A stretch of 64,000 nucleotides of DNA from a virus, in IMG/VR virus record IMGVR_UViG_3300025018_000101, positions 64,001 through 128,000 of that record. One strand, written 5' to 3'. The notes beneath the pieces are model-generated. The model had not been told where the DNA came from and searched no databases. It worked only from the letters and a program-made list of their open reading frames with translations. Positions 1-64,000 of this stretch are shown here, piece by piece (positions within the stretch are counted from its first letter, which is position 1; each line of letters starts with the position of its first letter). The position numbers and the translations under genes were made by a program.

Positions 1-897
1 TGGCGCATTGTCACCGCGGACGTAGCACACACGCGCGCGGGGTGGCAGTACCAGATCGGACACGAGCCGCTGGAGGGGGACGGGACTACGGAGTTCCACC
101 TTCCGGCCGTCACGCAGACGCTGGTCTCGGATGACGCCGCCGGGAGTCGGGCTACGCTCGGCACACGCCGCCTGGCGACACAGGCAGCGCCGCCGATCCC
201 CCTCGAAGTGTGGGCGGAGTTCCTCGGGTGGTACATCTCCGGGGGCAACACGGTGTACAAAAGTGCGGGGATGGATTCTCGGTACGCGGTCAGGATCACG
301 CAGCGTGAGAGCGCCAACCCCGCCGAGTGCTCGCGGATTGAGGCCCTGCTCGACGCCCTCCCGTGGACGTGGTCGAAGTACGCCGACGCGTACTCCATTC
401 CTTCCAAGCAGCTCGCTGAGTACTGCCGCCGCTTCGGCCGGTCGGTGGACAAGTTCCTCCCGTCAGAAGTCTTCACCTGGCCGGTCGCTGCCCGTGAGCG
501 CCTCCTGTCGGCGCTCATGGCCGGTGACGGGCGCACGTACTCCAAGCGCAAGGTCGGGCACAGTTACACGGAGGCGGTATACAGTACCGTGAGTCCCCAG
601 CTCGCACGGGATGTCGAGGCGCTCGCCATAGGCCTCGGGAGCGCCGTGAGCATCACGACGCAAGTCGACAACCGGGAGGAGCGGTACCGGGACGTCTACG
701 ACGTCAGGGTCATCCAGGCGAAGGTAGCACCGGTCCGGACACGCAGGCACATGACGCGGCCTGACGGGAGTCGCGGCTACGTGGCGAACGCGGCGTTCAC
801 GACGCTCGACTATCACGGCACGGTGTACTGCGCTACGGTACCGGGAGGGCTCCTGTACGTCCGCCGGGGTACGCCCAGCGGCCACTGGAACGGGAAC
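1..897 (+). mobile_element. Intein (C-terminal portion) with LAGLIDADG homing endonuclease domain, inserted in the RNAP beta region
   Basis: LAGLIDADG-like helices EFLGWYISGG and LLSALMAGDG. Block F/G YHGTVYCATVPGGLLYVRR...WNGN is followed by Ser (898-900), where RpoB-like sequence SGAVGVDLR resumes. Confidence 0.9.
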
Positions 898-3800
898 TCG
901 GGCGCGGTCGGCGTCGACCTGCGGTCGGCGTCCTACCTGCACGTCGACGAGCGCGGCAACATGTACACGCCGCTCATCAACGTCCGCACGAAGAAGGTGG
1001 AGCTCGTCTCGGCCGCGACGATGAGCAAGAGCAAGGTCGCGTTCGAGGGGACGGACCTGAAGAAGACGCGGGTCCCGGCGATGGACGGCGGGCAGGTCCG
1101 CGACGTCCTGTCGAAGGACGTCGCCTTCATGCTGCCGTCCACCCTGTCGAAGCACTCCCCGTCGAGCTCGCTCGTGCCGATGATGGGGGGCTCCCAGGGC
1201 AACCGCCTCATCATGGGCAGCAAGCATCAGACCCAGGCGGTGCCCCTGAAGCACCGCCAGGCGCCGCTCGTCCAGGTGGCCGCCGGTGATGGCACGTCCA
1301 TGGAGGCCAAGTTCGCCGAGTGGCACATCCCCAAGGCCCTCGAGGCGGGCACCGTCCAGAAGATCGACATGAGCCGCGGCCGCATCATCATCGCGCCCAA
1401 GAGCGGCGGAGACCCCGTGGCCTACGAGTTCGCCAACAACTACCCACTGGCCAGCAAGACCCGACTCCACCATGACGTCACGCTCAAGCCCGGCGATACG
1501 GTGACGAAGGGCCAGGTCCTGGCCGACAGCAACTTCACCCAGGGCGGGGTGATGGCCAACGGCCGGAACCTCCACACGGCCTACATGGCCTACCACGGCC
1601 TGAACAGCAACGACGCCTTCGTCATCTCCGAGAGCGCCTCGGAACTCCTGACGTCCGAGCACATGTACCGAGAGACCCTGAGCCTGCAGCGCGGGGTCGA
1701 GACGAGCGTCGAGATCCACAAGCGCCACTTCGGCTCCCGCTTCCCCGCCACCGCCTATGGCAACCTGGACGCGGACGGGGTGGTCAAGAGCGGCACCGTC
1801 ATCAAGACCGGCGACCTCATCGTCGCCGCCGTGGTCAAGCGGACGCCCTCGGCCGAGGACGCCATGCTCGGCCGCCTGAACAAGTCCCTCGTCAAGCCCT
1901 ACGGCGACGCATCGATCACCTGGACCCACGGCGGCGACGGCAGGGTCACTGAGGTCCACAAGTCGAAGAGCTCGGTCACCGTTCTGGTGTATACTGAGGA
2001 AAAGATGAAGGTCGGGGACAAGCTCTCTGGCAGGTTCGGCAACAAGGGGGTCGTCTCGAAGATCATCCCCGACGACCAGATGCCACGGGATGAGTCCGGC
2101 AGGCCTATCGAGTTGATCGCGACGTCCGCGGGCGTGGTCTCGCGCATCAACCCTGCCCAGGTCCTCGAGCGGGCGTATGGCAAGGTGGCGCTCAAGACGG
2201 GGCAGCCGATCCTGGTCGACCAGTACCCGAAGCACAGCATGGTGGAGCACGCCACCGCGCTGCTGAAGGAGCACGGCGTCAAGGACAAGGAGACGCTCTA
2301 CGACCCCATCTCGGGCAGGTCGGTGCCAGGCATCGCGGTCGGGCCGACGTTCCAGATGAAGATGTTCAAGTCCACGGACACGAACTTCTCGACGCGGTCC
2401 ACGGGGTCGTACGACGTCAACGAGCAGCCAACCAAGGGCGGCGAGGCGGGCGCCAAGAGCATCGGCCGTATGGACTTTTACGCCCTGGTGGGTCACGGCG
2501 CGACGAACCTGCTCAAGGAGAGCGCGTCGATCAAGGGCCAGCGCAACGACGAGTACTGGAAGCGGGTCCAGATGGGACTGCCCGAGGGCCCCGTGAAGAC
2601 CCCCTTCGCCTGGAGCAAGTTCCAGTCGATGTTGACTGGCGCCGGCATCAACGTGACGAAGAAGGGCAACACCCTGACCCTGGCTCCGCTGACGGACAAG
2701 GACGTGATGGCGCTGGCGCCACGAGCCATCCAGAACGCTGGTGTCGTCAAGCCGAAGGTGACTCGCGAGGGCACGCAGGTGGTCCCGGAGACGGGTGGCC
2801 TCTTCGACCCGGTGGCGACAGGCGGCGTGTCCGGAACGAAGTGGAGCCGCATCGACCTCGTCGAGCCTGTGGTGAACCCCATCTTCGAGGACACGGTCAA
2901 GACGCTGACCGGGATGGGAGGCAAGGAGTTTGACGCCTTCCAGCACGGAGCTGGCGGCCACGAGATGCGCAAGCGCTTGAACGCCATCGATCTGGACGAC
3001 AAGAGCGCGGAGCTGGAGGCGTCCATCAGGAGGAACCTGCGCGGGGGTCCCGGCAGGGAGGCGCTGGTCGACCGCGACGTCAAGACGCTCAAGTCGGTCC
3101 GGGCGCTGAAGAAGATGGGCATGCAGGCCGGGGATGCCTACGTCATCTCCACGGTGCCGGTCGTGCCTCCTGTCATGCGCGGGGTGGTGTCGGGGACGGG
3201 CGGGGCGGTGATGGTGTCGGACGCGAACTTCCTCTACAAGGACCTGCTGCTGACCAACAACGCCATCCGTGACATGCCGCAGGAGCTCCGGGCCATCGAG
3301 GACATGAGCGACCATCGCCGCAACCTGTCCGCCGCAGTCGCGGCCGTCGTGGGCACCGGCGACCCCATCAACGACAAGACGAAGGCGCGGGCCGTGCGCG
3401 GGTTCATGCAGCAGGCCGCCGGCATCCGGAGTCCGAAAGAGGGCTACTTCCAGAGCCGGCTCATCAAGCGGCGCCAGGACCTGTCGGGTCGCGGCACCAT
3501 CGCTCCGGACCCGAGCCTGGGCATTGACTCGGTCGGTCTGCCGGAAGAGATGATGTGGACGCAGTTCAAGCCGTTCGTCATCAAGAACCTGGTCAAGCGG
3601 GGCTACTCAACCAACGACGCCCTCCGCATGGTCGACGAGAAGCACCCGACGGCGAAGATCGAGCTCCTTGAGGAGGCCAAGCGGCGCCCCATCCTGATGA
3701 ACCGGGCCCCGACGCTGCACCGCTACAACATGGTCGCGGCCTACGCCACGCCGGTCGACGGCAAGACCATCTTCATCAGCCCCTTCTACGAGAAGTTGGG

Positions 3801-4149
3801 CAACGCGGACTACGATGGCGACGCCATGCAGGTCCACGTCCCGGTCACGGACAAGGGCATCGCGGACGCCAGGCGCATGACCATCAGCGCCCTGGCCATG
3901 CACGACGGGAGCAAAGGCGTCGCCATCGCAACTCCGCAGCACGAGGCGATCATCGGCACGTACATGGCGACCAAGCCGATGCTGCCCGGCCCTGCGCGCG
4001 CCTTCAAGACGCGTGGCGATGCGCTGGCCGCCTACGGGCGGGGCGAGATCAAGATCAACTCCCCCATCACGGTGGATAAGACAACCCAGACGGCCATCGA
4101 GGCCCCGGTGACCGTCTTCCCCGCCGCGGGGACCGGCAAAGCGCACTGA
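1..4149 (+). CDS. rpoBC: Phage multisubunit RNA polymerase: beta (C-terminal part) fused to beta' (N-terminal part), intein-containing; 5'-truncated by window edge
   Basis: Frame is open from base 1. Beta motifs: GNRLIMGSKHQTQAVPL, GDKLSGRFGNKGVVSKIIPDDQMP, SRINPAQVLE. Beta' motifs: GGLFDP, VPVVPPVMR, RRQDLSGRGTIAPDP, LMNRAPTLHR, and catalytic NADYDGD at 3802-3822. Confidence 0.95.
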   Translation, partial: WRIVTADVAHTRAGWQYQIGHEPLEGDGTTEFHLPAVTQTLVSDDAAGSRATLGTRRLATQAAPPIPLEVWAEFLGWYISGGNTVYKSAGMDSRYAVRITQRESANPAECSRIEALLDALPWTWSKYADAYSIPSKQLAEYCRRFGRSVDKFLPSEVFTWPVAARERLLSALMAGDGRTYSKRKVGHSYTEAVYSTVSPQLARDVEALAIGLGSAVSITTQVDNREERYRDVYDVRVIQAKVAPVRTRRHMTRPDGSRGYVANAAFTTLDYHGTVYCATVPGGLLYVRRGTPSGHWNGNSGAVGVDLRSASYLHVDERGNMYTPLINVRTKKVELVSAATMSKSKVAFEGTDLKKTRVPAMDGGQVRDVLSKDVAFMLPSTLSKHSPSSSLVPMMGGSQGNRLIMGSKHQTQAVPLKHRQAPLVQVAAGDGTSMEAKFAEWHIPKALEAGTVQKIDMSRGRIIIAPKSGGDPVAYEFANNYPLASKTRLHHDVTLKPGDTVTKGQVLADSNFTQGGVMANGRNLHTAYMAYHGLNSNDAFVISESASELLTSEHMYRETLSLQRGVETSVEIHKRHFGSRFPATAYGNLDADGVVKSGTVIKTGDLIVAAVVKRTPSAEDAMLGRLNKSLVKPYGDASITWTHGGDGRVTEVHKSKSSVTVLVYTEEKMKVGDKLSGRFGNKGVVSKIIPDDQMPRDESGRPIELIATSAGVVSRINPAQVLERAYGKVALKTGQPILVDQYPKHSMVEHATALLKEHGVKDKETLYDPISGRSVPGIAVGPTFQMKMFKSTDTNFSTRSTGSYDVNEQPTKGGEAGAKSIGRMDFYALVGHGATNLLKESASIKGQRNDEYWKRVQMGLPEGPVKTPFAWSKFQSMLTGAGINVTKKGNTLTLAPLTDKDVMALAPRAIQNAGVVKPKVTREGTQVVPETGGLFDPVATGGVSGTKWSRIDLVEPVVNPIFEDTVKTLTGMGGKEFDAFQHGAGGHEMRKRLNAIDLDDKSAELEASIRRNLRGGPGREALVDRDVKTLKSVRALKKMGMQAGDAYVISTVPVVPPVMRGVVSGTGGAVMVSDANFLYKDLLLTNNAIRDMPQELRAIEDMSDHRRNLSAAVAAVVGTGDPINDKTKARAVRGFMQQAAGIRSPKEGYFQSRLIKRRQDLSGRGTIAPDPSLGIDSVGLPEEMMWTQFKPFVIKNLVKRGYSTNDALRMVDEKHPTAKIELLEEAKRRPILMNRAPTLHRYNMVAAYATPVDGKTIFISPFYEKLGNADYDGDAMQVHVPVTDKGIADARRMTISALAMHDGSKGVAIATPQHEAIIGTYMATKPMLPGPARAFKTRGDALAAYGRGEIKINSPITVDKTTQTAIEAPVTVFPAAGTGKAH

Positions 4150-4164
4150 CCCCTGGAGGTTCGC

Positions 4165-5040
4165 ATGAACGGTGTCAACGACTGGATCGCACGCGTGGAG
4201 GCCGGCCGCCAGGCGCACCCCTCGGTGCTCATGAACCGGCCTCAGGGTCGCCGCGAGGACCCCGTCACATGGGGGGCCTCAACGCACTACGGCGACAACG
4301 CCCTGGGACGCAACGGCATGGGCGCGCGCAAGCAGGCGGCCGCGGAGGAAGCGGAGGAACCGAGCCGCTGGGCCGGCGCCTGGCGCGGGCTCAAGGGCGG
4401 CCTCCGTGGCGGCGCTCTCGCGGGGGGGCTCGCTGGCGCGGGCTCGGGTCTCGTCCACAGCATCGCCGAAGGAGACGCGGGGAGTGCTCCCGCCTACGCA
4501 CTGTTCGGTGGCCTCGGCAGCGGCATCGTTGGGGGTCTCGCAGGCATGGGATACGGGGCCATCCTGGGCGCGGGCTACCCGGACCCTGCCGCGGAGAAGG
4601 ACCTGCCGTGGTACAGGAGCCCCGCGGTCGCGGGTGCCGTGCTTGGGACGGGCATCGGAACCGCTCGGGGCGTGAAAGGGCTGCTCGACAAGAAGCATGA
4701 CTGGGGGGCCGCTGCCGAGGGCGCAGCACTGTCCGGCGCGATCGCCGCCGGCGCTGGCTTGGGCGTCAGTAAGGCCAACGAGCGCTACCTCGCCCAGCAG
4801 GCGGAGAAGTCTGCCTTCGTGGGCGCGGTCGCCCGCAAGCTCGTCTCCAGCCTCGGCGGGAGGGCCCTGGGGACTGCGGGCGCTCAGGGGGCCGCTGCCG
4901 TCGGCGAGGGCCTGGCGACCAAGGCGGCCCCGAGCCTGCTCCGCAAAGCCACCGCCCCCGTGCTCTCGGCCGCGTCGCTCGGCTCGTCCATGGCGACGAT
5001 GCGCCCGACGGCTGCCACCTTCGCTCCGGTGAAGTACTGA
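4165..5040 (+). CDS. Glycine-zipper membrane-type protein with KxA motifs, located between the RNAP genes
   Basis: GGAGG RBS; GxxxG-rich hydrophobic segments between KQA and KSA; TGATG overlap with next gene. Confidence 0.8.
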   Translation: MNGVNDWIARVEAGRQAHPSVLMNRPQGRREDPVTWGASTHYGDNALGRNGMGARKQAAAEEAEEPSRWAGAWRGLKGGLRGGALAGGLAGAGSGLVHSIAEGDAGSAPAYALFGGLGSGIVGGLAGMGYGAILGAGYPDPAAEKDLPWYRSPAVAGAVLGTGIGTARGVKGLLDKKHDWGAAAEGAALSGAIAAGAGLGVSKANERYLAQQAEKSAFVGAVARKLVSSLGGRALGTAGAQGAAAVGEGLATKAAPSLLRKATAPVLSAASLGSSMATMRPTAATFAPVKY

Positions 5041-6863
5041 TGGCCACTCGCGACAACAACAAGCACACTACGCTCGGCCGTCTGCTCATCAACGACTCGC
5101 TGCCGCCGGAGCTCCGTACGGATGAGCAGCTCGGCAAGAAACAGATCAACCGCATCCTGTCCAGCGTGGCCAGGAACACGCCCGAGCAGTACGGCTCGGT
5201 CGCCCAGAACGTGAAGCGGTCGGGCGACTACGTTGCCACGCTGGCCGGGCTCAGCGTCGGCCTTGAGGACGTCGCCCCCCAGCGTGCACGACGCGACCCG
5301 ATCGTCAAAGACGCCCTCGGCCGCTTGCGCAAGGCCACGACGGACGCCCAACGGAGAGTCATCCTGTCGGAGGCGCAGGGCAAGATGATGAAGATCACGC
5401 CCGACCACCCATCGGACATGGCGCTGATGGCAGCCGCCGGCGGCCGCGGCTCCACGGCGCAGTTGATGCGCACGGTGGCCGCACCTGTCGCGGCCGCGGA
5501 CAAGAACGGGGCGCCCCTGCCGTGGCTGATTCAGCGGTCGTACTCCGAGGGGCTCAGACCGGATGAGTCCTGGGTGGCCGGGATCGAATCCCGCAACCTC
5601 GCCATCCAGACGAAGGAGTCCGTGCAGGAGCCCGGCGCGTTCGGCAAGGTCTTGATCGCCAACATGAGCGACATGGTCATCTCGTCGGAAGACTGCGGTA
5701 CCCGCAACGGCACCATCATGCACGTCTCCGACCCGCAGCTCGTCGACCGCGTCCTGGCCGCGGCCGCCGGTCCTGTTGCCGCCGGGACCATCGTCACCGC
5801 GCAGGTCGTCCGAGACCTGCGCAAGGCCGACGTCAAGGACGTCAAGGCCAGGACCCCCCTGACGTGCGAGATGGGCTCCGGCGTGTGCTCGGTATGTATG
5901 GGCGCCGACGAGTGGGGCAAATTGCCCCGTCTGAACACGAACGTCGGTGTCCGCGCCGCCCAGGCCATGAGCGAGCCCCTGACGCAGTTCGCCCTCTCCG
6001 CCAAGCACGGGGCGGGGACACTGAGTGGCGCCGGTAGGCCCTCCATGCAGGGCCTGACGGGCTTGAAGAACTTCCTCGACTTCCCGAAGTCGTTCTCTGA
6101 CCGAGCGATTCTGACGAGCCGGACCGGCGTGGTCACCCGCGTGGCCAAAGCCCCCCAGGGCGGGTGGTACGTCGACGTCGACCGCGTCGAGCACTACCTG
6201 TCGCCGCGGACGCCTCCGACGGTTCATCAGGGGCAGCACGTGGACGTCGGCGACGTACTGTCCGAGGGCGTCCCGACGCCAGACGACGTCGTACGGCTCA
6301 AGGATATGGGGGCAGGCCGGCAGCACGTCGCCGACGTCGTGCACGGCATCTACGCCGCCCAGGGGGCGAACCTTGACAAACGCCACATGGAGCTGCTCGC
6401 CAAGAGCCACCTGAACTGGGTGCGCGTAGTCGACGACCCCGACGGCGACCTGCTGCCGGGCGAGATCGTGCCTTACTCCTCGACGATGAGCCGCTACGGC
6501 GAGAGCAACACCGAGATGGCCGTGCAGGCCGCCACGGGCAAGGTCCTGTCCGTGCCAGCGCTTCAGTACACGGCAGGCACCACCCTGACGCCGCAGATCG
6601 TGGCGTCGCTCAAGGGTGGCGGTGTGTCGAAAGTGCGTGTATACAATGGGAACCTCAGGACTCGTCCTGTCGTCAAGTCCCTTACGCGGAGCCCGCTGCT
6701 CGATGCGCGCTGGATGAGGCGGCTCGGGCACCGGTACCTGAAGAAGTCTCTTGTCGAGGGAGCGGCTGCTGGCGATGAATCATCGATCCACGACACAGAC
6801 CCTATCGCCGCCTACGCTTACGGGGCGGAGTTCGGGGACAATCCCTCTGGCGTTGGCTATTGA
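5040..6863 (+). CDS. rpoC: RNA polymerase beta' C-terminal half (bridge helix, second Zn site, trigger loop)
   Basis: TTLGRLLIN, GGRGSTAQL, SYSEGL, EDCGT...RTPLTC...GVCSVCMG, VGVRAAQAMSEPLTQFALSAKHGAG, DKRHMELL. Confidence 0.93.
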   Translation: MATRDNNKHTTLGRLLINDSLPPELRTDEQLGKKQINRILSSVARNTPEQYGSVAQNVKRSGDYVATLAGLSVGLEDVAPQRARRDPIVKDALGRLRKATTDAQRRVILSEAQGKMMKITPDHPSDMALMAAAGGRGSTAQLMRTVAAPVAAADKNGAPLPWLIQRSYSEGLRPDESWVAGIESRNLAIQTKESVQEPGAFGKVLIANMSDMVISSEDCGTRNGTIMHVSDPQLVDRVLAAAAGPVAAGTIVTAQVVRDLRKADVKDVKARTPLTCEMGSGVCSVCMGADEWGKLPRLNTNVGVRAAQAMSEPLTQFALSAKHGAGTLSGAGRPSMQGLTGLKNFLDFPKSFSDRAILTSRTGVVTRVAKAPQGGWYVDVDRVEHYLSPRTPPTVHQGQHVDVGDVLSEGVPTPDDVVRLKDMGAGRQHVADVVHGIYAAQGANLDKRHMELLAKSHLNWVRVVDDPDGDLLPGEIVPYSSTMSRYGESNTEMAVQAATGKVLSVPALQYTAGTTLTPQIVASLKGGGVSKVRVYNGNLRTRPVVKSLTRSPLLDARWMRRLGHRYLKKSLVEGAAAGDESSIHDTDPIAAYAYGAEFGDNPSGVGY

Positions 6864-8319
6864 CCGTAGCCGCGGCAAGGAGGCAGGGATCGCGGACATG
6901 ATGGCGCGGGTCAAGACCCTCGCGCAGGGGACGCGCCCCATGGAGCTGGTGGACCGGGCACAGTCGGCCCTCCGCGCGCTACCGGCGGGCAAGCAGCTCT
7001 TCGGCCGTGGTGCCCTCAGCCAGTTCATCCCAAAGTCGCAGCAGGTAGTCTCGCGCCTGGGCGCGTTCGACGACCACCTCTATGAAGCCAAGAAGATCGT
7101 GGCCGACTTCGAGAGGGCCGGCGTCCGGCCCCCGCCCGGACTGATCGGGCCCAACAACGAGGTGGACCTCGACCTGCTCCGCAAGCTGACCCCCTCCATG
7201 CCCGGCCTCGGCATCGGGGAGCGCATCACCCGGGCGGTGACGGGTGGACCGAAGGTCGACAAGCTGAAGGCAACTGCCACCGAGGCCGAGGCGCGCCTCG
7301 CTCAGTTCTCCAAGGCCGGGCCCCGAGACGCGTCCGAGGCCGCCACGCGCACGCACGCCGCGCAGTTGCGCCAGCTCGAGGCAGAGGCCGCGCAGGCACG
7401 CCAGCTCCACGAGATCAACGCCAGCGGCGTCTCGATGTCGCCGCAAGCCCTCTCGCAAATGCAGGCGATTCGGGCAGCCGGCCACGACATCTCGCCGCAG
7501 GAGTTCCAGCAGCTCGCCCGGGTCCGAGGCGACATCCGGTCGGGCGGCCGCGAGGCCAAAGACATGGTCATCGGCGAGGCGCCGCTGGAGGTCACGCGCC
7601 AGCGGTACATCCAGGGCGGCCTCATCGGTCCAGGCGGAGTACTGCTCGGGGACATGGCGCCGAACGTCGCTCTCCAACGGGTGGCGAAGAGGACGTGGGA
7701 CGCGGCCAAGGCGGGAGACCTCGCGACCTTCGAGAAGGAGCTCAAACCCACTCTCGGCCGTGGCCTCGGCTACGCCCTCGGCGCCGGGTTCACGTACGGC
7801 ATGATCCCGGGCAGCGCCAAAGACACCTACGACATGGCCCAGGAGTCAGGGGAGAGCCCTGGCAGGGCCGTGGCGGCCAACCTCGCGGGCTCGGTGCTGA
7901 ACGTGGTCTCGTCGCCGCTCGGCATGGGACAGATGCTGCTCTACGACCCGGCCATGAAGCTCGTCAATCGCGGCTTCGGCACCAAGAGCTACGACGAGAT
8001 GTCTCAGGCCGTGGCGAACCGGGCCGTGGCGCAGCAAGCGACTACCCGGGCGTCTGCGGCCACGTCCGCGTTTCCGGGGCGCGCCCGCGCGGCTGCACCA
8101 CCCGCAACCGGGGCCCCTATGGCGCCGCAGGGCGCTGCGCCTACGCCCCCTATGCCCCTCCTTCGCGCACCCGGTGGTGCCGCCCCGGCCTATCCAGCGA
8201 CACCCGCACCCGCCGTACCCCGGCCGTCGCTACCCACACCGCCTGTACTCGCGCCGCAGCGGCCGCCCACGTTGAGCGGCCCTCGGCCTGTTATTGTACC
8301 GCCACGTCAACCCATGTAG
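6853..8319 (+). CDS. Hypothetical head-region protein with hydrophobic Gly-rich segments and Pro/Ala-rich tail (start TTG 6853 or ATG 6898)
   Basis: Long ORF with typical codon usage filling the gap; start ambiguous. Confidence 0.75.
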   Translation: MAIDRSRGKEAGIADMMARVKTLAQGTRPMELVDRAQSALRALPAGKQLFGRGALSQFIPKSQQVVSRLGAFDDHLYEAKKIVADFERAGVRPPPGLIGPNNEVDLDLLRKLTPSMPGLGIGERITRAVTGGPKVDKLKATATEAEARLAQFSKAGPRDASEAATRTHAAQLRQLEAEAAQARQLHEINASGVSMSPQALSQMQAIRAAGHDISPQEFQQLARVRGDIRSGGREAKDMVIGEAPLEVTRQRYIQGGLIGPGGVLLGDMAPNVALQRVAKRTWDAAKAGDLATFEKELKPTLGRGLGYALGAGFTYGMIPGSAKDTYDMAQESGESPGRAVAANLAGSVLNVVSSPLGMGQMLLYDPAMKLVNRGFGTKSYDEMSQAVANRAVAQQATTRASAATSAFPGRARAAAPPATGAPMAPQGAAPTPPMPLLRAPGGAAPAYPATPAPAVPRPSLPTPPVLAPQRPPTLSGPRPVIVPPRQPM

Positions 8320-8322
8320 TAT
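8294..8322 (+). promoter_or_regulatory. Sigma70-like promoter TTGTAC-N17-TAGTAT
   Basis: Hexamers at 8294-8299 and 8317-8322, about 50 nt upstream of ATG 8372. Confidence 0.55.
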
Positions 8323-8371
8323 GGGCCCGGGCGTGAGCAGCGCTCGGTCCCCGACCCACAGGAGCACCCTC

Positions 8372-9460
8372 ATGAGCAGCCTCTCCCTGACCAAGATCGC
8401 CTTTGCCCGCGGCGTTGCCAATTACCTCCAGGTGAACGGTCTGACGCGCTTCCCTGACGAGGCCCACATCAAGGCGGCCTCGACGTACGTCGCCGAGCGC
8501 GTGATGCGGGCCGACCCTCTGGACACCGCGTACACCCCCACGGATGCGCAACGCGTCGCCGAGGGGGTCTACAAGGTGAGCCAGGCGTACGCCAGGACCG
8601 GCAAGGTCGCGGCCGCCGGTGCTCCCGTGGCCGCTATCCGGACCCACGACGCCGCCTACGGCGACCTCATCCGGTGGGCGTACAAGACCGCCATGGACGA
8701 GAGCGACAACGGCGGCGGTCTCGTGGCGACGAGCCCCGAGCAGAACTCGCCGGCGAACGCCTCGACGCTACTGGGTCAGATCGAGAACAGCGAGCGTCCC
8801 GAGGGCTATGCGACCGTCCCGATGGGTGGCGCGAACATCCAGGACACCCCGTCGTCGGCGATCATCGGCACCGAGATGCCCGCCCCGGGCCAGGACGCCG
8901 GTACCGTGGCCGGTGGCGCCACCAACTCGCTGCAGCAGGTCTCCGACAAGGAGGCCCGCGCGCGGGGTCGCGCTCCCCTGTCCAGCCTCGAGCGCCTGCT
9001 GCGGAAGGTGGCCGAGGGTGAGAGCGACAACGGAGGCGGTCTCGTGGCGACGAGCCCCGAGCAGAACTCGCCGGCGAACGCCTCGACGCTGCTGGGTCAG
9101 ATCGAGAACAGCGAGCGTCCCGAGGGCTATGCGACCGTCCCGATGGGTGGCGCGAACATCCAGGACACCCCGTCGTCGGCGATCCTCGGCACCGAGATGC
9201 CCGCCCCGGGCCAGGACGCCGGTACCGTGGCCGGTGGCGCCACCAACTCGCTGCAGCAGGTCTCCGACAAGGAGGCTGCTGATCGGCGCTTCCTGGCGCT
9301 CAGCGCTGAGATCCTCCCGTGGCTGCCGCGCAACCTGACGGCGGCCGAGAAGGTGGCCGAGTGCCAGGCGTACGTCAACGCGTCGCCGTCGGCGCGTCTG
9401 CTCCACCGGAGCCTGCGCGCTCAGGAGTCCAAGCAGGCCTCGGCGCGCTCGCAGTACTGA
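8372..9460 (+). CDS. Putative internal head/scaffold-like polyprotein with two ~85-aa repeats
   Basis: AGGAG RBS before ATG 8372; 10 Lys, of which 9 are KxA and 1 is KxS; internal duplication. Confidence 0.85.
   Translation: MSSLSLTKIAFARGVANYLQVNGLTRFPDEAHIKAASTYVAERVMRADPLDTAYTPTDAQRVAEGVYKVSQAYARTGKVAAAGAPVAAIRTHDAAYGDLIRWAYKTAMDESDNGGGLVATSPEQNSPANASTLLGQIENSERPEGYATVPMGGANIQDTPSSAIIGTEMPAPGQDAGTVAGGATNSLQQVSDKEARARGRAPLSSLERLLRKVAEGESDNGGGLVATSPEQNSPANASTLLGQIENSERPEGYATVPMGGANIQDTPSSAILGTEMPAPGQDAGTVAGGATNSLQQVSDKEAADRRFLALSAEILPWLPRNLTAAEKVAECQAYVNASPSARLLHRSLRAQESKQASARSQY
8699..9276 (+). repeat. Direct repeat, 257 bp x2 (8699-8955, 9020-9276)
   Basis: Offset 321 bp, in frame; three substitutions seen (ggc/gga, cta/ctg, atc/ctc). 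Confidence 0.95.
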
Positions 9461-9540
9461 CGCGGCCAGGATCGGGCGACACTCACGGTTGATGAGGGCG
9501 TTGGCACCCGCTCGCGCCCTGGACCAGCAGGAGACCTACG

Positions 9541-12099
9541 ATGTCCTTCGGAACGCCCGCCCCCGCGCCCGTGGCTGCACCCGACCCGCAGACCCTGTTC
9601 AAGGAGCGCTTCGCGCAGATGGCGCACGACAACCTCGCGTCGCGTCTGCCCGACGTCTCCGACCGCATCTCGGCCTTCGAGGTGCTGGACGTGGACGAGA
9701 ACACGGGCCAGGCCGTGGGTGTCTTCGCCTTCACGGCGGGGAACTCCGAGGTGCACATCCCGGTCATCCTCTCCGGGATTCAGATCGAGCCCATCGATGT
9801 CATGTACCTGCCGGACTCCCGGCAGTGGCTGCCGCTGACCCCGAAGTGGGTGGAGTTCCTGGACTCCGTCGACGCGAACTACCTCGGCAACGCCCGCAAG
9901 GCGCCCACGGGCCTCCAGACGGACATGGACATCCGCAACGTCATGGTGCCGCCGATGACCGGGCGGTACAGTTACGCGTCGGCGAACGGCTGCCTGCTCG
10001 ACTATCTCCGCCGCGCCGGCAACCGTGCCCGCAAGCACGCGGTGGCCGTGATGACGGCTCGGCCTACCCTGGCCAAGCTGGCGTTTGACCTGTACGGCGT
10101 CGCGGAGCTCACCGAGGCGGTGCGGCACCGCGAGCCACCTCCTGCTGTCGAGAAGATCGCCTTCTACGACGGGGACTCCGACTGGGGTGAAATGGCGACG
10201 GCCTTCGGCCAGCACGCCCCGCGGGCGATGTCCCAACTGACAGCGCTCGGGTACGCGGTCCTTGACCGGCGGCCCCGGACGAAGACCGCGGTGTACGTCG
10301 AGACCCTGTCGCGCCGCATCACGCCGAACGAGCCCGGCGTCTACCGCCTCTATCTCAAGGACCGGAGGAGCCGCCTGGCGCTGATCATCCCCGCGCCTCA
10401 GGAGCTCTCCAGGACCACCCGGTACGGCACTACGCCTACGCGCGTGACGACCCCGCCCGTCGACATCTGGGAGACGCGTCCGACGTCTCCGTCGGAGAAC
10501 GTCACCTACCTCATCTACACGCAAGATGGGGAGGCCGAGCAGGTGCGAGGGCCGATTCTGGCGCGACCGGTCGAGCGCGAGGCGGCCAACGTGGCCGCCT
10601 GGCTGGCGGAGGTCTTCGCGCGCAACGACCCGCCAGCGCCTGGTCGAGGCACGTTCCTCCGCTTCAAGGACGGCCGTCTCCAGGCCACGACGCTGATCAA
10701 GATCGTGAACGTGTCCGACCTCGGCGACGGGGAGAAGCTCATCAAGGCATACTCGAACTCAGGCGGCCAGACCTACATCCGCATGGGGCCCTCGTACCGC
10801 TACAAGCAGATCTCGGTGATGTCGACGGGCGAAGGCGCGGACGTTTGGGGCGGCGGCGGCAGCGACAGTGCCGAGGTGCGCATCCCCGACACCTACTGCT
10901 GGGTACCTGTCAAGGACCTCGACGCCGCGCTCGTCGTGCGGACGGCCAACGACGTCGTAGGCGTCGCGGCGGCCGACCCGAAGATGGCCACAGCCGTGGT
11001 CGTGCGCGTCGTCCACAACGCCGGTTCGTACCGAGTCAACGGCTCTTCGGTCGGGTCCCGCGCGAAGGCCGCTCACGTCCTGCTCCGGGACTTCGGACTC
11101 TCGGTGGTGTCGGCCGAGAACATGCTCAAGCGCGCGGCGGTCGAAGGACAGGCCGAGGCAGCCGCGATGGACTCCGCCCAGCTCGCGGCCGGCGACCAGG
11201 CCGGTGTGGTCGGCGGCGACCCCGGCATGGACCCGTCGATGATGGACCCGGCCACGATGGATCCATCGATGATGGACCCCTCGATGACGGCGCCCGACCC
11301 GACGGCGATGGCGCTGCAGTCTGCTCAACAGGAGGTCATGACGCTGATCCAGATGCAGCAGCAGGAAGTGACGCGTCGCCTCGAGGAGCAGCAGCGCATC
11401 CTTGCGGCGCAGCAGGAGGCCATCGACCTGGTGATGCAGCGTAGCCAGGAGCTCCTCGGCGGTGCGCCACCGATGGACCCGCTGAGCGCGTCCATGATGT
11501 CGCAGCAGCTCACCGACCAGAACATGGCCCAGGCGCCCCCTGCGGGCCTGGGTGGCGGCGCGGCGTACGCTGACGCCGGACCTTCGCCTGAGCCGGTGCC
11601 TGAAGGGTCCTTGGCGGCCGGGGCTCCGACGCTCGGTGCTGGCGACGTCCCGGTCGGGCCCTCGACTGGCATGCCGTCAGGCATGCCCGCGGACATGGGC
11701 CCTGGCCAGCCGGCGGGCCTTGGTCCGAGCTCCGGCATGTCCCCCGTGCCCCCGAGCACGCCGGAGGATGTGGCTCAGGCCGCCCCCGGGGCGCTGGACG
11801 CGAGCATGCTCGCGTCCATGGCCACCAGCGAGGGCCTCGAGTCCCTCGGCGTGGACTACCTGCCGCAGCTCCGGGAGGCAGTGTCGATTCTGGCCCGCAC
11901 CTTGACGGACCTTCGCATCAAGGCTCCTACGCTGCGCGACCAGCTCGGCGACAGGGCCTACGAGGAGCAGGTCGAGCGCCTTCGACGGGGTCTCACGAAC
12001 CTCGGTCCTCTGACCCTGGACCTCCACAGGAACGCGCTGCTGTTCCGCGGCTCCGGCGCGACTGCCGGCGACCAGGACTCGGTGCACGACTCGGTGTAA
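9541..12099 (+). CDS. Large hypothetical head-region protein (852 aa) with MDPSM low-complexity repeats and a Gln-rich coiled coil
   Basis: AGGAG RBS; long ORF; several KxA motifs. Confidence 0.85.
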   Translation: MSFGTPAPAPVAAPDPQTLFKERFAQMAHDNLASRLPDVSDRISAFEVLDVDENTGQAVGVFAFTAGNSEVHIPVILSGIQIEPIDVMYLPDSRQWLPLTPKWVEFLDSVDANYLGNARKAPTGLQTDMDIRNVMVPPMTGRYSYASANGCLLDYLRRAGNRARKHAVAVMTARPTLAKLAFDLYGVAELTEAVRHREPPPAVEKIAFYDGDSDWGEMATAFGQHAPRAMSQLTALGYAVLDRRPRTKTAVYVETLSRRITPNEPGVYRLYLKDRRSRLALIIPAPQELSRTTRYGTTPTRVTTPPVDIWETRPTSPSENVTYLIYTQDGEAEQVRGPILARPVEREAANVAAWLAEVFARNDPPAPGRGTFLRFKDGRLQATTLIKIVNVSDLGDGEKLIKAYSNSGGQTYIRMGPSYRYKQISVMSTGEGADVWGGGGSDSAEVRIPDTYCWVPVKDLDAALVVRTANDVVGVAAADPKMATAVVVRVVHNAGSYRVNGSSVGSRAKAAHVLLRDFGLSVVSAENMLKRAAVEGQAEAAAMDSAQLAAGDQAGVVGGDPGMDPSMMDPATMDPSMMDPSMTAPDPTAMALQSAQQEVMTLIQMQQQEVTRRLEEQQRILAAQQEAIDLVMQRSQELLGGAPPMDPLSASMMSQQLTDQNMAQAPPAGLGGGAAYADAGPSPEPVPEGSLAAGAPTLGAGDVPVGPSTGMPSGMPADMGPGQPAGLGPSSGMSPVPPSTPEDVAQAAPGALDASMLASMATSEGLESLGVDYLPQLREAVSILARTLTDLRIKAPTLRDQLGDRAYEEQVERLRRGLTNLGPLTLDLHRNALLFRGSGATAGDQDSVHDSV

Positions 12100-12105
12100 G
12101 CTGGC

Positions 12106-12828
12106 ATGGCGGTTCCACGGCACAGATACGAAGCGCTACTGGCCCTCTCCGGCCGGGGCGCCGACGTTTGGCCCGCCGACCCGGTGCTCGACGCCATGCT
12201 CCGTGCGGCCCGGGGAGACCGGCTCGTGCCGGGTGAAGTGCTGCACTGCATGTCCCTGGCGCAGTCAGCGCTCAAGAGCGCGATCGTCGACGCCTTCTTG
12301 CTCGCGGGAGCGACGAGCGCCGACCTTCGGATATCGCTGGGCGTCGACCCTGACGTCGCCGATCTCTATCGGACGTACGTCTTTGACACGGCCGTATTCC
12401 GAGACGTGCTCGACCGCTACGAGTACGTCCACGCCATCAAGCGCCGTGCCGACGCGGCAACATGCGACAGCGACCGACACGCGCTGGAGGAAGCGTACAA
12501 GTGGGCGTGGTGGGGCCTGAGCCACGGCCTGCAGTACCTGAAGCTCCGACTGAACGCGGACGCGGAGGTCCTGTCTACCGCGATGGTGAACAGGGTCATC
12601 AACATGGCGTACCTCCAGACGGTCGACGCGTTCAACGGCCGCAGTCCAGCCGAGGCCCGTAGCTGCGCGGGGACCTTCCTCGCGGCGGTGCGTACGGGGG
12701 CAGCACTTGTCGACACGGAAAAATCCGGGCAAGATGTCGAGTGGGAAGTGGTACTGTCAACGCCAGCCGAGAGCGAGGCGGGCACAGGTCCGCCACTGCA
12801 GCTCGATACGGCGTCCATCCTCACGTAG
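12106..12828 (+). CDS. Hypothetical protein
   Basis: 240-aa ORF tightly packed between neighbours. Confidence 0.75.
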   Translation: MAVPRHRYEALLALSGRGADVWPADPVLDAMLRAARGDRLVPGEVLHCMSLAQSALKSAIVDAFLLAGATSADLRISLGVDPDVADLYRTYVFDTAVFRDVLDRYEYVHAIKRRADAATCDSDRHALEEAYKWAWWGLSHGLQYLKLRLNADAEVLSTAMVNRVINMAYLQTVDAFNGRSPAEARSCAGTFLAAVRTGAALVDTEKSGQDVEWEVVLSTPAESEAGTGPPLQLDTASILT

Positions 12829-12840
12829 AGGCACAGGTTC

Positions 12841-13761
12841 ATGAGCATGCACGACACGATGGTGGAGACGTCCCGGAGGGTCATCGACGCGTTCGATGCG
12901 AAGGGCATCCCCCTGACCGACGGCGTGATCAAGGAGGCTCGGGAGCTAAATTTTAGCCCCGAGCAGACGGAGAAGCTGCTGCAGTTCGTCAACGTCGGCG
13001 CCCACCTGCGCAAGTTCTCCGCGGCCACCGGCCCCGACCGCGTGGTGGAGTTTGACGTCGCTCAACCCTCCGAGGTCATGGCCGCGCTCTTTCCTGCGCG
13101 CCTCGCCGTCAAGGCTGCGGCCGCGCCGCTGACCAGCGTTGACAACTTCGACGCGTCCTACGACTACTGGGGGCCCGCGCCCAAGGCGAGGCGGCGCTCC
13201 AAGGTCGCAGGGGACGGCGGCATGGACGACGACGACGACTGCGAGGACGACTGCGAGGTCGACTACGGAGGTAGCGACGACGACGACGACGACGACGAGG
13301 GGGAGGAGGAAGGCGCCGAGGAGTCCACGGCCGCCGACTACGCCCCGGTGGACGAGGCGGCGTTCCGCCGTCTGCTCGACTCCGCGTCCAAGACTGCTGC
13401 GGACCTCAAGAACGCCGCTCACATCGCGTCCTTCCGTTACGAGGACGCGGTCGGCGTCCTGGTCACGGCCGTGAGCCGCGGGGCTATCTCGTCAGAGAAG
13501 ATGGCGCAGGATCTCCACGCGCTGCACGGCCGGGCGGGGGTGGAAGTGGCCGGCGCCGTTTTCAAACGCCTGCGCCAGGAGCACCTGCCGAGCAAGACGG
13601 CGTCCCTGGCGCCCTCCGCGGGCGTGGTGTTGTCCCACCCGACCCACGGGCTCATGCAGGCGGCGGTTGCCGCAGCGGATGACCTCCTTGTGAAGGTCTC
13701 GGCGTGGCAGTACCACCACGGCCAGGTCAGGCAACTCGCCGTGAAGTTGGGGTACCGCTGA
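12841..13761 (+). CDS. Hypothetical head-region protein with acidic Asp/Glu tract and KxA motifs
   Basis: 306 aa; D/E tract lies between KVA and KTA; TGATG overlap downstream. Confidence 0.85.
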   Translation: MSMHDTMVETSRRVIDAFDAKGIPLTDGVIKEARELNFSPEQTEKLLQFVNVGAHLRKFSAATGPDRVVEFDVAQPSEVMAALFPARLAVKAAAAPLTSVDNFDASYDYWGPAPKARRRSKVAGDGGMDDDDDCEDDCEVDYGGSDDDDDDDEGEEEGAEESTAADYAPVDEAAFRRLLDSASKTAADLKNAAHIASFRYEDAVGVLVTAVSRGAISSEKMAQDLHALHGRAGVEVAGAVFKRLRQEHLPSKTASLAPSAGVVLSHPTHGLMQAAVAAADDLLVKVSAWQYHHGQVRQLAVKLGYR

Positions 13762-15017
13762 TGCGTGGACTCGGCCGCACCATCCTGGACCTCGCGCACG
13801 ACCGACCCGTGGCTGCGACTGCGGCTGCGGCCGGCGCAGTGGCTGTGCCCGTGGGCGTCTCTACGCTCGTGGGTGCCCCGGGGCAATCTCGTGCGGCCTA
13901 CGACGACGACGCCTTCCACGTCCAGGAACAGGCGCGACTGATGAGCCAGCCCTCCAACACCGAGGAGCCCCACATGCGACGCCTACCCTCCCCCGCGGCC
14001 TACTACAAGTCGGGCTGCGTCCTCGACAAGCTCGCCGCCCCGAAGCCCGCCTCCGGGGGCAAGAGCATGCTGTTCGGCGGCATCCAGAGCCTCCTCGACG
14101 AGGTCTTTGGGCCCGCCTCGCGCACCCCGACCGCCCGGGAGATCCTCGGGCACGGCTCGGTGCAGGACGCGCTCCGGGCGACGACCGGCTCGGTGAGCCG
14201 CCCGTTCTCCCAGGCGGTTGAGCCCGCGGTCCACGACGTCCTGGACGACGGCATCGTGCGCTCCTTCGTGTCCAACATGCAGCACTCGGTCCCGGAGCCC
14301 TTCTCCCGAGACGGGTACGGCACACACCCTGAAGTCGCGCGCAGGCGACTCCGGGCAGCAGCCGCGGCGGGGGTGGCGGGCGCCCGACAGGAGCTCGACA
14401 AGCTCCTCAGCCAGGAGCCGGGTCTGGCGAACGCCTACGCCACGGCGCACCAGGAACTCAGCGGTATGCTCAACCCTCAGCAGGACGTCCGAGACGCCCT
14501 CGGCCACGTGGTCAGCGCGGTGGACGCGGGCGTCGTTGGCGCTGACAAGCAGCTCCACGAGATCCTGTCCCAGAACCCAGACCTGGCCCAGGCGTGGGCG
14601 GGTGCTCACATGGACGCCTCCGCGCCGAACGCCGGCAGGCGCTACGGCCTGCCGGCGGCGCTGGTGGGAGGCGGCCTCGCGTTGGGTCTGGCAGAGCCCA
14701 TGATGGAAGTGGCCAGGCCCACCGCCGAGTCGTTCGGCACGCGCCTCGCCGACCGCTTCGCGCCGCGGCCGGACGACGGGGCAGCGCAGTTCAACGAGAT
14801 GCTCAGGACGGACCCGATGCTGTCGCAGGCCTCGCCCGAGGAGCGCCTGCTCATGCACAAGGCGTACGGCAGTATGCGCTCCGTGGCGCCCACGCTCGCG
14901 CAAGACCCGTTCGCGTCGCAGAACTACCTCCGGACCATCATGTCCACGGGCGCAGGCCCCGACTACGCCACCATCGGCCAGCTCGCTCGCGTCGAGCGGG
15001 ACCTCACCAAGGACTGA
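13761..15017 (+). CDS. Hypothetical head-region protein with hydrophobic segments (possible second start at 13974)
   Basis: ATG overlaps upstream stop; internal GAGGAG-N6-ATG in frame. Confidence 0.8.
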   Translation: MRGLGRTILDLAHDRPVAATAAAAGAVAVPVGVSTLVGAPGQSRAAYDDDAFHVQEQARLMSQPSNTEEPHMRRLPSPAAYYKSGCVLDKLAAPKPASGGKSMLFGGIQSLLDEVFGPASRTPTAREILGHGSVQDALRATTGSVSRPFSQAVEPAVHDVLDDGIVRSFVSNMQHSVPEPFSRDGYGTHPEVARRRLRAAAAAGVAGARQELDKLLSQEPGLANAYATAHQELSGMLNPQQDVRDALGHVVSAVDAGVVGADKQLHEILSQNPDLAQAWAGAHMDASAPNAGRRYGLPAALVGGGLALGLAEPMMEVARPTAESFGTRLADRFAPRPDDGAAQFNEMLRTDPMLSQASPEERLLMHKAYGSMRSVAPTLAQDPFASQNYLRTIMSTGAGPDYATIGQLARVERDLTKD

Positions 15018-15020
15018 CCC

Positions 15021-16304
15021 ATGTCCGAAGAAGACTTCAACCTGTTCCTGGCCAACGTCCTGGCCTCCGTCCACGGGGCGGGCAAGGTGGCGTCCCTGAT
15101 GCGGCGCCCCATCAGCGAGGTCTACGCCGCGAAGCTGTCGGCCTACTACGGCCAGCCGGTCTCGCCCGACTTCAGTCTCGCCGACGTGGTCAAGCACGTG
15201 AGCGAGAAGTTGGGGCGCGCGCGCACCGTTCACCGCCAGACGCTCGACGGCATCGAGGCGATCCGCGAACTGTCCAAGGTCGGTGGCTCCGACCCCGACC
15301 CCGACCCCGACCCCGGCCCGTCGCGCTTCCGAGGCGCCCTGGCGGGCTGGGGCGCAGGCGGTGCTGCGGGCTCCGTCCTTGGCGCCGGTCTAGGGGTGGC
15401 AGGCGGACTGGCGGGCCTGCATTACATGAGGCGCGCTGGGGACGAGCGTCTGGTGGAGGCCCTCGCGGACAACCCCGAACTGTCCTCAAGGGCGCTGGCG
15501 GCAGGCGTAGGCGTGGCCGGTGGCGGCGCCGGCGCGCTCCTGGGCGGAACCGTCTCCGGCGCTACGGGCCTCATGGCGGGCGCGAGTCGCCCCGGCGGCG
15601 CCGACCCGGACGCGCCCTGGTACGCGGGACACGGCGCGGCGGGCGCCCTACTCGGAGGCGCGGCGGGCGCCCTACTCGGAGGCGCGGCGGGCGGCGTGCT
15701 GTCCGCCCCACCCCGGGAGGGCGTCTCCGCGCTGGGGCGCCTCGGTGCTGGAGCCCTCATCGGCGCGGGGCTCGGCGCGGCGGGCGCCGTGGCCGCGGAC
15801 CGCGCCACCTCCTGGCTCGCGCCCCGAGACGCCGAGCGCCAGAAGACCGGCGGCGAAGCCCTCCGCTACGACGCAGGTCGTGGTGCCGAGGCGGGCGGCA
15901 TGGTTGGCGGGATCGGTGGCGGACTCGCCGGTGCGGGCCTGGGGGCTTACACGGGCAGCGGCTGGAAGAGCCGCCTCGCCCGAGGAGCTGCTGGTGGTCT
16001 CGCCGGGGCGATCGGAGGGGGCACGGTCGGCATGGGCGTCGGTGCGCACACGGGTGCCGGCGCCAGCGTCATCGACCCTCAGGGCGTCACCCCGGAGTGG
16101 CAGCGGCACGCGGTAGGCGGCGGCGCACTCGGCGCCGGTCTGGGAGTGGCCGGCGGGGCTGCGACTGGGGCCCTGCTGGGCCGTGGGTGGCGCGATGCAC
16201 TGACCGCCGGTCTTGGGGCGGGCCTCGCCGGAGGAGTCGCTGGCGGCCTCGGGGGAGCAGTGGTGGGTGGCCAGCGTCAAGCCATGGACAACGTCGGCCT
16301 CTGA
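15021..16304 (+). CDS. Glycine-zipper membrane-type protein with two modules
   Basis: Extensive GxxxG repeats; modules start after KVG and KTG; 24 bp tandem repeat at 15633-15693. Confidence 0.85.
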   Translation: MSEEDFNLFLANVLASVHGAGKVASLMRRPISEVYAAKLSAYYGQPVSPDFSLADVVKHVSEKLGRARTVHRQTLDGIEAIRELSKVGGSDPDPDPDPGPSRFRGALAGWGAGGAAGSVLGAGLGVAGGLAGLHYMRRAGDERLVEALADNPELSSRALAAGVGVAGGGAGALLGGTVSGATGLMAGASRPGGADPDAPWYAGHGAAGALLGGAAGALLGGAAGGVLSAPPREGVSALGRLGAGALIGAGLGAAGAVAADRATSWLAPRDAERQKTGGEALRYDAGRGAEAGGMVGGIGGGLAGAGLGAYTGSGWKSRLARGAAGGLAGAIGGGTVGMGVGAHTGAGASVIDPQGVTPEWQRHAVGGGALGAGLGVAGGAATGALLGRGWRDALTAGLGAGLAGGVAGGLGGAVVGGQRQAMDNVGL

Positions 16305-16327
16305 GAGGCCCGTAAGGAGACCCGGAT

Positions 16328-17086
16328 ATGACACAGCCCTTGTACCTGACCCGACTGCTCCAGAAGACCGCCGCCCGCAAGGAAGAGCCGGCGTGGGACC
16401 CCGCCATGGAGGTCGACCTGACGCCGGCCGAGCAGGCGCGGTTTGACAGGGCCGCCGCCGAAGAGGCGCGGCGCGGCGGCTACGCCGGCGGCCTCATCGG
16501 CGCAGGTGCTGGCGCGCTGATGGGCGGTGCCGGCGCCGCCGCCTGGGGCCGCTCGAGGGGTCACGGCCTCGGCCGTGTCGTGGGCGAGGGAGCGCTCGGA
16601 GCGCTTGGCGGCGCAGCGGCTGGGTTCTTCGAAGGAGACGTAGCGGGTGGAGCGGTCGGCGGGCTCTCCATGTACGCGGACCGGGACTCAAAGCCGAACT
16701 TGCGCGACCAGTACGGATTTGGAGCGGCCCTCCCTGCGGGCTTCGCCGGGGGTCTCATGGGCGCTGGCGCCGGTGCTGTTGGTGCGCACGAACTGTTACG
16801 GGGCGCGCCGGCGCGGATCCTGGTGCCGGCTACGCTGGTGGGCGGCGGTCTGGGCGCCCTGGCTGGCGGAGCCTTGAGCGGGCTCTCCGGGTACGGCGCG
16901 GGCTACGGGCTGGGTCTGGTGCGCGAGGGTATGGACGCCGCCACGGGGTCGAGGCCGCCAGCCAACCCGCTCGAGGGCATCGACACGGTCGCCAGGGAGC
17001 GGGCCGTCGAGGAGTACCTCGCCAACGGAGGCAAGGAGGCTTCGGCCGCCCCCGTCTATCTCAATCGCCTGCTGCGGAGGCTGTAG
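16328..17086 (+). CDS. Glycine-zipper membrane-type protein, copy 1
   Basis: AAGGAG RBS; KTA and KEA bracket four Gly-rich hydrophobic segments. Confidence 0.85.
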   Translation: MTQPLYLTRLLQKTAARKEEPAWDPAMEVDLTPAEQARFDRAAAEEARRGGYAGGLIGAGAGALMGGAGAAAWGRSRGHGLGRVVGEGALGALGGAAAGFFEGDVAGGAVGGLSMYADRDSKPNLRDQYGFGAALPAGFAGGLMGAGAGAVGAHELLRGAPARILVPATLVGGGLGALAGGALSGLSGYGAGYGLGLVREGMDAATGSRPPANPLEGIDTVARERAVEEYLANGGKEASAAPVYLNRLLRRL

Positions 17087-17220
17087 TGGCGCACGACAAG
17101 GCCATCGAGTTCGGTCAGTACGCCCCGACAGGCGAGCCGTCGATGCAGGTCATCGACCGGCGCGACGTTGGCCTGCGGAAGTACGCCTCGGCCGAAGCCA
17201 TGGACAACGTCGGCCTCTGA
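17086..17220 (+). CDS. 44-aa chimeric ORF at the duplication junction (protease N-terminus + last codons of the 15021 gene)
   Basis: Reads MAHDKAIEFGQYAPTGEPSMQVIDRRDVGLRKYASAEAMDNVGL*. Confidence 0.55.
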   Translation: MAHDKAIEFGQYAPTGEPSMQVIDRRDVGLRKYASAEAMDNVGL

Positions 17221-17243
17221 GAGGCCCGTAAGGAGACCCGGAT

Positions 17244-18002
17244 ATGACACAGCCCTTGTACCTGACCCGACTGCTCCAGAAGACCGCCGCCCGCAAGGAA
17301 GAGCCGGCGTGGGACCCCGCCATGGAGGTCGACCTGACGCCGGCCGAGCAGGCGCGGTTTGACAGGGCCGCCGCCGAAGAGGCGCGGCGCGGCGGCTACG
17401 CCGGCGGCCTCATCGGCGCAGGTGCTGGCGCGCTGATGGGCGGTGCCGGCGCCGCCGCCTGGGGCCGCTCGAGGGGTCACGGCCTCGGCCGTGTCGTGGG
17501 CGAGGGAGCGCTCGGAGCGCTTGGCGGCGCAGCGGCTGGGTTCTTCGAAGGAGACGTAGCGGGTGGAGCGGTCGGCGGGCTCTCCATGTACGCGGACCGG
17601 GACTCAAAGCCGAACTTGCGCGACCAGTACGGATTTGGAGCGGCCCTCCCTGCGGGCTTCGCCGGGGGTCTCATGGGCGCTGGCGCCGGTGCTGTTGGTG
17701 CGCACGAACTGTTACGGGGCGCGCCGGCGCGGATCCTGGTGCCGGCTACGCTGGTGGGCGGCGGTCTGGGCGCCCTGGCTGGCGGAGCCTTGAGCGGGCT
17801 CTCCGGGTACGGCGCGGGCTACGGGCTGGGTCTGGTGCGCGAGGGTATGGACGCCGCCACGGGGTCGAGGCCGCCAGCCAACCCGCTCGAGGGCATCGAC
17901 ACGGTCGCCAGGGAGCGGGCCGTCGAGGAGTACCTCGCCAACGGAGGCAAGGAGGCTTCGGCCGCCCCCGTCTATCTCAATCGCCTGCTGCGGAGGCTGT
18001 AG
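17244..18002 (+). CDS. Glycine-zipper membrane-type protein, copy 2
   Basis: Identical translation to 16328..17086. Confidence 0.85.
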   Translation: MTQPLYLTRLLQKTAARKEEPAWDPAMEVDLTPAEQARFDRAAAEEARRGGYAGGLIGAGAGALMGGAGAAAWGRSRGHGLGRVVGEGALGALGGAAAGFFEGDVAGGAVGGLSMYADRDSKPNLRDQYGFGAALPAGFAGGLMGAGAGAVGAHELLRGAPARILVPATLVGGGLGALAGGALSGLSGYGAGYGLGLVREGMDAATGSRPPANPLEGIDTVARERAVEEYLANGGKEASAAPVYLNRLLRRL

Positions 18003-19975
18003 TGGCGCACGACAAGGCCATCGAGTTCGGTCAGTACGCCCCGACAGGCGAGCCGTCGATGCAGGTCATCGACCGGCGCGACGTTGGCCTGCGGAAGTAC
18101 GCCTCGGCCGATGTGGAATCACTTGAGGTCTTGCGCACCGCGCCGTCCCTGCCCGGCCACACCATGGCGCTCGTCCTGGCGATGACCGCCTACGAGTTCT
18201 ACGGCTTCAACCGCAACGGCGACGGCTTCCACGAACGGAAGTACGACGCCACCCTCTGTGACGGTCGGCGCGTGACGCTCTGTACCGACGCCGAGTCCTT
18301 GCCTGCGTGGCACAAAACCTTCGAGACGGTCGGAAAGAACTTCTTGTTCCACGCCAACAAGGACCCGAGCAAGGCGGTCGGTCGCATCGCCCGGTCGATC
18401 TACAACTGGAAAATGCACCGCGTCGAGCTCATCGTAGCGGTCGACAACGGCCGAGCCGACAAGATCGTCCAGCGCTTGCGGGACCGCGAGTACCCAGCCG
18501 TCAGTATGGGCTGTAGGATACCCGCAGACGTGTGCGTATACTGCGGCAACCGGGCACCAACTCGCGCTCAGTACTGCATCCACGTCAGCGGCCACGACCC
18601 GCGCTACGGCCTCGGCACGATCCTGGACAGCGGCATCGAGATGGGTGTGCTCAACCCGTGCCCGGAGCTCTTCGACTTGTCGTGGGTGTGGAAGCCGGCC
18701 GATCGGGTGGCGTACACCATGCGGCACCTCGACGGGGTGGGAGCGGCCTCCGACTTGCTGAAGGCTGCTTCGGAGCGGCCGTACGCCATACGCCGCCCCG
18801 GGGCGGAAACCAAGGTGGCGTCCGTGACTCCCCGTACCTCGAAGGACCAGGAGCTCGACGCCGCCAAGTGCGCCGCGCTCAAGAAGCTGTCCGAGATCGA
18901 CAAGATGGTCGACGGCGAGCTCAGCGCAGCCCCTTACGCCGGCGGCACGCCGGCGGTCATGAAGGCGCTGGCGCAGTCATACGCGAAGGACTTCGAGCCT
19001 GTCGGTGACGACGTCATCGAGGAGATGGCCCGGCGTCCGCTCCGTGACAGCGTGGCGACGTTCTCGTCTATGGACATGTCGCCGTCGGCCGACGAGCTGC
19101 TCCGCCTCTTCTCTCACTGGTCCGGAGGTGGGTCGGACGACGTCCAGGCGGTTCCGGTGGGCTCCATCCGCAGGGTCATCCTCCGTGTGTTCGGCGACAG
19201 TCCCGACCTCGTGGACGTCTGTCAGGGCGCGGCCGGGGTGGGGGTGGGGGCGGCGCCGGGGGACGCGAGCTTGAAGCTCGCGAGCCTGCTCGCGCCGATG
19301 ATGGAGAAGCGCGCACTCGCTGGCGACCTCCTGATGCGCAAGTACGTCCCGGAGAACGCGGGGGTGTGGACGGGACTGGTCGGAGGGGACCCCGGAGCCG
19401 CGTACTACGGCCGGGCGCAGCAACCCCTGCACGCCACCGACCCCTCCACGGGGGACCGCTACGCCACGACGCGTAACGTCGCCGAGCAGACCGACTTGAA
19501 CAACGTCAAGCACAAGGCCCTCGAGGCCGGCGTCCTGGCGGGGGCCACGGGCATCGGCGTCGGCGCGATGAGTCTGATGGGCCGGAAGAACAAGGCGCTT
19601 CGCGTCGCGCGATGGCCGGTGGGAGCTGTCGGCATGGGCCTGGCGGGGTACGCTGGCCTGCGCAAGATCCCCGAGTTCAAGACCGACGAGGGCGTGTCGG
19701 TACCGCACAACACGCCCATGTCCAAGATGAGCGCAGCCGACACCGACGCCGGGCTGTACCTGATGGCAGCGGCCGCTGGCGGCCGGCGTCACTTCGCGTT
19801 TGAGAAGAGCGCGGAGGCGGAGCTCGACAGACTCCGTTCGCAACTTGTATACACGGACCCTTCGGGGTACTCACGTTTGCGTGCCTCGTCTTCGGAGTTC
19901 CTCTCGAAGGTGTCCGAGGCGCTTGTGCGAGCCGTGCGCCGCTGCGGGCTTGCGCCTTCGATTCGACCGACGTAG
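18002..19975 (+). CDS. Prohead (capsid maturation) serine protease with Zn-finger insert and long C-terminal extension
   Basis: NRNGDGF, FLFHANKDPSKAVGRI, VELIVAVD, VSMGC followed by CVYC...CIH, FDLSWVWKPADRVA; located upstream of the capsid gene. Confidence 0.8.
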   Translation: MAHDKAIEFGQYAPTGEPSMQVIDRRDVGLRKYASADVESLEVLRTAPSLPGHTMALVLAMTAYEFYGFNRNGDGFHERKYDATLCDGRRVTLCTDAESLPAWHKTFETVGKNFLFHANKDPSKAVGRIARSIYNWKMHRVELIVAVDNGRADKIVQRLRDREYPAVSMGCRIPADVCVYCGNRAPTRAQYCIHVSGHDPRYGLGTILDSGIEMGVLNPCPELFDLSWVWKPADRVAYTMRHLDGVGAASDLLKAASERPYAIRRPGAETKVASVTPRTSKDQELDAAKCAALKKLSEIDKMVDGELSAAPYAGGTPAVMKALAQSYAKDFEPVGDDVIEEMARRPLRDSVATFSSMDMSPSADELLRLFSHWSGGGSDDVQAVPVGSIRRVILRVFGDSPDLVDVCQGAAGVGVGAAPGDASLKLASLLAPMMEKRALAGDLLMRKYVPENAGVWTGLVGGDPGAAYYGRAQQPLHATDPSTGDRYATTRNVAEQTDLNNVKHKALEAGVLAGATGIGVGAMSLMGRKNKALRVARWPVGAVGMGLAGYAGLRKIPEFKTDEGVSVPHNTPMSKMSAADTDAGLYLMAAAAGGRRHFAFEKSAEAELDRLRSQLVYTDPSGYSRLRASSSEFLSKVSEALVRAVRRCGLAPSIRPT

Positions 19976-19978
19976 AAT
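19950..19978 (+). promoter_or_regulatory. Sigma70-like promoter TTGCGC-N17-TAGAAT
   Basis: Hexamers at 19950-19955 and 19973-19978, upstream of the scaffold/capsid operon. Confidence 0.65.
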
Positions 19979-20015
19979 GCAACCCGATGCGGTCCAACCC
20001 GACCCAGGAGCGAGT

Positions 20016-20717
20016 ATGTCTAAGCAAATGACCATCGAGCAGGCCCTCTCGGCGCTTCAGGGCGCGTCCGACCCGAAGACGGCCGCGGCCCATACACCTG
20101 GGGCGGCCGGCAACAACGTCTACCAGGCGCAGGCCGCGGTGTCCGCGTCGGCGCAGAATCTCCAGAAGGTCGCGGGCGCTCCTGGCCTCCAGCAGGGCAG
20201 CGCCCAAGTGGACGCTGACGTCCTGCTCAAGATCGCCAGTCGCATCGCGGCCGCCGAGGAGCAGGCCATCGTCGCCGAGGGTTCCGCCCTTGGTGCGGCC
20301 ATCTTCGACGGCTTCATGAAGGCGGCCGGTTCGACCATCCACGCGGTGGACCAGCACGCGCCCCAGTACCGTCCGGCTCGCCAGCAGACGATCGACGACG
20401 TCGCTTACAAGGTGGCGTCGGCCTCGGCGGCCGACGCGTGGGACGTCATCGACGCGCTGCAGCCGCCGGCTCGCCAGCAGACGATCGACGACGTCGCTTA
20501 CAAGGTGGCGTCGGCCTCGGCGGCCGACGCGTGGCAGGCCCTCGACGCGCTCGGCGCTCCTTCCGAGAGTCGGGCCTACCAGATGAAGGTCGCGGCGGCT
20601 GAGCGGCAGGAGTTCTCGGAGGGTCTGGTGAGCGGTCTCGACAAGGTCGCCGAGTTCTGTGCGGCCGCGTTCGAGCAGGGCAACGAGCTGGCCGCGGCGG
20701 CGCTCGCTCCGCGCTAG
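20016..20717 (+). CDS. Putative scaffold/internal head protein, Ala-rich and helical
   Basis: AGGAG RBS before ATG 20016; 8 of 9 Lys are in KxA. Confidence 0.8.
   Translation: MSKQMTIEQALSALQGASDPKTAAAHTPGAAGNNVYQAQAAVSASAQNLQKVAGAPGLQQGSAQVDADVLLKIASRIAAAEEQAIVAEGSALGAAIFDGFMKAAGSTIHAVDQHAPQYRPARQQTIDDVAYKVASASAADAWDVIDALQPPARQQTIDDVAYKVASASAADAWQALDALGAPSESRAYQMKVAAAERQEFSEGLVSGLDKVAEFCAAAFEQGNELAAAALAPR
20373..20534 (+). repeat. Direct repeat, 69 bp x2 at 93 bp spacing
   Basis: 20373-20441 equals 20466-20534; encodes PARQQTIDDVAYKVASASAADAW. Confidence 0.95.
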
Positions 20718-20728
20718 AGGGTACGTGC

Positions 20729-21160
20729 ATGTCGTCCGCCCTCCACATCCTGACGGTGGTCGCGCCTCAGGCGCACAATCGTTTCGAGCTCCGCTCCAAA
20801 GTGGCGAACGAGCTCGGCCATGAGATAGGCGCCGTGGCGAACCACTGGGCGGCGCGAGCTGGCCTGGCGGGTCTCGGCGCTACGGGTCTGGGCCTGGGTG
20901 CGTACCATTTCGGGGCGTCGAGGGAGCGCAAACGCAATGCGGAGGCGCTCCGGTCTGAGCAGGAGAAGGCTCAGCAGGAGAAGCTGCTGGCCTTCGGCGG
21001 AGGTCTGGCGGCGGGCATGGCAGGGCCTCGCCTCAACGGGGCCACACGCGGCCTTGTCCACAGGTCGACAGCTCCCACGCTGAACGACCTCGACTACGCG
21101 TACGGCGACTACAATCAGGCACCGCCGGGTCCCGTGCCTGAGTACGGAGGCATGTCATGA
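20729..21160 (+). CDS. Small glycine-zipper membrane-type protein
   Basis: AGLAGLGATGLGLGAY and AFGGGLAAGMAG segments; KVA near N-terminus. Confidence 0.75.
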   Translation: MSSALHILTVVAPQAHNRFELRSKVANELGHEIGAVANHWAARAGLAGLGATGLGLGAYHFGASRERKRNAEALRSEQEKAQQEKLLAFGGGLAAGMAGPRLNGATRGLVHRSTAPTLNDLDYAYGDYNQAPPGPVPEYGGMS

Positions 21161-21378
21161 CGACTCGAAGGGAGTCCGCATTGCTTGAAGCGTTTGACGC
21201 GGCGCGACAGCGCCTGGCGTCCGCGGAGGCGCAGGAGAAGCAGGCTTCGTCGTCGGGCCAGCCCGAGGACGTGGCGGCCGCTCTGGAGGCTGTGGCCGGC
21301 GGTCTCCGCCACGAGAAGGCAGCTTCGGTGAAGGTGCCTCTCCTGGGCGTCGTCATCTGCGCGGAGGTGCTCCCGTGA
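21157..21378 (+). CDS. Small hypothetical protein with KxA motifs
   Basis: ATGA overlap; KQA, KAA. Confidence 0.7.
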   Translation: MTTRRESALLEAFDAARQRLASAEAQEKQASSSGQPEDVAAALEAVAGGLRHEKAASVKVPLLGVVICAEVLP

Positions 21379-21548
21379 GCCAACAGCAGCCCAGCTCGGT
21401 TGCGGACGTAATGCTCAAGACAGCGGAGGCGATGCGTGAACGTGCCCGCCTCTTGCGCGCGGGCGACAATCAGCGTACTGTCAAGGTCGCGAAGGCACTC
21501 CGGGCCCTCGGGCACTTGAACAACTCCCTCCGGGAGGGCCAGCGATGA
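21375..21548 (+). CDS. 57-aa hypothetical protein (below the ORF-track cutoff)
   Basis: GGAGG RBS; GTGA and ATGA overlaps at both ends; MSQQQPSSVADVMLKTAEAMRERARLLRAGDNQRTVKVAKALRALGHLNNSLREGQR. Confidence 0.75.
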   Translation: MSQQQPSSVADVMLKTAEAMRERARLLRAGDNQRTVKVAKALRALGHLNNSLREGQR

Positions 21549-21937
21549 TCATCCTCGACACCCCCGAAGCCCTGGAAGCGGCTGCGGACCTCCTTGAGAA
21601 GTCCGCGGCGTACGTCCGGCAGCTCGAGGCGTCCGTCATCGCGCGCTCCCAGACTGAGGCGTCGGAACGTCAGTCCAAGGAAGCGGCGGATCAGGCGGCC
21701 CTCGCCCTTCGCCTGTCGTCCGTGCTCGGCAACGTCTTTGACGCCGAGAAGGTCGCCCGCGACCTCGCTCAGCTCGCGCCGTCCGTCCGCGCTGTCTACG
21801 AGGACCTGGTCGAGAAGGCGTCCGCTGCGTCTGATCAGCTCGGGGGCCCTCGTACGAACGAACGCTACACCGCCCCGACCGCTGAGCAAGAGTTCGATGC
21901 CTATCTCGCGCGCATGGCGCGGGAGTCCCACTACTGA
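21545..21937 (+). CDS. Putative scaffold-like helical protein
   Basis: Coiled-coil character; all 4 Lys are in Kx[AS]; lies upstream of the capsid genes. Confidence 0.7.
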   Translation: MIILDTPEALEAAADLLEKSAAYVRQLEASVIARSQTEASERQSKEAADQAALALRLSSVLGNVFDAEKVARDLAQLAPSVRAVYEDLVEKASAASDQLGGPRTNERYTAPTAEQEFDAYLARMARESHY

Positions 21938-21957
21938 CCCTGACAGGGAGACCGACC

Positions 21958-22485
21958 ATGTCCATTCTCGACCCCCAGGAGCACTACGACATCATCTTCG
22001 GCGGCGGCAGCCCCGAGGATTCGGCGAGCTTCCTCCAGGACTACACGCCGGCGACCGGCGTCGAGCTCACCATCGGCGACGTCGTCGAGGTCGTCTCGGA
22101 GGGCGGCTTGCCGCGCGTCTCGAAGCTGACCTACGCGGCCTTCGTGAGCGCGTGCGCTGGCGGTGCGACGCCGACGGCGGCGCAGGCCGACACCGCCATC
22201 ATGGCGGCGTGGGACGCCCTCATGGCCAAGAAGCGCGCCCTCGTCGTGTGGGAGGGCAACTCCGAACTGGAGGGTGGTTACCTCGCGAACACCGTCACCA
22301 CGATCTTCGGGTCGTACGTCATGGAGACGACCAACTTCGCCGCGGGCGTCTACGCGCCGGGCGTGAAGGTCAGCGTGGCGTCCGGCGCGGTCAAGGTCAA
22401 GGCGACCGGTGAGCCGACCTTCGGCGAGGTCGTGGCGTACGACTCCACGGCGGCGGTGTTGACCGTCGCCGTCCCTGGTCTGTAA
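21958..22485 (+). CDS. Putative capsid decoration/cement protein
   Basis: 175 aa, beta-rich, immediately upstream of the major capsid gene; call is positional. Confidence 0.55.
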   Translation: MSILDPQEHYDIIFGGGSPEDSASFLQDYTPATGVELTIGDVVEVVSEGGLPRVSKLTYAAFVSACAGGATPTAAQADTAIMAAWDALMAKKRALVVWEGNSELEGGYLANTVTTIFGSYVMETTNFAAGVYAPGVKVSVASGAVKVKATGEPTFGEVVAYDSTAAVLTVAVPGL

Positions 22486-22565
22486 TCCAAGGGGAGACCC
22501 CGAGGGGGGGGCTCCCCTCCCGTGACACCAGCCCTGCTCAGCGGGGTGACGCAGGAGAAGACATC

Positions 22566-23507
22566 ATGAGCATGGGCGGTTACCAGGGGTACCAGACCGA
22601 GACCCCGAAGATCAGCGAGGCCCAACTGGCGGCGACGTGGCTTGGCCTCCTCGACGGCGGTCCTCACCAGAAGGAGGCGTCCGAGAGGACCAACTCCTTC
22701 ATCCGCGACAAGATGCGCGAGAAGTCGTTCGCGCGCCTCATCCTGACTCCGCAGACGCTGGGCGACGAGGAGGTCGACCGCCGGGTCGAGAGCGATCTCC
22801 CGATCAAGATCGTCGAGAAGGAGCCGGACTCCCGCGCGACGTTCGTGACGTTCAAGGGCGCGGGCCCTCGCGCCTGGATCAAGGGTCAGCGGTACGCGGT
22901 GCACTTCGGCTACATCTCCAGCCAGCGGTGGCGGAAGAACAAGCTCGAACTGATGACCTCGCGCACCGACCTGAAGGAGCTCCTGGCGGACAACGCCGTC
23001 AAGGACTGCGCCGCCCAGGAGGATGGCAAGTTCCTCGAGACGGCGCTGGAGATCACGGCGGCCGCGGCGGCCACCCAGGTCATCAACTTCACGTCCCGCC
23101 TGTCGAAGGACGGGATCGTGTCCGGCATCCAGGCGATGCTGGCGAACCAGATCCCCGCCGGGGTGATGCTGTGCACGCAGCAGCTTTGGTGGGACCTCGC
23201 GCGTCTCCAGGCCAACAACATCGGCGACCCGGCGACGGACCGCCTGTGGCAGAACGGCGTGGAGAAGACCGAACTGTTCGGGATGCGCTGCATCACGACG
23301 ATCAAGAACGACATCGTCGACCCGAACGACCTCTGGATCTTCGCGCCCGAGCAGTACCTGGGGAACTTCTTCCTCCTCCAGGACGCCACCTTGTTCATCA
23401 AGCAGGAGGGCCCCGAGATCATGTTCTACGTGTACGAAGCCCCGGGTATCGGCTTCGGCAACACCAAGGGCATCATCCGGATCCGCTTCAACCGCGCCGT
23501 GGCGTAA
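22566..23507 (+). CDS. Major capsid protein (compact, HK97-type fold inferred)
   Basis: AGGAG RBS; 313 aa; FIRDKMREKSFARLIL...IKIVEKEPDS...AQEDGKF...YEAPGIGFGN; follows protease/scaffold genes and precedes a hairpin. Confidence 0.8.
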   Translation: MSMGGYQGYQTETPKISEAQLAATWLGLLDGGPHQKEASERTNSFIRDKMREKSFARLILTPQTLGDEEVDRRVESDLPIKIVEKEPDSRATFVTFKGAGPRAWIKGQRYAVHFGYISSQRWRKNKLELMTSRTDLKELLADNAVKDCAAQEDGKFLETALEITAAAAATQVINFTSRLSKDGIVSGIQAMLANQIPAGVMLCTQQLWWDLARLQANNIGDPATDRLWQNGVEKTELFGMRCITTIKNDIVDPNDLWIFAPEQYLGNFFLLQDATLFIKQEGPEIMFYVYEAPGIGFGNTKGIIRIRFNRAVA

Positions 23508-23541
23508 TCCGTCCTGGGCGTGCCACGATCAACAACGCGTG

Positions 23542-23570
23542 AACGGCGGGGAGAAGCCCCGCCGTTTCCA
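23542..23570 (+). terminator. GC-rich hairpin after capsid gene (probably a leaky terminator)
   Basis: aacggcgggg-agaag-ccccgccgtt, 10 bp perfect stem, short U tail. Confidence 0.55.
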
Positions 23571-23581
23571 TTGGAGGACGC

Positions 23582-24331
23582 ATGCACAAGTACATCGAGA
23601 ATCGCCTGCAGGGCGCGCTCAGCCTCACCATCCGGGCCATGGACCGTTCTGGCATCGACCGCGAGGTCGAGCTTACGCTCGGGTCACGGAACACGGTCTC
23701 GGCCCTGGCGCGCCTGGACGCGGTGCTGGCCGATACGCCGACCGTCCGCAACCTCGCCGTGCTCGGGAGGGTTCGCGTGATGAACGACGAAGCCGGTGCT
23801 CAGCGCCTGGCGGAGCTGAGCGCACCGCAGGCTGTCCCAGGGCGCGGGCGCGGGGCTGCGCCTGCCGTATGGGAGGCCGAGAAGGCCGAGCTCACGGGCG
23901 TCGTCCGGACGCAGGGGACCCGGCTCACCGAGCTCCAGGCCGAAGTGGCACGCCTGTCGGAGGCGCTCGCGGAGAAGTCTGACGCCTTGAGGTCCCTGAC
24001 CGAGGCTCCGACGAGGCCCGAGACCGAGCCCGCGCCCGAGCCCGCGCCCGAGCCCGAGCCCGAGCCTGCGCCTGCGCCTGCGCCTGCGCCTGCGCCTGAG
24101 CCCGCGCCTCCCCTGTACACCCCGGTCGTGGACGACCGGCCCGACCCTGCCGCGGCGGCCGCGGCAACCACGCGCCCGTCCTGGGCCGTGACCCCCGAGG
24201 AGTTCAAGCAGTTGTCGATGGCTGAGATGCGCGCCATGGCGGCCGAGCACGACATCGACATCCCGCTCGGCAGTAAGGCTGCGGCCTCCGAGGGCTACGA
24301 CGCCTGGTACGGCCCGCGAGGCCAGGCGTAG
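23582..24331 (+). CDS. Coiled-coil, Pro/Ala/Glu linker and C-terminal HeH/Rho-N-like domain protein
   Basis: PEPAP repeats; TPEEFKQLSMAEMRAMAAEHDIDIP. Confidence 0.7.
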   Translation: MHKYIENRLQGALSLTIRAMDRSGIDREVELTLGSRNTVSALARLDAVLADTPTVRNLAVLGRVRVMNDEAGAQRLAELSAPQAVPGRGRGAAPAVWEAEKAELTGVVRTQGTRLTELQAEVARLSEALAEKSDALRSLTEAPTRPETEPAPEPAPEPEPEPAPAPAPAPAPEPAPPLYTPVVDDRPDPAAAAAATTRPSWAVTPEEFKQLSMAEMRAMAAEHDIDIPLGSKAAASEGYDAWYGPRGQA

Positions 24332-24357
24332 ACATCTCGGCGGGGGCGTGTCACACT
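24329..24357 (+). promoter_or_regulatory. Possible promoter TAGACA-N17-CACACT
   Basis: 17 nt spacing, TG before the -10, intergenic. Confidence 0.4.
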
Positions 24358-24385
24358 GGTGCAGGTCTCTTGCCTGGAGCCGCCC

Positions 24386-24979
24386 ATGCCCGTCATGAGA
24401 ATCGCAGCGCTCGACAGCGTGAACCACCCTGGCGTGTCCTACCGCCTGACGGTGTACCGCCCCTCCGACGGGCTGTACCTGGACTTCGATGACGCCACGT
24501 TCAAGGCGTTCGTCGCCGTGGTGACGTCGTACCAGGCACTGCTCGAGGTCGCGGAGGCGCCGGGCGTCTGGGAGGTCGACTGGATGATTGAGGCTGGGAC
24601 GACGGACATCGTCGAGCTCTACGTCCACCAGACGCCGACGACGGAGCTCCACTCAGTCCGCAGTGTGGCGTTCAGCGCCGGCGAGCCCCTGGTCGACCTC
24701 GTACGACCAGAGGTCCTGCTCGGGACGCACTTCCGGTCGTTCGGTGCCTACCAGGTGGTGGACACGTCGGGCACGGCCGTGCAGGATGCCGTTGTCCGTG
24801 TATACGTGGCCGACGACTACAACGCGGACGCTGAGTCGGCGGTGCCTGTCGGCATGACGACCACCGACGCAGACGGATACTGGCTGGCTCCCGTCCCCGT
24901 GTCTGCGGGCCAGACGTACGTCATCCACGTCCACAAGCCCGCGGTCGTCGGCCCGGTCGCGACGACCGTGACGGTCTAG
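24386..24979 (+). CDS. Virion protein with Ig/carboxypeptidase-regulatory-like beta sandwich
   Basis: VVDTSGTAVQDAVVRVY...TTTDADGYW...GQTYVIHVHKP. Confidence 0.65.
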   Translation: MPVMRIAALDSVNHPGVSYRLTVYRPSDGLYLDFDDATFKAFVAVVTSYQALLEVAEAPGVWEVDWMIEAGTTDIVELYVHQTPTTELHSVRSVAFSAGEPLVDLVRPEVLLGTHFRSFGAYQVVDTSGTAVQDAVVRVYVADDYNADAESAVPVGMTTTDADGYWLAPVPVSAGQTYVIHVHKPAVVGPVATTVTV

Positions 24980-24989
24980 GGGGTAGCGC

Positions 24990-25475
24990 ATGCCCATCAC
25001 CGCACCCACGCTGGAACTCCCGGCCACGCTGCTGGCCGAGATCACCATCGCCGTCCAGGCGCTCCTCATGGACTACGGCCCGCGGAACAACCTCCTCCGC
25101 GTGCCGGAATTCGCGCCGTCGGACTACGCCGCGGCCGCAGTCCAAGTGCTGCGCGAGTTCAACCACGCCCCGCCGCAGCACATCCGGGCCACTTCCTTCG
25201 AGGAGGTGCCCGAGTACGTCCAGGTTGTCGGCACCGCGAAGTGGCTCCTGTTCGCGGCGATGACGAACAAGCTCCGCAACGCGGTGCAGATCTCTTCTGA
25301 CGACGACGAGGTCATCGGCCTCGACTCGCAGGGCCCCGCGTACCAGGGCTTGTTCGGGCAGCTCAGCCAGATGGCCGACAAGGCCGTCACGGACTACAAG
25401 ATCCAGCTCAACCTCAACAGCGCCTACGGCGGGATGGGATCGGGCTACGCGTACACCCTCAGGTCGAGGAACTAG
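24990..25475 (+). CDS. Putative head-tail adaptor/neck protein
   Basis: 161 aa, helical, positioned between capsid and tail genes. Confidence 0.5.
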   Translation: MPITAPTLELPATLLAEITIAVQALLMDYGPRNNLLRVPEFAPSDYAAAAVQVLREFNHAPPQHIRATSFEEVPEYVQVVGTAKWLLFAAMTNKLRNAVQISSDDDEVIGLDSQGPAYQGLFGQLSQMADKAVTDYKIQLNLNSAYGGMGSGYAYTLRSRN

Positions 25476-25478
25476 GAC

Positions 25479-26018
25479 ATGAGCATCGGTACCTTCAAGG
25501 CGACGGTCGGCGGCAACTTCGTGGAGCATCGCCTGGACAGCGGCCAGCAGTTCACCGGCGTGAAGTTCCCGCAGGGCGTGGGCGACAACGACATCTACGG
25601 CGCCACGGCGGGCATCACTCCGGTGCAGGAGGGCTTCATCTACCCGAAGCCCCTCGATGCGCTCGGGGCCCCCGCCGACGGCATGGGCCTGTTCGAACTC
25701 CTCGAGTTCTTCGGGTCGGACGCGCGTGCTCTCTCCGCCGTCTACGCCCACATCCGCGTGGCCGCCGGCGTGTCGTGGTCACTCTACCTGACGGACGGCC
25801 TCGGCGACGGCGACCCGGACACCACGGTTGATGACCCGACGTACGACGCTCTGCTGGCGTCGGGCACAGGGACGAGCATCATCTACGTGATGCGGCCGAT
25901 CACGCCCACGTCGTACATCCGCTTCAAGACCGACGCTGCCGTCGGTGTGGACGACGCCTACTGTCGCATCTGGTTCGCGGGCATCCTCTACGGTGCGTGG
26001 GGCTCACTGGCCCCGTAG
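25479..26018 (+). CDS. Hypothetical virion protein
   Basis: 179-aa ORF in the structural operon. Confidence 0.7.
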   Translation: MSIGTFKATVGGNFVEHRLDSGQQFTGVKFPQGVGDNDIYGATAGITPVQEGFIYPKPLDALGAPADGMGLFELLEFFGSDARALSAVYAHIRVAAGVSWSLYLTDGLGDGDPDTTVDDPTYDALLASGTGTSIIYVMRPITPTSYIRFKTDAAVGVDDAYCRIWFAGILYGAWGSLAP

Positions 26019-26025
26019 GACGGAC

Positions 26026-26421
26026 ATGATCAAGCTGTCGGCCCCATCATCCTACATGAACCCCCGCATCACCGACCGGGACCTCCTGGTGCCCTACACC
26101 GAGCGGGGGGTCCGCGTCGCGGCATGGTGGAAGCAGGCAAGCGCGTCGAGCAAGGGCGCGATGCTCGACGTAGCCTCCCTGCTCCCGGGCGACGACCGCC
26201 TCATGAAGGCTGCCCACTACGTCCGGTGCGCGAGGGGCGATGCTCGGCGGGCCGCGGGGCTCGTGAAGGCTGCCGTGGCGCGAGCCGGTGCCCGGGAGTG
26301 CGACGACCACCTCGACCCGGAGGTCATCTCCGTGGAAGTGGACGACGACGACGACGACATCCATCGTGCAGATATGATGGGCGACGCCGACCCCGACGAG
26401 TACGAGGAGGACTACCCGTGA
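26026..26421 (+). CDS. Hypothetical protein with KxA motifs and acidic C-terminus
   Basis: ATG 26026 after AGGA; KLS, KQA, KGA, KAA, KAA. Confidence 0.7.
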   Translation: MIKLSAPSSYMNPRITDRDLLVPYTERGVRVAAWWKQASASSKGAMLDVASLLPGDDRLMKAAHYVRCARGDARRAAGLVKAAVARAGARECDDHLDPEVISVEVDDDDDDIHRADMMGDADPDEYEEDYP

Positions 26422-27107
26422 CAGGATGGACCCCGCCGCCATCGGACCCGTACGAGGAGGCGTACCGCCGGGCCGCTATAGAGGACTTCATGGTAGCGTC
26501 CCCCGGCCCCGCGCCTCCCCCGCGGCACCCGTCCGCCCGGGAGTCGGCCGATGAAGTCGTGGCTCCCGCCAGGCGGGTGATGCGAACCGTCAAGCTGCTC
26601 GGGAAGCTCGGGGAGCATGCGGGCGGGTTCTCGGGCGACGTGCAGTTTGACATGGACAGGGCGCACGAGTTGCTCCGGGAGTCCGGGTCTGGACCGTCCG
26701 TCAACTCGTGGCGCAACGACGAGAACTCTCCCGCGTTCACCCAGCGCATGGTGCCCGGTGACACGAGCTCGAACATGGACACGTCGAGGGCAGCCCGCAC
26801 CGCGATCTCGCAGGGGTTTGACCTCGACGCCGATGGCGTGGATGTCTCGAAGACGGCGAGCTGGCGCAGGGGGTACGCGGCCGCGATGGCGGTGGCGTTC
26901 GGCAAGCTGGCCGATACGATGTCGGACCCGCTACGTGCGGGCACCGACGACCTCCGCCGGGGCGACGGGAGTGAAGAGCCGCTCGTCCCGGACCGCCGTG
27001 TAGTGGCCAACCCCAACACGCGGATGAGCACGTCACAGGCCCTGCGCAGCATCGACAACACGCCCTCGTGCAGTGACGACCCTCCCATCGAAGAGCCACT
27101 GCCGTAG
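26418..27107 (+). CDS. Hypothetical protein with KxA motifs
   Basis: GAGGAGG RBS; GTGA overlap; KLG, KTA, KLA. Confidence 0.7.
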   Translation: MTGWTPPPSDPYEEAYRRAAIEDFMVASPGPAPPPRHPSARESADEVVAPARRVMRTVKLLGKLGEHAGGFSGDVQFDMDRAHELLRESGSGPSVNSWRNDENSPAFTQRMVPGDTSSNMDTSRAARTAISQGFDLDADGVDVSKTASWRRGYAAAMAVAFGKLADTMSDPLRAGTDDLRRGDGSEEPLVPDRRVVANPNTRMSTSQALRSIDNTPSCSDDPPIEEPLP

Positions 27108-27114
27108 GAGCACC

Positions 27115-28044
27115 ATGCCGACGCCCGCGATGGTACAGGTCATGCGCTACTCCGTGAACAGGGTGTACCTCCTGTGGACGGTGGTCGGCGTCACGCCGCA
27201 GACGCCCTCGACGACGTTCACCGTCCAGAGGTCACCTACGGGGCACTCAGACTGGGAGACGCTGGCGGAGGGCGTGGATGCCGCGCTCTGGATCGATGAG
27301 ATGGTCGGCGACATCAACATCCTCTCGGCATCCAGGTTCCTGGTCTACCGCGTGGGCCTTGAGGGCGCCGGGCCCGCAGCCGCGACCATCTGGAGCGCGC
27401 CCATGGACCTGACGTCGACGACACCACAGACGTGGGTGTCGAGCTCGACCGACGGTATTCAGATCGATGACGACACACAGGGCGAGCCGTCGCCGGAGGG
27501 TCCCTTCTACGCGCGTCCTGCGCGTGACGCGCGCATCGAACGCATCGCGGCCATTCGTGGCCGCAGGCACGCCTTCTACCTCGACAGGTACGTCGGGGAC
27601 CGCGTGGCGGTGCTCAAGCGCAAGCGCTTCGGGACGCGGTGCCCGGACTGCTACTCGCCCCACGCCAGGGTCGGCGTCATTGGCAAGTGCTGGACGTGTT
27701 ACGGCACGACGTGGACTGGCGGCTACCACACGCCTCTGATCACCGCAGCGCGCGTCCGCGAGCAGCCGGCCCAGCAGGCGCTGCAGCAGGACGGCGCGAT
27801 GAACGTCCGCCAGGCGCAAGTGTCGATGGTGGCGTTCCCCTGGCTCGAGGTGGATGACGTGGTCGTGGAACTCGAGACCGACAAGCGCTGGCGCGTCCTG
27901 GCGTCGGATGAGCGCGTCCTGCACAGCAGGCGCTACAAGCAGAGCCTGACCGTGCAGGAGATCCCTCGGAGCGCGGTGGAGTACAGGGTGCGCGCCCACG
28001 GCGACGGAGCAGGCATCCTCCTGTTGGACGGGGTGCTCCCATGA
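27115..28044 (+). CDS. Putative head-closure/neck protein with N-terminal FN3-like domain and CxxC...CxxC Zn finger
   Basis: AGGAG RBS; VYLLWT...FTVQRS...YRV; RCPDC...KCWTCYGTTWTGGY; DVVVELETDKRWRV. Confidence 0.55.
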   Translation: MPTPAMVQVMRYSVNRVYLLWTVVGVTPQTPSTTFTVQRSPTGHSDWETLAEGVDAALWIDEMVGDINILSASRFLVYRVGLEGAGPAAATIWSAPMDLTSTTPQTWVSSSTDGIQIDDDTQGEPSPEGPFYARPARDARIERIAAIRGRRHAFYLDRYVGDRVAVLKRKRFGTRCPDCYSPHARVGVIGKCWTCYGTTWTGGYHTPLITAARVREQPAQQALQQDGAMNVRQAQVSMVAFPWLEVDDVVVELETDKRWRVLASDERVLHSRRYKQSLTVQEIPRSAVEYRVRAHGDGAGILLLDGVLP

Positions 28045-29180
28045 CCGAGCCCTACATCCACAACCACAGCGCTCTCTGGCTCACCGGGGCCTTCGTGGCC
28101 TTCCTCAGGGAGCGCTTCTCGATCAAGAACGCCACGCCGTGGGTGGCCTTCGACGACCTCAACAACCCCGGCCAGGTGCTCACCGGCAGAGACGGACTGC
28201 CGTACGAGGCCATCCCGCTGTACATCATCACCGAGTTCGACTCCTCGACCGAGACCGACAACCTCTACCCTCGCATCGTCGTCACTGCGGGGCAGGACAT
28301 CGGAGGCCGGCACGAGGTGATCGGCGACCTGGGTGTGGCCGACTTCACGCCGTTCCGGACCGGAGAGCGGACGAAGTGGGGCACGTCGGAGCTGGACATC
28401 GAGTTCCACGTCTACGGGGAGGAGCTCGGCGAGGCCCGGTACATCTCCGAGATCGCAGGCAACGCGGTTCGGATGACGCAGCAGTCCATCACGGAGAAGT
28501 TCACGCTCCGGGACCTGACGCCCGTGGTGGTGCAGGCCCCGCGCCCGGACGCGATGGGCAAGTGGATGGGCGCGGTCAGCATGCGCCTCTTCAAGGAGGA
28601 CCGCTGGTTCACCATCCCTGACGCCAGTCGGCTCCAGAGGCTGGCGACGGTCATCGACATGGACAACGTCGTCGCTCAGACCAACGCGTCGCTGCGCGAG
28701 GTCGGGCGGGTCTCGGTAGGGTTCCCACGGTCCGCACCAGACGACCCAAGCTCCGGGGGAGGCGTCTACCCGCCGTCGTCTGCTGCGGCCGCCGCTGTCG
28801 ATACCCTCGACCTCGTCGCCGCGGTCGACATTGGGGCGGGGCGCCTCGTCGCCGTCGACGTGGCGGGCAAGGCGGCCCTGGCTTCAAACCTCGACGGCGA
28901 CAACCTGTGGCGTATCGTAGGGGTCGCCATCGACGCAGCCCTGCCCGGCCAGACGACGCGCGTTCACACGATGTTCTCCGCCGTACCTGTCACTTTCCAG
29001 GCCGCTCCGGCTCTCGGGACGGCCGGCAGCTACGTCTATGCGGACACGGATGGATTTGCTACATTGACCGCGCCATCCGACCCCGGGACGGTCGTCGTTC
29101 GCGTGGGTGTACTGCTCGACCCAGATGGTGCGGAGACCTCTCCGCGCGTGTTGTTCCAGCCCCTGGTGCCGTTGACATGA
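28041..29180 (+). CDS. Putative tail completion/terminator protein with extra C-terminal cement-like beta domain
   Basis: Located before the sheath; YPRIVV...DIEFHVYG...EARYISEI; C-terminal AAVDIGAGRLVAV...IVGVAIDAALPG. Confidence 0.5.
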   Translation: MTEPYIHNHSALWLTGAFVAFLRERFSIKNATPWVAFDDLNNPGQVLTGRDGLPYEAIPLYIITEFDSSTETDNLYPRIVVTAGQDIGGRHEVIGDLGVADFTPFRTGERTKWGTSELDIEFHVYGEELGEARYISEIAGNAVRMTQQSITEKFTLRDLTPVVVQAPRPDAMGKWMGAVSMRLFKEDRWFTIPDASRLQRLATVIDMDNVVAQTNASLREVGRVSVGFPRSAPDDPSSGGGVYPPSSAAAAAVDTLDLVAAVDIGAGRLVAVDVAGKAALASNLDGDNLWRIVGVAIDAALPGQTTRVHTMFSAVPVTFQAAPALGTAGSYVYADTDGFATLTAPSDPGTVVVRVGVLLDPDGAETSPRVLFQPLVPLT

Positions 29181-29236
29181 CGCGCAGGGCCTGAGTCTGA
29201 AGAAGCACCGACCTCGCGAGGGCGTCTCCTGCCTTG

Positions 29237-29265
29237 TTGCACCCGCAGCGGCTATGGCGTATCCT
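29237..29265 (+). promoter_or_regulatory. Sigma70-like promoter TTGCAC-N17-TATCCT
   Basis: Intergenic, about 40 nt upstream of the sheath ATG. Confidence 0.6.
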
Positions 29266-29306
29266 CCTGCGAGGAGCCGTAGACCGCCCACGAGGAGTCA
29301 TTCGCC

Positions 29307-32216
29307 ATGGCCATCACACGTCCCAAGGTCCGAGTGTTCGAGGCGTTCGCCGCGACGACCCCCATCGTGGCAACGCCCACCCTGGCGGCCTTCCTGGTTG
29401 GCCCTGCCTACCACATCGCCGACTACGACAACGCCGACCTCCAGGCGTCGTTGTTGATCGGCACGTACGGGGACGCCTCGGCGGCCAGCGACGGCGCTCA
29501 GAACGGCCGCCCCCTGCCGGCGTCCACCGCGATCACCGTGGCCGACCCGCCCGCCAACGCCATCGGAGCGCTGCTCGACGCCGCCAGCGTGCAGATCGTC
29601 CTCGAGGACCCGATGGTCGAGCTCGACACGGGAACCGACGGTGTCCGGACGAACACGTCCCCTGACGAGGACCTCTTGACGTGCGCCTCGGCGACCTTCG
29701 TCACGACCGGCGTCCTCGCTGGCGACCGCGTCGTCCTCACCGACGACGCCGGTGACACCGTCGTGAAGTTCGTCAACACGGTCGTCTCCGAGACCTCGAT
29801 TCGCCTGCGGTCGAACCTGCTCTCGTCCGAGCTCTCCGGCTCGCTGACGGGCATCTTCTGGCGCATCGAGCGCGCGGTCGCCACCGACGTGGCCCCGGAC
29901 AGCTTCGTGGGCGTGTCCGGCCAGACGGTCTACCTGTACGGCGGCCTGACGCTGAGCGTGGACGTGAACGGCGACGGCGTGGACGAGACGGTGTTCGTGG
30001 CCTCGGCTTCGGCCTACGTCCAGTACCGGTCGCTGCGCCAGGACCTGGCGGATGTCAACGAGGTCTCCTCGGTGGGCGACATCCTCGCCAACGTCGGCAA
30101 CATTGATGAGCGGAATCCCATGGCAGTGGCGCTGTCCATCGCGCTGGCCAACTCCGGCACGACGGTGAAGTACTACGGCAGCACGTCGGACACGGGGGTG
30201 GGCGCCGAGAGCCTCCTCACGGCGCACACGCAGGCCAAGGACGCGATCGAGAGCCGGGACGACATCTACGCCATCGTGCCACTGACGGGCGACCTGTCGG
30301 TGCTGGGTATGTGGAAGACCTCCGTACTGTCCCAGTCGGACCCTGACCAGAGCAACTTCCGCGTCCTCATCGGTTCGGCCGAGGAGCTCCCGACGGACCT
30401 TGAGGTGGCCGCGTCGTCGGCCACGGGTTTCGCCGAGGCCTACGGCGACGCGACCATCTTCGCTGCCACCGGTGCGGACTTCGAGACCTCGGGCGTGGCG
30501 GTGGGCGACGTCCTCGTGCTTCTTGAGAACCTGGCGGCCGACGTGGTCCTGGCCCCGGACGGCTACGAGCAGCACACGGTGGCCTCGGTCGTCCGCGGCA
30601 CGACGCTGCGCCTGCTCGCCGACGCTGGGCACACCGACATCCTGTCGACCCTGTACTACGTCCGCAAGCCTGCGCCTGCGACGCTGCTGAGCCTGGCTGC
30701 CTGCTACCTCGTCGAGGCGGCGGGCAACCTCGTGGTCCTCGGCATGGACAACGCCGTCTCGAGCCCCGACAGTTACGTCGGGCAGTACTTCACCTTCACG
30801 GGCGGCACGTTGGACACGTGGGACGGCGACTACCTGATCGTCGACGTCCAGGACGAGGTCGCTGCTTCCGTGACCTTCCTCAGCGGTGGGGCTGCGGAGA
30901 ATATCACGGCGACGGCCGTGACGGGTCAGGGTCTGGACGGTCTCGGCCTGTCGCTGGTGATCGACGCCACGGACCCGGACAAGGCTGCGGCCGCGGTCTC
31001 CGTGCTCGGCGACGTCGTCACGGTGGAGTGCGAGACCGCTGGCGGGGCTATCCTGACCACGGCGGACGAGCTCGTCACGCTGATCTCCGGCACTCCCCTG
31101 GCCGCGGCCCGCATGGTCATCACGACCGCGTCCGTGGGGACCCTCGCCGCGGGGGCCAACTCGCTCATCGGCGGCGCCAGTCCGGGCTTCACCGCGGTCG
31201 GCGTCACGGACGGACCGCTCGCCTCCGTCCCCCAGGAGGGCTCGGCGGTCATCAAGCGCACCGTGACGTCGGTCGTCGCGGACACGGTCACGGCCTTCCG
31301 GCCTCCGTATCGTCGCCTGCTCGACAACTCGGCCGCCTTCCAGTCCGGCGCCATCCCGGTCCAGGTCGGCGACCGCGTGGCGGTTCCTGCGGACGACACG
31401 TCGGACACCGTGCAGGTGGAGTCCATCATCTCGGACAACCGCCTGCTGTTGGACGCGTCCGATGAACTGCCGGTGGCGAGCCCGATGAGCATCACGACGC
31501 CTCAGGCCCTCGCGAGCTACAACGTGCTTCGCGCGCTGAGCAAGTCGCAGCAGGTGGACGCGGTCGCCGCGATCCCGGTCGACTTCTCGAGTCACCGCGC
31601 GGTGCTGATCTGGCCCCCGCTGGTGGACCTGGACGGTGTGACGAACGCCCGCACGGCCGAGGCGACGCCTCAGCCGGCGTTCTACCTCGCGGCCGCTGTG
31701 GGTGGCCTGGTGCAGGGCTTGCCGAGCCAGAAGCCGCTCACCTCGCTGGGGGTGAGCGGCATCTCGAAGCTGTACTACAGCAACTTCTACTTCAGTCGGA
31801 CGCAGATCGACACGATCCTGGCCGCGGGCTGGATGGTGTTCCAGCAGCGGACGGCGGCGGGTCAGCCGTACATCCTCCGCCAGGTCACCACCGACGTGTC
31901 CACGCTCGAGGCGGCCGAACTCTCGGTGGTCAAGAACTACGACTTCGTCGCGCTGGCCTACAAGGAGGGGCTCGACAAGTTCAAGGGCGGCCACAACATC
32001 GTGCCGGACACGCTGTCCCAGATCCGCACGGAACTGATCGCGATCAGCAGGGCGCTGACCCGGGCGCGGCTCCCGAAGATCGGAGCTCCTCTCCTGGATG
32101 CGTCCGACCCCGAGGTTTCGCGCACCGAGGGCGTCGGCGACCGCGTGGACGTCCGCATCCCCGTCACGCTGCCCTACCCGTTGAACCAGATCGACCTGTA
32201 CCTCTCGGCGTCGTAA
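29307..32216 (+). CDS. Contractile tail sheath protein (969 aa)
   Basis: C-terminal sheath signature ILRQVTTDVSTLEAAELSVVKNYDFV...VDVRIPVTLPYPLNQIDLYL; FYLAAAVGGL. Confidence 0.88.
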   Translation: MAITRPKVRVFEAFAATTPIVATPTLAAFLVGPAYHIADYDNADLQASLLIGTYGDASAASDGAQNGRPLPASTAITVADPPANAIGALLDAASVQIVLEDPMVELDTGTDGVRTNTSPDEDLLTCASATFVTTGVLAGDRVVLTDDAGDTVVKFVNTVVSETSIRLRSNLLSSELSGSLTGIFWRIERAVATDVAPDSFVGVSGQTVYLYGGLTLSVDVNGDGVDETVFVASASAYVQYRSLRQDLADVNEVSSVGDILANVGNIDERNPMAVALSIALANSGTTVKYYGSTSDTGVGAESLLTAHTQAKDAIESRDDIYAIVPLTGDLSVLGMWKTSVLSQSDPDQSNFRVLIGSAEELPTDLEVAASSATGFAEAYGDATIFAATGADFETSGVAVGDVLVLLENLAADVVLAPDGYEQHTVASVVRGTTLRLLADAGHTDILSTLYYVRKPAPATLLSLAACYLVEAAGNLVVLGMDNAVSSPDSYVGQYFTFTGGTLDTWDGDYLIVDVQDEVAASVTFLSGGAAENITATAVTGQGLDGLGLSLVIDATDPDKAAAAVSVLGDVVTVECETAGGAILTTADELVTLISGTPLAAARMVITTASVGTLAAGANSLIGGASPGFTAVGVTDGPLASVPQEGSAVIKRTVTSVVADTVTAFRPPYRRLLDNSAAFQSGAIPVQVGDRVAVPADDTSDTVQVESIISDNRLLLDASDELPVASPMSITTPQALASYNVLRALSKSQQVDAVAAIPVDFSSHRAVLIWPPLVDLDGVTNARTAEATPQPAFYLAAAVGGLVQGLPSQKPLTSLGVSGISKLYYSNFYFSRTQIDTILAAGWMVFQQRTAAGQPYILRQVTTDVSTLEAAELSVVKNYDFVALAYKEGLDKFKGGHNIVPDTLSQIRTELIAISRALTRARLPKIGAPLLDASDPEVSRTEGVGDRVDVRIPVTLPYPLNQIDLYLSAS

Positions 32217-32267
32217 CCCCGGCCGTCACACGACGACCCTTGAACTGGAAACCCCCAAGGAGTTCAC

Positions 32268-32942
32268 ATGAACCAGACCGACCACATTCTCAAGATCGCC
32301 TCGGGTATCGGCGTCCTCGACACCCTCGACCGCCGCGGCATCTCCGTCGCGTCGTTCGCCAAGACGGCCGCCTACCATCGCCATCCTGTGCTGACCGCCC
32401 TGGCCGACGACATGGCGTATGCCCTCGAGGCGGCCGAGCGTGACGGCGCCACCACCACCAAGGTGGCGCAGGTCATCAACTACAAGTACGCCAACGCTGC
32501 GGCCGAGGGCGCCGAGGAGGCTGCCGCGGCCGCCCCCGGGATGATCCGCCGGGGAATCAACGCGGTCAAGGGCCTGGGCTACTCCATCGCGGAGAACAAT
32601 CCAGCGGCAGGTCTGGCGGCGGGGGTGGGCCGCATCCAGGGCGGCTTGAGTGGCGCCAGGGACGACCTCGCCGCGGGCATGGACATCGGCCGCTTCCGCC
32701 GGGCGGGGAACGGCATCCAGATGCCTTCCACGCCGCAGGATACGGGCCTCCTGATGGTCGGCGCCGATGGCGTGGTGCCCGCCGACCCCCTGGGCGACAA
32801 CAGGGTTCGGCGTCTCGGCGCGTTCCTGGGGGCCAACCCCCGCTCTTCGGCCGCGGCCATGATGGGCGTCCCCGCCGCGGGTCTCGCGGCCGCTGGCGGC
32901 GTCGGCTACGGCGGCTACCAGTACGCCAACCGCGACAGGTAG
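32268..32942 (+). CDS. KxA-motif protein with C-terminal Gly/Ala hydrophobic segment
   Basis: AAGGAG RBS; KIA, KTA, KVA, KYA. Confidence 0.8.
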   Translation: MNQTDHILKIASGIGVLDTLDRRGISVASFAKTAAYHRHPVLTALADDMAYALEAAERDGATTTKVAQVINYKYANAAAEGAEEAAAAAPGMIRRGINAVKGLGYSIAENNPAAGLAAGVGRIQGGLSGARDDLAAGMDIGRFRRAGNGIQMPSTPQDTGLLMVGADGVVPADPLGDNRVRRLGAFLGANPRSSAAAMMGVPAAGLAAAGGVGYGGYQYANRDR

Positions 32943-33020
32943 CCCACTCGGGCTCGGCTCCTCGGGCGTCAGCCACGTGGCTGGCGCCCCCGTCCCGCTC
33001 TGAAACTCCTGGAGGCGCAC

Positions 33021-33737
33021 ATGGCCAACTCCGTCACACAGTCGCTGAACACCTGGAACGCCCAGGAGAACTACGTCGAGCGGATGATGGACGACGGCGC
33101 GTTCACCGCCGCCCATCCCGACGACACGCTCGTGATGGCGGGGCCGGTCCGCTACCAGCCGCAGCTCGGCGAGGCGTTCCTCGATACGCTGTTGCCGCTG
33201 GGCATGATCATGAACTTCGGCTACCAGGCGGGGGTGCCCTCTCAGCCCATCCAGGCGCTCGGCACGGGGAGAGCGTTCGGTGTGCGCGGCAAGGCGAGCT
33301 ACTCATGGTCGTGTGGTCGCCTCGTCGTGCAGGGACGAAACTTCCTCCGCGCCATCCACACGGCGGCGGTTCGTGCCAACATCGACGTCTCCAAGTTCGA
33401 GGACCCTGCGGCCACGAATCAGACGTCGACGTTCTTCATGAACCTGGACTCGGAGCTCTTCTACATCCCCTTCGGGCTGTACGTGGTCATCTCCGACAAG
33501 AGCCGCACGGTGCAGGCCGCGATGGCGCTCGAGCACTGCCACATCACGGGCTACTCGCTGTCGATCAGCGCGGGCCAGGCGATGATCATGGACAACGTCT
33601 CCGGGTGGTGTGACCGTGTGCTGCCCCTGCCTGTCGAGACGATCTTCCGCACTGAGGGCGCTCCCACGGTGGAGACGGTCCGTTCGGACGTGCTCGGCAT
33701 GCCGGCCATCACCGCGCCGGACCTGACCACGAAGTAA
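33021..33737 (+). CDS. Tail tube protein
   Basis: GGAGG RBS; QPIQALGTGRAF...LEHCHITGYSLSISAGQAMIMDNVSGWCDRVLP; follows the sheath. Confidence 0.75.
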   Translation: MANSVTQSLNTWNAQENYVERMMDDGAFTAAHPDDTLVMAGPVRYQPQLGEAFLDTLLPLGMIMNFGYQAGVPSQPIQALGTGRAFGVRGKASYSWSCGRLVVQGRNFLRAIHTAAVRANIDVSKFEDPAATNQTSTFFMNLDSELFYIPFGLYVVISDKSRTVQAAMALEHCHITGYSLSISAGQAMIMDNVSGWCDRVLPLPVETIFRTEGAPTVETVRSDVLGMPAITAPDLTTK

Positions 33738-33747
33738 GGAGCTCCCC

Positions 33748-35214
33748 GTGCGTCACCGAGACCGCGCCCGCCTCACGGCCCTCGGGCCCAACAACGGGGA
33801 CTGGCGGCTCCGGACGCAGCTCGGGGACGCCCTCTACCCGACGTGGGAGTCGTTCTCCCCGAACGAGGTCGGCTGGATCTTCTCCGTGTCGACCCCTCGT
33901 GGGTCGTGCGACGTCAAGACCGCCAGCGGCCGCATACACACCGACCTGCCGTGGCCCTCGGCCGGCGGCCCCGGCGAGGTGCTCGTACCCCACACGGGGC
34001 AGCGGGTCGAGGTCCGCTATGACCTCGGCAGTCCGCCTGTACTCTCGCCTGCGCCTGGCAACCTGGCCTCGGGCCGGTCGTCGTCCCGCAACCTCGCCAA
34101 CGAGCCCAACGCGCACGAGTCGGCTGCCGGCCCCACCTTCGCCCAGCGCATCCCCTTCGGACTGTCGGAGGGGGACTGGGTGCGTGTCTCCAGCCATGGT
34201 GGCGTCCTGGCGCTGATGGACGACGGCACGGCGCTGATGCGCGCCTCGGAGTTGGCGCAGGTCGTGGTGGTCCCTATGGCCGACCTGACGCGCATCGTAG
34301 GCCGCCAACTCCAGCTCCAGTCAGGCGCAGGTCAGGTGGAGTTTGCCACCGAGGACGGAAAGTCCAACCTCCGGATCGACCTGGGCGTGGACGAGTCGAC
34401 CGAGACGCATCCGCTGAAGGAGAAGTGGAGGGTGAGGTGCCGGGTCGGCGAGGAGGGTGACATCGTGGACGTCCGCATCACGGACCCGTCGGGGGGCACG
34501 GTGTACAGGCACCACGTGGGTCCTGCGGGCGACGTGGATGTGGAGGCTGCGACGATGGCGTTCGACGTCCTCGAGTCCGTGGTCTTCAGGACGGGGGACC
34601 GCTTCGATGTGGTGGCGGGCAAGGGCATGACGCTGCAGACGGACGGCGTGATGCGCATGAGCAACGGAGGGACGCGGGTGCAGTCGAGGGGCTCGTCGTC
34701 CCTGCACGCGGTCGGCGACCTGTCGTTGCGGGCTGCTGCGGGCGCGCTGACGCTCGGAGGTACGAGCGGCCTCATCGCCCAGTTCCAGGGCCCTGGCATC
34801 CCGAACCCACTGACCGAGGCTGCGAGCTTCACGGTGGCGAACGGGAGCGTGGTGTGGGACGTGGGCTTCGCCACGGACACGGACATCCAGACGGCGCTGT
34901 CGGGGTTCCGGGTGAACGTCGGGAGCGTCGGTGGCGACATACGCCTCGACTCCTTGTTCGGCCACGTCAGCATCAACTCCCCGTTGCCTGGGGGGATCAA
35001 GATCGGAGGTCCGGCCCTCCCACACCCCGCCCCGGGCTGGTCGCCCTCGCCGCTGTCGTCGCCACCCGTGCTCTCGGTGCCGTTCCTGGTGTGGGCGGCC
35101 GCCGTCAGCGCCATCCTGGAGACCAAGACCGGCGGCGTCCCTGGGGCCACGGTGCAGCCTCTCGCGGCGTTGATCGCGGCCGCCCCCAGCAAGTTCGTCA
35201 TCCTCGGAGGGTAG
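33748..35214 (+). CDS. Baseplate central spike (gp5/gpV-like)
   Basis: N-terminal OB-like region (VPHTGQRVEV) followed by beta-strand repeats; AAGGAG RBS. Confidence 0.6.
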   Translation: MRHRDRARLTALGPNNGDWRLRTQLGDALYPTWESFSPNEVGWIFSVSTPRGSCDVKTASGRIHTDLPWPSAGGPGEVLVPHTGQRVEVRYDLGSPPVLSPAPGNLASGRSSSRNLANEPNAHESAAGPTFAQRIPFGLSEGDWVRVSSHGGVLALMDDGTALMRASELAQVVVVPMADLTRIVGRQLQLQSGAGQVEFATEDGKSNLRIDLGVDESTETHPLKEKWRVRCRVGEEGDIVDVRITDPSGGTVYRHHVGPAGDVDVEAATMAFDVLESVVFRTGDRFDVVAGKGMTLQTDGVMRMSNGGTRVQSRGSSSLHAVGDLSLRAAAGALTLGGTSGLIAQFQGPGIPNPLTEAASFTVANGSVVWDVGFATDTDIQTALSGFRVNVGSVGGDIRLDSLFGHVSINSPLPGGIKIGGPALPHPAPGWSPSPLSSPPVLSVPFLVWAAAVSAILETKTGGVPGATVQPLAALIAAAPSKFVILGG

Positions 35215-35348
35215 GACTGTGGCAAACAAGCCCGGTGGTCTGTTACAGTCGGTCCAGGGTCTCCTGAGAGCGCATGTACGCCGCAAGCTGGCGTACCTCG
35301 CCAGGGACGCGCACTTTCTGGCCAACCAGGCGGACAAGCGGAGGAGCC

Positions 35349-37040
35349 ATGCGTCAGTGGCGGAGCCTACATCTACCGGGACTGATCCCGGACTGGCTGC
35401 CGCCGGGCGTCCGAGGGCTCAACACCTACGTCCTGGAGCCGATCGACGAGGTCCTGCATCTCCTCGGTGAGGCGCTCCGGATCGTGTCCCTGGCGCTGGT
35501 CCTCCTCGAGGATCCTCTCGTTGCCGCCATCAACCTGGTGCTCGCCGAACTCCAGGACCTGATCGACTCCTTCGTCGCCCTGTACGGTGTCCACGTCCTC
35601 TTCATGCCCGCCATCAGCGGCACCCCCGCCACCATCCTGTCCAACATGCTCGAGCTGGCCCCCGAGGGCGGCTCCACAGGCACACGCGCATGGTACGACG
35701 CCTTCACCAGCAGCGTGTACGACGACGGCGACATCCATCGGCCAGACTACCCCGACGACCACTACGTGGTGTCTGCCACGTTGATGTTCGGCGTCAAGGG
35801 CCTCGGCAACCTCCTGCGCCTGCTGACCCTGCTCCGCCGGCTCTTCGGCCGCCTCACCCCCTACAGCTTCGATGACGACGCGCTCCCCGTGCCCCAGAAC
35901 CTGCGCCTGCGCGGACTGACCGCCAATGCTTCCAGGACCGACGGAACGACAGCCGAGGACGTGGTGTGGATCGCTGGCCAGGACGCGGCTGGAGGACTGA
36001 CCGCCTACCTCAAGTGGGACGCGCCCTCGACCATCAGTGAGGCCATCCGGCTGTTCAAGGGGGCGACGGCGCGCGTCGTCGCCACGCGCCTGTACATCCG
36101 GTCTGACCGCCCCTTCGAGGTCACCGACGCGGATGAGGAGCTCTCGGCGCACGAGGTGTGGTCGACGACCTCGCCAGCGTTCGACGACTTCAAGCTCGTA
36201 CGCGTTGACCCGGAGACGGTGTACTACGCCGCGGTGGGGTTTGACGCGGAGGTTCAGGTCGAGGGGGGGACCCCAGAGGAGGTCGAGATCCTGTCGCACT
36301 ACGCAGCCTCGAACAGCGTCACGCTGCGGGCGCCAGTGAAGTCCGCCAGACGCCGTACAGGCCCCACAGGCACGCCTCCGGACTGGGTGAGCCTGCAGTC
36401 ATCACTCGACATCTTCCCGGGCCTCAGGGAGGCCGTCACGGCGCTCCGCGACCTCGTTGAGGACATGAAGCAGGACCTCGTCACGTCGTCGTTCGATGAC
36501 CTGCAGGAGGCCATAGCGCTCATCCAGGAGTACGCGACCTTCTACAGGAAGCGGGTGCAGGCCATTGAGGCATTCGTCGACCAGTTCTCGCGCGTCCTCG
36601 AGGCGTTGAACCACTTCGACCTGTACCTGTACCTGTTCGGAGGCGTGGGCGGGACGGAGCTGCTCGTCGGCGAGATGCAGGAGGCCCTGTTCGCACCGGA
36701 CACGCAGAACAAGCCCCCGTTCGACTCTGTGGACGACTACGTGGCGTCGGTCACGCTGGTCGCCGCGGCGCGGGAGCCCGCCCCGGTGCAGGCTACCATC
36801 AACGTCCTCCAGGCCCTGTTCGGGTACACCCCCTCGGATACCTCGCTGCTGGATCTGGCAAGGCAGGCTGCCACTTCGGTAGCGCCTAACTCTACTGCCG
36901 ACGGCGAGGACCCTGCCCCTGTCGCCGGGGCGCCTACGACGCAGGCGCTGATCGACGCTGCGGCCGCAATGATCGACGAGGAAGCCGACGCCGTCCTGCG
37001 CGAACTGTCGGAGCGACAGCTCGCGGGTACGCCGGCATGA
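35349..37040 (+). CDS. Hypothetical baseplate-associated protein
   Basis: GAGGAG before ATG 35349; 563 aa; follows the spike gene. Confidence 0.65.
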   Translation: MRQWRSLHLPGLIPDWLPPGVRGLNTYVLEPIDEVLHLLGEALRIVSLALVLLEDPLVAAINLVLAELQDLIDSFVALYGVHVLFMPAISGTPATILSNMLELAPEGGSTGTRAWYDAFTSSVYDDGDIHRPDYPDDHYVVSATLMFGVKGLGNLLRLLTLLRRLFGRLTPYSFDDDALPVPQNLRLRGLTANASRTDGTTAEDVVWIAGQDAAGGLTAYLKWDAPSTISEAIRLFKGATARVVATRLYIRSDRPFEVTDADEELSAHEVWSTTSPAFDDFKLVRVDPETVYYAAVGFDAEVQVEGGTPEEVEILSHYAASNSVTLRAPVKSARRRTGPTGTPPDWVSLQSSLDIFPGLREAVTALRDLVEDMKQDLVTSSFDDLQEAIALIQEYATFYRKRVQAIEAFVDQFSRVLEALNHFDLYLYLFGGVGGTELLVGEMQEALFAPDTQNKPPFDSVDDYVASVTLVAAAREPAPVQATINVLQALFGYTPSDTSLLDLARQAATSVAPNSTADGEDPAPVAGAPTTQALIDAAAAMIDEEADAVLRELSERQLAGTPA

Positions 37041-37262
37041 CAATTTTACAGCGAGGCTGTATCATGTCCAACAGCGGACTGTGGGGCAACGCGCACGTGG
37101 AGGTACGCGCTATGCTGGCTCATAGCAGTGACCAGCTCCAGAGGGTCAAGGCGTGCTTTGACGCAACCGCGGCGTCCGACGCGCGCATCCAGGCCCGGGC
37201 AGGTCACATTGAGGACCAGGTGGCCCTCGACAACGAGGATGACAACCCGGAGGAGTCATCAG

Positions 37263-37757
37263 ATGCCGACCGACAACACCGTCGACCCTCGGGTGGAGCT
37301 CCTCCTGGAGCGGAAGATCGCGGCGCTGCACCGCGAGCTATCCCTCGAGCTCAAGGAGGGAGTCGCCGAGCTCAAGGCCATGATCGGCCGCCAGACGGAC
37401 CAGGGACACGACCTGGTCTTGTCCAGCGAAAAGGCCCTGCAGCGCCATCGGGACCTCGAGGCGACGATCCTTCGGCTCGAGTCCCTGGTGCGTGGGGGCG
37501 GAAGTGACGCTCTCACTACGCGCGTCGACGACCTGCACGCTCGACTCCGGAAGGTCGAGACTGAGGGCGAATCCTGCCCCGTCGCGACACCTCACCGGCC
37601 CTCGGCGGCCCCTAGCCTCGCCTCGACCTCGGGGCAGGAACTGGTGCCTGTCACGCTGGCGGGCATCGACTCCAGGACGAAAGTCATCGTGGCCGCTGTG
37701 ACCCTGGGGTTCCCTGTCGTGTTGGAGGTCGTCCGCTGGCTGGTCTCCCGGGCCTAA
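37263..37757 (+). CDS. Coiled-coil protein with C-terminal transmembrane helix (holin/XhlA-like)
   Basis: AGGAG RBS; VIVAAVTLGFPVVLEVVRWLV; abuts the endolysin. Confidence 0.55.
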   Translation: MPTDNTVDPRVELLLERKIAALHRELSLELKEGVAELKAMIGRQTDQGHDLVLSSEKALQRHRDLEATILRLESLVRGGGSDALTTRVDDLHARLRKVETEGESCPVATPHRPSAAPSLASTSGQELVPVTLAGIDSRTKVIVAAVTLGFPVVLEVVRWLVSRA

Positions 37758-38740
37758 GCCACCGGGTTCCCGCAGTTCGTCCCGCCGAAGATGTCCTCCC
37801 ACCACAGCCCGATATCGCCCTTCTGGGCCGAAACGTGATGGTGGCCGAACACGCCTCGTCCCTTGGCGTCCCCGTCCCTGACCGCGACGCCGTACGCCGG
37901 GGCGTGATCGACCAGCCCAGACGGCTGTCGCGGTGACTGAAACGGGATGTCGAACAGAAGGCAGAGATCCTTCACGTAGGTCCGCACCGTCCGCGCCGTC
38001 TGCGGGTCGAGCGTCAACAGTCCGAAGCTCGAGGTCAGCCTCTGCGTCGGGTCAGACTTGCGGATCGCCACGTCCAGGCCGTCCCTGCGGTACAGGTTGA
38101 GGTAGCCCTCCGGGGCCTCCCGGTGCCCCGCCACAGGCTGCTGGCAGATGTCGACGCCGATGGTCGACGCGTTCACCGCGCCCGCGTGCCAGGCGACGTG
38201 ATTCAGGTCCAGCCACTGGTAGACCGACCCGCCGGAGATGCCCGCGTGGCTCGAGTGCCCGGCGTTGGCCAGGCTGTCCCGACAGTGCCGAGGCGTGATG
38301 CCACCCCAGTGCAGCAGGATGGCCGTCGGTGTGCGGTGGGTGGACCGCGCCCATCCACCTCCGCGGTGGAGGTCCAGGCCCCCCAGGTCCTCCCACGTCA
38401 AGATGTGCAGGTCGGGCGACGTCGCCCGGATGCGCCTGTTCCCCACGATGTGATAGGGCTCGTGGTCAGCGACGAAGTCGTAGGTCTTGCACATGGCCGC
38501 CCACGTCGCTCGGCCGAGCTTACCGTCCACCACGGAGAAGCCCGTGGACGCCTGGAAGGCACGAACTGCCTTGGCAAAGGCCGCCGCCTGCCCGTCCTTG
38601 ACGGACCAGGGATCCCCGCCCAGTCCTGGGTACTCCTCGACGGCCTGTGGCCAGATCTTGCCAGCCCACCCCAACTCCGTCGACGCCCGCTTGTTGAAGG
38701 CGACGGCCGACGCCGACGCCAGGGATGCGGTCTCACTCAT
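37754..38740 (-). CDS. Endolysin: peptidoglycan-binding domain + N-acetylmuramoyl-L-alanine amidase (Amidase_2-like)
   Basis: AVRAFQASTGFSVVDGKLGRATW; AILLHW, SSHAG, VAWHAGAVNASTIGVDI, VFGHHHVSAQKGD. Confidence 0.88.
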   Translation of the reverse strand: MSETASLASASAVAFNKRASTELGWAGKIWPQAVEEYPGLGGDPWSVKDGQAAAFAKAVRAFQASTGFSVVDGKLGRATWAAMCKTYDFVADHEPYHIVGNRRIRATSPDLHILTWEDLGGLDLHRGGGWARSTHRTPTAILLHWGGITPRHCRDSLANAGHSSHAGISGGSVYQWLDLNHVAWHAGAVNASTIGVDICQQPVAGHREAPEGYLNLYRRDGLDVAIRKSDPTQRLTSSFGLLTLDPQTARTVRTYVKDLCLLFDIPFQSPRQPSGLVDHAPAYGVAVRDGDAKGRGVFGHHHVSAQKGDIGLWWEDIFGGTNCGNPVA

Positions 38741-39149
38741 CGTCGTCCCCCGCGGGCGCGGGGGCGCCCTCTTCGGCGACCTCGCCCCCGGCGTTGATCG
38801 GGTCGTACTGCAGGGCCCAGTCACCGCCCGCCGATGCCTCGCCGATCCTACCGTTGTCGAGGTTGTCCCTGTAGGCCGCAGCGATCTCCGACAGCGCCAC
38901 CGAAGCCCCCGTGGCGGCCGAGACCCCCACCAGCTCCAGGCGCCCGGCCACCGGGTTGAACTGGATGCGGATGTCGTTCGCCTGCATCCCTGCCGTCTCG
39001 GCGCACTCCGCGAGGAACTGCTCGATCTGGGCGGACACGCCCAGTGGAACGTCCGCGGCCGCCATCAGGTCCTGCATCAGCCGCCGGAGGCTGGTCCGGT
39101 ACACAGTCGGCCGGTCATCCAGCCGCAGACCCTTCGTCATCGTCGCCAT
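38733..39149 (-). CDS. Hypothetical protein
   Basis: 138-aa ORF overlapping neighbours in operon fashion. Confidence 0.7.
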   Translation of the reverse strand: MATMTKGLRLDDRPTVYRTSLRRLMQDLMAAADVPLGVSAQIEQFLAECAETAGMQANDIRIQFNPVAGRLELVGVSAATGASVALSEIAAAYRDNLDNGRIGEASAGGDWALQYDPINAGGEVAEEGAPAPAGDDDE

Positions 39150-39510
39150 GAGGCGTCCTCAGGTAGTGAGAGTTCAGGATGAGGCGGTACTTCAGATGCT
39201 GCTCCGCAGGCACCGCCTGGAAGAAGGAGGCGTTGTCACGGCGCTCCTCCGCGATGAGGCCCAGGTGCACCGATCGCGCGAGCACCACGAGGACGCGCCG
39301 CTGGTCCCAGACGGACGTCGCCCCTGTAGGGCTACGCCAGGTCGGCATGGCGCCATCGGTCTTGACGGGTTCGGACGCCAGCGCCGCCTCCAACAGTCGA
39401 CCGATCGGCACCCAGCCGTCAGGATGGCCGCCCTGAGCACCCGTAAGCGCCAGGTACACACGGTCGTAGTCCGGGTTCTCTACGTAGATGCGGCAGCGTG
39501 GCTCGACCAT
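39115..39510 (-). CDS. Hypothetical protein
   Basis: GAGGGG RBS; downstream of a promoter-like motif. Confidence 0.65.
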   Translation of the reverse strand: MVEPRCRIYVENPDYDRVYLALTGAQGGHPDGWVPIGRLLEAALASEPVKTDGAMPTWRSPTGATSVWDQRRVLVVLARSVHLGLIAEERRDNASFFQAVPAEQHLKYRLILNSHYLRTPHGDDDEGSAAG

Positions 39511-39541
39511 GGTCACCCCTCAAGGTAGTCGGTGCGTACAC

Positions 39542-39570
39542 CTCCTACCACGTACCCTACGCCGAGTCAA
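39542..39570 (-). promoter_or_regulatory. Possible promoter TTGACT-N17-TAGGAG with TG extension
   Basis: Directly after the terminator; resembles the motif at 52529-52557. Confidence 0.45.
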
Positions 39571-39577
39571 CGCTATC

Positions 39578-39614
39578 TAAAGAGAGCGCCCCGGGGTAAC
39601 CCCGGGGCGCTCTC
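39578..39614 (-). terminator. Intrinsic terminator-like hairpin
   Basis: Perfect 15 bp stem (39582-39596 / 39600-39614), 3 nt loop, followed by TTT on the - strand. Confidence 0.7.
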
Positions 39615-39622
39615 ACGGGAGG

Positions 39623-39676
39623 CTACCCGACGAAGAAGTCGAGCAGCCTCACGAAAACCAATCGGATGAGCTTCAT
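39623..39676 (-). CDS. 17-aa hydrophobic/amphipathic peptide MKLIRLVFVRLLDFFVG
   Basis: AGGGGGAG RBS upstream; hairpin further upstream; terminator 8 nt downstream. Confidence 0.5.
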   Translation of the reverse strand: MKLIRLVFVRLLDFFVG

Positions 39677-39790
39677 AGCGCTCTCCCCCTGGTTGTGCCC
39701 GGCCATGAGCCGGGCGTTGAGTATCGAGCGAGCAGTTTGCCTGCCCGCTCAATGTCTTATGCCTGCGTCGGGCTGCGAACCCAGACAGGA

Positions 39791-39985
39791 CTACAGGGTC
39801 CCGACCATGCGCTCGATATCGCGCATCGCGTCCCTGGCTGCGTCATAGCGCTTCATGGCCGCACTGTAGTCCTTGTGGGTGGAGGGGCTCGACGCGACGT
39901 CGCGGAGCTCGTCGGCCGCCTCAATGAACTCCAGCACGACTGCGGTGGACGGGGAGACGTGCTTCAGGTCAGAGACGGAGTACAC
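39791..39985 (-). CDS. Small hypothetical protein (64 aa)
   Basis: GAGG-N6-GTG just after the upstream stop. Confidence 0.6.
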   Translation of the reverse strand: MYSVSDLKHVSPSTAVVLEFIEAADELRDVASSPSTHKDYSAAMKRYDAARDAMRDIERMVGTL

Positions 39986-39993
39986 GGCGTACC

Positions 39994-41295
39994 TCAGCGG
40001 GCGACGAGCACGTTGCGCTGGCGGCGCAGAACGTCGCCGTCGGTGGTCAAGCCCGTGGCCGAGGTGGCCACGGGGTCGGTGCCCTGGACGATGAAGAGGT
40101 AGTCGAGCACCAGGGCGGTGCCGTCCCAGTCGGCCAGGATGGCGTCGAGGGCCTCGGCGCACTCGCGGTCGGTGGGCCGCGCCGCCAGGGTGGACACCGT
40201 GGTCTCCGGCTTGCCGAAGACGTAGAAGAGCTGCGCCACCCCGAGGACGGTCACGAGGCAGACCGCGACGTGGACCTCGTCCCCGACGACGAGGAAGGCC
40301 GTGGTGTCGTCGGACGCGACCGCGTCCGCACCGCCGGCGAGCGCCGTGGCGGCCACCGCCGTCTGCGCCGTACCGCCGGACGCCGTCGACGCGTCGATGA
40401 GCGCGAACGCGTCGATGTTGAAGGCCGGGTCGGTGTTGTCGGTCAGCGCGGCCACGATGTCCGCGGCCGTCGTGGTGATGGCCCCGGCGACCTTCTCCAG
40501 CGTGATCGTGATCTCCGGGCCCGCGACGCCCGCCACCACCTCGATGGACAGGTCGGAGTCCACGTCGTTGGACTCGAGCTTGACGATGGCGATGTCGTCG
40601 CCGGCGACGCCATAGTCCCTGGCGGTGTAGAGCACGGCCTCGAGGGTCACGCTGGACCGTACCGCGATCACCGCGCCGTCCCCGAGCAGGATGTCCGTGT
40701 CGGCGCCGTCCAGCGCGGCCAGAGTGGTCGTCGTGACCGAGGTGTCCCCGAGATAGGCCACGGCCGCGCTGAAGTCCAGGTTGACCCGGTACGCATCGCC
40801 GCCGGTGGCGCCGGTGAAGGTGCTGACCGTGGTGCCCGTGGTGACCCCGATGGCCCCCGCGATGGCGCCCTCGCCGAGGGTCTGCTTCCGAGCAGCCTCG
40901 CCCACTGCGCTCAGACCGAAGGCCATCACGATCAGGTACGCCGGGCCCGCATCCATCGACTGGATCGTCAGGACGTCGTAACTGATCAGCTCCCTGCCGA
41001 CCGTCGAGTCCGACCAGGTGCCGATCAGGTCGGCCAGCGCGTCGTCCACGGACGTCAGGTTCGCCAGGCCCGCGAGCTTGAACAGCGGCTGGGCCGCCGT
41101 GTCCCCGTTGTAGTGGAACTGCAGCGCAAGAACGGGGTGGTAGTCACCGTTTTGCGCGACCGGGGCGTGGAGCGTGGTGCCCGACAGGCTGTAGCCCTCG
41201 GCCGCCTGGGCGTCCACGATGGCCTGAGCCGCGGCGGCCAGGTCCAGGACGTCCTTGATGCCGAGGACCTTGAGGCGGGGGTTCTGGGTGGCCAT
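39994..41295 (-). CDS. Putative virion structural protein sharing a module with the tail sheath
   Basis: AAGGAGG RBS; Ala/Thr/Val/Asp-rich; ITITLEKVAGAITTTAADIVAAL...LAGGAD. Confidence 0.7.
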   Translation of the reverse strand: MATQNPRLKVLGIKDVLDLAAAAQAIVDAQAAEGYSLSGTTLHAPVAQNGDYHPVLALQFHYNGDTAAQPLFKLAGLANLTSVDDALADLIGTWSDSTVGRELISYDVLTIQSMDAGPAYLIVMAFGLSAVGEAARKQTLGEGAIAGAIGVTTGTTVSTFTGATGGDAYRVNLDFSAAVAYLGDTSVTTTTLAALDGADTDILLGDGAVIAVRSSVTLEAVLYTARDYGVAGDDIAIVKLESNDVDSDLSIEVVAGVAGPEITITLEKVAGAITTTAADIVAALTDNTDPAFNIDAFALIDASTASGGTAQTAVAATALAGGADAVASDDTTAFLVVGDEVHVAVCLVTVLGVAQLFYVFGKPETTVSTLAARPTDRECAEALDAILADWDGTALVLDYLFIVQGTDPVATSATGLTTDGDVLRRQRNVLVAR

Positions 41296-41351
41296 GGGGC
41301 CCTCCTTGTGCAGATTGGATGGGACGTTGGACGCAGCACGGTCACTGCGGG

Positions 41352-41379
41352 ATTATACTTACCCCTACGCCCAGCGCAA
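41352..41379 (-). promoter_or_regulatory. Sigma70-like promoter TTGCGC-N16-TATAAT
   Basis: Perfect -10 hexamer; same -35 as at 19950. Confidence 0.65.
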
Positions 41380-41445
41380 GTCCACCCGTGCCGTCTAAAG
41401 GAGAGGGTTGCGAGCGCCGAAGCGCCCACAACCTCCTCGCGCCCG

Positions 41446-42483
41446 TCAGGGCGTCTCGGCGTCGAAGTCGGCGTCGACGTCGAACTCCGCGACGTCGAGG
41501 CCCTCGAGGGCCTCGACGTTGCCGCGGGCGACGTCGGAGAGCTTGAAGCCCTCCCCCCCGCCGAGGCGAGGTCCGAGCTCGGCGCGGTCGCGCCGCTCCC
41601 CCCACCACCGGCCCTCGAAGTCGAGGAACCGGTCGGCGGGGGGAGGCGCCCCGGCCGCGTCAGCCAGGAGCTTGCACAGCTCCAGCGCCTCGTCCGGGAG
41701 GCCGAAGACCCCCCAGATCTGCGCCGCGACGAACGCCGGGTCGCTCCGGTCGGAGACGACCAGGCGCCGAGGCCTGCGGACGTGGCGGCCGTCCGCCGTG
41801 ACCGTGTCGGTCATGTGGATGGCGAACGACGCGCCCTCCACGACCAGCGCGTCCGCCTCCTCCAGACGCGCCGACCGCGTCTTTCGGAGGTCGATGCGCG
41901 TGCTCCCGTCGTGGAGCACCCGCTCGACCTCACGGCCGATCCCGAGCCGATACCAGGACCGCACCGACCTCTTGGCCAGCACGGACACCTGGCGGTCCGA
42001 GCCGCCCGCCAGGGCCCACATCAGTCGGCCCTGCGTCAGGACCCCAGCCCTCGTGTGCAGGTAGCCGCTCTTTGCGGCCACCTCCAGGGACGTGGCGAGG
42101 TGGTAGAGGCCGTCCTCCTCGAGGACGGCCCCCTTGGCCCGGCGGAGGGCGCGGCCGTTCTTGACGAGCCAGGCCGGCGTGGCCTCGCTCAACGGCACCT
42201 CGACGACGCGGTTCGCCGTCTTCGACAGACGGACGACCGCAATGCCCGCGTCCGTCTCCTCGTTGACCGCGAAGATCATGCCGGGGCACAGGACCCCGCC
42301 GATCTCCCGGCCGCCGAGCAGGTCGACGAGCTGGACGCCGTCGGCCCCGGTGCGGCCGTCCCTCGTGCGGTACGCCCGCACGAGCCTGTAGTCGCGCTCG
42401 AGGCGCCAGGGCCCCAGCGCCAGGCTGGGGTCGGTGTTGTAGGTGGCCGCACTCGAAGGGGTCGGGACGGGGAGCAGTTCCAT
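41446..42483 (-). CDS. Hypothetical protein (345 aa)
   Basis: AGGAGG RBS; long ORF with typical codon usage. Confidence 0.75.
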   Translation of the reverse strand: MELLPVPTPSSAATYNTDPSLALGPWRLERDYRLVRAYRTRDGRTGADGVQLVDLLGGREIGGVLCPGMIFAVNEETDAGIAVVRLSKTANRVVEVPLSEATPAWLVKNGRALRRAKGAVLEEDGLYHLATSLEVAAKSGYLHTRAGVLTQGRLMWALAGGSDRQVSVLAKRSVRSWYRLGIGREVERVLHDGSTRIDLRKTRSARLEEADALVVEGASFAIHMTDTVTADGRHVRRPRRLVVSDRSDPAFVAAQIWGVFGLPDEALELCKLLADAAGAPPPADRFLDFEGRWWGERRDRAELGPRLGGGEGFKLSDVARGNVEALEGLDVAEFDVDADFDAETP

Positions 42484-42724
42484 AGGTCCTCCTGCAGCCC
42501 GCGTCTTGCGGGCGCTTCAAGGGGGTTGTGGGGCGCGCGGTCGCGTTTGGCGAGGCGCACCACCTTGTACCAACACTGCGGGAGGTGGAAGACTGCACTT
42601 GCTGGCCGTGCCCGGCCGTACCCCTAACTGCGCATATCGACTATTCAATGGCGCGTACTTTCCAGCCCGGACCACACGCGGTCGACAGACTTAGACCGAC
42701 ACGTGCGCCATATACTGCCGCCAT

Positions 42725-42982
42725 GGACCGTATCGAGGGTCCGTCTGTAGACACCGTCGAGCACGGGACTGACAGGCTTTGGAGTTTTAAACATCTAAAT
42801 ATCGATACGAGGGTGCGGCTGGGAGCGCCGTGCCACTCGGGCCCGGCGGTCTTAGACGCTCTAGAGAGGCAAAAACGGCATGTTTCGTCTCCGAAGGGCA
42901 CTTGCACCGCAGCGGTCTCTCCAGCGCATCAGGGTTTGGAAATGTGGAGTGCGTACACGCCGGCCTCCGCAGGCTATAGCGT
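42725..42982 (+). repeat. Non-coding element, copy A of a diverged inverted repeat pair
   Basis: Core 42878-42911 matches the reverse complement of 46693-46726 at 30/34; flanking blocks are colinear. Confidence 0.75.
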
Positions 42983-43106
42983 ACTCAACTGCCTTAATAC
43001 GCTGGCACATTTCGCGTCTAGAGGCGCTGCGCCATTCGCCGAAGCCCAGCAGCCACGTCGTACCCGGAGTCCGTAGGCTATGAGCATCCAAATGCCCATA
43101 TACGGA

Positions 43107-43149
43107 AGAGGCCGTTCTCCCTGGTATGCGCCCATGGGAGACGGCCTCT
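43107..43149. other. Long imperfect hairpin next to an AT-rich tract
   Basis: agaggccgttctccctgg...ccatgggagacggcctct followed by attatatact. Confidence 0.55.
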
Positions 43150-43267
43150 ATTATATACTCCTCTTCTTGAAACAGACTACCCCGTATCTCTCTTGTGCAT
43201 GCGTGACGTAAAGGTCAAGGAGGGAGGGCGTAGAAAGTTTCTTGCGGCGCGTGAATGGAGCGCGGCG

Positions 43268-43296
43268 TCGACAGGCAGTCGTGGCTGTGGTAGTGT
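43268..43296 (+). promoter_or_regulatory. Possible promoter TCGACA-N17-TAGTGT with TG extension
   Basis: Upstream of the + strand cassette. Confidence 0.4.
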
Positions 43297-43405
43297 ACCG
43301 GAGCCAGAGGAGCGCACGAAGACCGCGGTCTCCAGGCGCGCGAGGACTGTCAAGACCCAGTCGGAGACCTCGTGCTCGGCAATGATGTGGCAGGAGGGCT
43401 TGTCG

Positions 43406-43732
43406 ATGACTGTTACCCGCGGCACACTCAACCCGGTGCGTCAGACGGCGGTGGGAGGTGGAGGGGGCGGCGGAGGGCCTCCGGAGACCTTCGCCACCAT
43501 CGCCGCACTGCTCGCTCAGCACGCGGCCGCGCCGATCGCTGATGGCGCCGTCTGGGCGGTCTCCAGCGTCGACGCGGGGGACCCTGTCTACGGCACCGTG
43601 GGCGGGGGCGCGCTCGTTCCTGACCCCGTGCGCGCTTGGCTTGATCGCGGGGAGCGGTCGCTCCCCCTCGCGCGTCGCATCAGGCGACCCGTCTCTCTCG
43701 ACGTCGAACCCTCCGGGGTCGACTGGCTCTGA
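43406..43732 (+). CDS. Hypothetical protein with N-terminal tag MTVTRGTLNPVRQTA and poly-Gly linker
   Basis: AGGAGG RBS before ATG 43406. Confidence 0.7.
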   Translation: MTVTRGTLNPVRQTAVGGGGGGGGPPETFATIAALLAQHAAAPIADGAVWAVSSVDAGDPVYGTVGGGALVPDPVRAWLDRGERSLPLARRIRRPVSLDVEPSGVDWL

Positions 43733-43740
43733 GGATCATC

Positions 43741-44709
43741 ATGGCCCTGCCCCTCTTGACCTGGGACCAGACCGCGTGGGTCGTCGTCGGAGCGACGGAC
43801 CACACGACCTACCTCGACGCCATCGCCGCTGTCTTCGCGGCGTCCTCGACGTGGGAGCTCGCCGAGACGAGCACCTACTGGAGGTCGTTCAAGCCCACTG
43901 CGGGCTCGGCGATCCCGGATGCGCGTATCCTCGTCTTCTACGGCAACGGCCTGGCGGTGCCCCACGCGACGGCCCTCGGAGCCAGGACGTCCTCGGCCTC
44001 GAACCTCATGGCGTTTGTGGGCATCTCCCCCGACGCTGGCGCCACCGCGGCCGGCGACCCGACCGTTGGCGTGCCCTACGCGGGGAGGAGGTGGATCGGC
44101 TTCCACTCGTTCGACAAGCCCGCCACACGGGTGACCAACCAGATGTACGGCGTCCTCTCGGAGGAGGCGGTTGCCCTGTTCGTCCAGAAATCCTCGGTGG
44201 ACACCTCCTGGGGCAGCTTCGTCGTGGGCGCCCTGGGCGTGGCGCACGTCGACGACTCTGAGGCGGATGAGCGGCTTTGGATGGTGTACGGCTCAGGCGG
44301 GTCCGGCGGTGCGGACATTGTCACCACGTGGGCGGCATCGTCTCCCACCGCAGCGGCCGCCTTCCTGTCGAGCTACAGCGCGCCGTCGGCGACGTACAAC
44401 CAGCTTTACCTCGCAGATCCGGGTTCGCCCTCGACGGTCCGCTACTGCCACAAGCAGCAACAGCTCCCCCAGGTTGACGCGAACACCCTCGTCTCGACGA
44501 GCGGGAGGACGATCGTCCTTCCACTCAACTTCACCATCGAGTCAACGCCGAAGCGACACGGCGGCCATCTCCGCCAGATGGGGGTGGGGCCGAGTGCGGT
44601 GTGCCGGACGATCCTCCAGGACGCCACGTTAGCCGACAAAGGCATCGTGTTCGCCCCCTCGCTGGTCACGGCGTATCCGTGCCTGGTGTTCACCGCCGAC
44701 GCCATCTGA
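43741..44709 (+). CDS. Putative virion/tail-fibre-associated protein
   Basis: 322 aa, Ala/Ser/Thr/Trp-rich beta composition; GAGG RBS. Confidence 0.6.
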   Translation: MALPLLTWDQTAWVVVGATDHTTYLDAIAAVFAASSTWELAETSTYWRSFKPTAGSAIPDARILVFYGNGLAVPHATALGARTSSASNLMAFVGISPDAGATAAGDPTVGVPYAGRRWIGFHSFDKPATRVTNQMYGVLSEEAVALFVQKSSVDTSWGSFVVGALGVAHVDDSEADERLWMVYGSGGSGGADIVTTWAASSPTAAAAFLSSYSAPSATYNQLYLADPGSPSTVRYCHKQQQLPQVDANTLVSTSGRTIVLPLNFTIESTPKRHGGHLRQMGVGPSAVCRTILQDATLADKGIVFAPSLVTAYPCLVFTADAI

Positions 44710-44718
44710 GACGCCCGC

Positions 44719-45492
44719 ATGACCGTGACCCGAGGCACAGCCAACCCCGTCCGGCAAACAGCGGAGGCCAGCATGCCTACCGACGTGTTCAACCGCGAAC
44801 TTCGGTTCGCGGACCTGGTCGCGAACACCGACTACACCGTCGTGACCAACCCCGCAGGTGTGACCCGCGACGGTGAGAATCGTCTGGTGCTCACCGCCAA
44901 CGACACGGTCGGCCCTACCACGGTCATCTCCCTGGCTCCGCTGCTGCGCCTGCCCTTCTTCCACATCACCGAGGTGTGGGTGGGGATGTCCCTCGCCTCG
45001 TCCGCCCAGGACTACGCAGGCGGCACGAACACGCACCTCAACACGCGGTTTGGCATCCGGCACTACGCGAAGTTCTACACGCCCACCGACGCCTCGCCGC
45101 GCCACTGCGAGGCTCACGTCGGCAAGTCGACGGCGACGAACTGGACGACGTCAGCCGCGCGATGGGACTCGGCGCTTTGGACGCGCGGCAACGCCGCCGG
45201 CCAGTCCAACCTGAGCCTGCTCAAGATGCTGCAGTTCGGCCTCTACCACCTCTCGACCCAGGTCTACCCATCGCAGGTCGCCCATTCCTCGGCCGGGTGG
45301 GGTGCGGGCGTCAATGGGGGGAAGGGCACCAGCATCGGCATCCCGAGCCTCGGCGTGGACTGGACCGCGGAGACGGAGAGCGGGGAGCTGGAGCTCTACG
45401 TCGACCTCGGGGTCAATCCGGCGGGCAAGGACCTCGCCGTGACGCTCGACTACCTACTGGTCCGAGACTACGTGGGCAAGCTCCACCCTTGA
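44719..45492 (+). CDS. Hypothetical beta-rich protein with N-terminal tag MTVTRGTANPVRQTA
   Basis: 257 aa; tag shared with the 43406 gene. Confidence 0.75.
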   Translation: MTVTRGTANPVRQTAEASMPTDVFNRELRFADLVANTDYTVVTNPAGVTRDGENRLVLTANDTVGPTTVISLAPLLRLPFFHITEVWVGMSLASSAQDYAGGTNTHLNTRFGIRHYAKFYTPTDASPRHCEAHVGKSTATNWTTSAARWDSALWTRGNAAGQSNLSLLKMLQFGLYHLSTQVYPSQVAHSSAGWGAGVNGGKGTSIGIPSLGVDWTAETESGELELYVDLGVNPAGKDLAVTLDYLLVRDYVGKLHP

Positions 45493-45580
45493 CCAGTCCC
45501 CGGCCTCTCGCCACGGCCGGGGACGATGACAGGTTTGCGGCGCTCCTCTACCAGATCGGTCCCGGCATGACGGTGCGGCT

Positions 45581-46612
45581 ATGACGGACAGGATCTACAA
45601 CGGCTACACGACGCGGCGCATCCCCCGCGGGGGCAACGTGGACTGCACGGACGGCCGCGCGGTGGTTGCCAGGCCCGACGGGGGCAGCCTCGCGGGCTAC
45701 ACGGCCATCCTGTACCTCGAGGCATCTGAGTACGACACTTCGCTGGAGGGAGTACGCGTTGACGGCCGGCGCGCGGAGAACCCGGAGTGGCCCATCTGGA
45801 ACGCCGACCCGGCGACCGAGCACACGCCGAACATCGACATCCTCACCCTGATGGACGAGACCGTACTGCCGGACGGCACGGTGTACCTGGACGGTGTCAC
45901 GAGCACCAACGCGGTGTCCGACGGCCTCCATGTGTCGATGGTGTGCAGGGTGGATGTACGCCGCTGCACGTTCGAGGGCGCACGGTTCGGCATGGGCATC
46001 AGCGCGGCCGGCTGCACGGCGGTCTTCGCCGACTGCACGACGAACAACCTCAAGTACGAGCCCAACGCGCAAGCGCTCTACCCGCTGCCCTCCCTGGTCA
46101 CCATGGAGCGCATCACCCTTGACGGCGTCCGCGCCTGCAACCTCCTCATCGAAGAGCCTGCCGTGACGCTCATCGGCACGGACATCGGGGTCGCGGCCGA
46201 ACTTCGCCTTGAGGACGGCGCCCCCCCGGACGCCGTGACCTCCGTCGGCGCCCGCATGACCATGACGCGCTGCCAGGGCGACACGACGGTCATCTACACG
46301 CCGAAGGCCCTCATCCTCGACGACTGCTCCACCGGTCCGGTGTTCCTGTACTGGCAGACGGCCAGCCGCCAATACGACGGCGGCCAGGTGACGGTGCGTA
46401 ACTGCGCGCTCCTCGACACCTGGACGACCTACGGCTACGGCCAGATCGACATTGAGGACTGCACGGGCAACTTCGTCATCATCGCGAACGACGCTTCAGG
46501 GCCCTTCGACCCTCGGCCGAGTACCCCCCTGGTCCTCACGCGCGCAGGCAACGTCATCAACATCGAAGCGGCAGGGACGTACACCGTCGACGAGCTCGGC
46601 GCGCTGATTTGA
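45581..46612 (+). CDS. Right-handed beta-helix (pectate-lyase-like/tailspike-like) protein
   Basis: Repeating VDVRRCTFEG, AVFADCTT, LILDDCS, VTVRNCA, IDIEDCTG; NAVSDGLHV. Confidence 0.6.
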   Translation: MTDRIYNGYTTRRIPRGGNVDCTDGRAVVARPDGGSLAGYTAILYLEASEYDTSLEGVRVDGRRAENPEWPIWNADPATEHTPNIDILTLMDETVLPDGTVYLDGVTSTNAVSDGLHVSMVCRVDVRRCTFEGARFGMGISAAGCTAVFADCTTNNLKYEPNAQALYPLPSLVTMERITLDGVRACNLLIEEPAVTLIGTDIGVAAELRLEDGAPPDAVTSVGARMTMTRCQGDTTVIYTPKALILDDCSTGPVFLYWQTASRQYDGGQVTVRNCALLDTWTTYGYGQIDIEDCTGNFVIIANDASGPFDPRPSTPLVLTRAGNVINIEAAGTYTVDELGALI

Positions 46613-46620
46613 GCCCTGAC

Positions 46621-46879
46621 ACGGCCATAGGCTGGCGACGCCGTCGTACTGGCGTCCGGTGTTTCCGAAAGAGGCCAGCTCCGGCGGGTCCGTGCGATGT
46701 AAGTGCCCTTCCGAGTCGAAACATGCGTTATTTGGCCGCTGAGCATGCTTAACACTCTCGTCGCCGCACCCGACGGTGCTCCCACGCCGATGGTCGTACC
46801 TAAAGTATAGCGACCATGGAGGCCTAAGCCGGCCAGCACGCTATACGCCGAAGACCCCAGCTCGACCCTTGCGGGGTCC
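46621..46879 (-). repeat. Non-coding element, copy B of the diverged inverted repeat pair
   Basis: See 42725-42982; fills most of the convergent intergenic gap. Confidence 0.75.
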
Positions 46880-46967
46880 TACTATGGTGTCCGAGGCTGC
46901 CATAGTCCAGCGGCATCGACACCAACGGAGCCCCCGGCGCTGTGTATTGAACACGCGGAAATAGCAT

Positions 46968-47648
46968 CTAGGCGTGGGTAGTCCACCCCCGCTCGACGCA
47001 GAAGACCTCGACGATGACCTGCGCGGCCATCCTCCTGCCCGCCGCGAAGCAGTATCCGAGCGCGTGCGCAGCCAGGTCTCGGCCCGTGGGCTGACTGTAC
47101 ATGCCCAGGAGGCTGCGCAGGAACTCGACCTCCTGAGCGTCGGTCCAGTCGCCTGCGACGCGTGCCATCTCCACCAGCCTGTTGCCTGAGAGCTCAGGCG
47201 GGTATGCGGCGGCCTCCGAAGGCGCCCGAGGAAGCCAGGCTCCGCGCTCCTGCCTGCCCGCGACGCGCCTGTCGGCCAGGGCGTAGTTGTAACTGTTGAC
47301 CGCCCCAAGGGGCCAGGACAGCGGATAGCCGTCGGGCGTCGATGGAGCAGAGTACATCTGCCCCTCGAAGCAGACGTAGACCTCCGGGCCGTAGTCCGCG
47401 CCGGTCCCGTGCCACCCCGTGAAGGTTAGCCCAGCCTCCGCCAGCGCGATCCAGTCCTGGTACGCGCCGTAGTTCACCTCGTCCATGTCGAAGGACACCC
47501 AGACGGTGCCGTCCACCGTTTCCATCGACTCGGAGTCGGTCAGGTCGACGCCCTCAGGGGGCAGGTACATGTACTCGAGATGGACACGCCTCGCGCGGTC
47601 GACCTGCTCGAGCGGCATATCCAGCCTCAAGGAGCACCGGTCACCCAT
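46968..47648 (-). CDS. Hypothetical protein
   Basis: ATG 47648 overlaps the upstream gene end; 226 aa. Confidence 0.7.
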   Translation of the reverse strand: MGDRCSLRLDMPLEQVDRARRVHLEYMYLPPEGVDLTDSESMETVDGTVWVSFDMDEVNYGAYQDWIALAEAGLTFTGWHGTGADYGPEVYVCFEGQMYSAPSTPDGYPLSWPLGAVNSYNYALADRRVAGRQERGAWLPRAPSEAAAYPPELSGNRLVEMARVAGDWTDAQEVEFLRSLLGMYSQPTGRDLAAHALGYCFAAGRRMAAQVIVEVFCVERGWTTHA

Positions 47649-47913
47649 GGCTGTGCGTCGCCCCAAGCGGGGTAGCGCGGTACGGGACGCCGAACCAGTC
47701 CACTGCGCCGTCGCAACTGAATCGGAGGATGAAGGCGCGCTCGGGCAGCGCGACACGATCCGTCCGGGAGACCGTGTACTGCAGGACGTCGGTGGTCGTG
47801 ACGCCGTCCTTGATGGTCAGGATGAGCAGGTCCCCACGGACGTCCTCTTCGTCCAGGTGAAAGACCCGCAGTCGGCCGGAGAAGTGGGGCCAGTCGATAT
47901 CGTCGATTCGCAT
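47641..47913 (-). CDS. Hypothetical protein (90 aa)
   Basis: Typical codon usage; coupled to the next gene. Confidence 0.6.
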   Translation of the reverse strand: MRIDDIDWPHFSGRLRVFHLDEEDVRGDLLILTIKDGVTTTDVLQYTVSRTDRVALPERAFILRFSCDGAVDWFGVPYRATPLGATHSHG

Positions 47914-48037
47914 TGGGATTGTCGTCCGTGTTGTAGGTGTAGGCGCCGAGGAGGACGTGCTCTTCCTGCCGACGCCCGACGCGGTAGGCTGGGGCCGGGG
48001 GTCGCCGATGCGGGCTGGCATGCTCAGCCCCGGGAGG

Positions 48038-48550
48038 TCACCCGCCGGACGGCTCCGGGCCGTGCTCGTCTCCAGCGGCTGCGAGGTCCTCAGCGTTGCG
48101 CTTGACCTCGAGCTTCCTCATGTAGCGCCTGAGCGCGGCCGCCATGCCCTCGGCCCACGCCACGGCCTTGGGCTTGTCGCAGGTTATGCCGCTGGCGTAG
48201 CAGTGCGCCCACCTGTCGCCCCCGAGGACCCTCCACCGGCTCATGATGAGCAGGGCGGCCTCGACGTTCGTGTCGACCCTGTACAGGTCCACGACGTTGT
48301 AGGGCCCGTGACGGCCCGTGACGAAGTAGGGCTTGACCTGCAGAAGGCCGATCTCCCCGCCCCCTCCGAGGGCACTGGCGTCGAACCTGGACTCGCGCCA
48401 CGCCATCGCGGCGACGAACACCGGGTCGAACCCCTTCTTCGGCGCCTGGTCCTCGATGGACTCGCACGCCACTTGCGCGCGGTCGGCGGAGACGCCTTCG
48501 GTGCTGGCGAGCGCGATGCACGCGCACACCAGCAGACTGAACTTGCACAT
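48038..48550 (-). CDS. Lytic transglycosylase (SLT domain) with signal-peptide-like N-terminus
   Basis: FVAAMAWRESRFDASA, GEIGLLQVKP, DTNVEAA, HCYASG. Confidence 0.85.
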   Translation of the reverse strand: MCKFSLLVCACIALASTEGVSADRAQVACESIEDQAPKKGFDPVFVAAMAWRESRFDASALGGGGEIGLLQVKPYFVTGRHGPYNVVDLYRVDTNVEAALLIMSRWRVLGGDRWAHCYASGITCDKPKAVAWAEGMAAALRRYMRKLEVKRNAEDLAAAGDEHGPEPSGG

Positions 48551-48570
48551 GGTGATCCTGTTGCTTAGGG

Positions 48571-49029
48571 CTACGCCGGCTTGTACCGCCGGCACAGCGC
48601 ATTCACGTCTTCCCAGGACAGCTCCTGGGAGTAGAGCGTCGAGGCACCCTCGGTGCGGCCGTCAAGCGCCTCGAGGTGCTCGGCCTCGAAGTGGACGCCC
48701 CGTGGCGTCGCGGCCGCGACGAGACCGGCGCAGATCTGGGCCAGGGGCTGCACGCCGTCGACGGTCATCGCCGCGCCGCCCTCCGTGGTTCGCAGGGACG
48801 CGGAGTTCTGGACGTAGCGCGTGGCCGCCATGAAGGCGGCATCGACCCTGACGAACCCAGGCGACCCCCAGACGAGCGCCAGGGAGCGAAGCCGGTCGTC
48901 GCGGACTGCGTTGAACAGCGTATGGAGGTCGCCGAGGATACTGACGAGGTCGAGGTTGACCTCGACGACCGCCAGGACTGGCTCAGGGCCCGAGGGTACG
49001 AGCTCGACAGCGGGGATGAGCAGGTGCAT
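48571..49029 (-). CDS. Hypothetical protein
   Basis: 152-aa ORF in the operon. Confidence 0.7.
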   Translation of the reverse strand: MHLLIPAVELVPSGPEPVLAVVEVNLDLVSILGDLHTLFNAVRDDRLRSLALVWGSPGFVRVDAAFMAATRYVQNSASLRTTEGGAAMTVDGVQPLAQICAGLVAAATPRGVHFEAEHLEALDGRTEGASTLYSQELSWEDVNALCRRYKPA

Positions 49030-49030
49030 G

Positions 49031-49903
49031 TCACGACTCCCGGATGAAGATGTCGACGGGGTTCACCCCCGCCGCGGTCGACATCATGGACGCGATAGCG
49101 CCGCCCTGTCCAGCGATGTGGCAGGCGGCGTCCGTGACCAGGATGCCTCGCGAGGAGTTGGCCAGTGCGATGCTCCACCACCCGCGGAGCCCCAGCTTCC
49201 TGGACGCCCGTAGCGCAGCATCCGAGACGCGCGCCGTCAGCGGGGACACGGTCTCCATGGGCTCGAGCACCCCGCCATCGGTCTCCAGGGACCAGGGGCC
49301 GAAGAGCTCCGGGTCTGGACCGAACAAGGGGCTCGACCATCCTGCGACGACGAACCGTCCAGGGTCGACCCTCTCGTTCCACGTGGCCTCGACCCACGTG
49401 TGCGCCATGCCCAGGAAGTCCCGGATGGGCCGTATGCCGTAGGCGAGCTCACGCCACATGCCCGCGACCCGCGCAGGGGGCAGGCGGTCGAGCGCGACCT
49501 CCTCGGTGGCGCTCACGCCGAACGGAGCGAACTGCGGCAGGACGCTGACCGTCCCGACGCCGAGTGGGATCGAGGCCGCATCCGCGGAGCTGATGCAGGC
49601 GGCGTCCCCGAGCTTGTCCGACCTCCGCAGTCGGTCCATCGCGGCGATGACGGTGTCGACCCTGCCAGCGTCCATGTCGCCCCTGTCGTTGACGAACGCG
49701 CAGGGGAGCACCCCGCCCAGGTCGAGCGGGACGAACTCCACTTGCCTCCGCTCTCGGGCCTCTCTCGTGAGCTGATGCACGACCACAGAGGGCCCCACCG
49801 CCCGCGCGAGGTTGCCGTTGTAGGACAGTACCCGCGGGTGGTCCTCCCGGATGCGCAGGTACGCCATGAACGTGCGGTCGCACACGTAGACGAGCTCAGC
49901 CAT
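49031..49903 (-). CDS. Hypothetical protein, possibly a degenerate ATP-grasp fold
   Basis: C-terminal RKLGLRGWWSIAL...GILVTDAACHIAG...AAGVNPVDI pattern. Confidence 0.55.
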   Translation of the reverse strand: MAELVYVCDRTFMAYLRIREDHPRVLSYNGNLARAVGPSVVVHQLTREARERRQVEFVPLDLGGVLPCAFVNDRGDMDAGRVDTVIAAMDRLRRSDKLGDAACISSADAASIPLGVGTVSVLPQFAPFGVSATEEVALDRLPPARVAGMWRELAYGIRPIRDFLGMAHTWVEATWNERVDPGRFVVAGWSSPLFGPDPELFGPWSLETDGGVLEPMETVSPLTARVSDAALRASRKLGLRGWWSIALANSSRGILVTDAACHIAGQGGAIASMMSTAAGVNPVDIFIRES

Positions 49904-50195
49904 TCGTCACCCCCGCCACCGCCGAGAAGACCGAACACGTAGCGAAGCGCCTCGACATCGGCACGTGGTGCTCCAGCGCCTCGACGACCCACACGGGGAG
50001 GCTGGACCGCTCGTCCGCCGTCTTGTCCTTGCGGACGCCGTGCGTGGCCCCGCAGACGGAGCAGCGCACCATCACGGCCGCCAGCCACGACTCCGACGGC
50101 TCGTAGACCTCCTTCTCAAGGATCGCCGTCGACGTCCTCCGCTCCGCCCACACCGAGCACGTCCTCGGCGGATGCGGGCACTTGTCGGTCCCCAT
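49896..50195 (-). CDS. Small Cys-containing (Zn-ribbon-like) protein
   Basis: AGGAGG RBS; CPH...CSVCG. Confidence 0.6.
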   Translation of the reverse strand: MGTDKCPHPPRTCSVWAERRTSTAILEKEVYEPSESWLAAVMVRCSVCGATHGVRKDKTADERSSLPVWVVEALEHHVPMSRRFATCSVFSAVAGVTNG

Positions 50196-50622
50196 CGTCC
50201 CTCCTCCTCATGTGCCTACGCCTGTTCACCGCGATGGTGAACAGGCAGTCTGTGACCAGGCGGATGGGTTCGCCGCCGGCGTTCACCATGCGGCTCGCCT
50301 CTTCGCAAGCGTCGAAGAGCGTCGTGTACGCGCCGGGTTTCGACTCCGGCCCCAGTACGCTCCTGGCGTAGGCCCAGGCGTTCATGCGCGCCGTGGGGCC
50401 CTGGTCGGCGGGCATCAACCGGATGACGGCGACGACGCCGACGTCCGGCAAGTCGAAGCGCGCGCCCGTACTCCGGCCGAGCTTCGACTGCAGGAACGCC
50501 CCGGCACCCCCGGCCAGGACGGTCTCAGCGTCCTTCGACCCCGTGCGGAACCGAAGCACGAGGGTCTCGAACCACCCCTCGAGCAGTCGCCTCCTGCGGC
50601 CCTGTCCGCGCTTGTCCGTCAC
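50116..50622 (-). CDS. Hypothetical protein
   Basis: GTGA overlap with the upstream gene. Confidence 0.6.
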   Translation of the reverse strand: MTDKRGQGRRRRLLEGWFETLVLRFRTGSKDAETVLAGGAGAFLQSKLGRSTGARFDLPDVGVVAVIRLMPADQGPTARMNAWAYARSVLGPESKPGAYTTLFDACEEASRMVNAGGEPIRLVTDCLFTIAVNRRRHMRRRDDGDRQVPASAEDVLGVGGAEDVDGDP

Positions 50623-51023
50623 GCCAACGGCTCCTGGTCCTCCGGGTGCGAGTAGATGGCGACACCGACCTCGATCGCGAACTGGCGGATGGACGCCTCA
50701 AGGGCCGCTCGCCACAACGGCGAGGTGTCCTCCCAGTCGGCGGCGAGCTGGGCCTCGGTCAGCTTCTGCATCGAGGCCGGAAGGTTCGCACGCAGCAGGT
50801 AGTGGAACCTCTCGGCGGCGCGGGCCACGAAGAGCGCGACGTCCTCCTCGGTCGCCTGCACGACCAGACGGCGCGCGTCGGTGCCCTGCTCCTTCTCGCT
50901 CTCGCGGCGGACCGTCTCGACCCACGAACTGGGCGGGTCGGTGGCGGCGCCGTCGACCTCCGCGGTGTCCGCGGCCTGGCCCTGGAAGATGTCAGCGAAC
51001 TTCCCTAACGTACGCTCTTGCAT
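50619..51023 (-). CDS. Hypothetical protein
   Basis: GAGGAG RBS; 134 aa. Confidence 0.7.
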   Translation of the reverse strand: MQERTLGKFADIFQGQAADTAEVDGAATDPPSSWVETVRRESEKEQGTDARRLVVQATEEDVALFVARAAERFHYLLRANLPASMQKLTEAQLAADWEDTSPLWRAALEASIRQFAIEVGVAIYSHPEDQEPLA

Positions 51024-51895
51024 TTCCGCTCCTCAATGGCGAGTTCCCGGAGTTCGACGTCGAACTCCAGTTTGGTGTAGAACGCCCGGCGCTCCTCGAT
51101 GCCAGGCCGCTTCACGCGCCAGGCAGTCTCGAGGTCGTCGGGCAGTGGAACGTCGACGCGCAGTTGCGTCAGCGCCTTCCACAGGCGCAGTTCGTCGGCG
51201 GCCGCAGCGATCTTCGGGTACGGATTCTTGAGCGATGTCGGAGCGAACGCCAGCAGGCCCTCCACCGACCCGTGCTCTGCCAGCAGTGCCTGGGCCCTCT
51301 TCGGTCCGATGCCCTTGAGGCCCGGGATGTTGTCCGAGGTATCCCCTCGGATCGCCAGGAAGTCGACGACCTTGTCTGGCGGCACTCCCAGGCGCTCCTC
51401 GACCCCCTCCCAGTCCGTCAGCCCCTTCGAGCTGTCGTACAGCAGGACCGTGCCCGCTCGGTCGACTAACTGGGCCATGTCCTTGTCGCCGGTGCACACG
51501 ACGACGCGGCGCTGCCTGGCCCACTCGCACGAGGCCGCCGTGGCGATCACGTCGTCCGCCTCGAACGTGTCGGCCCGGAACGTCGGGACCCCAAGCACGG
51601 CGCACAGCTCGTCCAGCAGCTTCCACTGGCCGCCCATGTTGGACGACTTCTGTACCCGCGTGGCCTTGTACTCCGGGTACAGCCCTCGTCGGAACGAGCT
51701 CGCCGACTTGCAGTCCCACGCGACCACCCAGTGCGACGGCCGCAGCGTGGCGTAGATGTTGCGCAGCATGTGCACCATCCCATAGACCGCCCCGGTGTAC
51801 ACGCCAGTCGAGGTCTTCAGGTGCTCCATGGCGTAGAACGACCTGTAGGCCAGGTTCGACCCGTCGAGCACCGCGAGGGTCTGCTGCGCCCTCAC
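51005..51895 (-). CDS. 5'-3' exonuclease / flap endonuclease (Pol I N-terminal-like)
   Basis: LDGSNLAYRSFYA, FRRGLYPEYKATR, FEADDVIAT, TGDKDMAQL, GDTSDNIPGLKGIGPKRA. Confidence 0.95.
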   Translation of the reverse strand: MRAQQTLAVLDGSNLAYRSFYAMEHLKTSTGVYTGAVYGMVHMLRNIYATLRPSHWVVAWDCKSASSFRRGLYPEYKATRVQKSSNMGGQWKLLDELCAVLGVPTFRADTFEADDVIATAASCEWARQRRVVVCTGDKDMAQLVDRAGTVLLYDSSKGLTDWEGVEERLGVPPDKVVDFLAIRGDTSDNIPGLKGIGPKRAQALLAEHGSVEGLLAFAPTSLKNPYPKIAAAADELRLWKALTQLRVDVPLPDDLETAWRVKRPGIEERRAFYTKLEFDVELRELAIEERKCKSVR

Positions 51896-52497
51896 CGGTC
51901 ACTCCTCGTGCTCAGCGTGAGCTTGACGTCGCCGCGGCCCGTCCCGTCGCAGTCCGGGCACTCGGGCGTCTTGCCGTCGATACCGCCGGGGGACAGGCGG
52001 CACGTAGGGCAGACCGCGCCCGTACCCTGGCACGCCTCGCACTCACCCTGGGTGCCGCAGCCGTCACACGCCCGGCACTCGACCACGCCCTCGCCAGCGC
52101 ACTCCGGGCACTCTACCTGCCCTTCGCCCCGGCAGCCGCCGCACTCAACCCGTCCCAGGCCGTTGCAACCGCCACATTTCACCCGCGTAGCGCCGCCGGC
52201 TCCGTCGACTCCGTCGACGACCCCCCTGCCGTCGCAGCGGCCGCAATCAAGTTCGCCCGTCGCATCGCAGTCGTAGCACCTCACGACGCCATCAGCGTAG
52301 CACGTCGGGCACTCGACCTCCCCCTCCCCAGCCCTGGCCGGTACGCACCCTCCGACCGGGAAAGCGTCCTCGCCCGAGCACTCCGGGCACGGGGCTTCGC
52401 CCGTGCCCCCGCACTGCGAGCAATCCACTACCGCGCCACCGGCGCACCCCGGGCAGTGCCGGCCGGAGCCTCCACAGGTCTGACAAATAACGTACAT
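51892..52497 (-). CDS. DnaJ-type CxxCxGxG zinc-finger repeat protein (no J domain)
   Basis: 14 CxxC motifs in 201 aa. Confidence 0.85.
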   Translation of the reverse strand: MYVICQTCGGSGRHCPGCAGGAVVDCSQCGGTGEAPCPECSGEDAFPVGGCVPARAGEGEVECPTCYADGVVRCYDCDATGELDCGRCDGRGVVDGVDGAGGATRVKCGGCNGLGRVECGGCRGEGQVECPECAGEGVVECRACDGCGTQGECEACQGTGAVCPTCRLSPGGIDGKTPECPDCDGTGRGDVKLTLSTRSDR

Positions 52498-52528
52498 GCT
52501 ACCCTCCCTGTTGCGTTCGCGCTACGCC

Positions 52529-52557
52529 CTTGTAGCACGCGCGAGGCGCGGAGTCTA
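52529..52557 (-). promoter_or_regulatory. Possible promoter TAGACT-N17-TACAAG with TG extension
   Basis: Intergenic; resembles 39542-39570. Confidence 0.45.
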
Positions 52558-52576
52558 CCCCCACGCCCGGTATCTG

Positions 52577-53092
52577 TCACGCTCCCGGAGCAGAGGGGCC
52601 GCGATTGCGCGAGCGTGCCTCAACGTCCTTGAGCCAGGCGGTCGCGCTGAGCCGAACGAACGCGTCTCGCTTCATCAGTCGGCGCCAGCCGTCGAGCTCG
52701 ACGCAACCGTAGTACTCGAAGACCATGAGCGCGGTGGACGCGACGTCCAGTGGCGTGCGGTCCGGCCCCGCAGCCGGCGGCTTCCAGGCGGTTGGCAGTC
52801 CGTGGAACTCCCGGAAGCCGCCGGTGAACAGTTCGCTCCACAGTCGCCAGTCGTCAGGGACGTGGAACATGACGACGGGGAGCGTGTCCGCTTCGCCGTC
52901 GTCGAACTCGTATGCCACGGCGATGGTGCCGCCGTGGTAGAGCGCGTGCCCCTCGGGGAAGGTAAAGGTGACGATGCAGGGTCCGGCGTCCGATTCGCCG
53001 TGCCCCGAGAGGACCCAGGACTCGTCGATGACGACGAGCTCGGTCGCCGCGGGGTCGTCATCCGGAGCGGAGCTGTAGGATTCTTCGGGCAT
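52577..53092 (-). CDS. Hypothetical protein
   Basis: GGAGG RBS before ATG 53092. Confidence 0.7.
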   Translation of the reverse strand: MPEESYSSAPDDDPAATELVVIDESWVLSGHGESDAGPCIVTFTFPEGHALYHGGTIAVAYEFDDGEADTLPVVMFHVPDDWRLWSELFTGGFREFHGLPTAWKPPAAGPDRTPLDVASTALMVFEYYGCVELDGWRRLMKRDAFVRLSATAWLKDVEARSRNRGPSAPGA

Positions 53093-53438
53093 GCGGCCCT
53101 CCAAAGAGGGTATCCTCGACGAAGTTGAGCTTGTCGAGGGTGTCGTGCTGCACGGGCAGGCCCCGGACAGTCACAGGGTGGCCCGCGAACACGGCCACGC
53201 TGCCGTTCAGTACGGCGCCGGCCGTGACCTGCCACAGGCGGCCGTCTCCATCGAGCGCCATCCAGCGGCCACTGGAGTACGGGTCGGGGTCTCCTGGCCG
53301 CTCGTGCCAGAACACCTCGACCTCGTAGACGTCGTTGAACACGTGGTCCGTCATCGGGCCCCAGTCCCGACCGTCGGCGCAGGGCCCCGACAGATGCTCG
53401 AGCATCAGGGACCGCGCCAGGAGCTTCAGTCGGTGCAC
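53058..53438 (-). CDS. Hypothetical protein
   Basis: GGAG-N6-GTG overlapping the MTase end; start uncertain. Confidence 0.6.
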   Translation of the reverse strand: MHRLKLLARSLMLEHLSGPCADGRDWGPMTDHVFNDVYEVEVFWHERPGDPDPYSSGRWMALDGDGRLWQVTAGAVLNGSVAVFAGHPVTVRGLPVQHDTLDKLNFVEDTLFGGPHARRILQLRSG

Positions 53439-54652
53439 GGCCGCTCCGACCACATTTGCAGGAGCTGCAGCCACGCCTCCCAGAACTGTTGCGGCACGAT
53501 GCCGTTGCCGAGCGCGGTCAGTCGGGCGCGCCGAAAGCGCAGGGAGTTGGTGACGCGCGGCACCTGGGGCAATTCGATGGCCTCGCCGTTCAAGGCAGCG
53601 TGCCACTCGCCCATGACTTCGGCCAGGTCCAGCCCAGGGGCCAGCCCATCAGCCATTCCACCCAGAAGGGGTTCAAGTACCCCGCACGAGGGGTCGAATC
53701 TCCACCAGACACGACCTGCTCGCTGAGCGGCCGAGAGTTCTCCGCCATCGACGCCGGCGACGACCGGCCGCTCCGCCAGTCCCTCGCAGTCGGGGTCGCC
53801 CACACCGCCGTCGCCAGGCCCGTCCCGGAGTTCGACCCCGGCCTCGGCCGGTTGTAGCGCCCCTTGTCCGTCGTTGGCGTAGGCCAGACCGTCGTCGGCC
53901 GGTCCCACACCGCCTCGACCAGGTTCTGGCCGCCCTGGCGCCGCCGCGTGTACGGGCTCCGGTGGCCGTCCCTGGCCAGCGGCGTCGGCCACGGCGACGG
54001 CTCCGGACCTTTGCGCTTGCCCACGGGCCACTCCCCCCGCGAGGCCCTCGCGTCCAGGCTCAGCCTCGTCCTCTGGCCCTCGCGCCCCGCCTGACCACCT
54101 CTCGAGTTCCCGTAGGAGGAGGCCGTCGGCTTCGGGAGTGAAGGCGAGGAGGAAGAGGCGGTTGCGACGGTGCGGTGCTTCGACGTGCGAAGCTCCCACA
54201 ACCGTCCAGACCGCATCGTACCCCTCCCCGGCCAGCTCCCGGAGTATGACTCCGAAGTAGCCGTGCTTGGCTCCGAGGAGTCCCTGCACGTTTTCCAGCA
54301 GCACGACGGGTGGTCGAGCTTCGCGAATGACTTCCAGGAACGCCGGCCACCCATTGCGGGGGTCGTCGGCCGCGAGCTGCTTGCCAGCGACGCTGAACCC
54401 CTGGCAGGGTGGGGACCCGAAAACGACGTCAACCACGCCCCGAAGTCGTCGGCCGAAGTCTCCGAGGTTGAAATCGTTGATGTCAGCAAAGACGGGGGCG
54501 GCCCTGAGCCAACCATCTCCGATCCGCGCACGCAGCACCTCCTGGCAGAACTTGTCCCACTCGACGTAGCACAGGGGCTGCCAGTCGAGTACGTGCTGAA
54601 GGAAGAGGTCGCCCCCTCCAACACCCGAAAACAGCGACGCAACCCTTACCAT
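53426..54652 (-). CDS. DNA (cytosine-5) methyltransferase, large (alpha) polypeptide
   Basis: Motif I SLFSGVGG, IV GSPPCQGFS, VI LLENVQG, VIII PHRRNRLF, X RLTALGNGIVPQ. Confidence 0.93.
   Translation of the reverse strand: MVRVASLFSGVGGGDLFLQHVLDWQPLCYVEWDKFCQEVLRARIGDGWLRAAPVFADINDFNLGDFGRRLRGVVDVVFGSPPCQGFSVAGKQLAADDPRNGWPAFLEVIREARPPVVLLENVQGLLGAKHGYFGVILRELAGEGYDAVWTVVGASHVEAPHRRNRLFLLAFTPEADGLLLRELERWSGGARGPEDEAEPGREGLAGGVARGQAQRSGAVAVADAAGQGRPPEPVHAAAPGRPEPGRGGVGPADDGLAYANDGQGALQPAEAGVELRDGPGDGGVGDPDCEGLAERPVVAGVDGGELSAAQRAGRVWWRFDPSCGVLEPLLGGMADGLAPGLDLAEVMGEWHAALNGEAIELPQVPRVTNSLRFRRARLTALGNGIVPQQFWEAWLQLLQMWSERPCTD
53590..54216 (-). CDS. C5 methyltransferase small (beta) polypeptide nested in an alternative frame
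   Basis: GGAGG RBS before ATG 54216; repeated WPTP-type units; motif IX-like LNPFWVEWLMGWPLGWT. Confidence 0.8.
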   Translation of the reverse strand: MRSGRLWELRTSKHRTVATASSSSPSLPKPTASSYGNSRGGQAGREGQRTRLSLDARASRGEWPVGKRKGPEPSPWPTPLARDGHRSPYTRRRQGGQNLVEAVWDRPTTVWPTPTTDKGRYNRPRPGSNSGTGLATAVWATPTARDWRSGRSSPASMAENSRPLSEQVVSGGDSTPRAGYLNPFWVEWLMGWPLGWTWPKSWASGTLP

Positions 54653-54918
54653 GTCGCAGGGTCTCCGTGCTCGTCCTGGTACTCCCGCACGAGCTTCACT
54701 GCGTCGCCGCGCGTGGGGCTGCCGTGGTACATGGCTCGGACCTGCCCGCCGGGCGCCAGGATCGTGACGCTGTACGCCAGGTACAGTCCGCGGTCCTGTC
54801 GCCGGACGACGGCGACTCGGCGGCCGGCGTCCAGGACGTCCGTCAGCCCTGTCTTCTCGTCCCGGAGCTCCAGGCGGTAGCCCCCGTGCTCGGGTGCGTG
54901 AGGTCGATGGAAGTCCAT
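54646..54918 (-). CDS. Hypothetical protein
   Basis: TGATG coupling; 90 aa. Confidence 0.65.
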   Translation of the reverse strand: MDFHRPHAPEHGGYRLELRDEKTGLTDVLDAGRRVAVVRRQDRGLYLAYSVTILAPGGQVRAMYHGSPTRGDAVKLVREYQDEHGDPATW

Positions 54919-55127
54919 CAGTCGCTGCAGCCCGTCGGAGTCTGGGCCGCGACGGGGAACAGGCTGTTCAGGTAGGCCCCGGCCGGGCCAGGCGTCCCGC
55001 CGTTGAGCGCGGCGACGTACGCGAGCTGTCCCGACGGGCCGGAGTTGCTGACGTCCGACGCCCCGACCACGTCGTCCAGCGTGTAGCCCCGGCCCTCCGC
55101 CGAGGCTCGGGTCTCATCGTCGGTCAT
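54918..55127 (-). CDS. Hypothetical protein (69 aa)
   Basis: GGAGG RBS; ATGA overlap. Confidence 0.6.
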   Translation of the reverse strand: MTDDETRASAEGRGYTLDDVVGASDVSNSGPSGQLAYVAALNGGTPGPAGAYLNSLFPVAAQTPTGCSD

Positions 55128-55600
55128 GCGTCCTCCTCCTCGTGGTCGGCCGCCATGGCCGGCCGAATCCACCACCGCTCCCCCACCGCATCATGGTGCG
55201 AGCAGTTGATGTACAGGGTACGCCGGTGCGGCTTCGCCGTCACCCGCAGAATCAACTCGGTGCCCATCCGGCCGTCGCCGAGCGCCGAGTTCAGGAGCCT
55301 CCTGGCGTCCCGCTGGCGCGCGAGGAACTTCACTCCGCTGCGAGACCGCCAACCGGCTCCCTCCGCCTCGACGTGCCACTCAGGCACGTCGCCGCGCTTG
55401 TCCATCCAGGCCTGGATGGCCTCGTACAAGCACTCCCACTCGTAATTGGCGGCGTCACACACCTCGGCCTCGAGGTTCGACTCGAAGTCGGCGTCGCCCT
55501 CGACGCAGCCCGAGGCGTAGAGACCCTCAGTCGCCTGCTCGATGAGGTCGTCGACCCCCACGGTCCAGACCCAGCGGTCTGGGTGCACTTTCTTCGTCAT
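55124..55600 (-). CDS. Hypothetical protein
   Basis: 158-aa ORF in the operon. Confidence 0.7.
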   Translation of the reverse strand: MTKKVHPDRWVWTVGVDDLIEQATEGLYASGCVEGDADFESNLEAEVCDAANYEWECLYEAIQAWMDKRGDVPEWHVEAEGAGWRSRSGVKFLARQRDARRLLNSALGDGRMGTELILRVTAKPHRRTLYINCSHHDAVGERWWIRPAMAADHEEEDA

Positions 55601-55603
55601 CCG

Positions 55604-56236
55604 TCACTTCCCACATGCGGGGCACGCATGGCTCTGGAAGCCGGTGCCCAGACAGACCGCGCACACTTGCGGACGCCCCCCGTCACGCTCCGGCCGGTAG
55701 ACCACGCACGGCACGAGCCCCCGCGCGTGGAGGACGTCGGCCCGCTCCTGGGCCTCCGCGTACGTCCTGAGACGTTCGTACTCGACGATGTTGCCCGTCT
55801 TGTACATCACCCCGCCAGCGAGGGCGAGGTGCTCGCCGACGAGCTTCTGACGGTCGGGGTACCCGTAGGCCCAGCGGTCGGCCGCCGTGCGCAGGTCCTG
55901 AAGGGTCTCAGGGTCCGCGGGGGCCGCCTTCCACTCCGCCCGCATCTCGGCGAACTCGACGGTCGGTCGGGACTTCGCCTCCAGCCGGTACGCCCATGCG
56001 GTCGGCATCAGGCCACAGGGCAGTTCCCTCGGCGGCACGTCCTCGGGGATTTGCGCCTCCGGGCTGCCGTAGCTCGCCACCACGACCTGCCCGACGCTAC
56101 GGCTCGACATGTCGTGGTTGACGTAGACGGCCGCGCCGTCCCCTCGGGCCCACCACTTCTCGATCATGCTCCGAGACCTCGCGTCGAGGTCTCCACAGAC
56201 CTCGTCGAACGGCTGGAGCTGCACGACATCAGACAT
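55604..56236 (-). CDS. Hypothetical protein with C-terminal CxxC...CxxC
   Basis: GGAGG RBS; CAVC...CPAC. Confidence 0.7.
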   Translation of the reverse strand: MSDVVQLQPFDEVCGDLDARSRSMIEKWWARGDGAAVYVNHDMSSRSVGQVVVASYGSPEAQIPEDVPPRELPCGLMPTAWAYRLEAKSRPTVEFAEMRAEWKAAPADPETLQDLRTAADRWAYGYPDRQKLVGEHLALAGGVMYKTGNIVEYERLRTYAEAQERADVLHARGLVPCVVYRPERDGGRPQVCAVCLGTGFQSHACPACGK

Positions 56237-56912
56237 CAGGCACCTCCTCATGCACGCCTCGGGAAGCCGCCCTCACCCTTGCCCCGATCCCCTGGATGGC
56301 GAACGGCAGGGAGTCAGGCCATGGCCTCCCGGAGTAGCGGCAGACCTGGATAAGGCACGCCGGGTCAGGGGACCCGTCGTCGGAGTACACCCTGCGAAGC
56401 CCGGCACACGCCAGCCAGTCGAACTTGTCCTCGACACCGCAGGAGTCGATCCCGCAGTCATCGATCAGCAGGACGTTGGACTCCGGCGCCCATGCAGGCT
56501 TGTGCTCCCCGACCGGAGTCGGTTCTTGAGTCGAATGCACCGCCGCGAACAGCGTCGTCAGGCCGAACGCCTTGAGCGTGGCCTCGGCGTAGGGCAGGGT
56601 CGCGGAGGTCAGCAGCCTGACTTCCCCGAAGGTAGCAGCGCGCTTGAGCATGTGTCGGGCGCCGGGGCGAAGGAGGGCACAGTACTCCTGCGGGCCCACC
56701 GAGGAGGCGTGCATGATGCGCGTTGACGTCCACGCGCCATCGTTGCAGCAGACCCCCAGCATGTAGTCGACCCAGTCCTCCGGCCGCCATGACGCCCGAG
56801 GGCTCGACGGCGAGGGGCTCCTCCCGTCGACCCCGGAGGCGGGCACCTGGTAGGCCAGCGTGTGGTCCAGGTCGAAGAAGATGACCCAGGGCTCGTTTGG
56901 CGAATGTGGCAT
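56229..56912 (-). CDS. HAD-superfamily phosphatase, FCP1/NIF-like
   Basis: IFFDLDHTL, LRPGARHML, LLTSATLPYA, VLLIDD. Confidence 0.8.
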   Translation of the reverse strand: MPHSPNEPWVIFFDLDHTLAYQVPASGVDGRSPSPSSPRASWRPEDWVDYMLGVCCNDGAWTSTRIMHASSVGPQEYCALLRPGARHMLKRAATFGEVRLLTSATLPYAEATLKAFGLTTLFAAVHSTQEPTPVGEHKPAWAPESNVLLIDDCGIDSCGVEDKFDWLACAGLRRVYSDDGSPDPACLIQVCRYSGRPWPDSLPFAIQGIGARVRAASRGVHEEVPDV

Positions 56913-56913
56913 G

Positions 56914-57348
56914 TCAGTACTCCGCAGCGGTGACCGGCGACGTCGTCATCGCCTCGGCGATGTCGTAGATGTCCCCGAGGTTGATCCACTCGACCCGGCC
57001 ATCCCACGCGATGGCCCTGGCGTGACCGCGGACGTAGCGACGGCCATCGCGGCCCGCGGCCATGCAGACCGCGACTTCACCCTCGGCCAGGTGCGCGAGG
57101 AAGAACGCGTCGATGTCGAACTCGACCTCCTCGACGCCCCCGTACGCATCAGGCTCGTCGCCGTCAGGGGCCCTGGGGACTTCGATCGAGCTCGGCCAGC
57201 CCTCGTCGGCCGAGATGGCGTAGCGCGTCTCCCCGAACGCGTCGACGCGCTTGTGGACGTTGAACCCGGCCCTTTGGGCGCCGGAGTGGAAGTCGCTAGG
57301 GTCCTTGACCCTGACGTAGTTGGATCGCGCGAACTCCTCGTAGTTCAC
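56914..57348 (-). CDS. Hypothetical protein
   Basis: GAGGAG RBS; GTGA overlap. Confidence 0.75.
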   Translation of the reverse strand: MNYEEFARSNYVRVKDPSDFHSGAQRAGFNVHKRVDAFGETRYAISADEGWPSSIEVPRAPDGDEPDAYGGVEEVEFDIDAFFLAHLAEGEVAVCMAAGRDGRRYVRGHARAIAWDGRVEWINLGDIYDIAEAMTTSPVTAAEY

Positions 57349-57842
57349 GCGGACTCCTCCACGCGGGTCGCCCCGACGTCGTAGGTCGCGCGGGCCGCTC
57401 GCTTCATGAGCTGGTCACCGAAGACCGTCGAGTACGTCGGTGATTTGTGGACGCAGTCGAGCAGCGCCCAGTGCACCCGGACTCGTGAGAGGTCGGTGTC
57501 CCTGAGCGCCTCGGCGCTCAGGGACGCGATCACCCAGGTGGGCGTAGCGCCGTAGTAACCCACCGCCGTGACCTCCAGCACGACCGACCAGCCGTCCTCG
57601 GTGGGCATGATCGACCACTTCCACGGCCACCGAAGCGCCTGGGCGATGAGCAGCAGGCGGAGGTACCTCGGGTCGTCCGGGTCGACCAGCGGCGAAGTCG
57701 CCATCATCTCCGCCACCACGACCGCCGTCGTTCCTGGCGTCGCGACGTGTGACGCCTGCGCGATGCGCGTCCTGAACTCGCGGCGCGCCGCCACGTCGCG
57801 CGCGCTCGCCGCGCGCGACTTGTCTTTCACCGTATCGAACAT
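57345..57842 (-). CDS. Hypothetical protein
   Basis: 165-aa ORF heading the - strand operon. Confidence 0.7.
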   Translation of the reverse strand: MFDTVKDKSRAASARDVAARREFRTRIAQASHVATPGTTAVVVAEMMATSPLVDPDDPRYLRLLLIAQALRWPWKWSIMPTEDGWSVVLEVTAVGYYGATPTWVIASLSAEALRDTDLSRVRVHWALLDCVHKSPTYSTVFGDQLMKRAARATYDVGATRVEESA

Positions 57843-57924
57843 CCTCCTATCCTCTCCATGTCATCGGTGTGCGTGACGTGATACCCTCGACAAGGCCATC
57901 GACCGCTCCCACAGGAGGCAAGCC

Positions 57925-58497
57925 ATGGACTTCGTGGTCGCCACGTTCTACACCTCGTTCACCTGGGCCGCCGCAGCGGTCCTGGTAGTCTCAGCGCTCA
58001 TCGCTGGCACGCTCGTTCGCCTGGTGCGAGACACCGAGCGGAACGTGCGCGCATCGAAGCGGTCCCAGTCGTCGCCCTACACTCGGATCCTGCTGCGCGT
58101 GCTCGCGACGCTCCTTGGCATGATGGCGGGACCGGCCGTCAGCATGGGCTTGAGCGAGATCCCATCGGTGATGACCGACGGGATGAAGACGCCGTACGCA
58201 GGCCCAGGGCTCTACCTGTCGATGCTGCTGGGGTTCTTCGGCGGCCTGATGTTCACGATGATCATCGCGGCCGCAAAGGGACACCTCGCCAGGAACCCGT
58301 CGACGGCACCCTTTGCGGCCCTGCTGCCGACCATCGAGGACACCGACGCCCTCGACCGGGGCGAGATCAATCGCATGCTCATGGCCGACGAGGCTGGCCG
58401 GAGGGGCCTGCCGGCACCGAGCAGCGTCGAGTCAGGCGAGTCCGCCGATACGTCAGCGACCGACGGAGTGGGGCCCGACGACGGGGACGACGTCTGA
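57925..58497 (+). CDS. Membrane protein with three predicted TM helices (holin candidate)
   Basis: AGGAGG RBS; three hydrophobic segments; acidic tail. Confidence 0.7.
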   Translation: MDFVVATFYTSFTWAAAAVLVVSALIAGTLVRLVRDTERNVRASKRSQSSPYTRILLRVLATLLGMMAGPAVSMGLSEIPSVMTDGMKTPYAGPGLYLSMLLGFFGGLMFTMIIAAAKGHLARNPSTAPFAALLPTIEDTDALDRGEINRMLMADEAGRRGLPAPSSVESGESADTSATDGVGPDDGDDV

Positions 58498-59643
58498 CGG
58501 GTCGCCAAACGGGGCCTTCGGGTGCCCGCTCCTGCGCTTGCTCGTGGGGGGCGCCACTTGCGCGGGCTCGGCCGCCGTGTCCTCGGCCGGCTCCTCCGGC
58601 TCCTCCGAGCAGCTCAAGGGCAGCTCCATCGACTCGACCTCGCCGAGGACCGGCGAGATGGACCCAGGCGCTACCAGCAGCGCGTCGAGCCTGGCGTTGA
58701 GGATGACGAAGCCCGCGGCCGTGCGGTGGCCGCCGCCGCCATGGGCCGCGGCGACCTCCGTCAGGTCGACGGTACCGTCGTCCGTACGCGCCCGGAGAGA
58801 GACCCGGGAGAGACCCGGGCCCACGCCCCGCACGACCACGGCGACGCCCGCCTCCGGGAAGGCGTCGAGGAGCGCGGAGGCCACCTCGCTGTGCAGGTAG
58901 GACGCGCTCACCACGCGCGCAGGCAGCGTGGCGACCGTCGCACCGCCGTCGAGCGTGTACGCCAGGCCGGCCTCCCAGCTCGACTCGACGGCCGCACGGC
59001 ATGCGGCCGCACGGGACATCGCCCAGGGGTCGAGCAGGCGCTCGAGTTCCGTGCGCGCCGAGATGTCCCACGTCGACGCACCGAGAATCCGGTTGAGCCG
59101 CTCCCAGGTCGTCGCCGTGATGGTCTCGGCGTAGAGCCACGCGTTGACGTCCTTCGACCGCCACAGCCTGTGCTGCCACGAGTCGTGGTCGTCGACGTAG
59201 GCCACGACCGGAGGCAAGGGCACGGTCGCGTGCGTGGCACGCCAGACGAGCAGCGCCGCCGAAGACGCCTGCTCGTTGTGGATGACCGTACACTGCGCGC
59301 CACCAGGCAGAGACCTCCGACTGACGAGCGTAGCCTCGCGGCTCGCCCATCGGTGGTGGTCGAAGATGGTCACAGGCTCTCGCAGGAGGGCCTTGTCGCC
59401 CACGAGCTCTTCGTCCGAGGGACGGCAGTCCACGAACGCGAACTCCCGCGAGGCCGGGTCGTGCTCGAACGCCTCCACCCGGGTCAGGTAGTGGGGGGTA
59501 CCGGGCTCCCGACCCCACGGGACGAGCACGCAGCGCAGTCCCACGCGGGACAGGTGCATGCTCAGCACGGTCGCGGCGCACTGGCCGTCGTTGTCGGTGT
59601 CGTGGATGATGAAGACGGCCTTCTCAGGCTTGGGGTCGGTCAT
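58453..59643 (-). CDS. DHH/DHHA1 family phosphoesterase
   Basis: IIHDTDNDGQCAA, FVDC, IFDHH, DDHDSW, VSLRA, HGGGGHRTAAGF; AGGAG RBS. Confidence 0.9.
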   Translation of the reverse strand: MTDPKPEKAVFIIHDTDNDGQCAATVLSMHLSRVGLRCVLVPWGREPGTPHYLTRVEAFEHDPASREFAFVDCRPSDEELVGDKALLREPVTIFDHHRWASREATLVSRRSLPGGAQCTVIHNEQASSAALLVWRATHATVPLPPVVAYVDDHDSWQHRLWRSKDVNAWLYAETITATTWERLNRILGASTWDISARTELERLLDPWAMSRAAACRAAVESSWEAGLAYTLDGGATVATLPARVVSASYLHSEVASALLDAFPEAGVAVVVRGVGPGLSRVSLRARTDDGTVDLTEVAAAHGGGGHRTAAGFVILNARLDALLVAPGSISPVLGEVESMELPLSCSEEPEEPAEDTAAEPAQVAPPTSKRRSGHPKAPFGDPSDVVPVVGPHSVGR

Positions 59644-59894
59644 TGGATGCTCCTGTCGATCTTGATGCGCTCGAGGCTCCGCTTGAGCGTGTGGAAGCTC
59701 GCGAACGCCGTTCGCGGCAGGAGGAGCGTTGAGCTCGTGGCGGACGCAGTGCCGCTGCCAGACACCACCAGGATGAAGTGGTTCAGGAATGGCCGGACGG
59801 CACGTGCGTGCTCCCGGCTCCTGCTCGTCATCGCGGTGATCATGGCCTGTTCCCGCGTCGTGTCCGAGACGAACTCCAGGCAATATAGCGCCAT
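59640..59894 (-). CDS. Hypothetical protein (84 aa)
   Basis: GGAGG RBS; overlaps at both ends. Confidence 0.6.
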   Translation of the reverse strand: MALYCLEFVSDTTREQAMITAMTSRSREHARAVRPFLNHFILVVSGSGTASATSSTLLLPRTAFASFHTLKRSLERIKIDRSIQ

Positions 59895-60427
59895 CAAGCG
59901 CCTCCACCGACGAAGAGAGGCCCAAGCGGGGTCGAGGCCACCAGCGCAGGGTGCCCCTTGAACACGTGGCGCTTGCGCCGGACGTGCGGTCCCTGAATCG
60001 TGGACACGATCCCCGGGAACAGGTCGCCTGAGGGTCCGACCCAGCGTTTGGCGACAGCGACGCGCAGGTCGGGATCGCCCTGCCATGACGGCTCGGTTGC
60101 CGTGTACAGCGACAGGGAGTACTTGCCGTCGCGGCGGAATTCGATGTCCCCCGCTCCGACCACGTAGTGCTCCGCCCCGTCCAGGGACGCCACCGCGCCC
60201 AACCACTCGATGAACTGCGCGAGCTCTGAGGGCACGTACCTCGGATGTCGGATGCGCGCCTTGAACTCGAAGACCCGAGCGGCGGCCAGGTCGACAGGCC
60301 CGAGAACGGACACGCCTCGCCCCAGCATGTAGGGCGCTGTCGGGTCCGAGTCGTCGCCGTCGTCCGGTCGCTGGTAGCGTGAGTCCTCGTCGAAGAACGA
60401 CCAGGGTTTTCCGCCGGGCTCAGCCAT
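59894..60427 (-). CDS. Hypothetical protein
   Basis: 177 aa; coupled to neighbours. Confidence 0.7.
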   Translation of the reverse strand: MAEPGGKPWSFFDEDSRYQRPDDGDDSDPTAPYMLGRGVSVLGPVDLAAARVFEFKARIRHPRYVPSELAQFIEWLGAVASLDGAEHYVVGAGDIEFRRDGKYSLSLYTATEPSWQGDPDLRVAVAKRWVGPSGDLFPGIVSTIQGPHVRRKRHVFKGHPALVASTPLGPLFVGGGA

Positions 60428-60995
60428 GGAGCTCCAGCATGCAGCCCGCTCCCTGGCACTTCGAAGTGACGGCCGTGGCCGACAGAATGCGCGAGACCTC
60501 CAGCCACCCTACCTTGCCTTCGAAGATGAGCTTGAAGGCGGCGAGCGACCGGGCCGCACGGGCGTCCCGACACACGACGTTGAAGTTCTCGACGGCCGTG
60601 CCGTCCGGGAAGCGTACCTCGGCCTGCGTCAGCTCCGACACCTGCCGCGATGGCGAGTACAGCGTCCACGCGGCCACACCGAGTGCGTCCGCCAGGGCGT
60701 CGAGTTCCTTCATCGTGAGCTCTTGCCCGCGGCCGTCGAGCAGCGCCTGGACGCGCCGAGGGTCAGGCGTGACGGACAGTCCCGTGGTTGTCGACAGGCG
60801 CTCCGCCCATCGCTCGGCGACCCAGGAGGCGCTGCACCCCTGGTCGTGCATCAGCGACCCAACTCGCTTCTGCAGCTTCTTCATGGTGACGACGGCGAGG
60901 CCGAACCGACGCAGCTTCGCGCCGGCGACCTTGACCGCGTCCGATTGAGAGAGGACGCCCCGCAACTGCGGGGCGTCCGGAACGTAGACGATCAT
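60420..60995 (-). CDS. XRE/Cro-like helix-turn-helix protein
   Basis: RVGSLMHDQGCSASWVAE...VQALLDGRGQELTMKELDALADALGV. Confidence 0.6.
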   Translation of the reverse strand: MIVYVPDAPQLRGVLSQSDAVKVAGAKLRRFGLAVVTMKKLQKRVGSLMHDQGCSASWVAERWAERLSTTTGLSVTPDPRRVQALLDGRGQELTMKELDALADALGVAAWTLYSPSRQVSELTQAEVRFPDGTAVENFNVVCRDARAARSLAAFKLIFEGKVGWLEVSRILSATAVTSKCQGAGCMLELHG

Positions 60996-61000
60996 CCTGA

Positions 61001-61201
61001 TCAGCCTCCTTCCTCGAGGGTTGAAGCGGTCATCCGACCGCAGACGGCGCAGGTGCCACACGGCAACCGAGCCGGGCGCTGGCACGAGCACGGCCGCGAG
61101 CAGCGGCGGCGCTTGACGATGACGACGACCTCCACGGGCACGTCGCCGCCCAGGGCCCCACATCGGGATTCGGGATGAAGACGGGCACGCTCTTTTACCA
61201 A
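61001..61201 (-). CDS. Small Cys-rich protein (66 aa)
   Basis: GGAGG before TTG; CSC...CGTCAVC; fills the gap. Confidence 0.4.
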   Translation of the reverse strand: MVKERARLHPESRCGALGGDVPVEVVVIVKRRRCSRPCSCQRPARLPCGTCAVCGRMTASTLEEGG

Positions 61202-61530
61202 CGCGGAGCCTCCTCGGTGGAGACGGCCGCCGGAGAGAAGCCCCCGATCAACAGGGGCTGAAGCAGCTTCCACGCCTTCAGGACGCTCATCGCGCGCGGG
61301 TCGTCGCCCTGCCGGAACTCCACGGTCTGGTCCGACTTCTTGTAGGTGATGGAGGCGTGGAAGAAGCCCGCCCCCACACCGTCGCGACCCTGGTACTCGA
61401 TGCGTGACGGCGCCTCGGAGTCCTCGACGGCCAGGCACCACGGGTGCTCGGAGGACGCCGGGTAGCGGTAGGCCTGGCGCACGATCGCTCGCCAGGCGCG
61501 GGCGTCGACCTTGCGGAGATACATGATCAT
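61195..61530 (-). CDS. Hypothetical protein
   Basis: GGAG RBS before ATG 61530. Confidence 0.65.
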   Translation of the reverse strand: MIMYLRKVDARAWRAIVRQAYRYPASSEHPWCLAVEDSEAPSRIEYQGRDGVGAGFFHASITYKKSDQTVEFRQGDDPRAMSVLKAWKLLQPLLIGGFSPAAVSTEEAPRW

Positions 61531-61539
61531 GGGTATGCT
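61511..61539 (+). promoter_or_regulatory. Sigma70-like promoter TTGCGG-N17-TATGCT
   Basis: About 60 nt upstream of ATG 61601; same family as the structural-gene promoters. Confidence 0.55.
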
Positions 61540-61600
61540 CCGGGGCATAGCGGGGGCGAAACACTCGACCCCGACGAACAGTCTACCCCCGGAGTCCAAC

Positions 61601-62236
61601 ATGTCGCAAGACCCGCCCGTCAGCGAGGGCCGCGCCGCCTTCACCAACTTCATGAAGGGCGGCGGACCGTTCGCCGCCCGTGACACCGTGCCCGGAGTCC
61701 CGGTCGAGACGACCGAGCCAGCGCGCACCCCCGCGCAGATGGAGGTCGACCGCCTGTCGGCCGAGATTGCCTCCCACGAGAGGGAGGCCGCGGACGTCAA
61801 GAACCGGGAGGCGGCATGGCTTGATGCGCTCAGCGCGGTGGGTCTGACGGCCTCCGAGGCCATCGCTATCCAGGACAGCGTCCTGCTCATGGGCCAGCTC
61901 TACACCCAGACGGTGCGGCTCTGGGACAAAGTGGACGTGACGTTCACCATGCGCCGCAGCCAGAGCGGGTTCACCCTGTCGGAGCTCCTCGAGGACAAGC
62001 GCCCCTGGGCGCAGGCGTCCTTCAACTTGATGGTGGCGCAGTCGAACCTGCTCCACTCGCTCAAGGACTACGGCGGCCGCCACTTCGACCCATCTACCCC
62101 GGACGGCAGGGCGGCGACCAACGCGTTCCTGCAGAACGTGCCTGACGTGGTGTACAACCGCCTCGTCGACGCGCTCGCGGCTTTCGACCAGCGCGTCTCG
62201 GTCATATTCGCGCCTGGGAGCGTCCGGGATTTCTGA
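61601..62236 (+). CDS. Putative tail assembly chaperone (gpG-like, short form)
   Basis: GGAG RBS; FLQNVPDVVYNRLVDALAAFDQRV...DF*; ends in G GAT TTC TGA. Confidence 0.6.
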   Translation: MSQDPPVSEGRAAFTNFMKGGGPFAARDTVPGVPVETTEPARTPAQMEVDRLSAEIASHEREAADVKNREAAWLDALSAVGLTASEAIAIQDSVLLMGQLYTQTVRLWDKVDVTFTMRRSQSGFTLSELLEDKRPWAQASFNLMVAQSNLLHSLKDYGGRHFDPSTPDGRAATNAFLQNVPDVVYNRLVDALAAFDQRVSVIFAPGSVRDF

Positions 62237-62592
62237 ATGACCCCGTCTCAAGGGCTCGGGCGCACTTCTACACCCGCGGGGTGCAGCTCGAGAGACGGGG
62301 TGGCCACCAGGACGCCCTCCTGCTGGCGGTCCGAGTCCGCGAGCTGCAGGAGATGCAGGCGAGAGAGCGTCTCGAGACCCGCCGCGCCATCCTCCTGGCG
62401 TCCGCCATGCCCGGCGGCAACCCGTCGGTCGGCATGCAGATGTCGGAGGAGTACGACCGCTACGTCTCCGCCCTGTGGGAACTGCAGTGGACGCCCGAGT
62501 ACGCTCTGAAGAACCTTCAGGAGAAGATCCGGCGAGCCGAGCGCCTGCGGCGTGACGCCGCCGTCATCGCCAGGGTCGAGGCGATGGGTTGA
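62227..62592 (+). CDS. -1 frameshift extension (gpT-like) of the 61601 gene
   Basis: The -1 frame is open from the heptamer at 62227 (FLNDPVSRARAHFYTRGVQ...) to the stop at 62592; no convincing RBS/start of its own. Confidence 0.6.
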   Translation, partial: GFLNDPVSRARAHFYTRGVQLERRGGHQDALLLAVRVRELQEMQARERLETRRAILLASAMPGGNPSVGMQMSEEYDRYVSALWELQWTPEYALKNLQEKIRRAERLRRDAAVIARVEAMG

Positions 62593-63202
62593 CAGGCGCC
62601 TTGTCGGTCTCCCGCCCGATGGACCGGAGCGCCTCTTCGAACAGTCGCAGGATGCTCCCCCCGACGTCGCTCACGTCGGAGGCGGGCATCGTCACGAGCT
62701 CGCTCGCCTCCCGGCCCGGGTGGTCCAGGTGCGCGAACGACAGAAAGTTAACCACCGGGCGGCTCTCAGACTCGTCCCAGAGCAGGACTCGGCCCCAGCA
62801 AAGGTCGACGTCGACGCTCCAGTTCAGGTTGGAGACGCTCAGATCCAGCACCAGCATCGCCGTCCGGCACGTGTCGGGCACGCCCGGCTCAGCGGGCCAC
62901 ACCCCGCCCACACGAGCGTAGGTCCACAACTCCGCGTCTCTCCGCCCGTGGTGGCCCGTGTATGCGTTGTACGCCCGGGACCACCCCCGCCAGGGGGTCC
63001 ATGGGTGGACCGTCCCCTGTAGCGCACCGGTGACGCGGTGCACCGCAGCGCTCAGGCAGTCCGCCGAGATAGGGCTGTCCGCGCTGTCGAGTGCCGCGTT
63101 GAGCAGGCCGCATAGCCGCTCGCATTCGGAAGCGAGCAGGTAGTCGACCCTCGCGAGGTCGGCGTCCGTGTCGGCAAAGTTGTTCTCCATACGGCCCCCC
63201 AT
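62564..63202 (-). CDS. Hypothetical protein
   Basis: 212-aa ORF; start 63202 or 63190. Confidence 0.65.
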   Translation of the reverse strand: MGGRMENNFADTDADLARVDYLLASECERLCGLLNAALDSADSPISADCLSAAVHRVTGALQGTVHPWTPWRGWSRAYNAYTGHHGRRDAELWTYARVGGVWPAEPGVPDTCRTAMLVLDLSVSNLNWSVDVDLCWGRVLLWDESESRPVVNFLSFAHLDHPGREASELVTMPASDVSDVGGSILRLFEEALRSIGRETDKAPVNPSPRPWR

Positions 63203-63239
63203 TGTGTTGTGGGCCCCGAGGGGCCCGTGGTTGTTTCGA

Positions 63240-64000
63240 CTACGGCTTCAGGAAGCCGTGGTCGTACACGCCCGCCCGAAGGCGCGACGAGAGCAGCTTG
63301 TAGGCCGCCTGCAGGTCCGCCCACTCAGCGGGGAACTGGTCGCGGAAGTAGTGTTTCAGCGCGTAAACACCGGCGTCCCACGCCCCCAGGTGCAGCTCCG
63401 GCCGCCCGGCCGCCCAGTCCTCCCGCCCGGGCACGGACAAGTGCCACAGCGCCGTCAGGGCGTCGAGCACCGCCTGCGCGTCAGGCGACAGCTGGAGTTC
63501 CTGGAGCAGAGACGCCATGTACGGCGTCCCGGCCGCCTCCCACACCGCGACCGGCTCGGACGAGGGCTTCGGGACGAGGTACCCAGCGGGGAACTGCTTG
63601 CAGTCCCTGTAGAGGTTCTTCGTCCGCGGCGTGTCGAAGGCCGCGAGCACGTCCTGGCGAGAGAGCCAGAACATGTGGTTGCTGATGGTCCAGGCCTTGT
63701 CCTTGTACTGCACGGTGCGCATGGCCGTGCAGTTGTTGCTCGGGTGAAGCAGGGCGTAGACGTGGCAGTCGTTCACCCAGAGCTCGTAGGCGTCGGTGCC
63801 CTGACTGTGGGGCTCGAGGTACTCGTCCTTCTGGTTGAGCCAGGTCTCGGCGACGAGCTTGCGGGCGGCGAAGAGGGCGATGGCGCGGCGCCAGTTGTCG
63901 GGCGTCAGATCGAAGTGGCGGTGTCCCTTGTCCGTGGGCTTTCCGGCCAGTAGGTACACGTCCGTGCCGGAATTCATGACGTTGTTGCCCTTGTTGCACA
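63240..64000 (-). CDS. C-terminal part of a probable adenine methyltransferase / restriction-modification-like protein (5'-truncated by window edge)
   Basis: Frame is open to base 64000; NDCHVYALLHPSN, NHMFW, LSPDAQAVLD, WDAGVYAL, VYDHGFL recalled from such proteins; catalytic motifs are not in the window. Confidence 0.45.
   Translation of the reverse strand, partial: CNKGNNVMNSGTDVYLLAGKPTDKGHRHFDLTPDNWRRAIALFAARKLVAETWLNQKDEYLEPHSQGTDAYELWVNDCHVYALLHPSNNCTAMRTVQYKDKAWTISNHMFWLSRQDVLAAFDTPRTKNLYRDCKQFPAGYLVPKPSSEPVAVWEAAGTPYMASLLQELQLSPDAQAVLDALTALWHLSVPGREDWAAGRPELHLGAWDAGVYALKHYFRDQFPAEWADLQAAYKLLSSRLRAGVYDHGFLKP

Follow-up and report, generated by a model that had tools for sequence, protein, structure and literature searches.

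The window analysed here is a stretch of 64,000 nucleotides (positions 64,001 to 128,000 of record IMGVR_UViG_3300025018_000101) from an uncultured phage with a genome of 155 kb and 69% GC. It comprises a block of head genes (8372-32942) in which Lys is frequently followed by Ala at the second position (Lys-x-Ala, here KxA). The genes are named by their start positions, and the features considered were the following, with coordinates referring to the window.

4165..5040, + strand: Gly-zipper protein between two RNA polymerase genes; three KxA (K56, K215, K253)
8372..9460, + strand: polyprotein-like head protein, 362 aa; nine KxA
9541..12099, + strand: conserved head protein, 852 aa, Arash gp218 family; KxA clustered within aa 165-248 and 481-530
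12841..13761, + strand: head protein, 306 aa, Arash gp220/D69 0268 family; seven KxA
15021-16304, + strand: Gly-zipper protein; KxA at K22
16328-17086 and 17244-18002, + strand: Gly-zipper protein and its exact duplicate; K13-T-A leader, K236
18002..19975, + strand: predicted prohead maturation protease, 657 aa; PHROG head maturation protease match
aa 38-243 of the 18002 protein, + strand: catalytic domain; AF2 core with pLDDT >90
18350-18352, + strand: His117, predicted catalytic, 100% conserved
18503-18514, + strand: SMGC with Ser168, predicted catalytic, 100% conserved
18533-18583, + strand: Cys/His cluster C178-H194, 3' of the catalytic Ser
aa 280-657 of the 18002 protein, + strand: helical C-terminal domain
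18095..18103, + strand: K32-Y-A(-S), where the protease is predicted to process its own N-terminus; flank score +2.9
18761..18769, + strand: K254-A-A(-S), predicted site releasing the catalytic from the C-terminal domain; flank score +3.4
20016..20717, + strand: scaffold-like protein rich in Ala, encoded between protease and capsid; eight KxA spaced by 19-31 residues
20729..21937, + strand: four small proteins (143, 73, 57 and 130 aa); KxA 15-28 residues from each N-terminus
22566..23507, + strand: HK97-type major capsid protein, 313 aa; PHROG major head protein match
22671-22679, + strand: K36-E37-A38, predicted end of the capsid propeptide
26026..27107, + strand: two small proteins encoded 3' of the capsid gene; 4/5 Lys of the 26026 protein in KxA
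32268..32942, + strand: Gly-rich protein, 224 aa; K9-I-A leader and three further KxA

The predicted protease of the head gene block

The order of protease gene 18002, scaffold-like gene 20016, small genes and capsid gene 22566 was identical in Salmonella phage Arash and Vibrio phage D69. A sequence-only reading of this DNA had taken the 18002 product for a serine protease, and this was supported here: as modelled, the protein is a serine protease of the T4 gp21/herpes assemblin fold, with activity predicted. The AF2 model was aligned to T4 gp21 (5jbl) with Z 10.1 (rmsd 2.6 Å, 124 aligned residues) and to the VZV protease (1vzv) with Z 8.8, unrelated rows reaching at most 6.6 (VIA-align). Foldseek alone yielded weak herpes protease rows (E 0.05 or worse), the best being those of KSHV, EBV and HCMV. 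H117 and the serine of SMGC, S168, were invariant in sets of 17, 103 and 114 homologues. In a weak hhalign match (probability 7%), S168 was aligned to gp21 S140, and the ANKDP stretch beside H117 to the gp21 stretch ANVDP, three residues past H85; the His register is thus off by three in the sequence alignment. The protease had no Pfam match, and at E<=1 the entire genome contained no match to PF03420 (S77) or PF04586 (MEROPS S78, HK97 gp4 family); searches of PDB and Pfam with the protease domain returned noise only (Toxin_13, and zinc-finger entries on the Cys cluster).

Enrichment of Lys-x-Ala in head proteins

Hand counts of lysines in KxA, on which the sequence-only reading was based, were reproduced for proteins 8372 (9/10, the tenth Lys being in KVS; p 8e-7), 20016 (8/9), 21545 (3/4, the fourth being in KAS), 32268 (4/5) and 12841 (7/14), as well as for K36-E37-A38 of the capsid protein. 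The protease itself carried eight motifs on 31 lysines (KYA, KPA, KAA, KVA, KCA, KLA, KRA, KSA), and the control, a 296-aa protein encoded on the minus strand (51005-51895), again gave 3/17. The enrichment persisted after correction for composition. Within the head gene block, 77 of 205 lysines had Ala at +2, compared to an Ala frequency (fA) of 0.150 (binomial p 2.3e-15), while outside the block they were 137 of 1139 (12%), compared to an fA of 0.132. The KxA signal is genuine and confined to head proteins (Fisher OR 4.4, p 7e-17). It was also concentrated near N-termini, occurring within the first 40 residues of 15 of the 25 head-block proteins versus 21 of 144 proteins elsewhere (OR 8.8, p 4e-6).

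Head proteins contain 15-26% Ala, which could suggest an artefact of composition or helical repeats in Ala-rich, Lys-poor proteins at 69% GC. The chance of this is nevertheless negligible. Shuffling the non-redundant set within blocks of 10 or 20 residues predicted 30 KxA against 74 observed (z ~9), and local shuffles were significant for individual genes (P <5e-5 for 8372, 3.5e-4 for both 20016 and 12841, 2.3e-3 for 9541, 3.7e-3 for 26026 and 8e-3 for 32268). In the head block, Ala enrichment after Lys was confined to offset +2 (and weakly +4), was not displayed at +2 when R, E, D or Q occupied position 0, and ranked first among all residue-pair/offset combinations (z 8.2). The effect was also equally strong in relatives of 44-53% GC. 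A coiled-coil or composition artefact was ruled out by the local shuffles and by this specificity of offset and residue. A motif at DNA level was likewise discarded, since the word AAR-NNN-GC was enriched in the reading frame only (77/206, versus 0/47 and 1/10 in the other frames) and Ala codon usage was ordinary.

The sequence-only reading had cautioned that Ala-richness inflates chance matches. About 40% of the KxA within the block are chance occurrences; with ~30 of 74 sites expected by chance, roughly 45 are supernumerary. Sites were scored with a flank matrix trained on the loci of relatives, and head sites of the window scored 0.46 bits versus -1.54 for KxA elsewhere in the genome (p 5e-9). 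Protease K231, capsid K97 and all KxA of tail proteins were designated structural coincidences by their flank scores. A single KxA is therefore not diagnostic, and the proposal that the motif identifies head-internal proteins holds only where a protein carries multiple sites or its flanks score well.

The same statistic, applied to T4 gp22 as a positive control, recovered the (L/I)-x-E motif established by experiment (16/47, p 9e-5) and ranked L..E at offset 2 first. None of the known codes [LI]xE, [SAG]xE and [VLI]xA was enriched here; [LI]xE accounted for 49 of 391 Glu versus 12% expected (p 0.41), a figure that concerns motif enrichment and not enzymology, and was absent from proteins 8372 and 20016.

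Motifs had been reported at module boundaries, and this was the case in the 8372 protein; KxA also lie on either side of the protease domain and at many places along scaffold-like proteins. The 8372 protein contains two 88-aa repeat modules, each bounded by KxA (K105-T-A / K193-E-A and K212-V-A / K300-E-A); the corresponding DNA repeats (8690-8955 and 9011-9276) begin at the Ala codon of one KxA and finish at the next. Leader sites of the Gly-zipper proteins 15021 and 16328 displayed flank scores of +0.9 and +3.2, those of the small proteins 20729-21937 ranged from +0.8 to +3.4, with further KxA in some of them, and the 32268 protein reached +2.3, +3.0 and +3.2. Proteins 26026 and 26418, the latter with a KxA at K145 (flank score +3.8), are individually weaker cases without homologues. 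Membership of the 4165 protein in the motif set is doubtful (3/11 Lys in KxA, p 0.43; flank scores +1.3, +1.0 and -2.5).

Conservation among relatives and form of the motif

Megablast of the head region against phage records gave no match, and scanning viral contigs with the protease protein alone found no relative; loci were retrieved through capsid alignment. Every related locus examined, Arash and D69 among them, displayed the enrichment 5' of the capsid gene, at GC contents of 44-65%, and lacked it in the tail genes. The 32 IMG/VR loci whose sequence extended far enough upstream of the capsid gene all showed Ala at K+2 in 26-40% of cases versus an Ala content of 11-15% (p 5e-7 to 2e-19). 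On their tail side the values were 11% versus 10%. K..A at offset 2 topped all pair/offset combinations in the pooled relatives (z 41.9) and did not figure among the leading pairs listed on the tail side. Cultured phages displayed the same tendency, with lysines in KxA amounting to 10/21, 8/16 and 7/13 in Arash gp220, gp223 and gp225, and to 11/30, 10/17 and 6/10 in D69 0268, 0271 and 0273. Head proteins of hundreds of relatives are likewise rich in KxA, and the phage protease clade is large, with >4,500 clusters at 50% identity.

The conservation in homologues proposed as a check of the motif was found at individual sites of this large clade. In 37 homologues sharing 46-52% identity, capsid K36 and A38 did not vary, and both were 98% conserved across 41 loci; the capsid proteins of Arash (gp226, 36% identical to that of the window) and D69 each displayed K27-E-A at the matching place. 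The N-terminal 35 residues are fairly conserved in themselves, so that conservation of the site does not show their removal. At the K32 site of the protease, located in a segment with pLDDT <50 directly before the fold, K was conserved in 88-93%, A in 95% and S(+3) in 77-83% of relatives. A KxA a few residues past the last strand was kept in 97-100%; in the window, K254 lies within a disordered linker (242-277 in the AF2 model) and is followed by K271-V-A-S. In the 9541 protein (7/18 Lys in KxA), K530 was found as KxA in 71% of 31 relatives, and K31 of the 12841 protein was 86% conserved in its family. Proteins 8372, 20016, 21157-21545, 26026 and 32268, the richest in motifs, had no BLAST-detectable homologues in 80 loci; the site-by-site comparison therefore covered the capsid, protease, 9541, 12841 and 13761 families. 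Counterparts at the position of 20016 in Arash (gp223, gp225) and D69 (0271, 0273) were equally motif-rich.

Family-wide, Lys alone was enriched at A-2 (Arg 0.97x) and Ala alone at K+2 (S 0.80x, G 0.56x), which is why the extension to K-x-S/G suggested by the sequence-only reading was abandoned. With Leu at -2 (2.7x) and Glu at -1 (3.2x) enriched in the pooled relatives, the fuller motif reads Leu-Glu-Lys-[Thr/Val/Leu/Ile]-Ala-[Ser/Ala].

Proposed processing and known prohead proteases

We infer that the motif is cut, and by the 18002 protease: K-x-A is probably both its recognition and its cleavage motif. This reading is favoured because invariant or near-invariant KxA coincide with the known cutting positions of prohead proteases, namely the capsid N-terminus and the flanks of the protease domain. 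All cutting would take place inside the assembled prohead by this Ser/His protease, which would remove its N-terminal end at K32 and sever its C-terminal domain at K254/K271. The capsid protein would lose ~38 residues at K36-E-A, scaffold-like proteins (20016, 12841 and the small 20729-21937 products) would be chopped into peptides of 20-30 residues, and modules would be released from the polyprotein-like 8372 protein. Short N-terminal leaders would be cut off the packaged proteins 16328 and 32268 and probably off the virion RNA polymerase, whose product begins MGDWGFT-K8-L-A.

A signal for docking or capsid targeting that scaffold, portal or protease would bind, itself not scissile, any cleavage occurring elsewhere, would agree with the many KxA in short N-terminal leaders, which recall the T4 capsid-targeting sequence. 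It seems improbable, as such a signal needs no eight to ten copies along one scaffold protein and leaves those at both repeat-module borders and at both flanks of the catalytic domain unexplained; the T4 targeting leader, moreover, ends in a cleavage motif, the two roles not being exclusive. Strict Lys without Arg substitution is typical of chemically reactive lysines, and the sites could accordingly be imagined as carrying covalent modifications or cross-links (HK97-like isopeptide, acylation, methylation), with Ala as context. This is very improbable: neither a transferase nor a partner residue is evident, the capsid KxA sits in the N-terminal arm or propeptide, and sites are densest in fast-evolving, scaffold-like, probably disordered proteins and linkers rather than in the mature capsid fold.

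If the motif is cleaved, the scissile bond would rather follow Ala (P3 Lys, P1 Ala, P1' Ser/Ala), a bond after Lys being distinctly less probable. Cutting after Ala is favoured because Ala is strict, because Ser(+3) is largely kept at the N-terminal protease site and because characterised relatives all use a P3-x-P1 pattern. The bond cut by herpesvirus proteases is A|S, in agreement with this register. The SPN3US protease cleaves C-terminally to A-x-E (PMC10052503). That the 18002 protease cleaves the bond immediately following Lys (P3 Leu, P2 Glu, P1 Lys, P2' Ala) is on the whole unlikely. Leu-x-Lys is formally parallel to the T4 (L/I)-x-Glu motif. Cleavage of HK97 gp5 after Lys103 also speaks for such a register. 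Arg, however, never replaces Lys, an uncommon trait in a basic P1 pocket, and with Ala(+2) as constrained as Lys and Ser(+3) well conserved at the best site, the primed side would bear the heaviest constraints. The new N-termini would be Leu, Ile or Val, of which Leu should be destabilising in bacteria according to the N-end rule.

To our knowledge, all prohead proteases of known specificity (T4, phiKZ, 201phi2-1, SPN3US) cleave after Glu. A strict Lys-x-Ala rule would therefore represent a new specificity class in a protease clade of thousands of members, and would allow scaffold, propeptide and packaged-cargo proteins to be found by sequence alone in a sizeable and barely studied group of 120-200-kb phages with a bacterial-type virion RNA polymerase. 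Literature searches revealed neither a description of Lys-x-Ala prohead protease specificity nor published proteolysis data for these head proteins or their protease. In the Arash virion proteome the largest number of spectra came from the RNAP beta subunit; that paper and its supplement list coverage values, with no processing statement, termini or peptide list, and the phage G multi-omics paper contains nothing on cleavage. With Salmonella phage Arash and Vibrio phages D69/D148/D181 in culture, the code is directly testable.

No structure matched the catalytic domain better than T4 gp21 (MEROPS S77), and the proposed processing follows T4 logic: self-processing, removal of a capsid propeptide, many scaffold sites and short N-terminal leaders. 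It differs in its motif, Lys-x-Ala instead of (L/I)-x-Glu, in the lack of a Pfam S77 match, and in its protease, which is 657 aa long with a Cys3His cluster past the catalytic Ser and a helical C-terminal domain of 380 residues. The phiKZ gp175 and SPN3US gp245 proteases of giant phages recognise S/A/G-x-Glu (PMC10052503, PMC5694885). Common to those systems and the one proposed here are a single protease acting on many head proteins, often with several motifs per propeptide, a multisubunit RNA polymerase packaged in the virion (Arash proteome) and a self-cut behind the catalytic domain (here predicted). They depart from it by P1 Glu, [SAG]xE not being enriched here, whereas the capsid protein of the window is a small, 313-aa HK97-type protein and its RNAP is near to cellular beta/beta' (Rpb2_6, E 8.5e-47).

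Bacillus phage G gp19 and gp93 of Cali (mycobacteriophage cluster C) share the SMGC and CxxC...CxH core with the 18002 protease. In phage G gp19, KxA lie on the N-terminal (K9, K43, K50) and C-terminal (K248, K274) sides of the catalytic domain; KxA leaders are also present in the neighbouring gp20, gp21 and gp22, at K10, K10 and K3. The phage G capsid protein is devoid of KxA, and the enrichment is faint in Cali (z 3.0), which has a homologous protease domain; a strong code was thereby ruled out for the latter, and the code is not universal in the protease clade.

Herpesvirus assemblin (MEROPS S21) cleaves (V/L/I)-x-Ala|Ser at its maturation and release sites. Its fold is common with that of the 18002 protease and, if the cut follows Ala, P1 Ala, P1' Ser and the P3-x-P1 spacing would be identical, tying phage and herpesvirus protease specificities together. 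P3 is, however, strictly Lys here and aliphatic there ([VLI]xA not being enriched here), and tens of sites in ~15 proteins contrast with two sites in one precursor. A wider reading, which we consider possible but tentative, is that K-x-A marks the end of an address label and is the cutting code for all capsid cargo, cut at Ala|Ser as in herpesviruses, so that the packaged proteome of hundreds of uncultured phages could be read from sequence. Equally tentatively, this cargo would include the bacterial-type RNA polymerase, a sigma-factor polyprotein and glycine-zipper ejection proteins. Were this true, the clade would connect the capsid proteases of phages and herpesviruses functionally more closely than any other.

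The genome and its head module

The source viral contig, which contributes the window with its bases 64001-128000, was 155,236 bp long with a GC content of 69% and a genome completeness of 88% (CheckV). Altogether, 171 genes were predicted by a codon-bias caller trained on the same genome, and their starts are approximate. The closest named relatives were Salmonella phage Arash (capsid identity 36%) and Vibrio phages D69, D148 and D181. Both contig ends, situated outside the window, were made of GGCAACGGCTACGGCGAC-type repeats coding for a Gly-Asn-Gly-Tyr-Gly-Asp repeat; the assembly probably broke inside one repetitive gene, on a map that would be circular or circularly permuted.

The stretch rich in Lys-x-Ala (KxA) motifs was preceded by a fused RNA polymerase beta-beta' gene of bacterial type (Rpb2_6, E = 8.5e-47; Rpb1_2, E = 5.7e-20) and by a separate beta' C-terminal gene. 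Within positions 1-6863, beta and the N-terminal part of beta' formed one 1903-aa ORF starting 1.5 kb before the window, the C-terminal part of beta' constituted its own gene (5040-6863), and a Gly-zipper gene (4165-5040) lay between the two. Residues 168-240 of the window ORF gave a weak LAGLIDADG_3 match (E = 8e-4), below the Pfam cut-off. Two head genes were assigned by PHROG matches:

18002-19975, head maturation protease
22566-23507, major head protein

Enrichment of Lys-x-Ala in head proteins

The sequence-only reading had proposed that KxA marks head proteins cut by the protease encoded at 18002, and its hand counts of Lys in KxA were all reproduced. Among the 27 proteins of the head block (8372-32942), 77 of 205 Lys displayed Ala at +2, for an Ala content of 15.0% (p = 2.3e-15), versus 137 of 1139 in the 144 other proteins (13.2% Ala; Fisher OR 4.4, p = 7e-17). 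The block bounds were set after the data had been seen, but an effect of this strength cannot stem from that choice, and it was replicated in independent genomes. Ala was in excess after Lys at offset +2 alone, apart from a faint signal at +4, and in the head block no Ala excess at +2 followed Arg, Glu, Asp or Gln. Of all residue pairs compared at offsets 1 to 4, K..A at offset 2 came first (z 8.2); outside the block it fell slightly under expectation. Block shuffles of 10 or 20 residues, which preserve local Ala-richness, put the chance expectation at 30 KxA in the non-redundant set, where 74 were observed (z ~9). Since chance alone would produce about 30 of these 74 sites, single sites are not to be called substrates, and neither are the proteins encoded at 4165, 13761, 23582-24979 and 28041-32216.

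The DNA word AAR-NNN-GC was enriched in frame only (77/206 vs 0/47 and 1/10), and the choice among Ala codons was ordinary, so that the signal resides in the protein. Together, the offset, residue, block-shuffle and reading-frame controls ruled out a composition artefact. The same statistics recovered the experimentally known (L/I)-x-E code of T4, found in 16 of 47 Glu of scaffold gp22 (p = 9e-5), where L..E at offset 2 ranked first. The known codes [LI]xE, [SAG]xE and [VLI]xA showed no enrichment in the head block.

The second most enriched pair of the block was G..G at offset 4 (z 7.5), emanating from several GxxxG glycine-zipper proteins (4165-5040, 15021-18002, 20729-21160 and 32268-32942). 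Most of them carry a KxA leader, and they may be membrane-active ejection proteins.

The motif belongs to the clade as a whole and was equally apparent in relatives of lower GC content. Lys residues in KxA amounted to 10/21, 8/16 and 7/13 in gp220, gp223 and gp225 of Arash (53% GC), and to 11/30, 10/17 and 6/10 in 0268, 0271 and 0273 of D69 (44% GC). The capsid protein had 596 homologues in the protein collection, and an alignment of 37 of them was used to retrieve 80 IMG/VR loci. In each of the 32 loci that offered 1,500 or more residues ahead of the capsid gene, Ala stood at +2 of 26-40% of upstream Lys vs an Ala content of 11-15% (p = 5e-7 to 2e-19); on the tail side of the same loci, the values were 11% and 10%. 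In the pooled, non-redundant set, K..A at offset 2 was by far the strongest pair and offset (1,795 observed vs 693 expected, z 41.9), and it was absent from the top pairs listed downstream of the capsid gene.

Family-wide, only Ala was enriched at K+2 (2.6x; Ser 0.80x, Gly 0.56x) and only Lys at A-2 (2.6x; Arg 0.97x). The K-x-S/G variants admitted by the sequence-only reading consequently fall outside the code. The wider logo read Leu(-2) Glu(-1) Lys [Thr/Leu/Val/Ile/Glu] Ala [Ala/Ser]. A flank matrix trained on relatives alone scored KxA at 0.46 bits in the head block vs -1.54 bits elsewhere in the genome (p = 5e-9). This matrix tells likely real sites from coincidences within folded domains, with scores of +2.9 and +3.4 for protease K32 and K254, -6.2 for protease K231 and -5.4 for capsid K97; all KxA of tail proteins scored negative.

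In the 4841-8612 region of Bacillus phage G (JN638751), gp19 belonged to the same protease clade, with the same SMGC and Cys/His core, 8 of 32 Lys in KxA and KxA on both sides of the catalytic domain. Its neighbours gp20, gp21 and gp22 displayed KxA leaders at K10, K10 and K3, and capsid protein gp27 (PDB 6wkk) contained zero KxA. Mycobacteriophage Cali has the protease domain too, with at most a faint KxA enrichment.

The protease and the position of the sites

The N-terminal domain of the protease gave no sequence match in Pfam or PDB. Its AF2 model best matched T4 gp21 (5jbl; Z 10.1, rmsd 2.6 A, 124 residues), followed by the varicella-zoster protease (Z 8.8), unrelated rows reaching Z 6.6 at most; the top Foldseek rows were herpesvirus proteases with weak E-values. 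His117 and Ser168 (in S-M-G-C) were invariant in 114 representatives. A weak hhalign match placed Ser168 on gp21 Ser140, and ANKDP near His117 on ANVDP near gp21 His85. A profile search returned 4,513 clusters (50% identity), of which 2,016 had E <= 1e-30, indicating a very large clade.

Several other features of this gene were observed. An invariant, zinc-ribbon-like Cys178/Cys181/Cys192/His194 cluster directly follows S-M-G-C (18503-18583). About a quarter of the best 150 representatives (P0125, P0129, P0131 and others) were 900-1400 aa long and matched the profile in two or three stretches; many of these showed a break in the match around position 170, at SMG|C or immediately behind it, a pattern that resembles inteins inserted into the catalytic site. 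The C-terminal domain was all-helical by prediction, and its pair of long helices (aa 491-527 and 537-553; 19472-19660), which are rich in Gly, Ala and Leu, may serve as an anchor to a membrane or to the scaffold. A 916-bp unit is duplicated exactly and in tandem (16279-17195 = 17195-18111, 100% identical); it holds a glycine-zipper gene (16328-17086 = 17244-18002) together with the initial 110 nt of the protease gene. Positions 17086-17220 thus repeat the protease 5' end in truncated form, K32-Y-A included; the duplication is either very recent or an assembly artefact.

KxA sites occupy positions where prohead proteases cut. Capsid K36 and A38 were invariant in 37 homologues (46-52% identity) and present in 98% of 41 loci, and both Arash and D69 displayed K27-E-A at this place. 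In the protease family, K32-x-A-S directly precedes the fold (K 88-93%, A 95%, S 77-83%) and another KxA directly follows it in 97-100% of relatives. The full-length model placed these motifs in flanking segments (aa 1-33 and 242-277, pLDDT <50) around the catalytic core (aa 38-243, pLDDT >90). The 8372 gene contains two 266-nt repeats running from the Ala codon of one motif to the next motif, so that both 88-residue modules of its protein are bounded by KxA. The 20016 protein, whose gene separates those of the protease and the capsid protein and thus occupies the place expected of a scaffold gene, carries eight KxA spaced by 19-31 residues. Such repetition, with 8-10 copies along one protein and copies flanking modules and the protease domain on either side, is left unexplained if KxA is a pure docking or targeting tag.

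KxA lay within the first 40 residues of 15/25 head-block proteins vs 21/144 elsewhere (OR 8.8, p = 4e-6). The most motif-rich proteins had no detectable homologues in relatives, and Arash and D69 proteins at matching positions were equally motif-rich; KxA is retained while the remaining sequence drifts. In alignable families, the motif Lys was more conserved than other Lys. A strict Lys is compatible with a modification or cross-link site, but this agrees poorly with KxA being concentrated in fast-evolving proteins rich in linkers.

Predicted processing and known prohead proteases

The most likely processing scheme comprises predicted cuts only and was drawn from sequence pattern, position, conservation and fold. 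The protease would be co-assembled into the prohead and would then cut at KxA, trimming itself and freeing its own catalytic domain. It would remove the capsid propeptide, reduce scaffold-like proteins to short peptides able to exit the shell, release modules from the 8372 protein and strip packaged proteins of their leaders. The RNA polymerase gene product begins with MGDWGFT-K8-L-A (flank score +3.9) and Arash gp206 with MP-K3-S-A; given these leaders, the virion RNA polymerase may also be a substrate. In the Arash virion proteome, the RNA polymerase beta subunit was the protein with the highest number of spectra (PMC10585845).

The favoured scissile bond follows Ala, with Lys at P3, Ala at P1 and Ser or Ala at P1'. 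This agrees with the P3-x-P1 pattern of characterised relatives such as the SPN3US protease, which cuts C-terminal to A-x-E (PMC10052503). It is also supported by Ala being as strict as Lys, and by Ser following Ala in ~80% at the best-conserved site. Alternatively, cleavage may occur after Lys, in a Leu-x-Lys register.

Our literature search found no description of a Lys-x-Ala prohead protease specificity. The bond cut by the herpesvirus protease is Ala|Ser, which would be mirrored by the favoured Ala|Ser/Ala cut after KxA in this phage. The system belongs to a known kind of machine, the prohead proteases guided by short linear motifs, and its predicted code is new.
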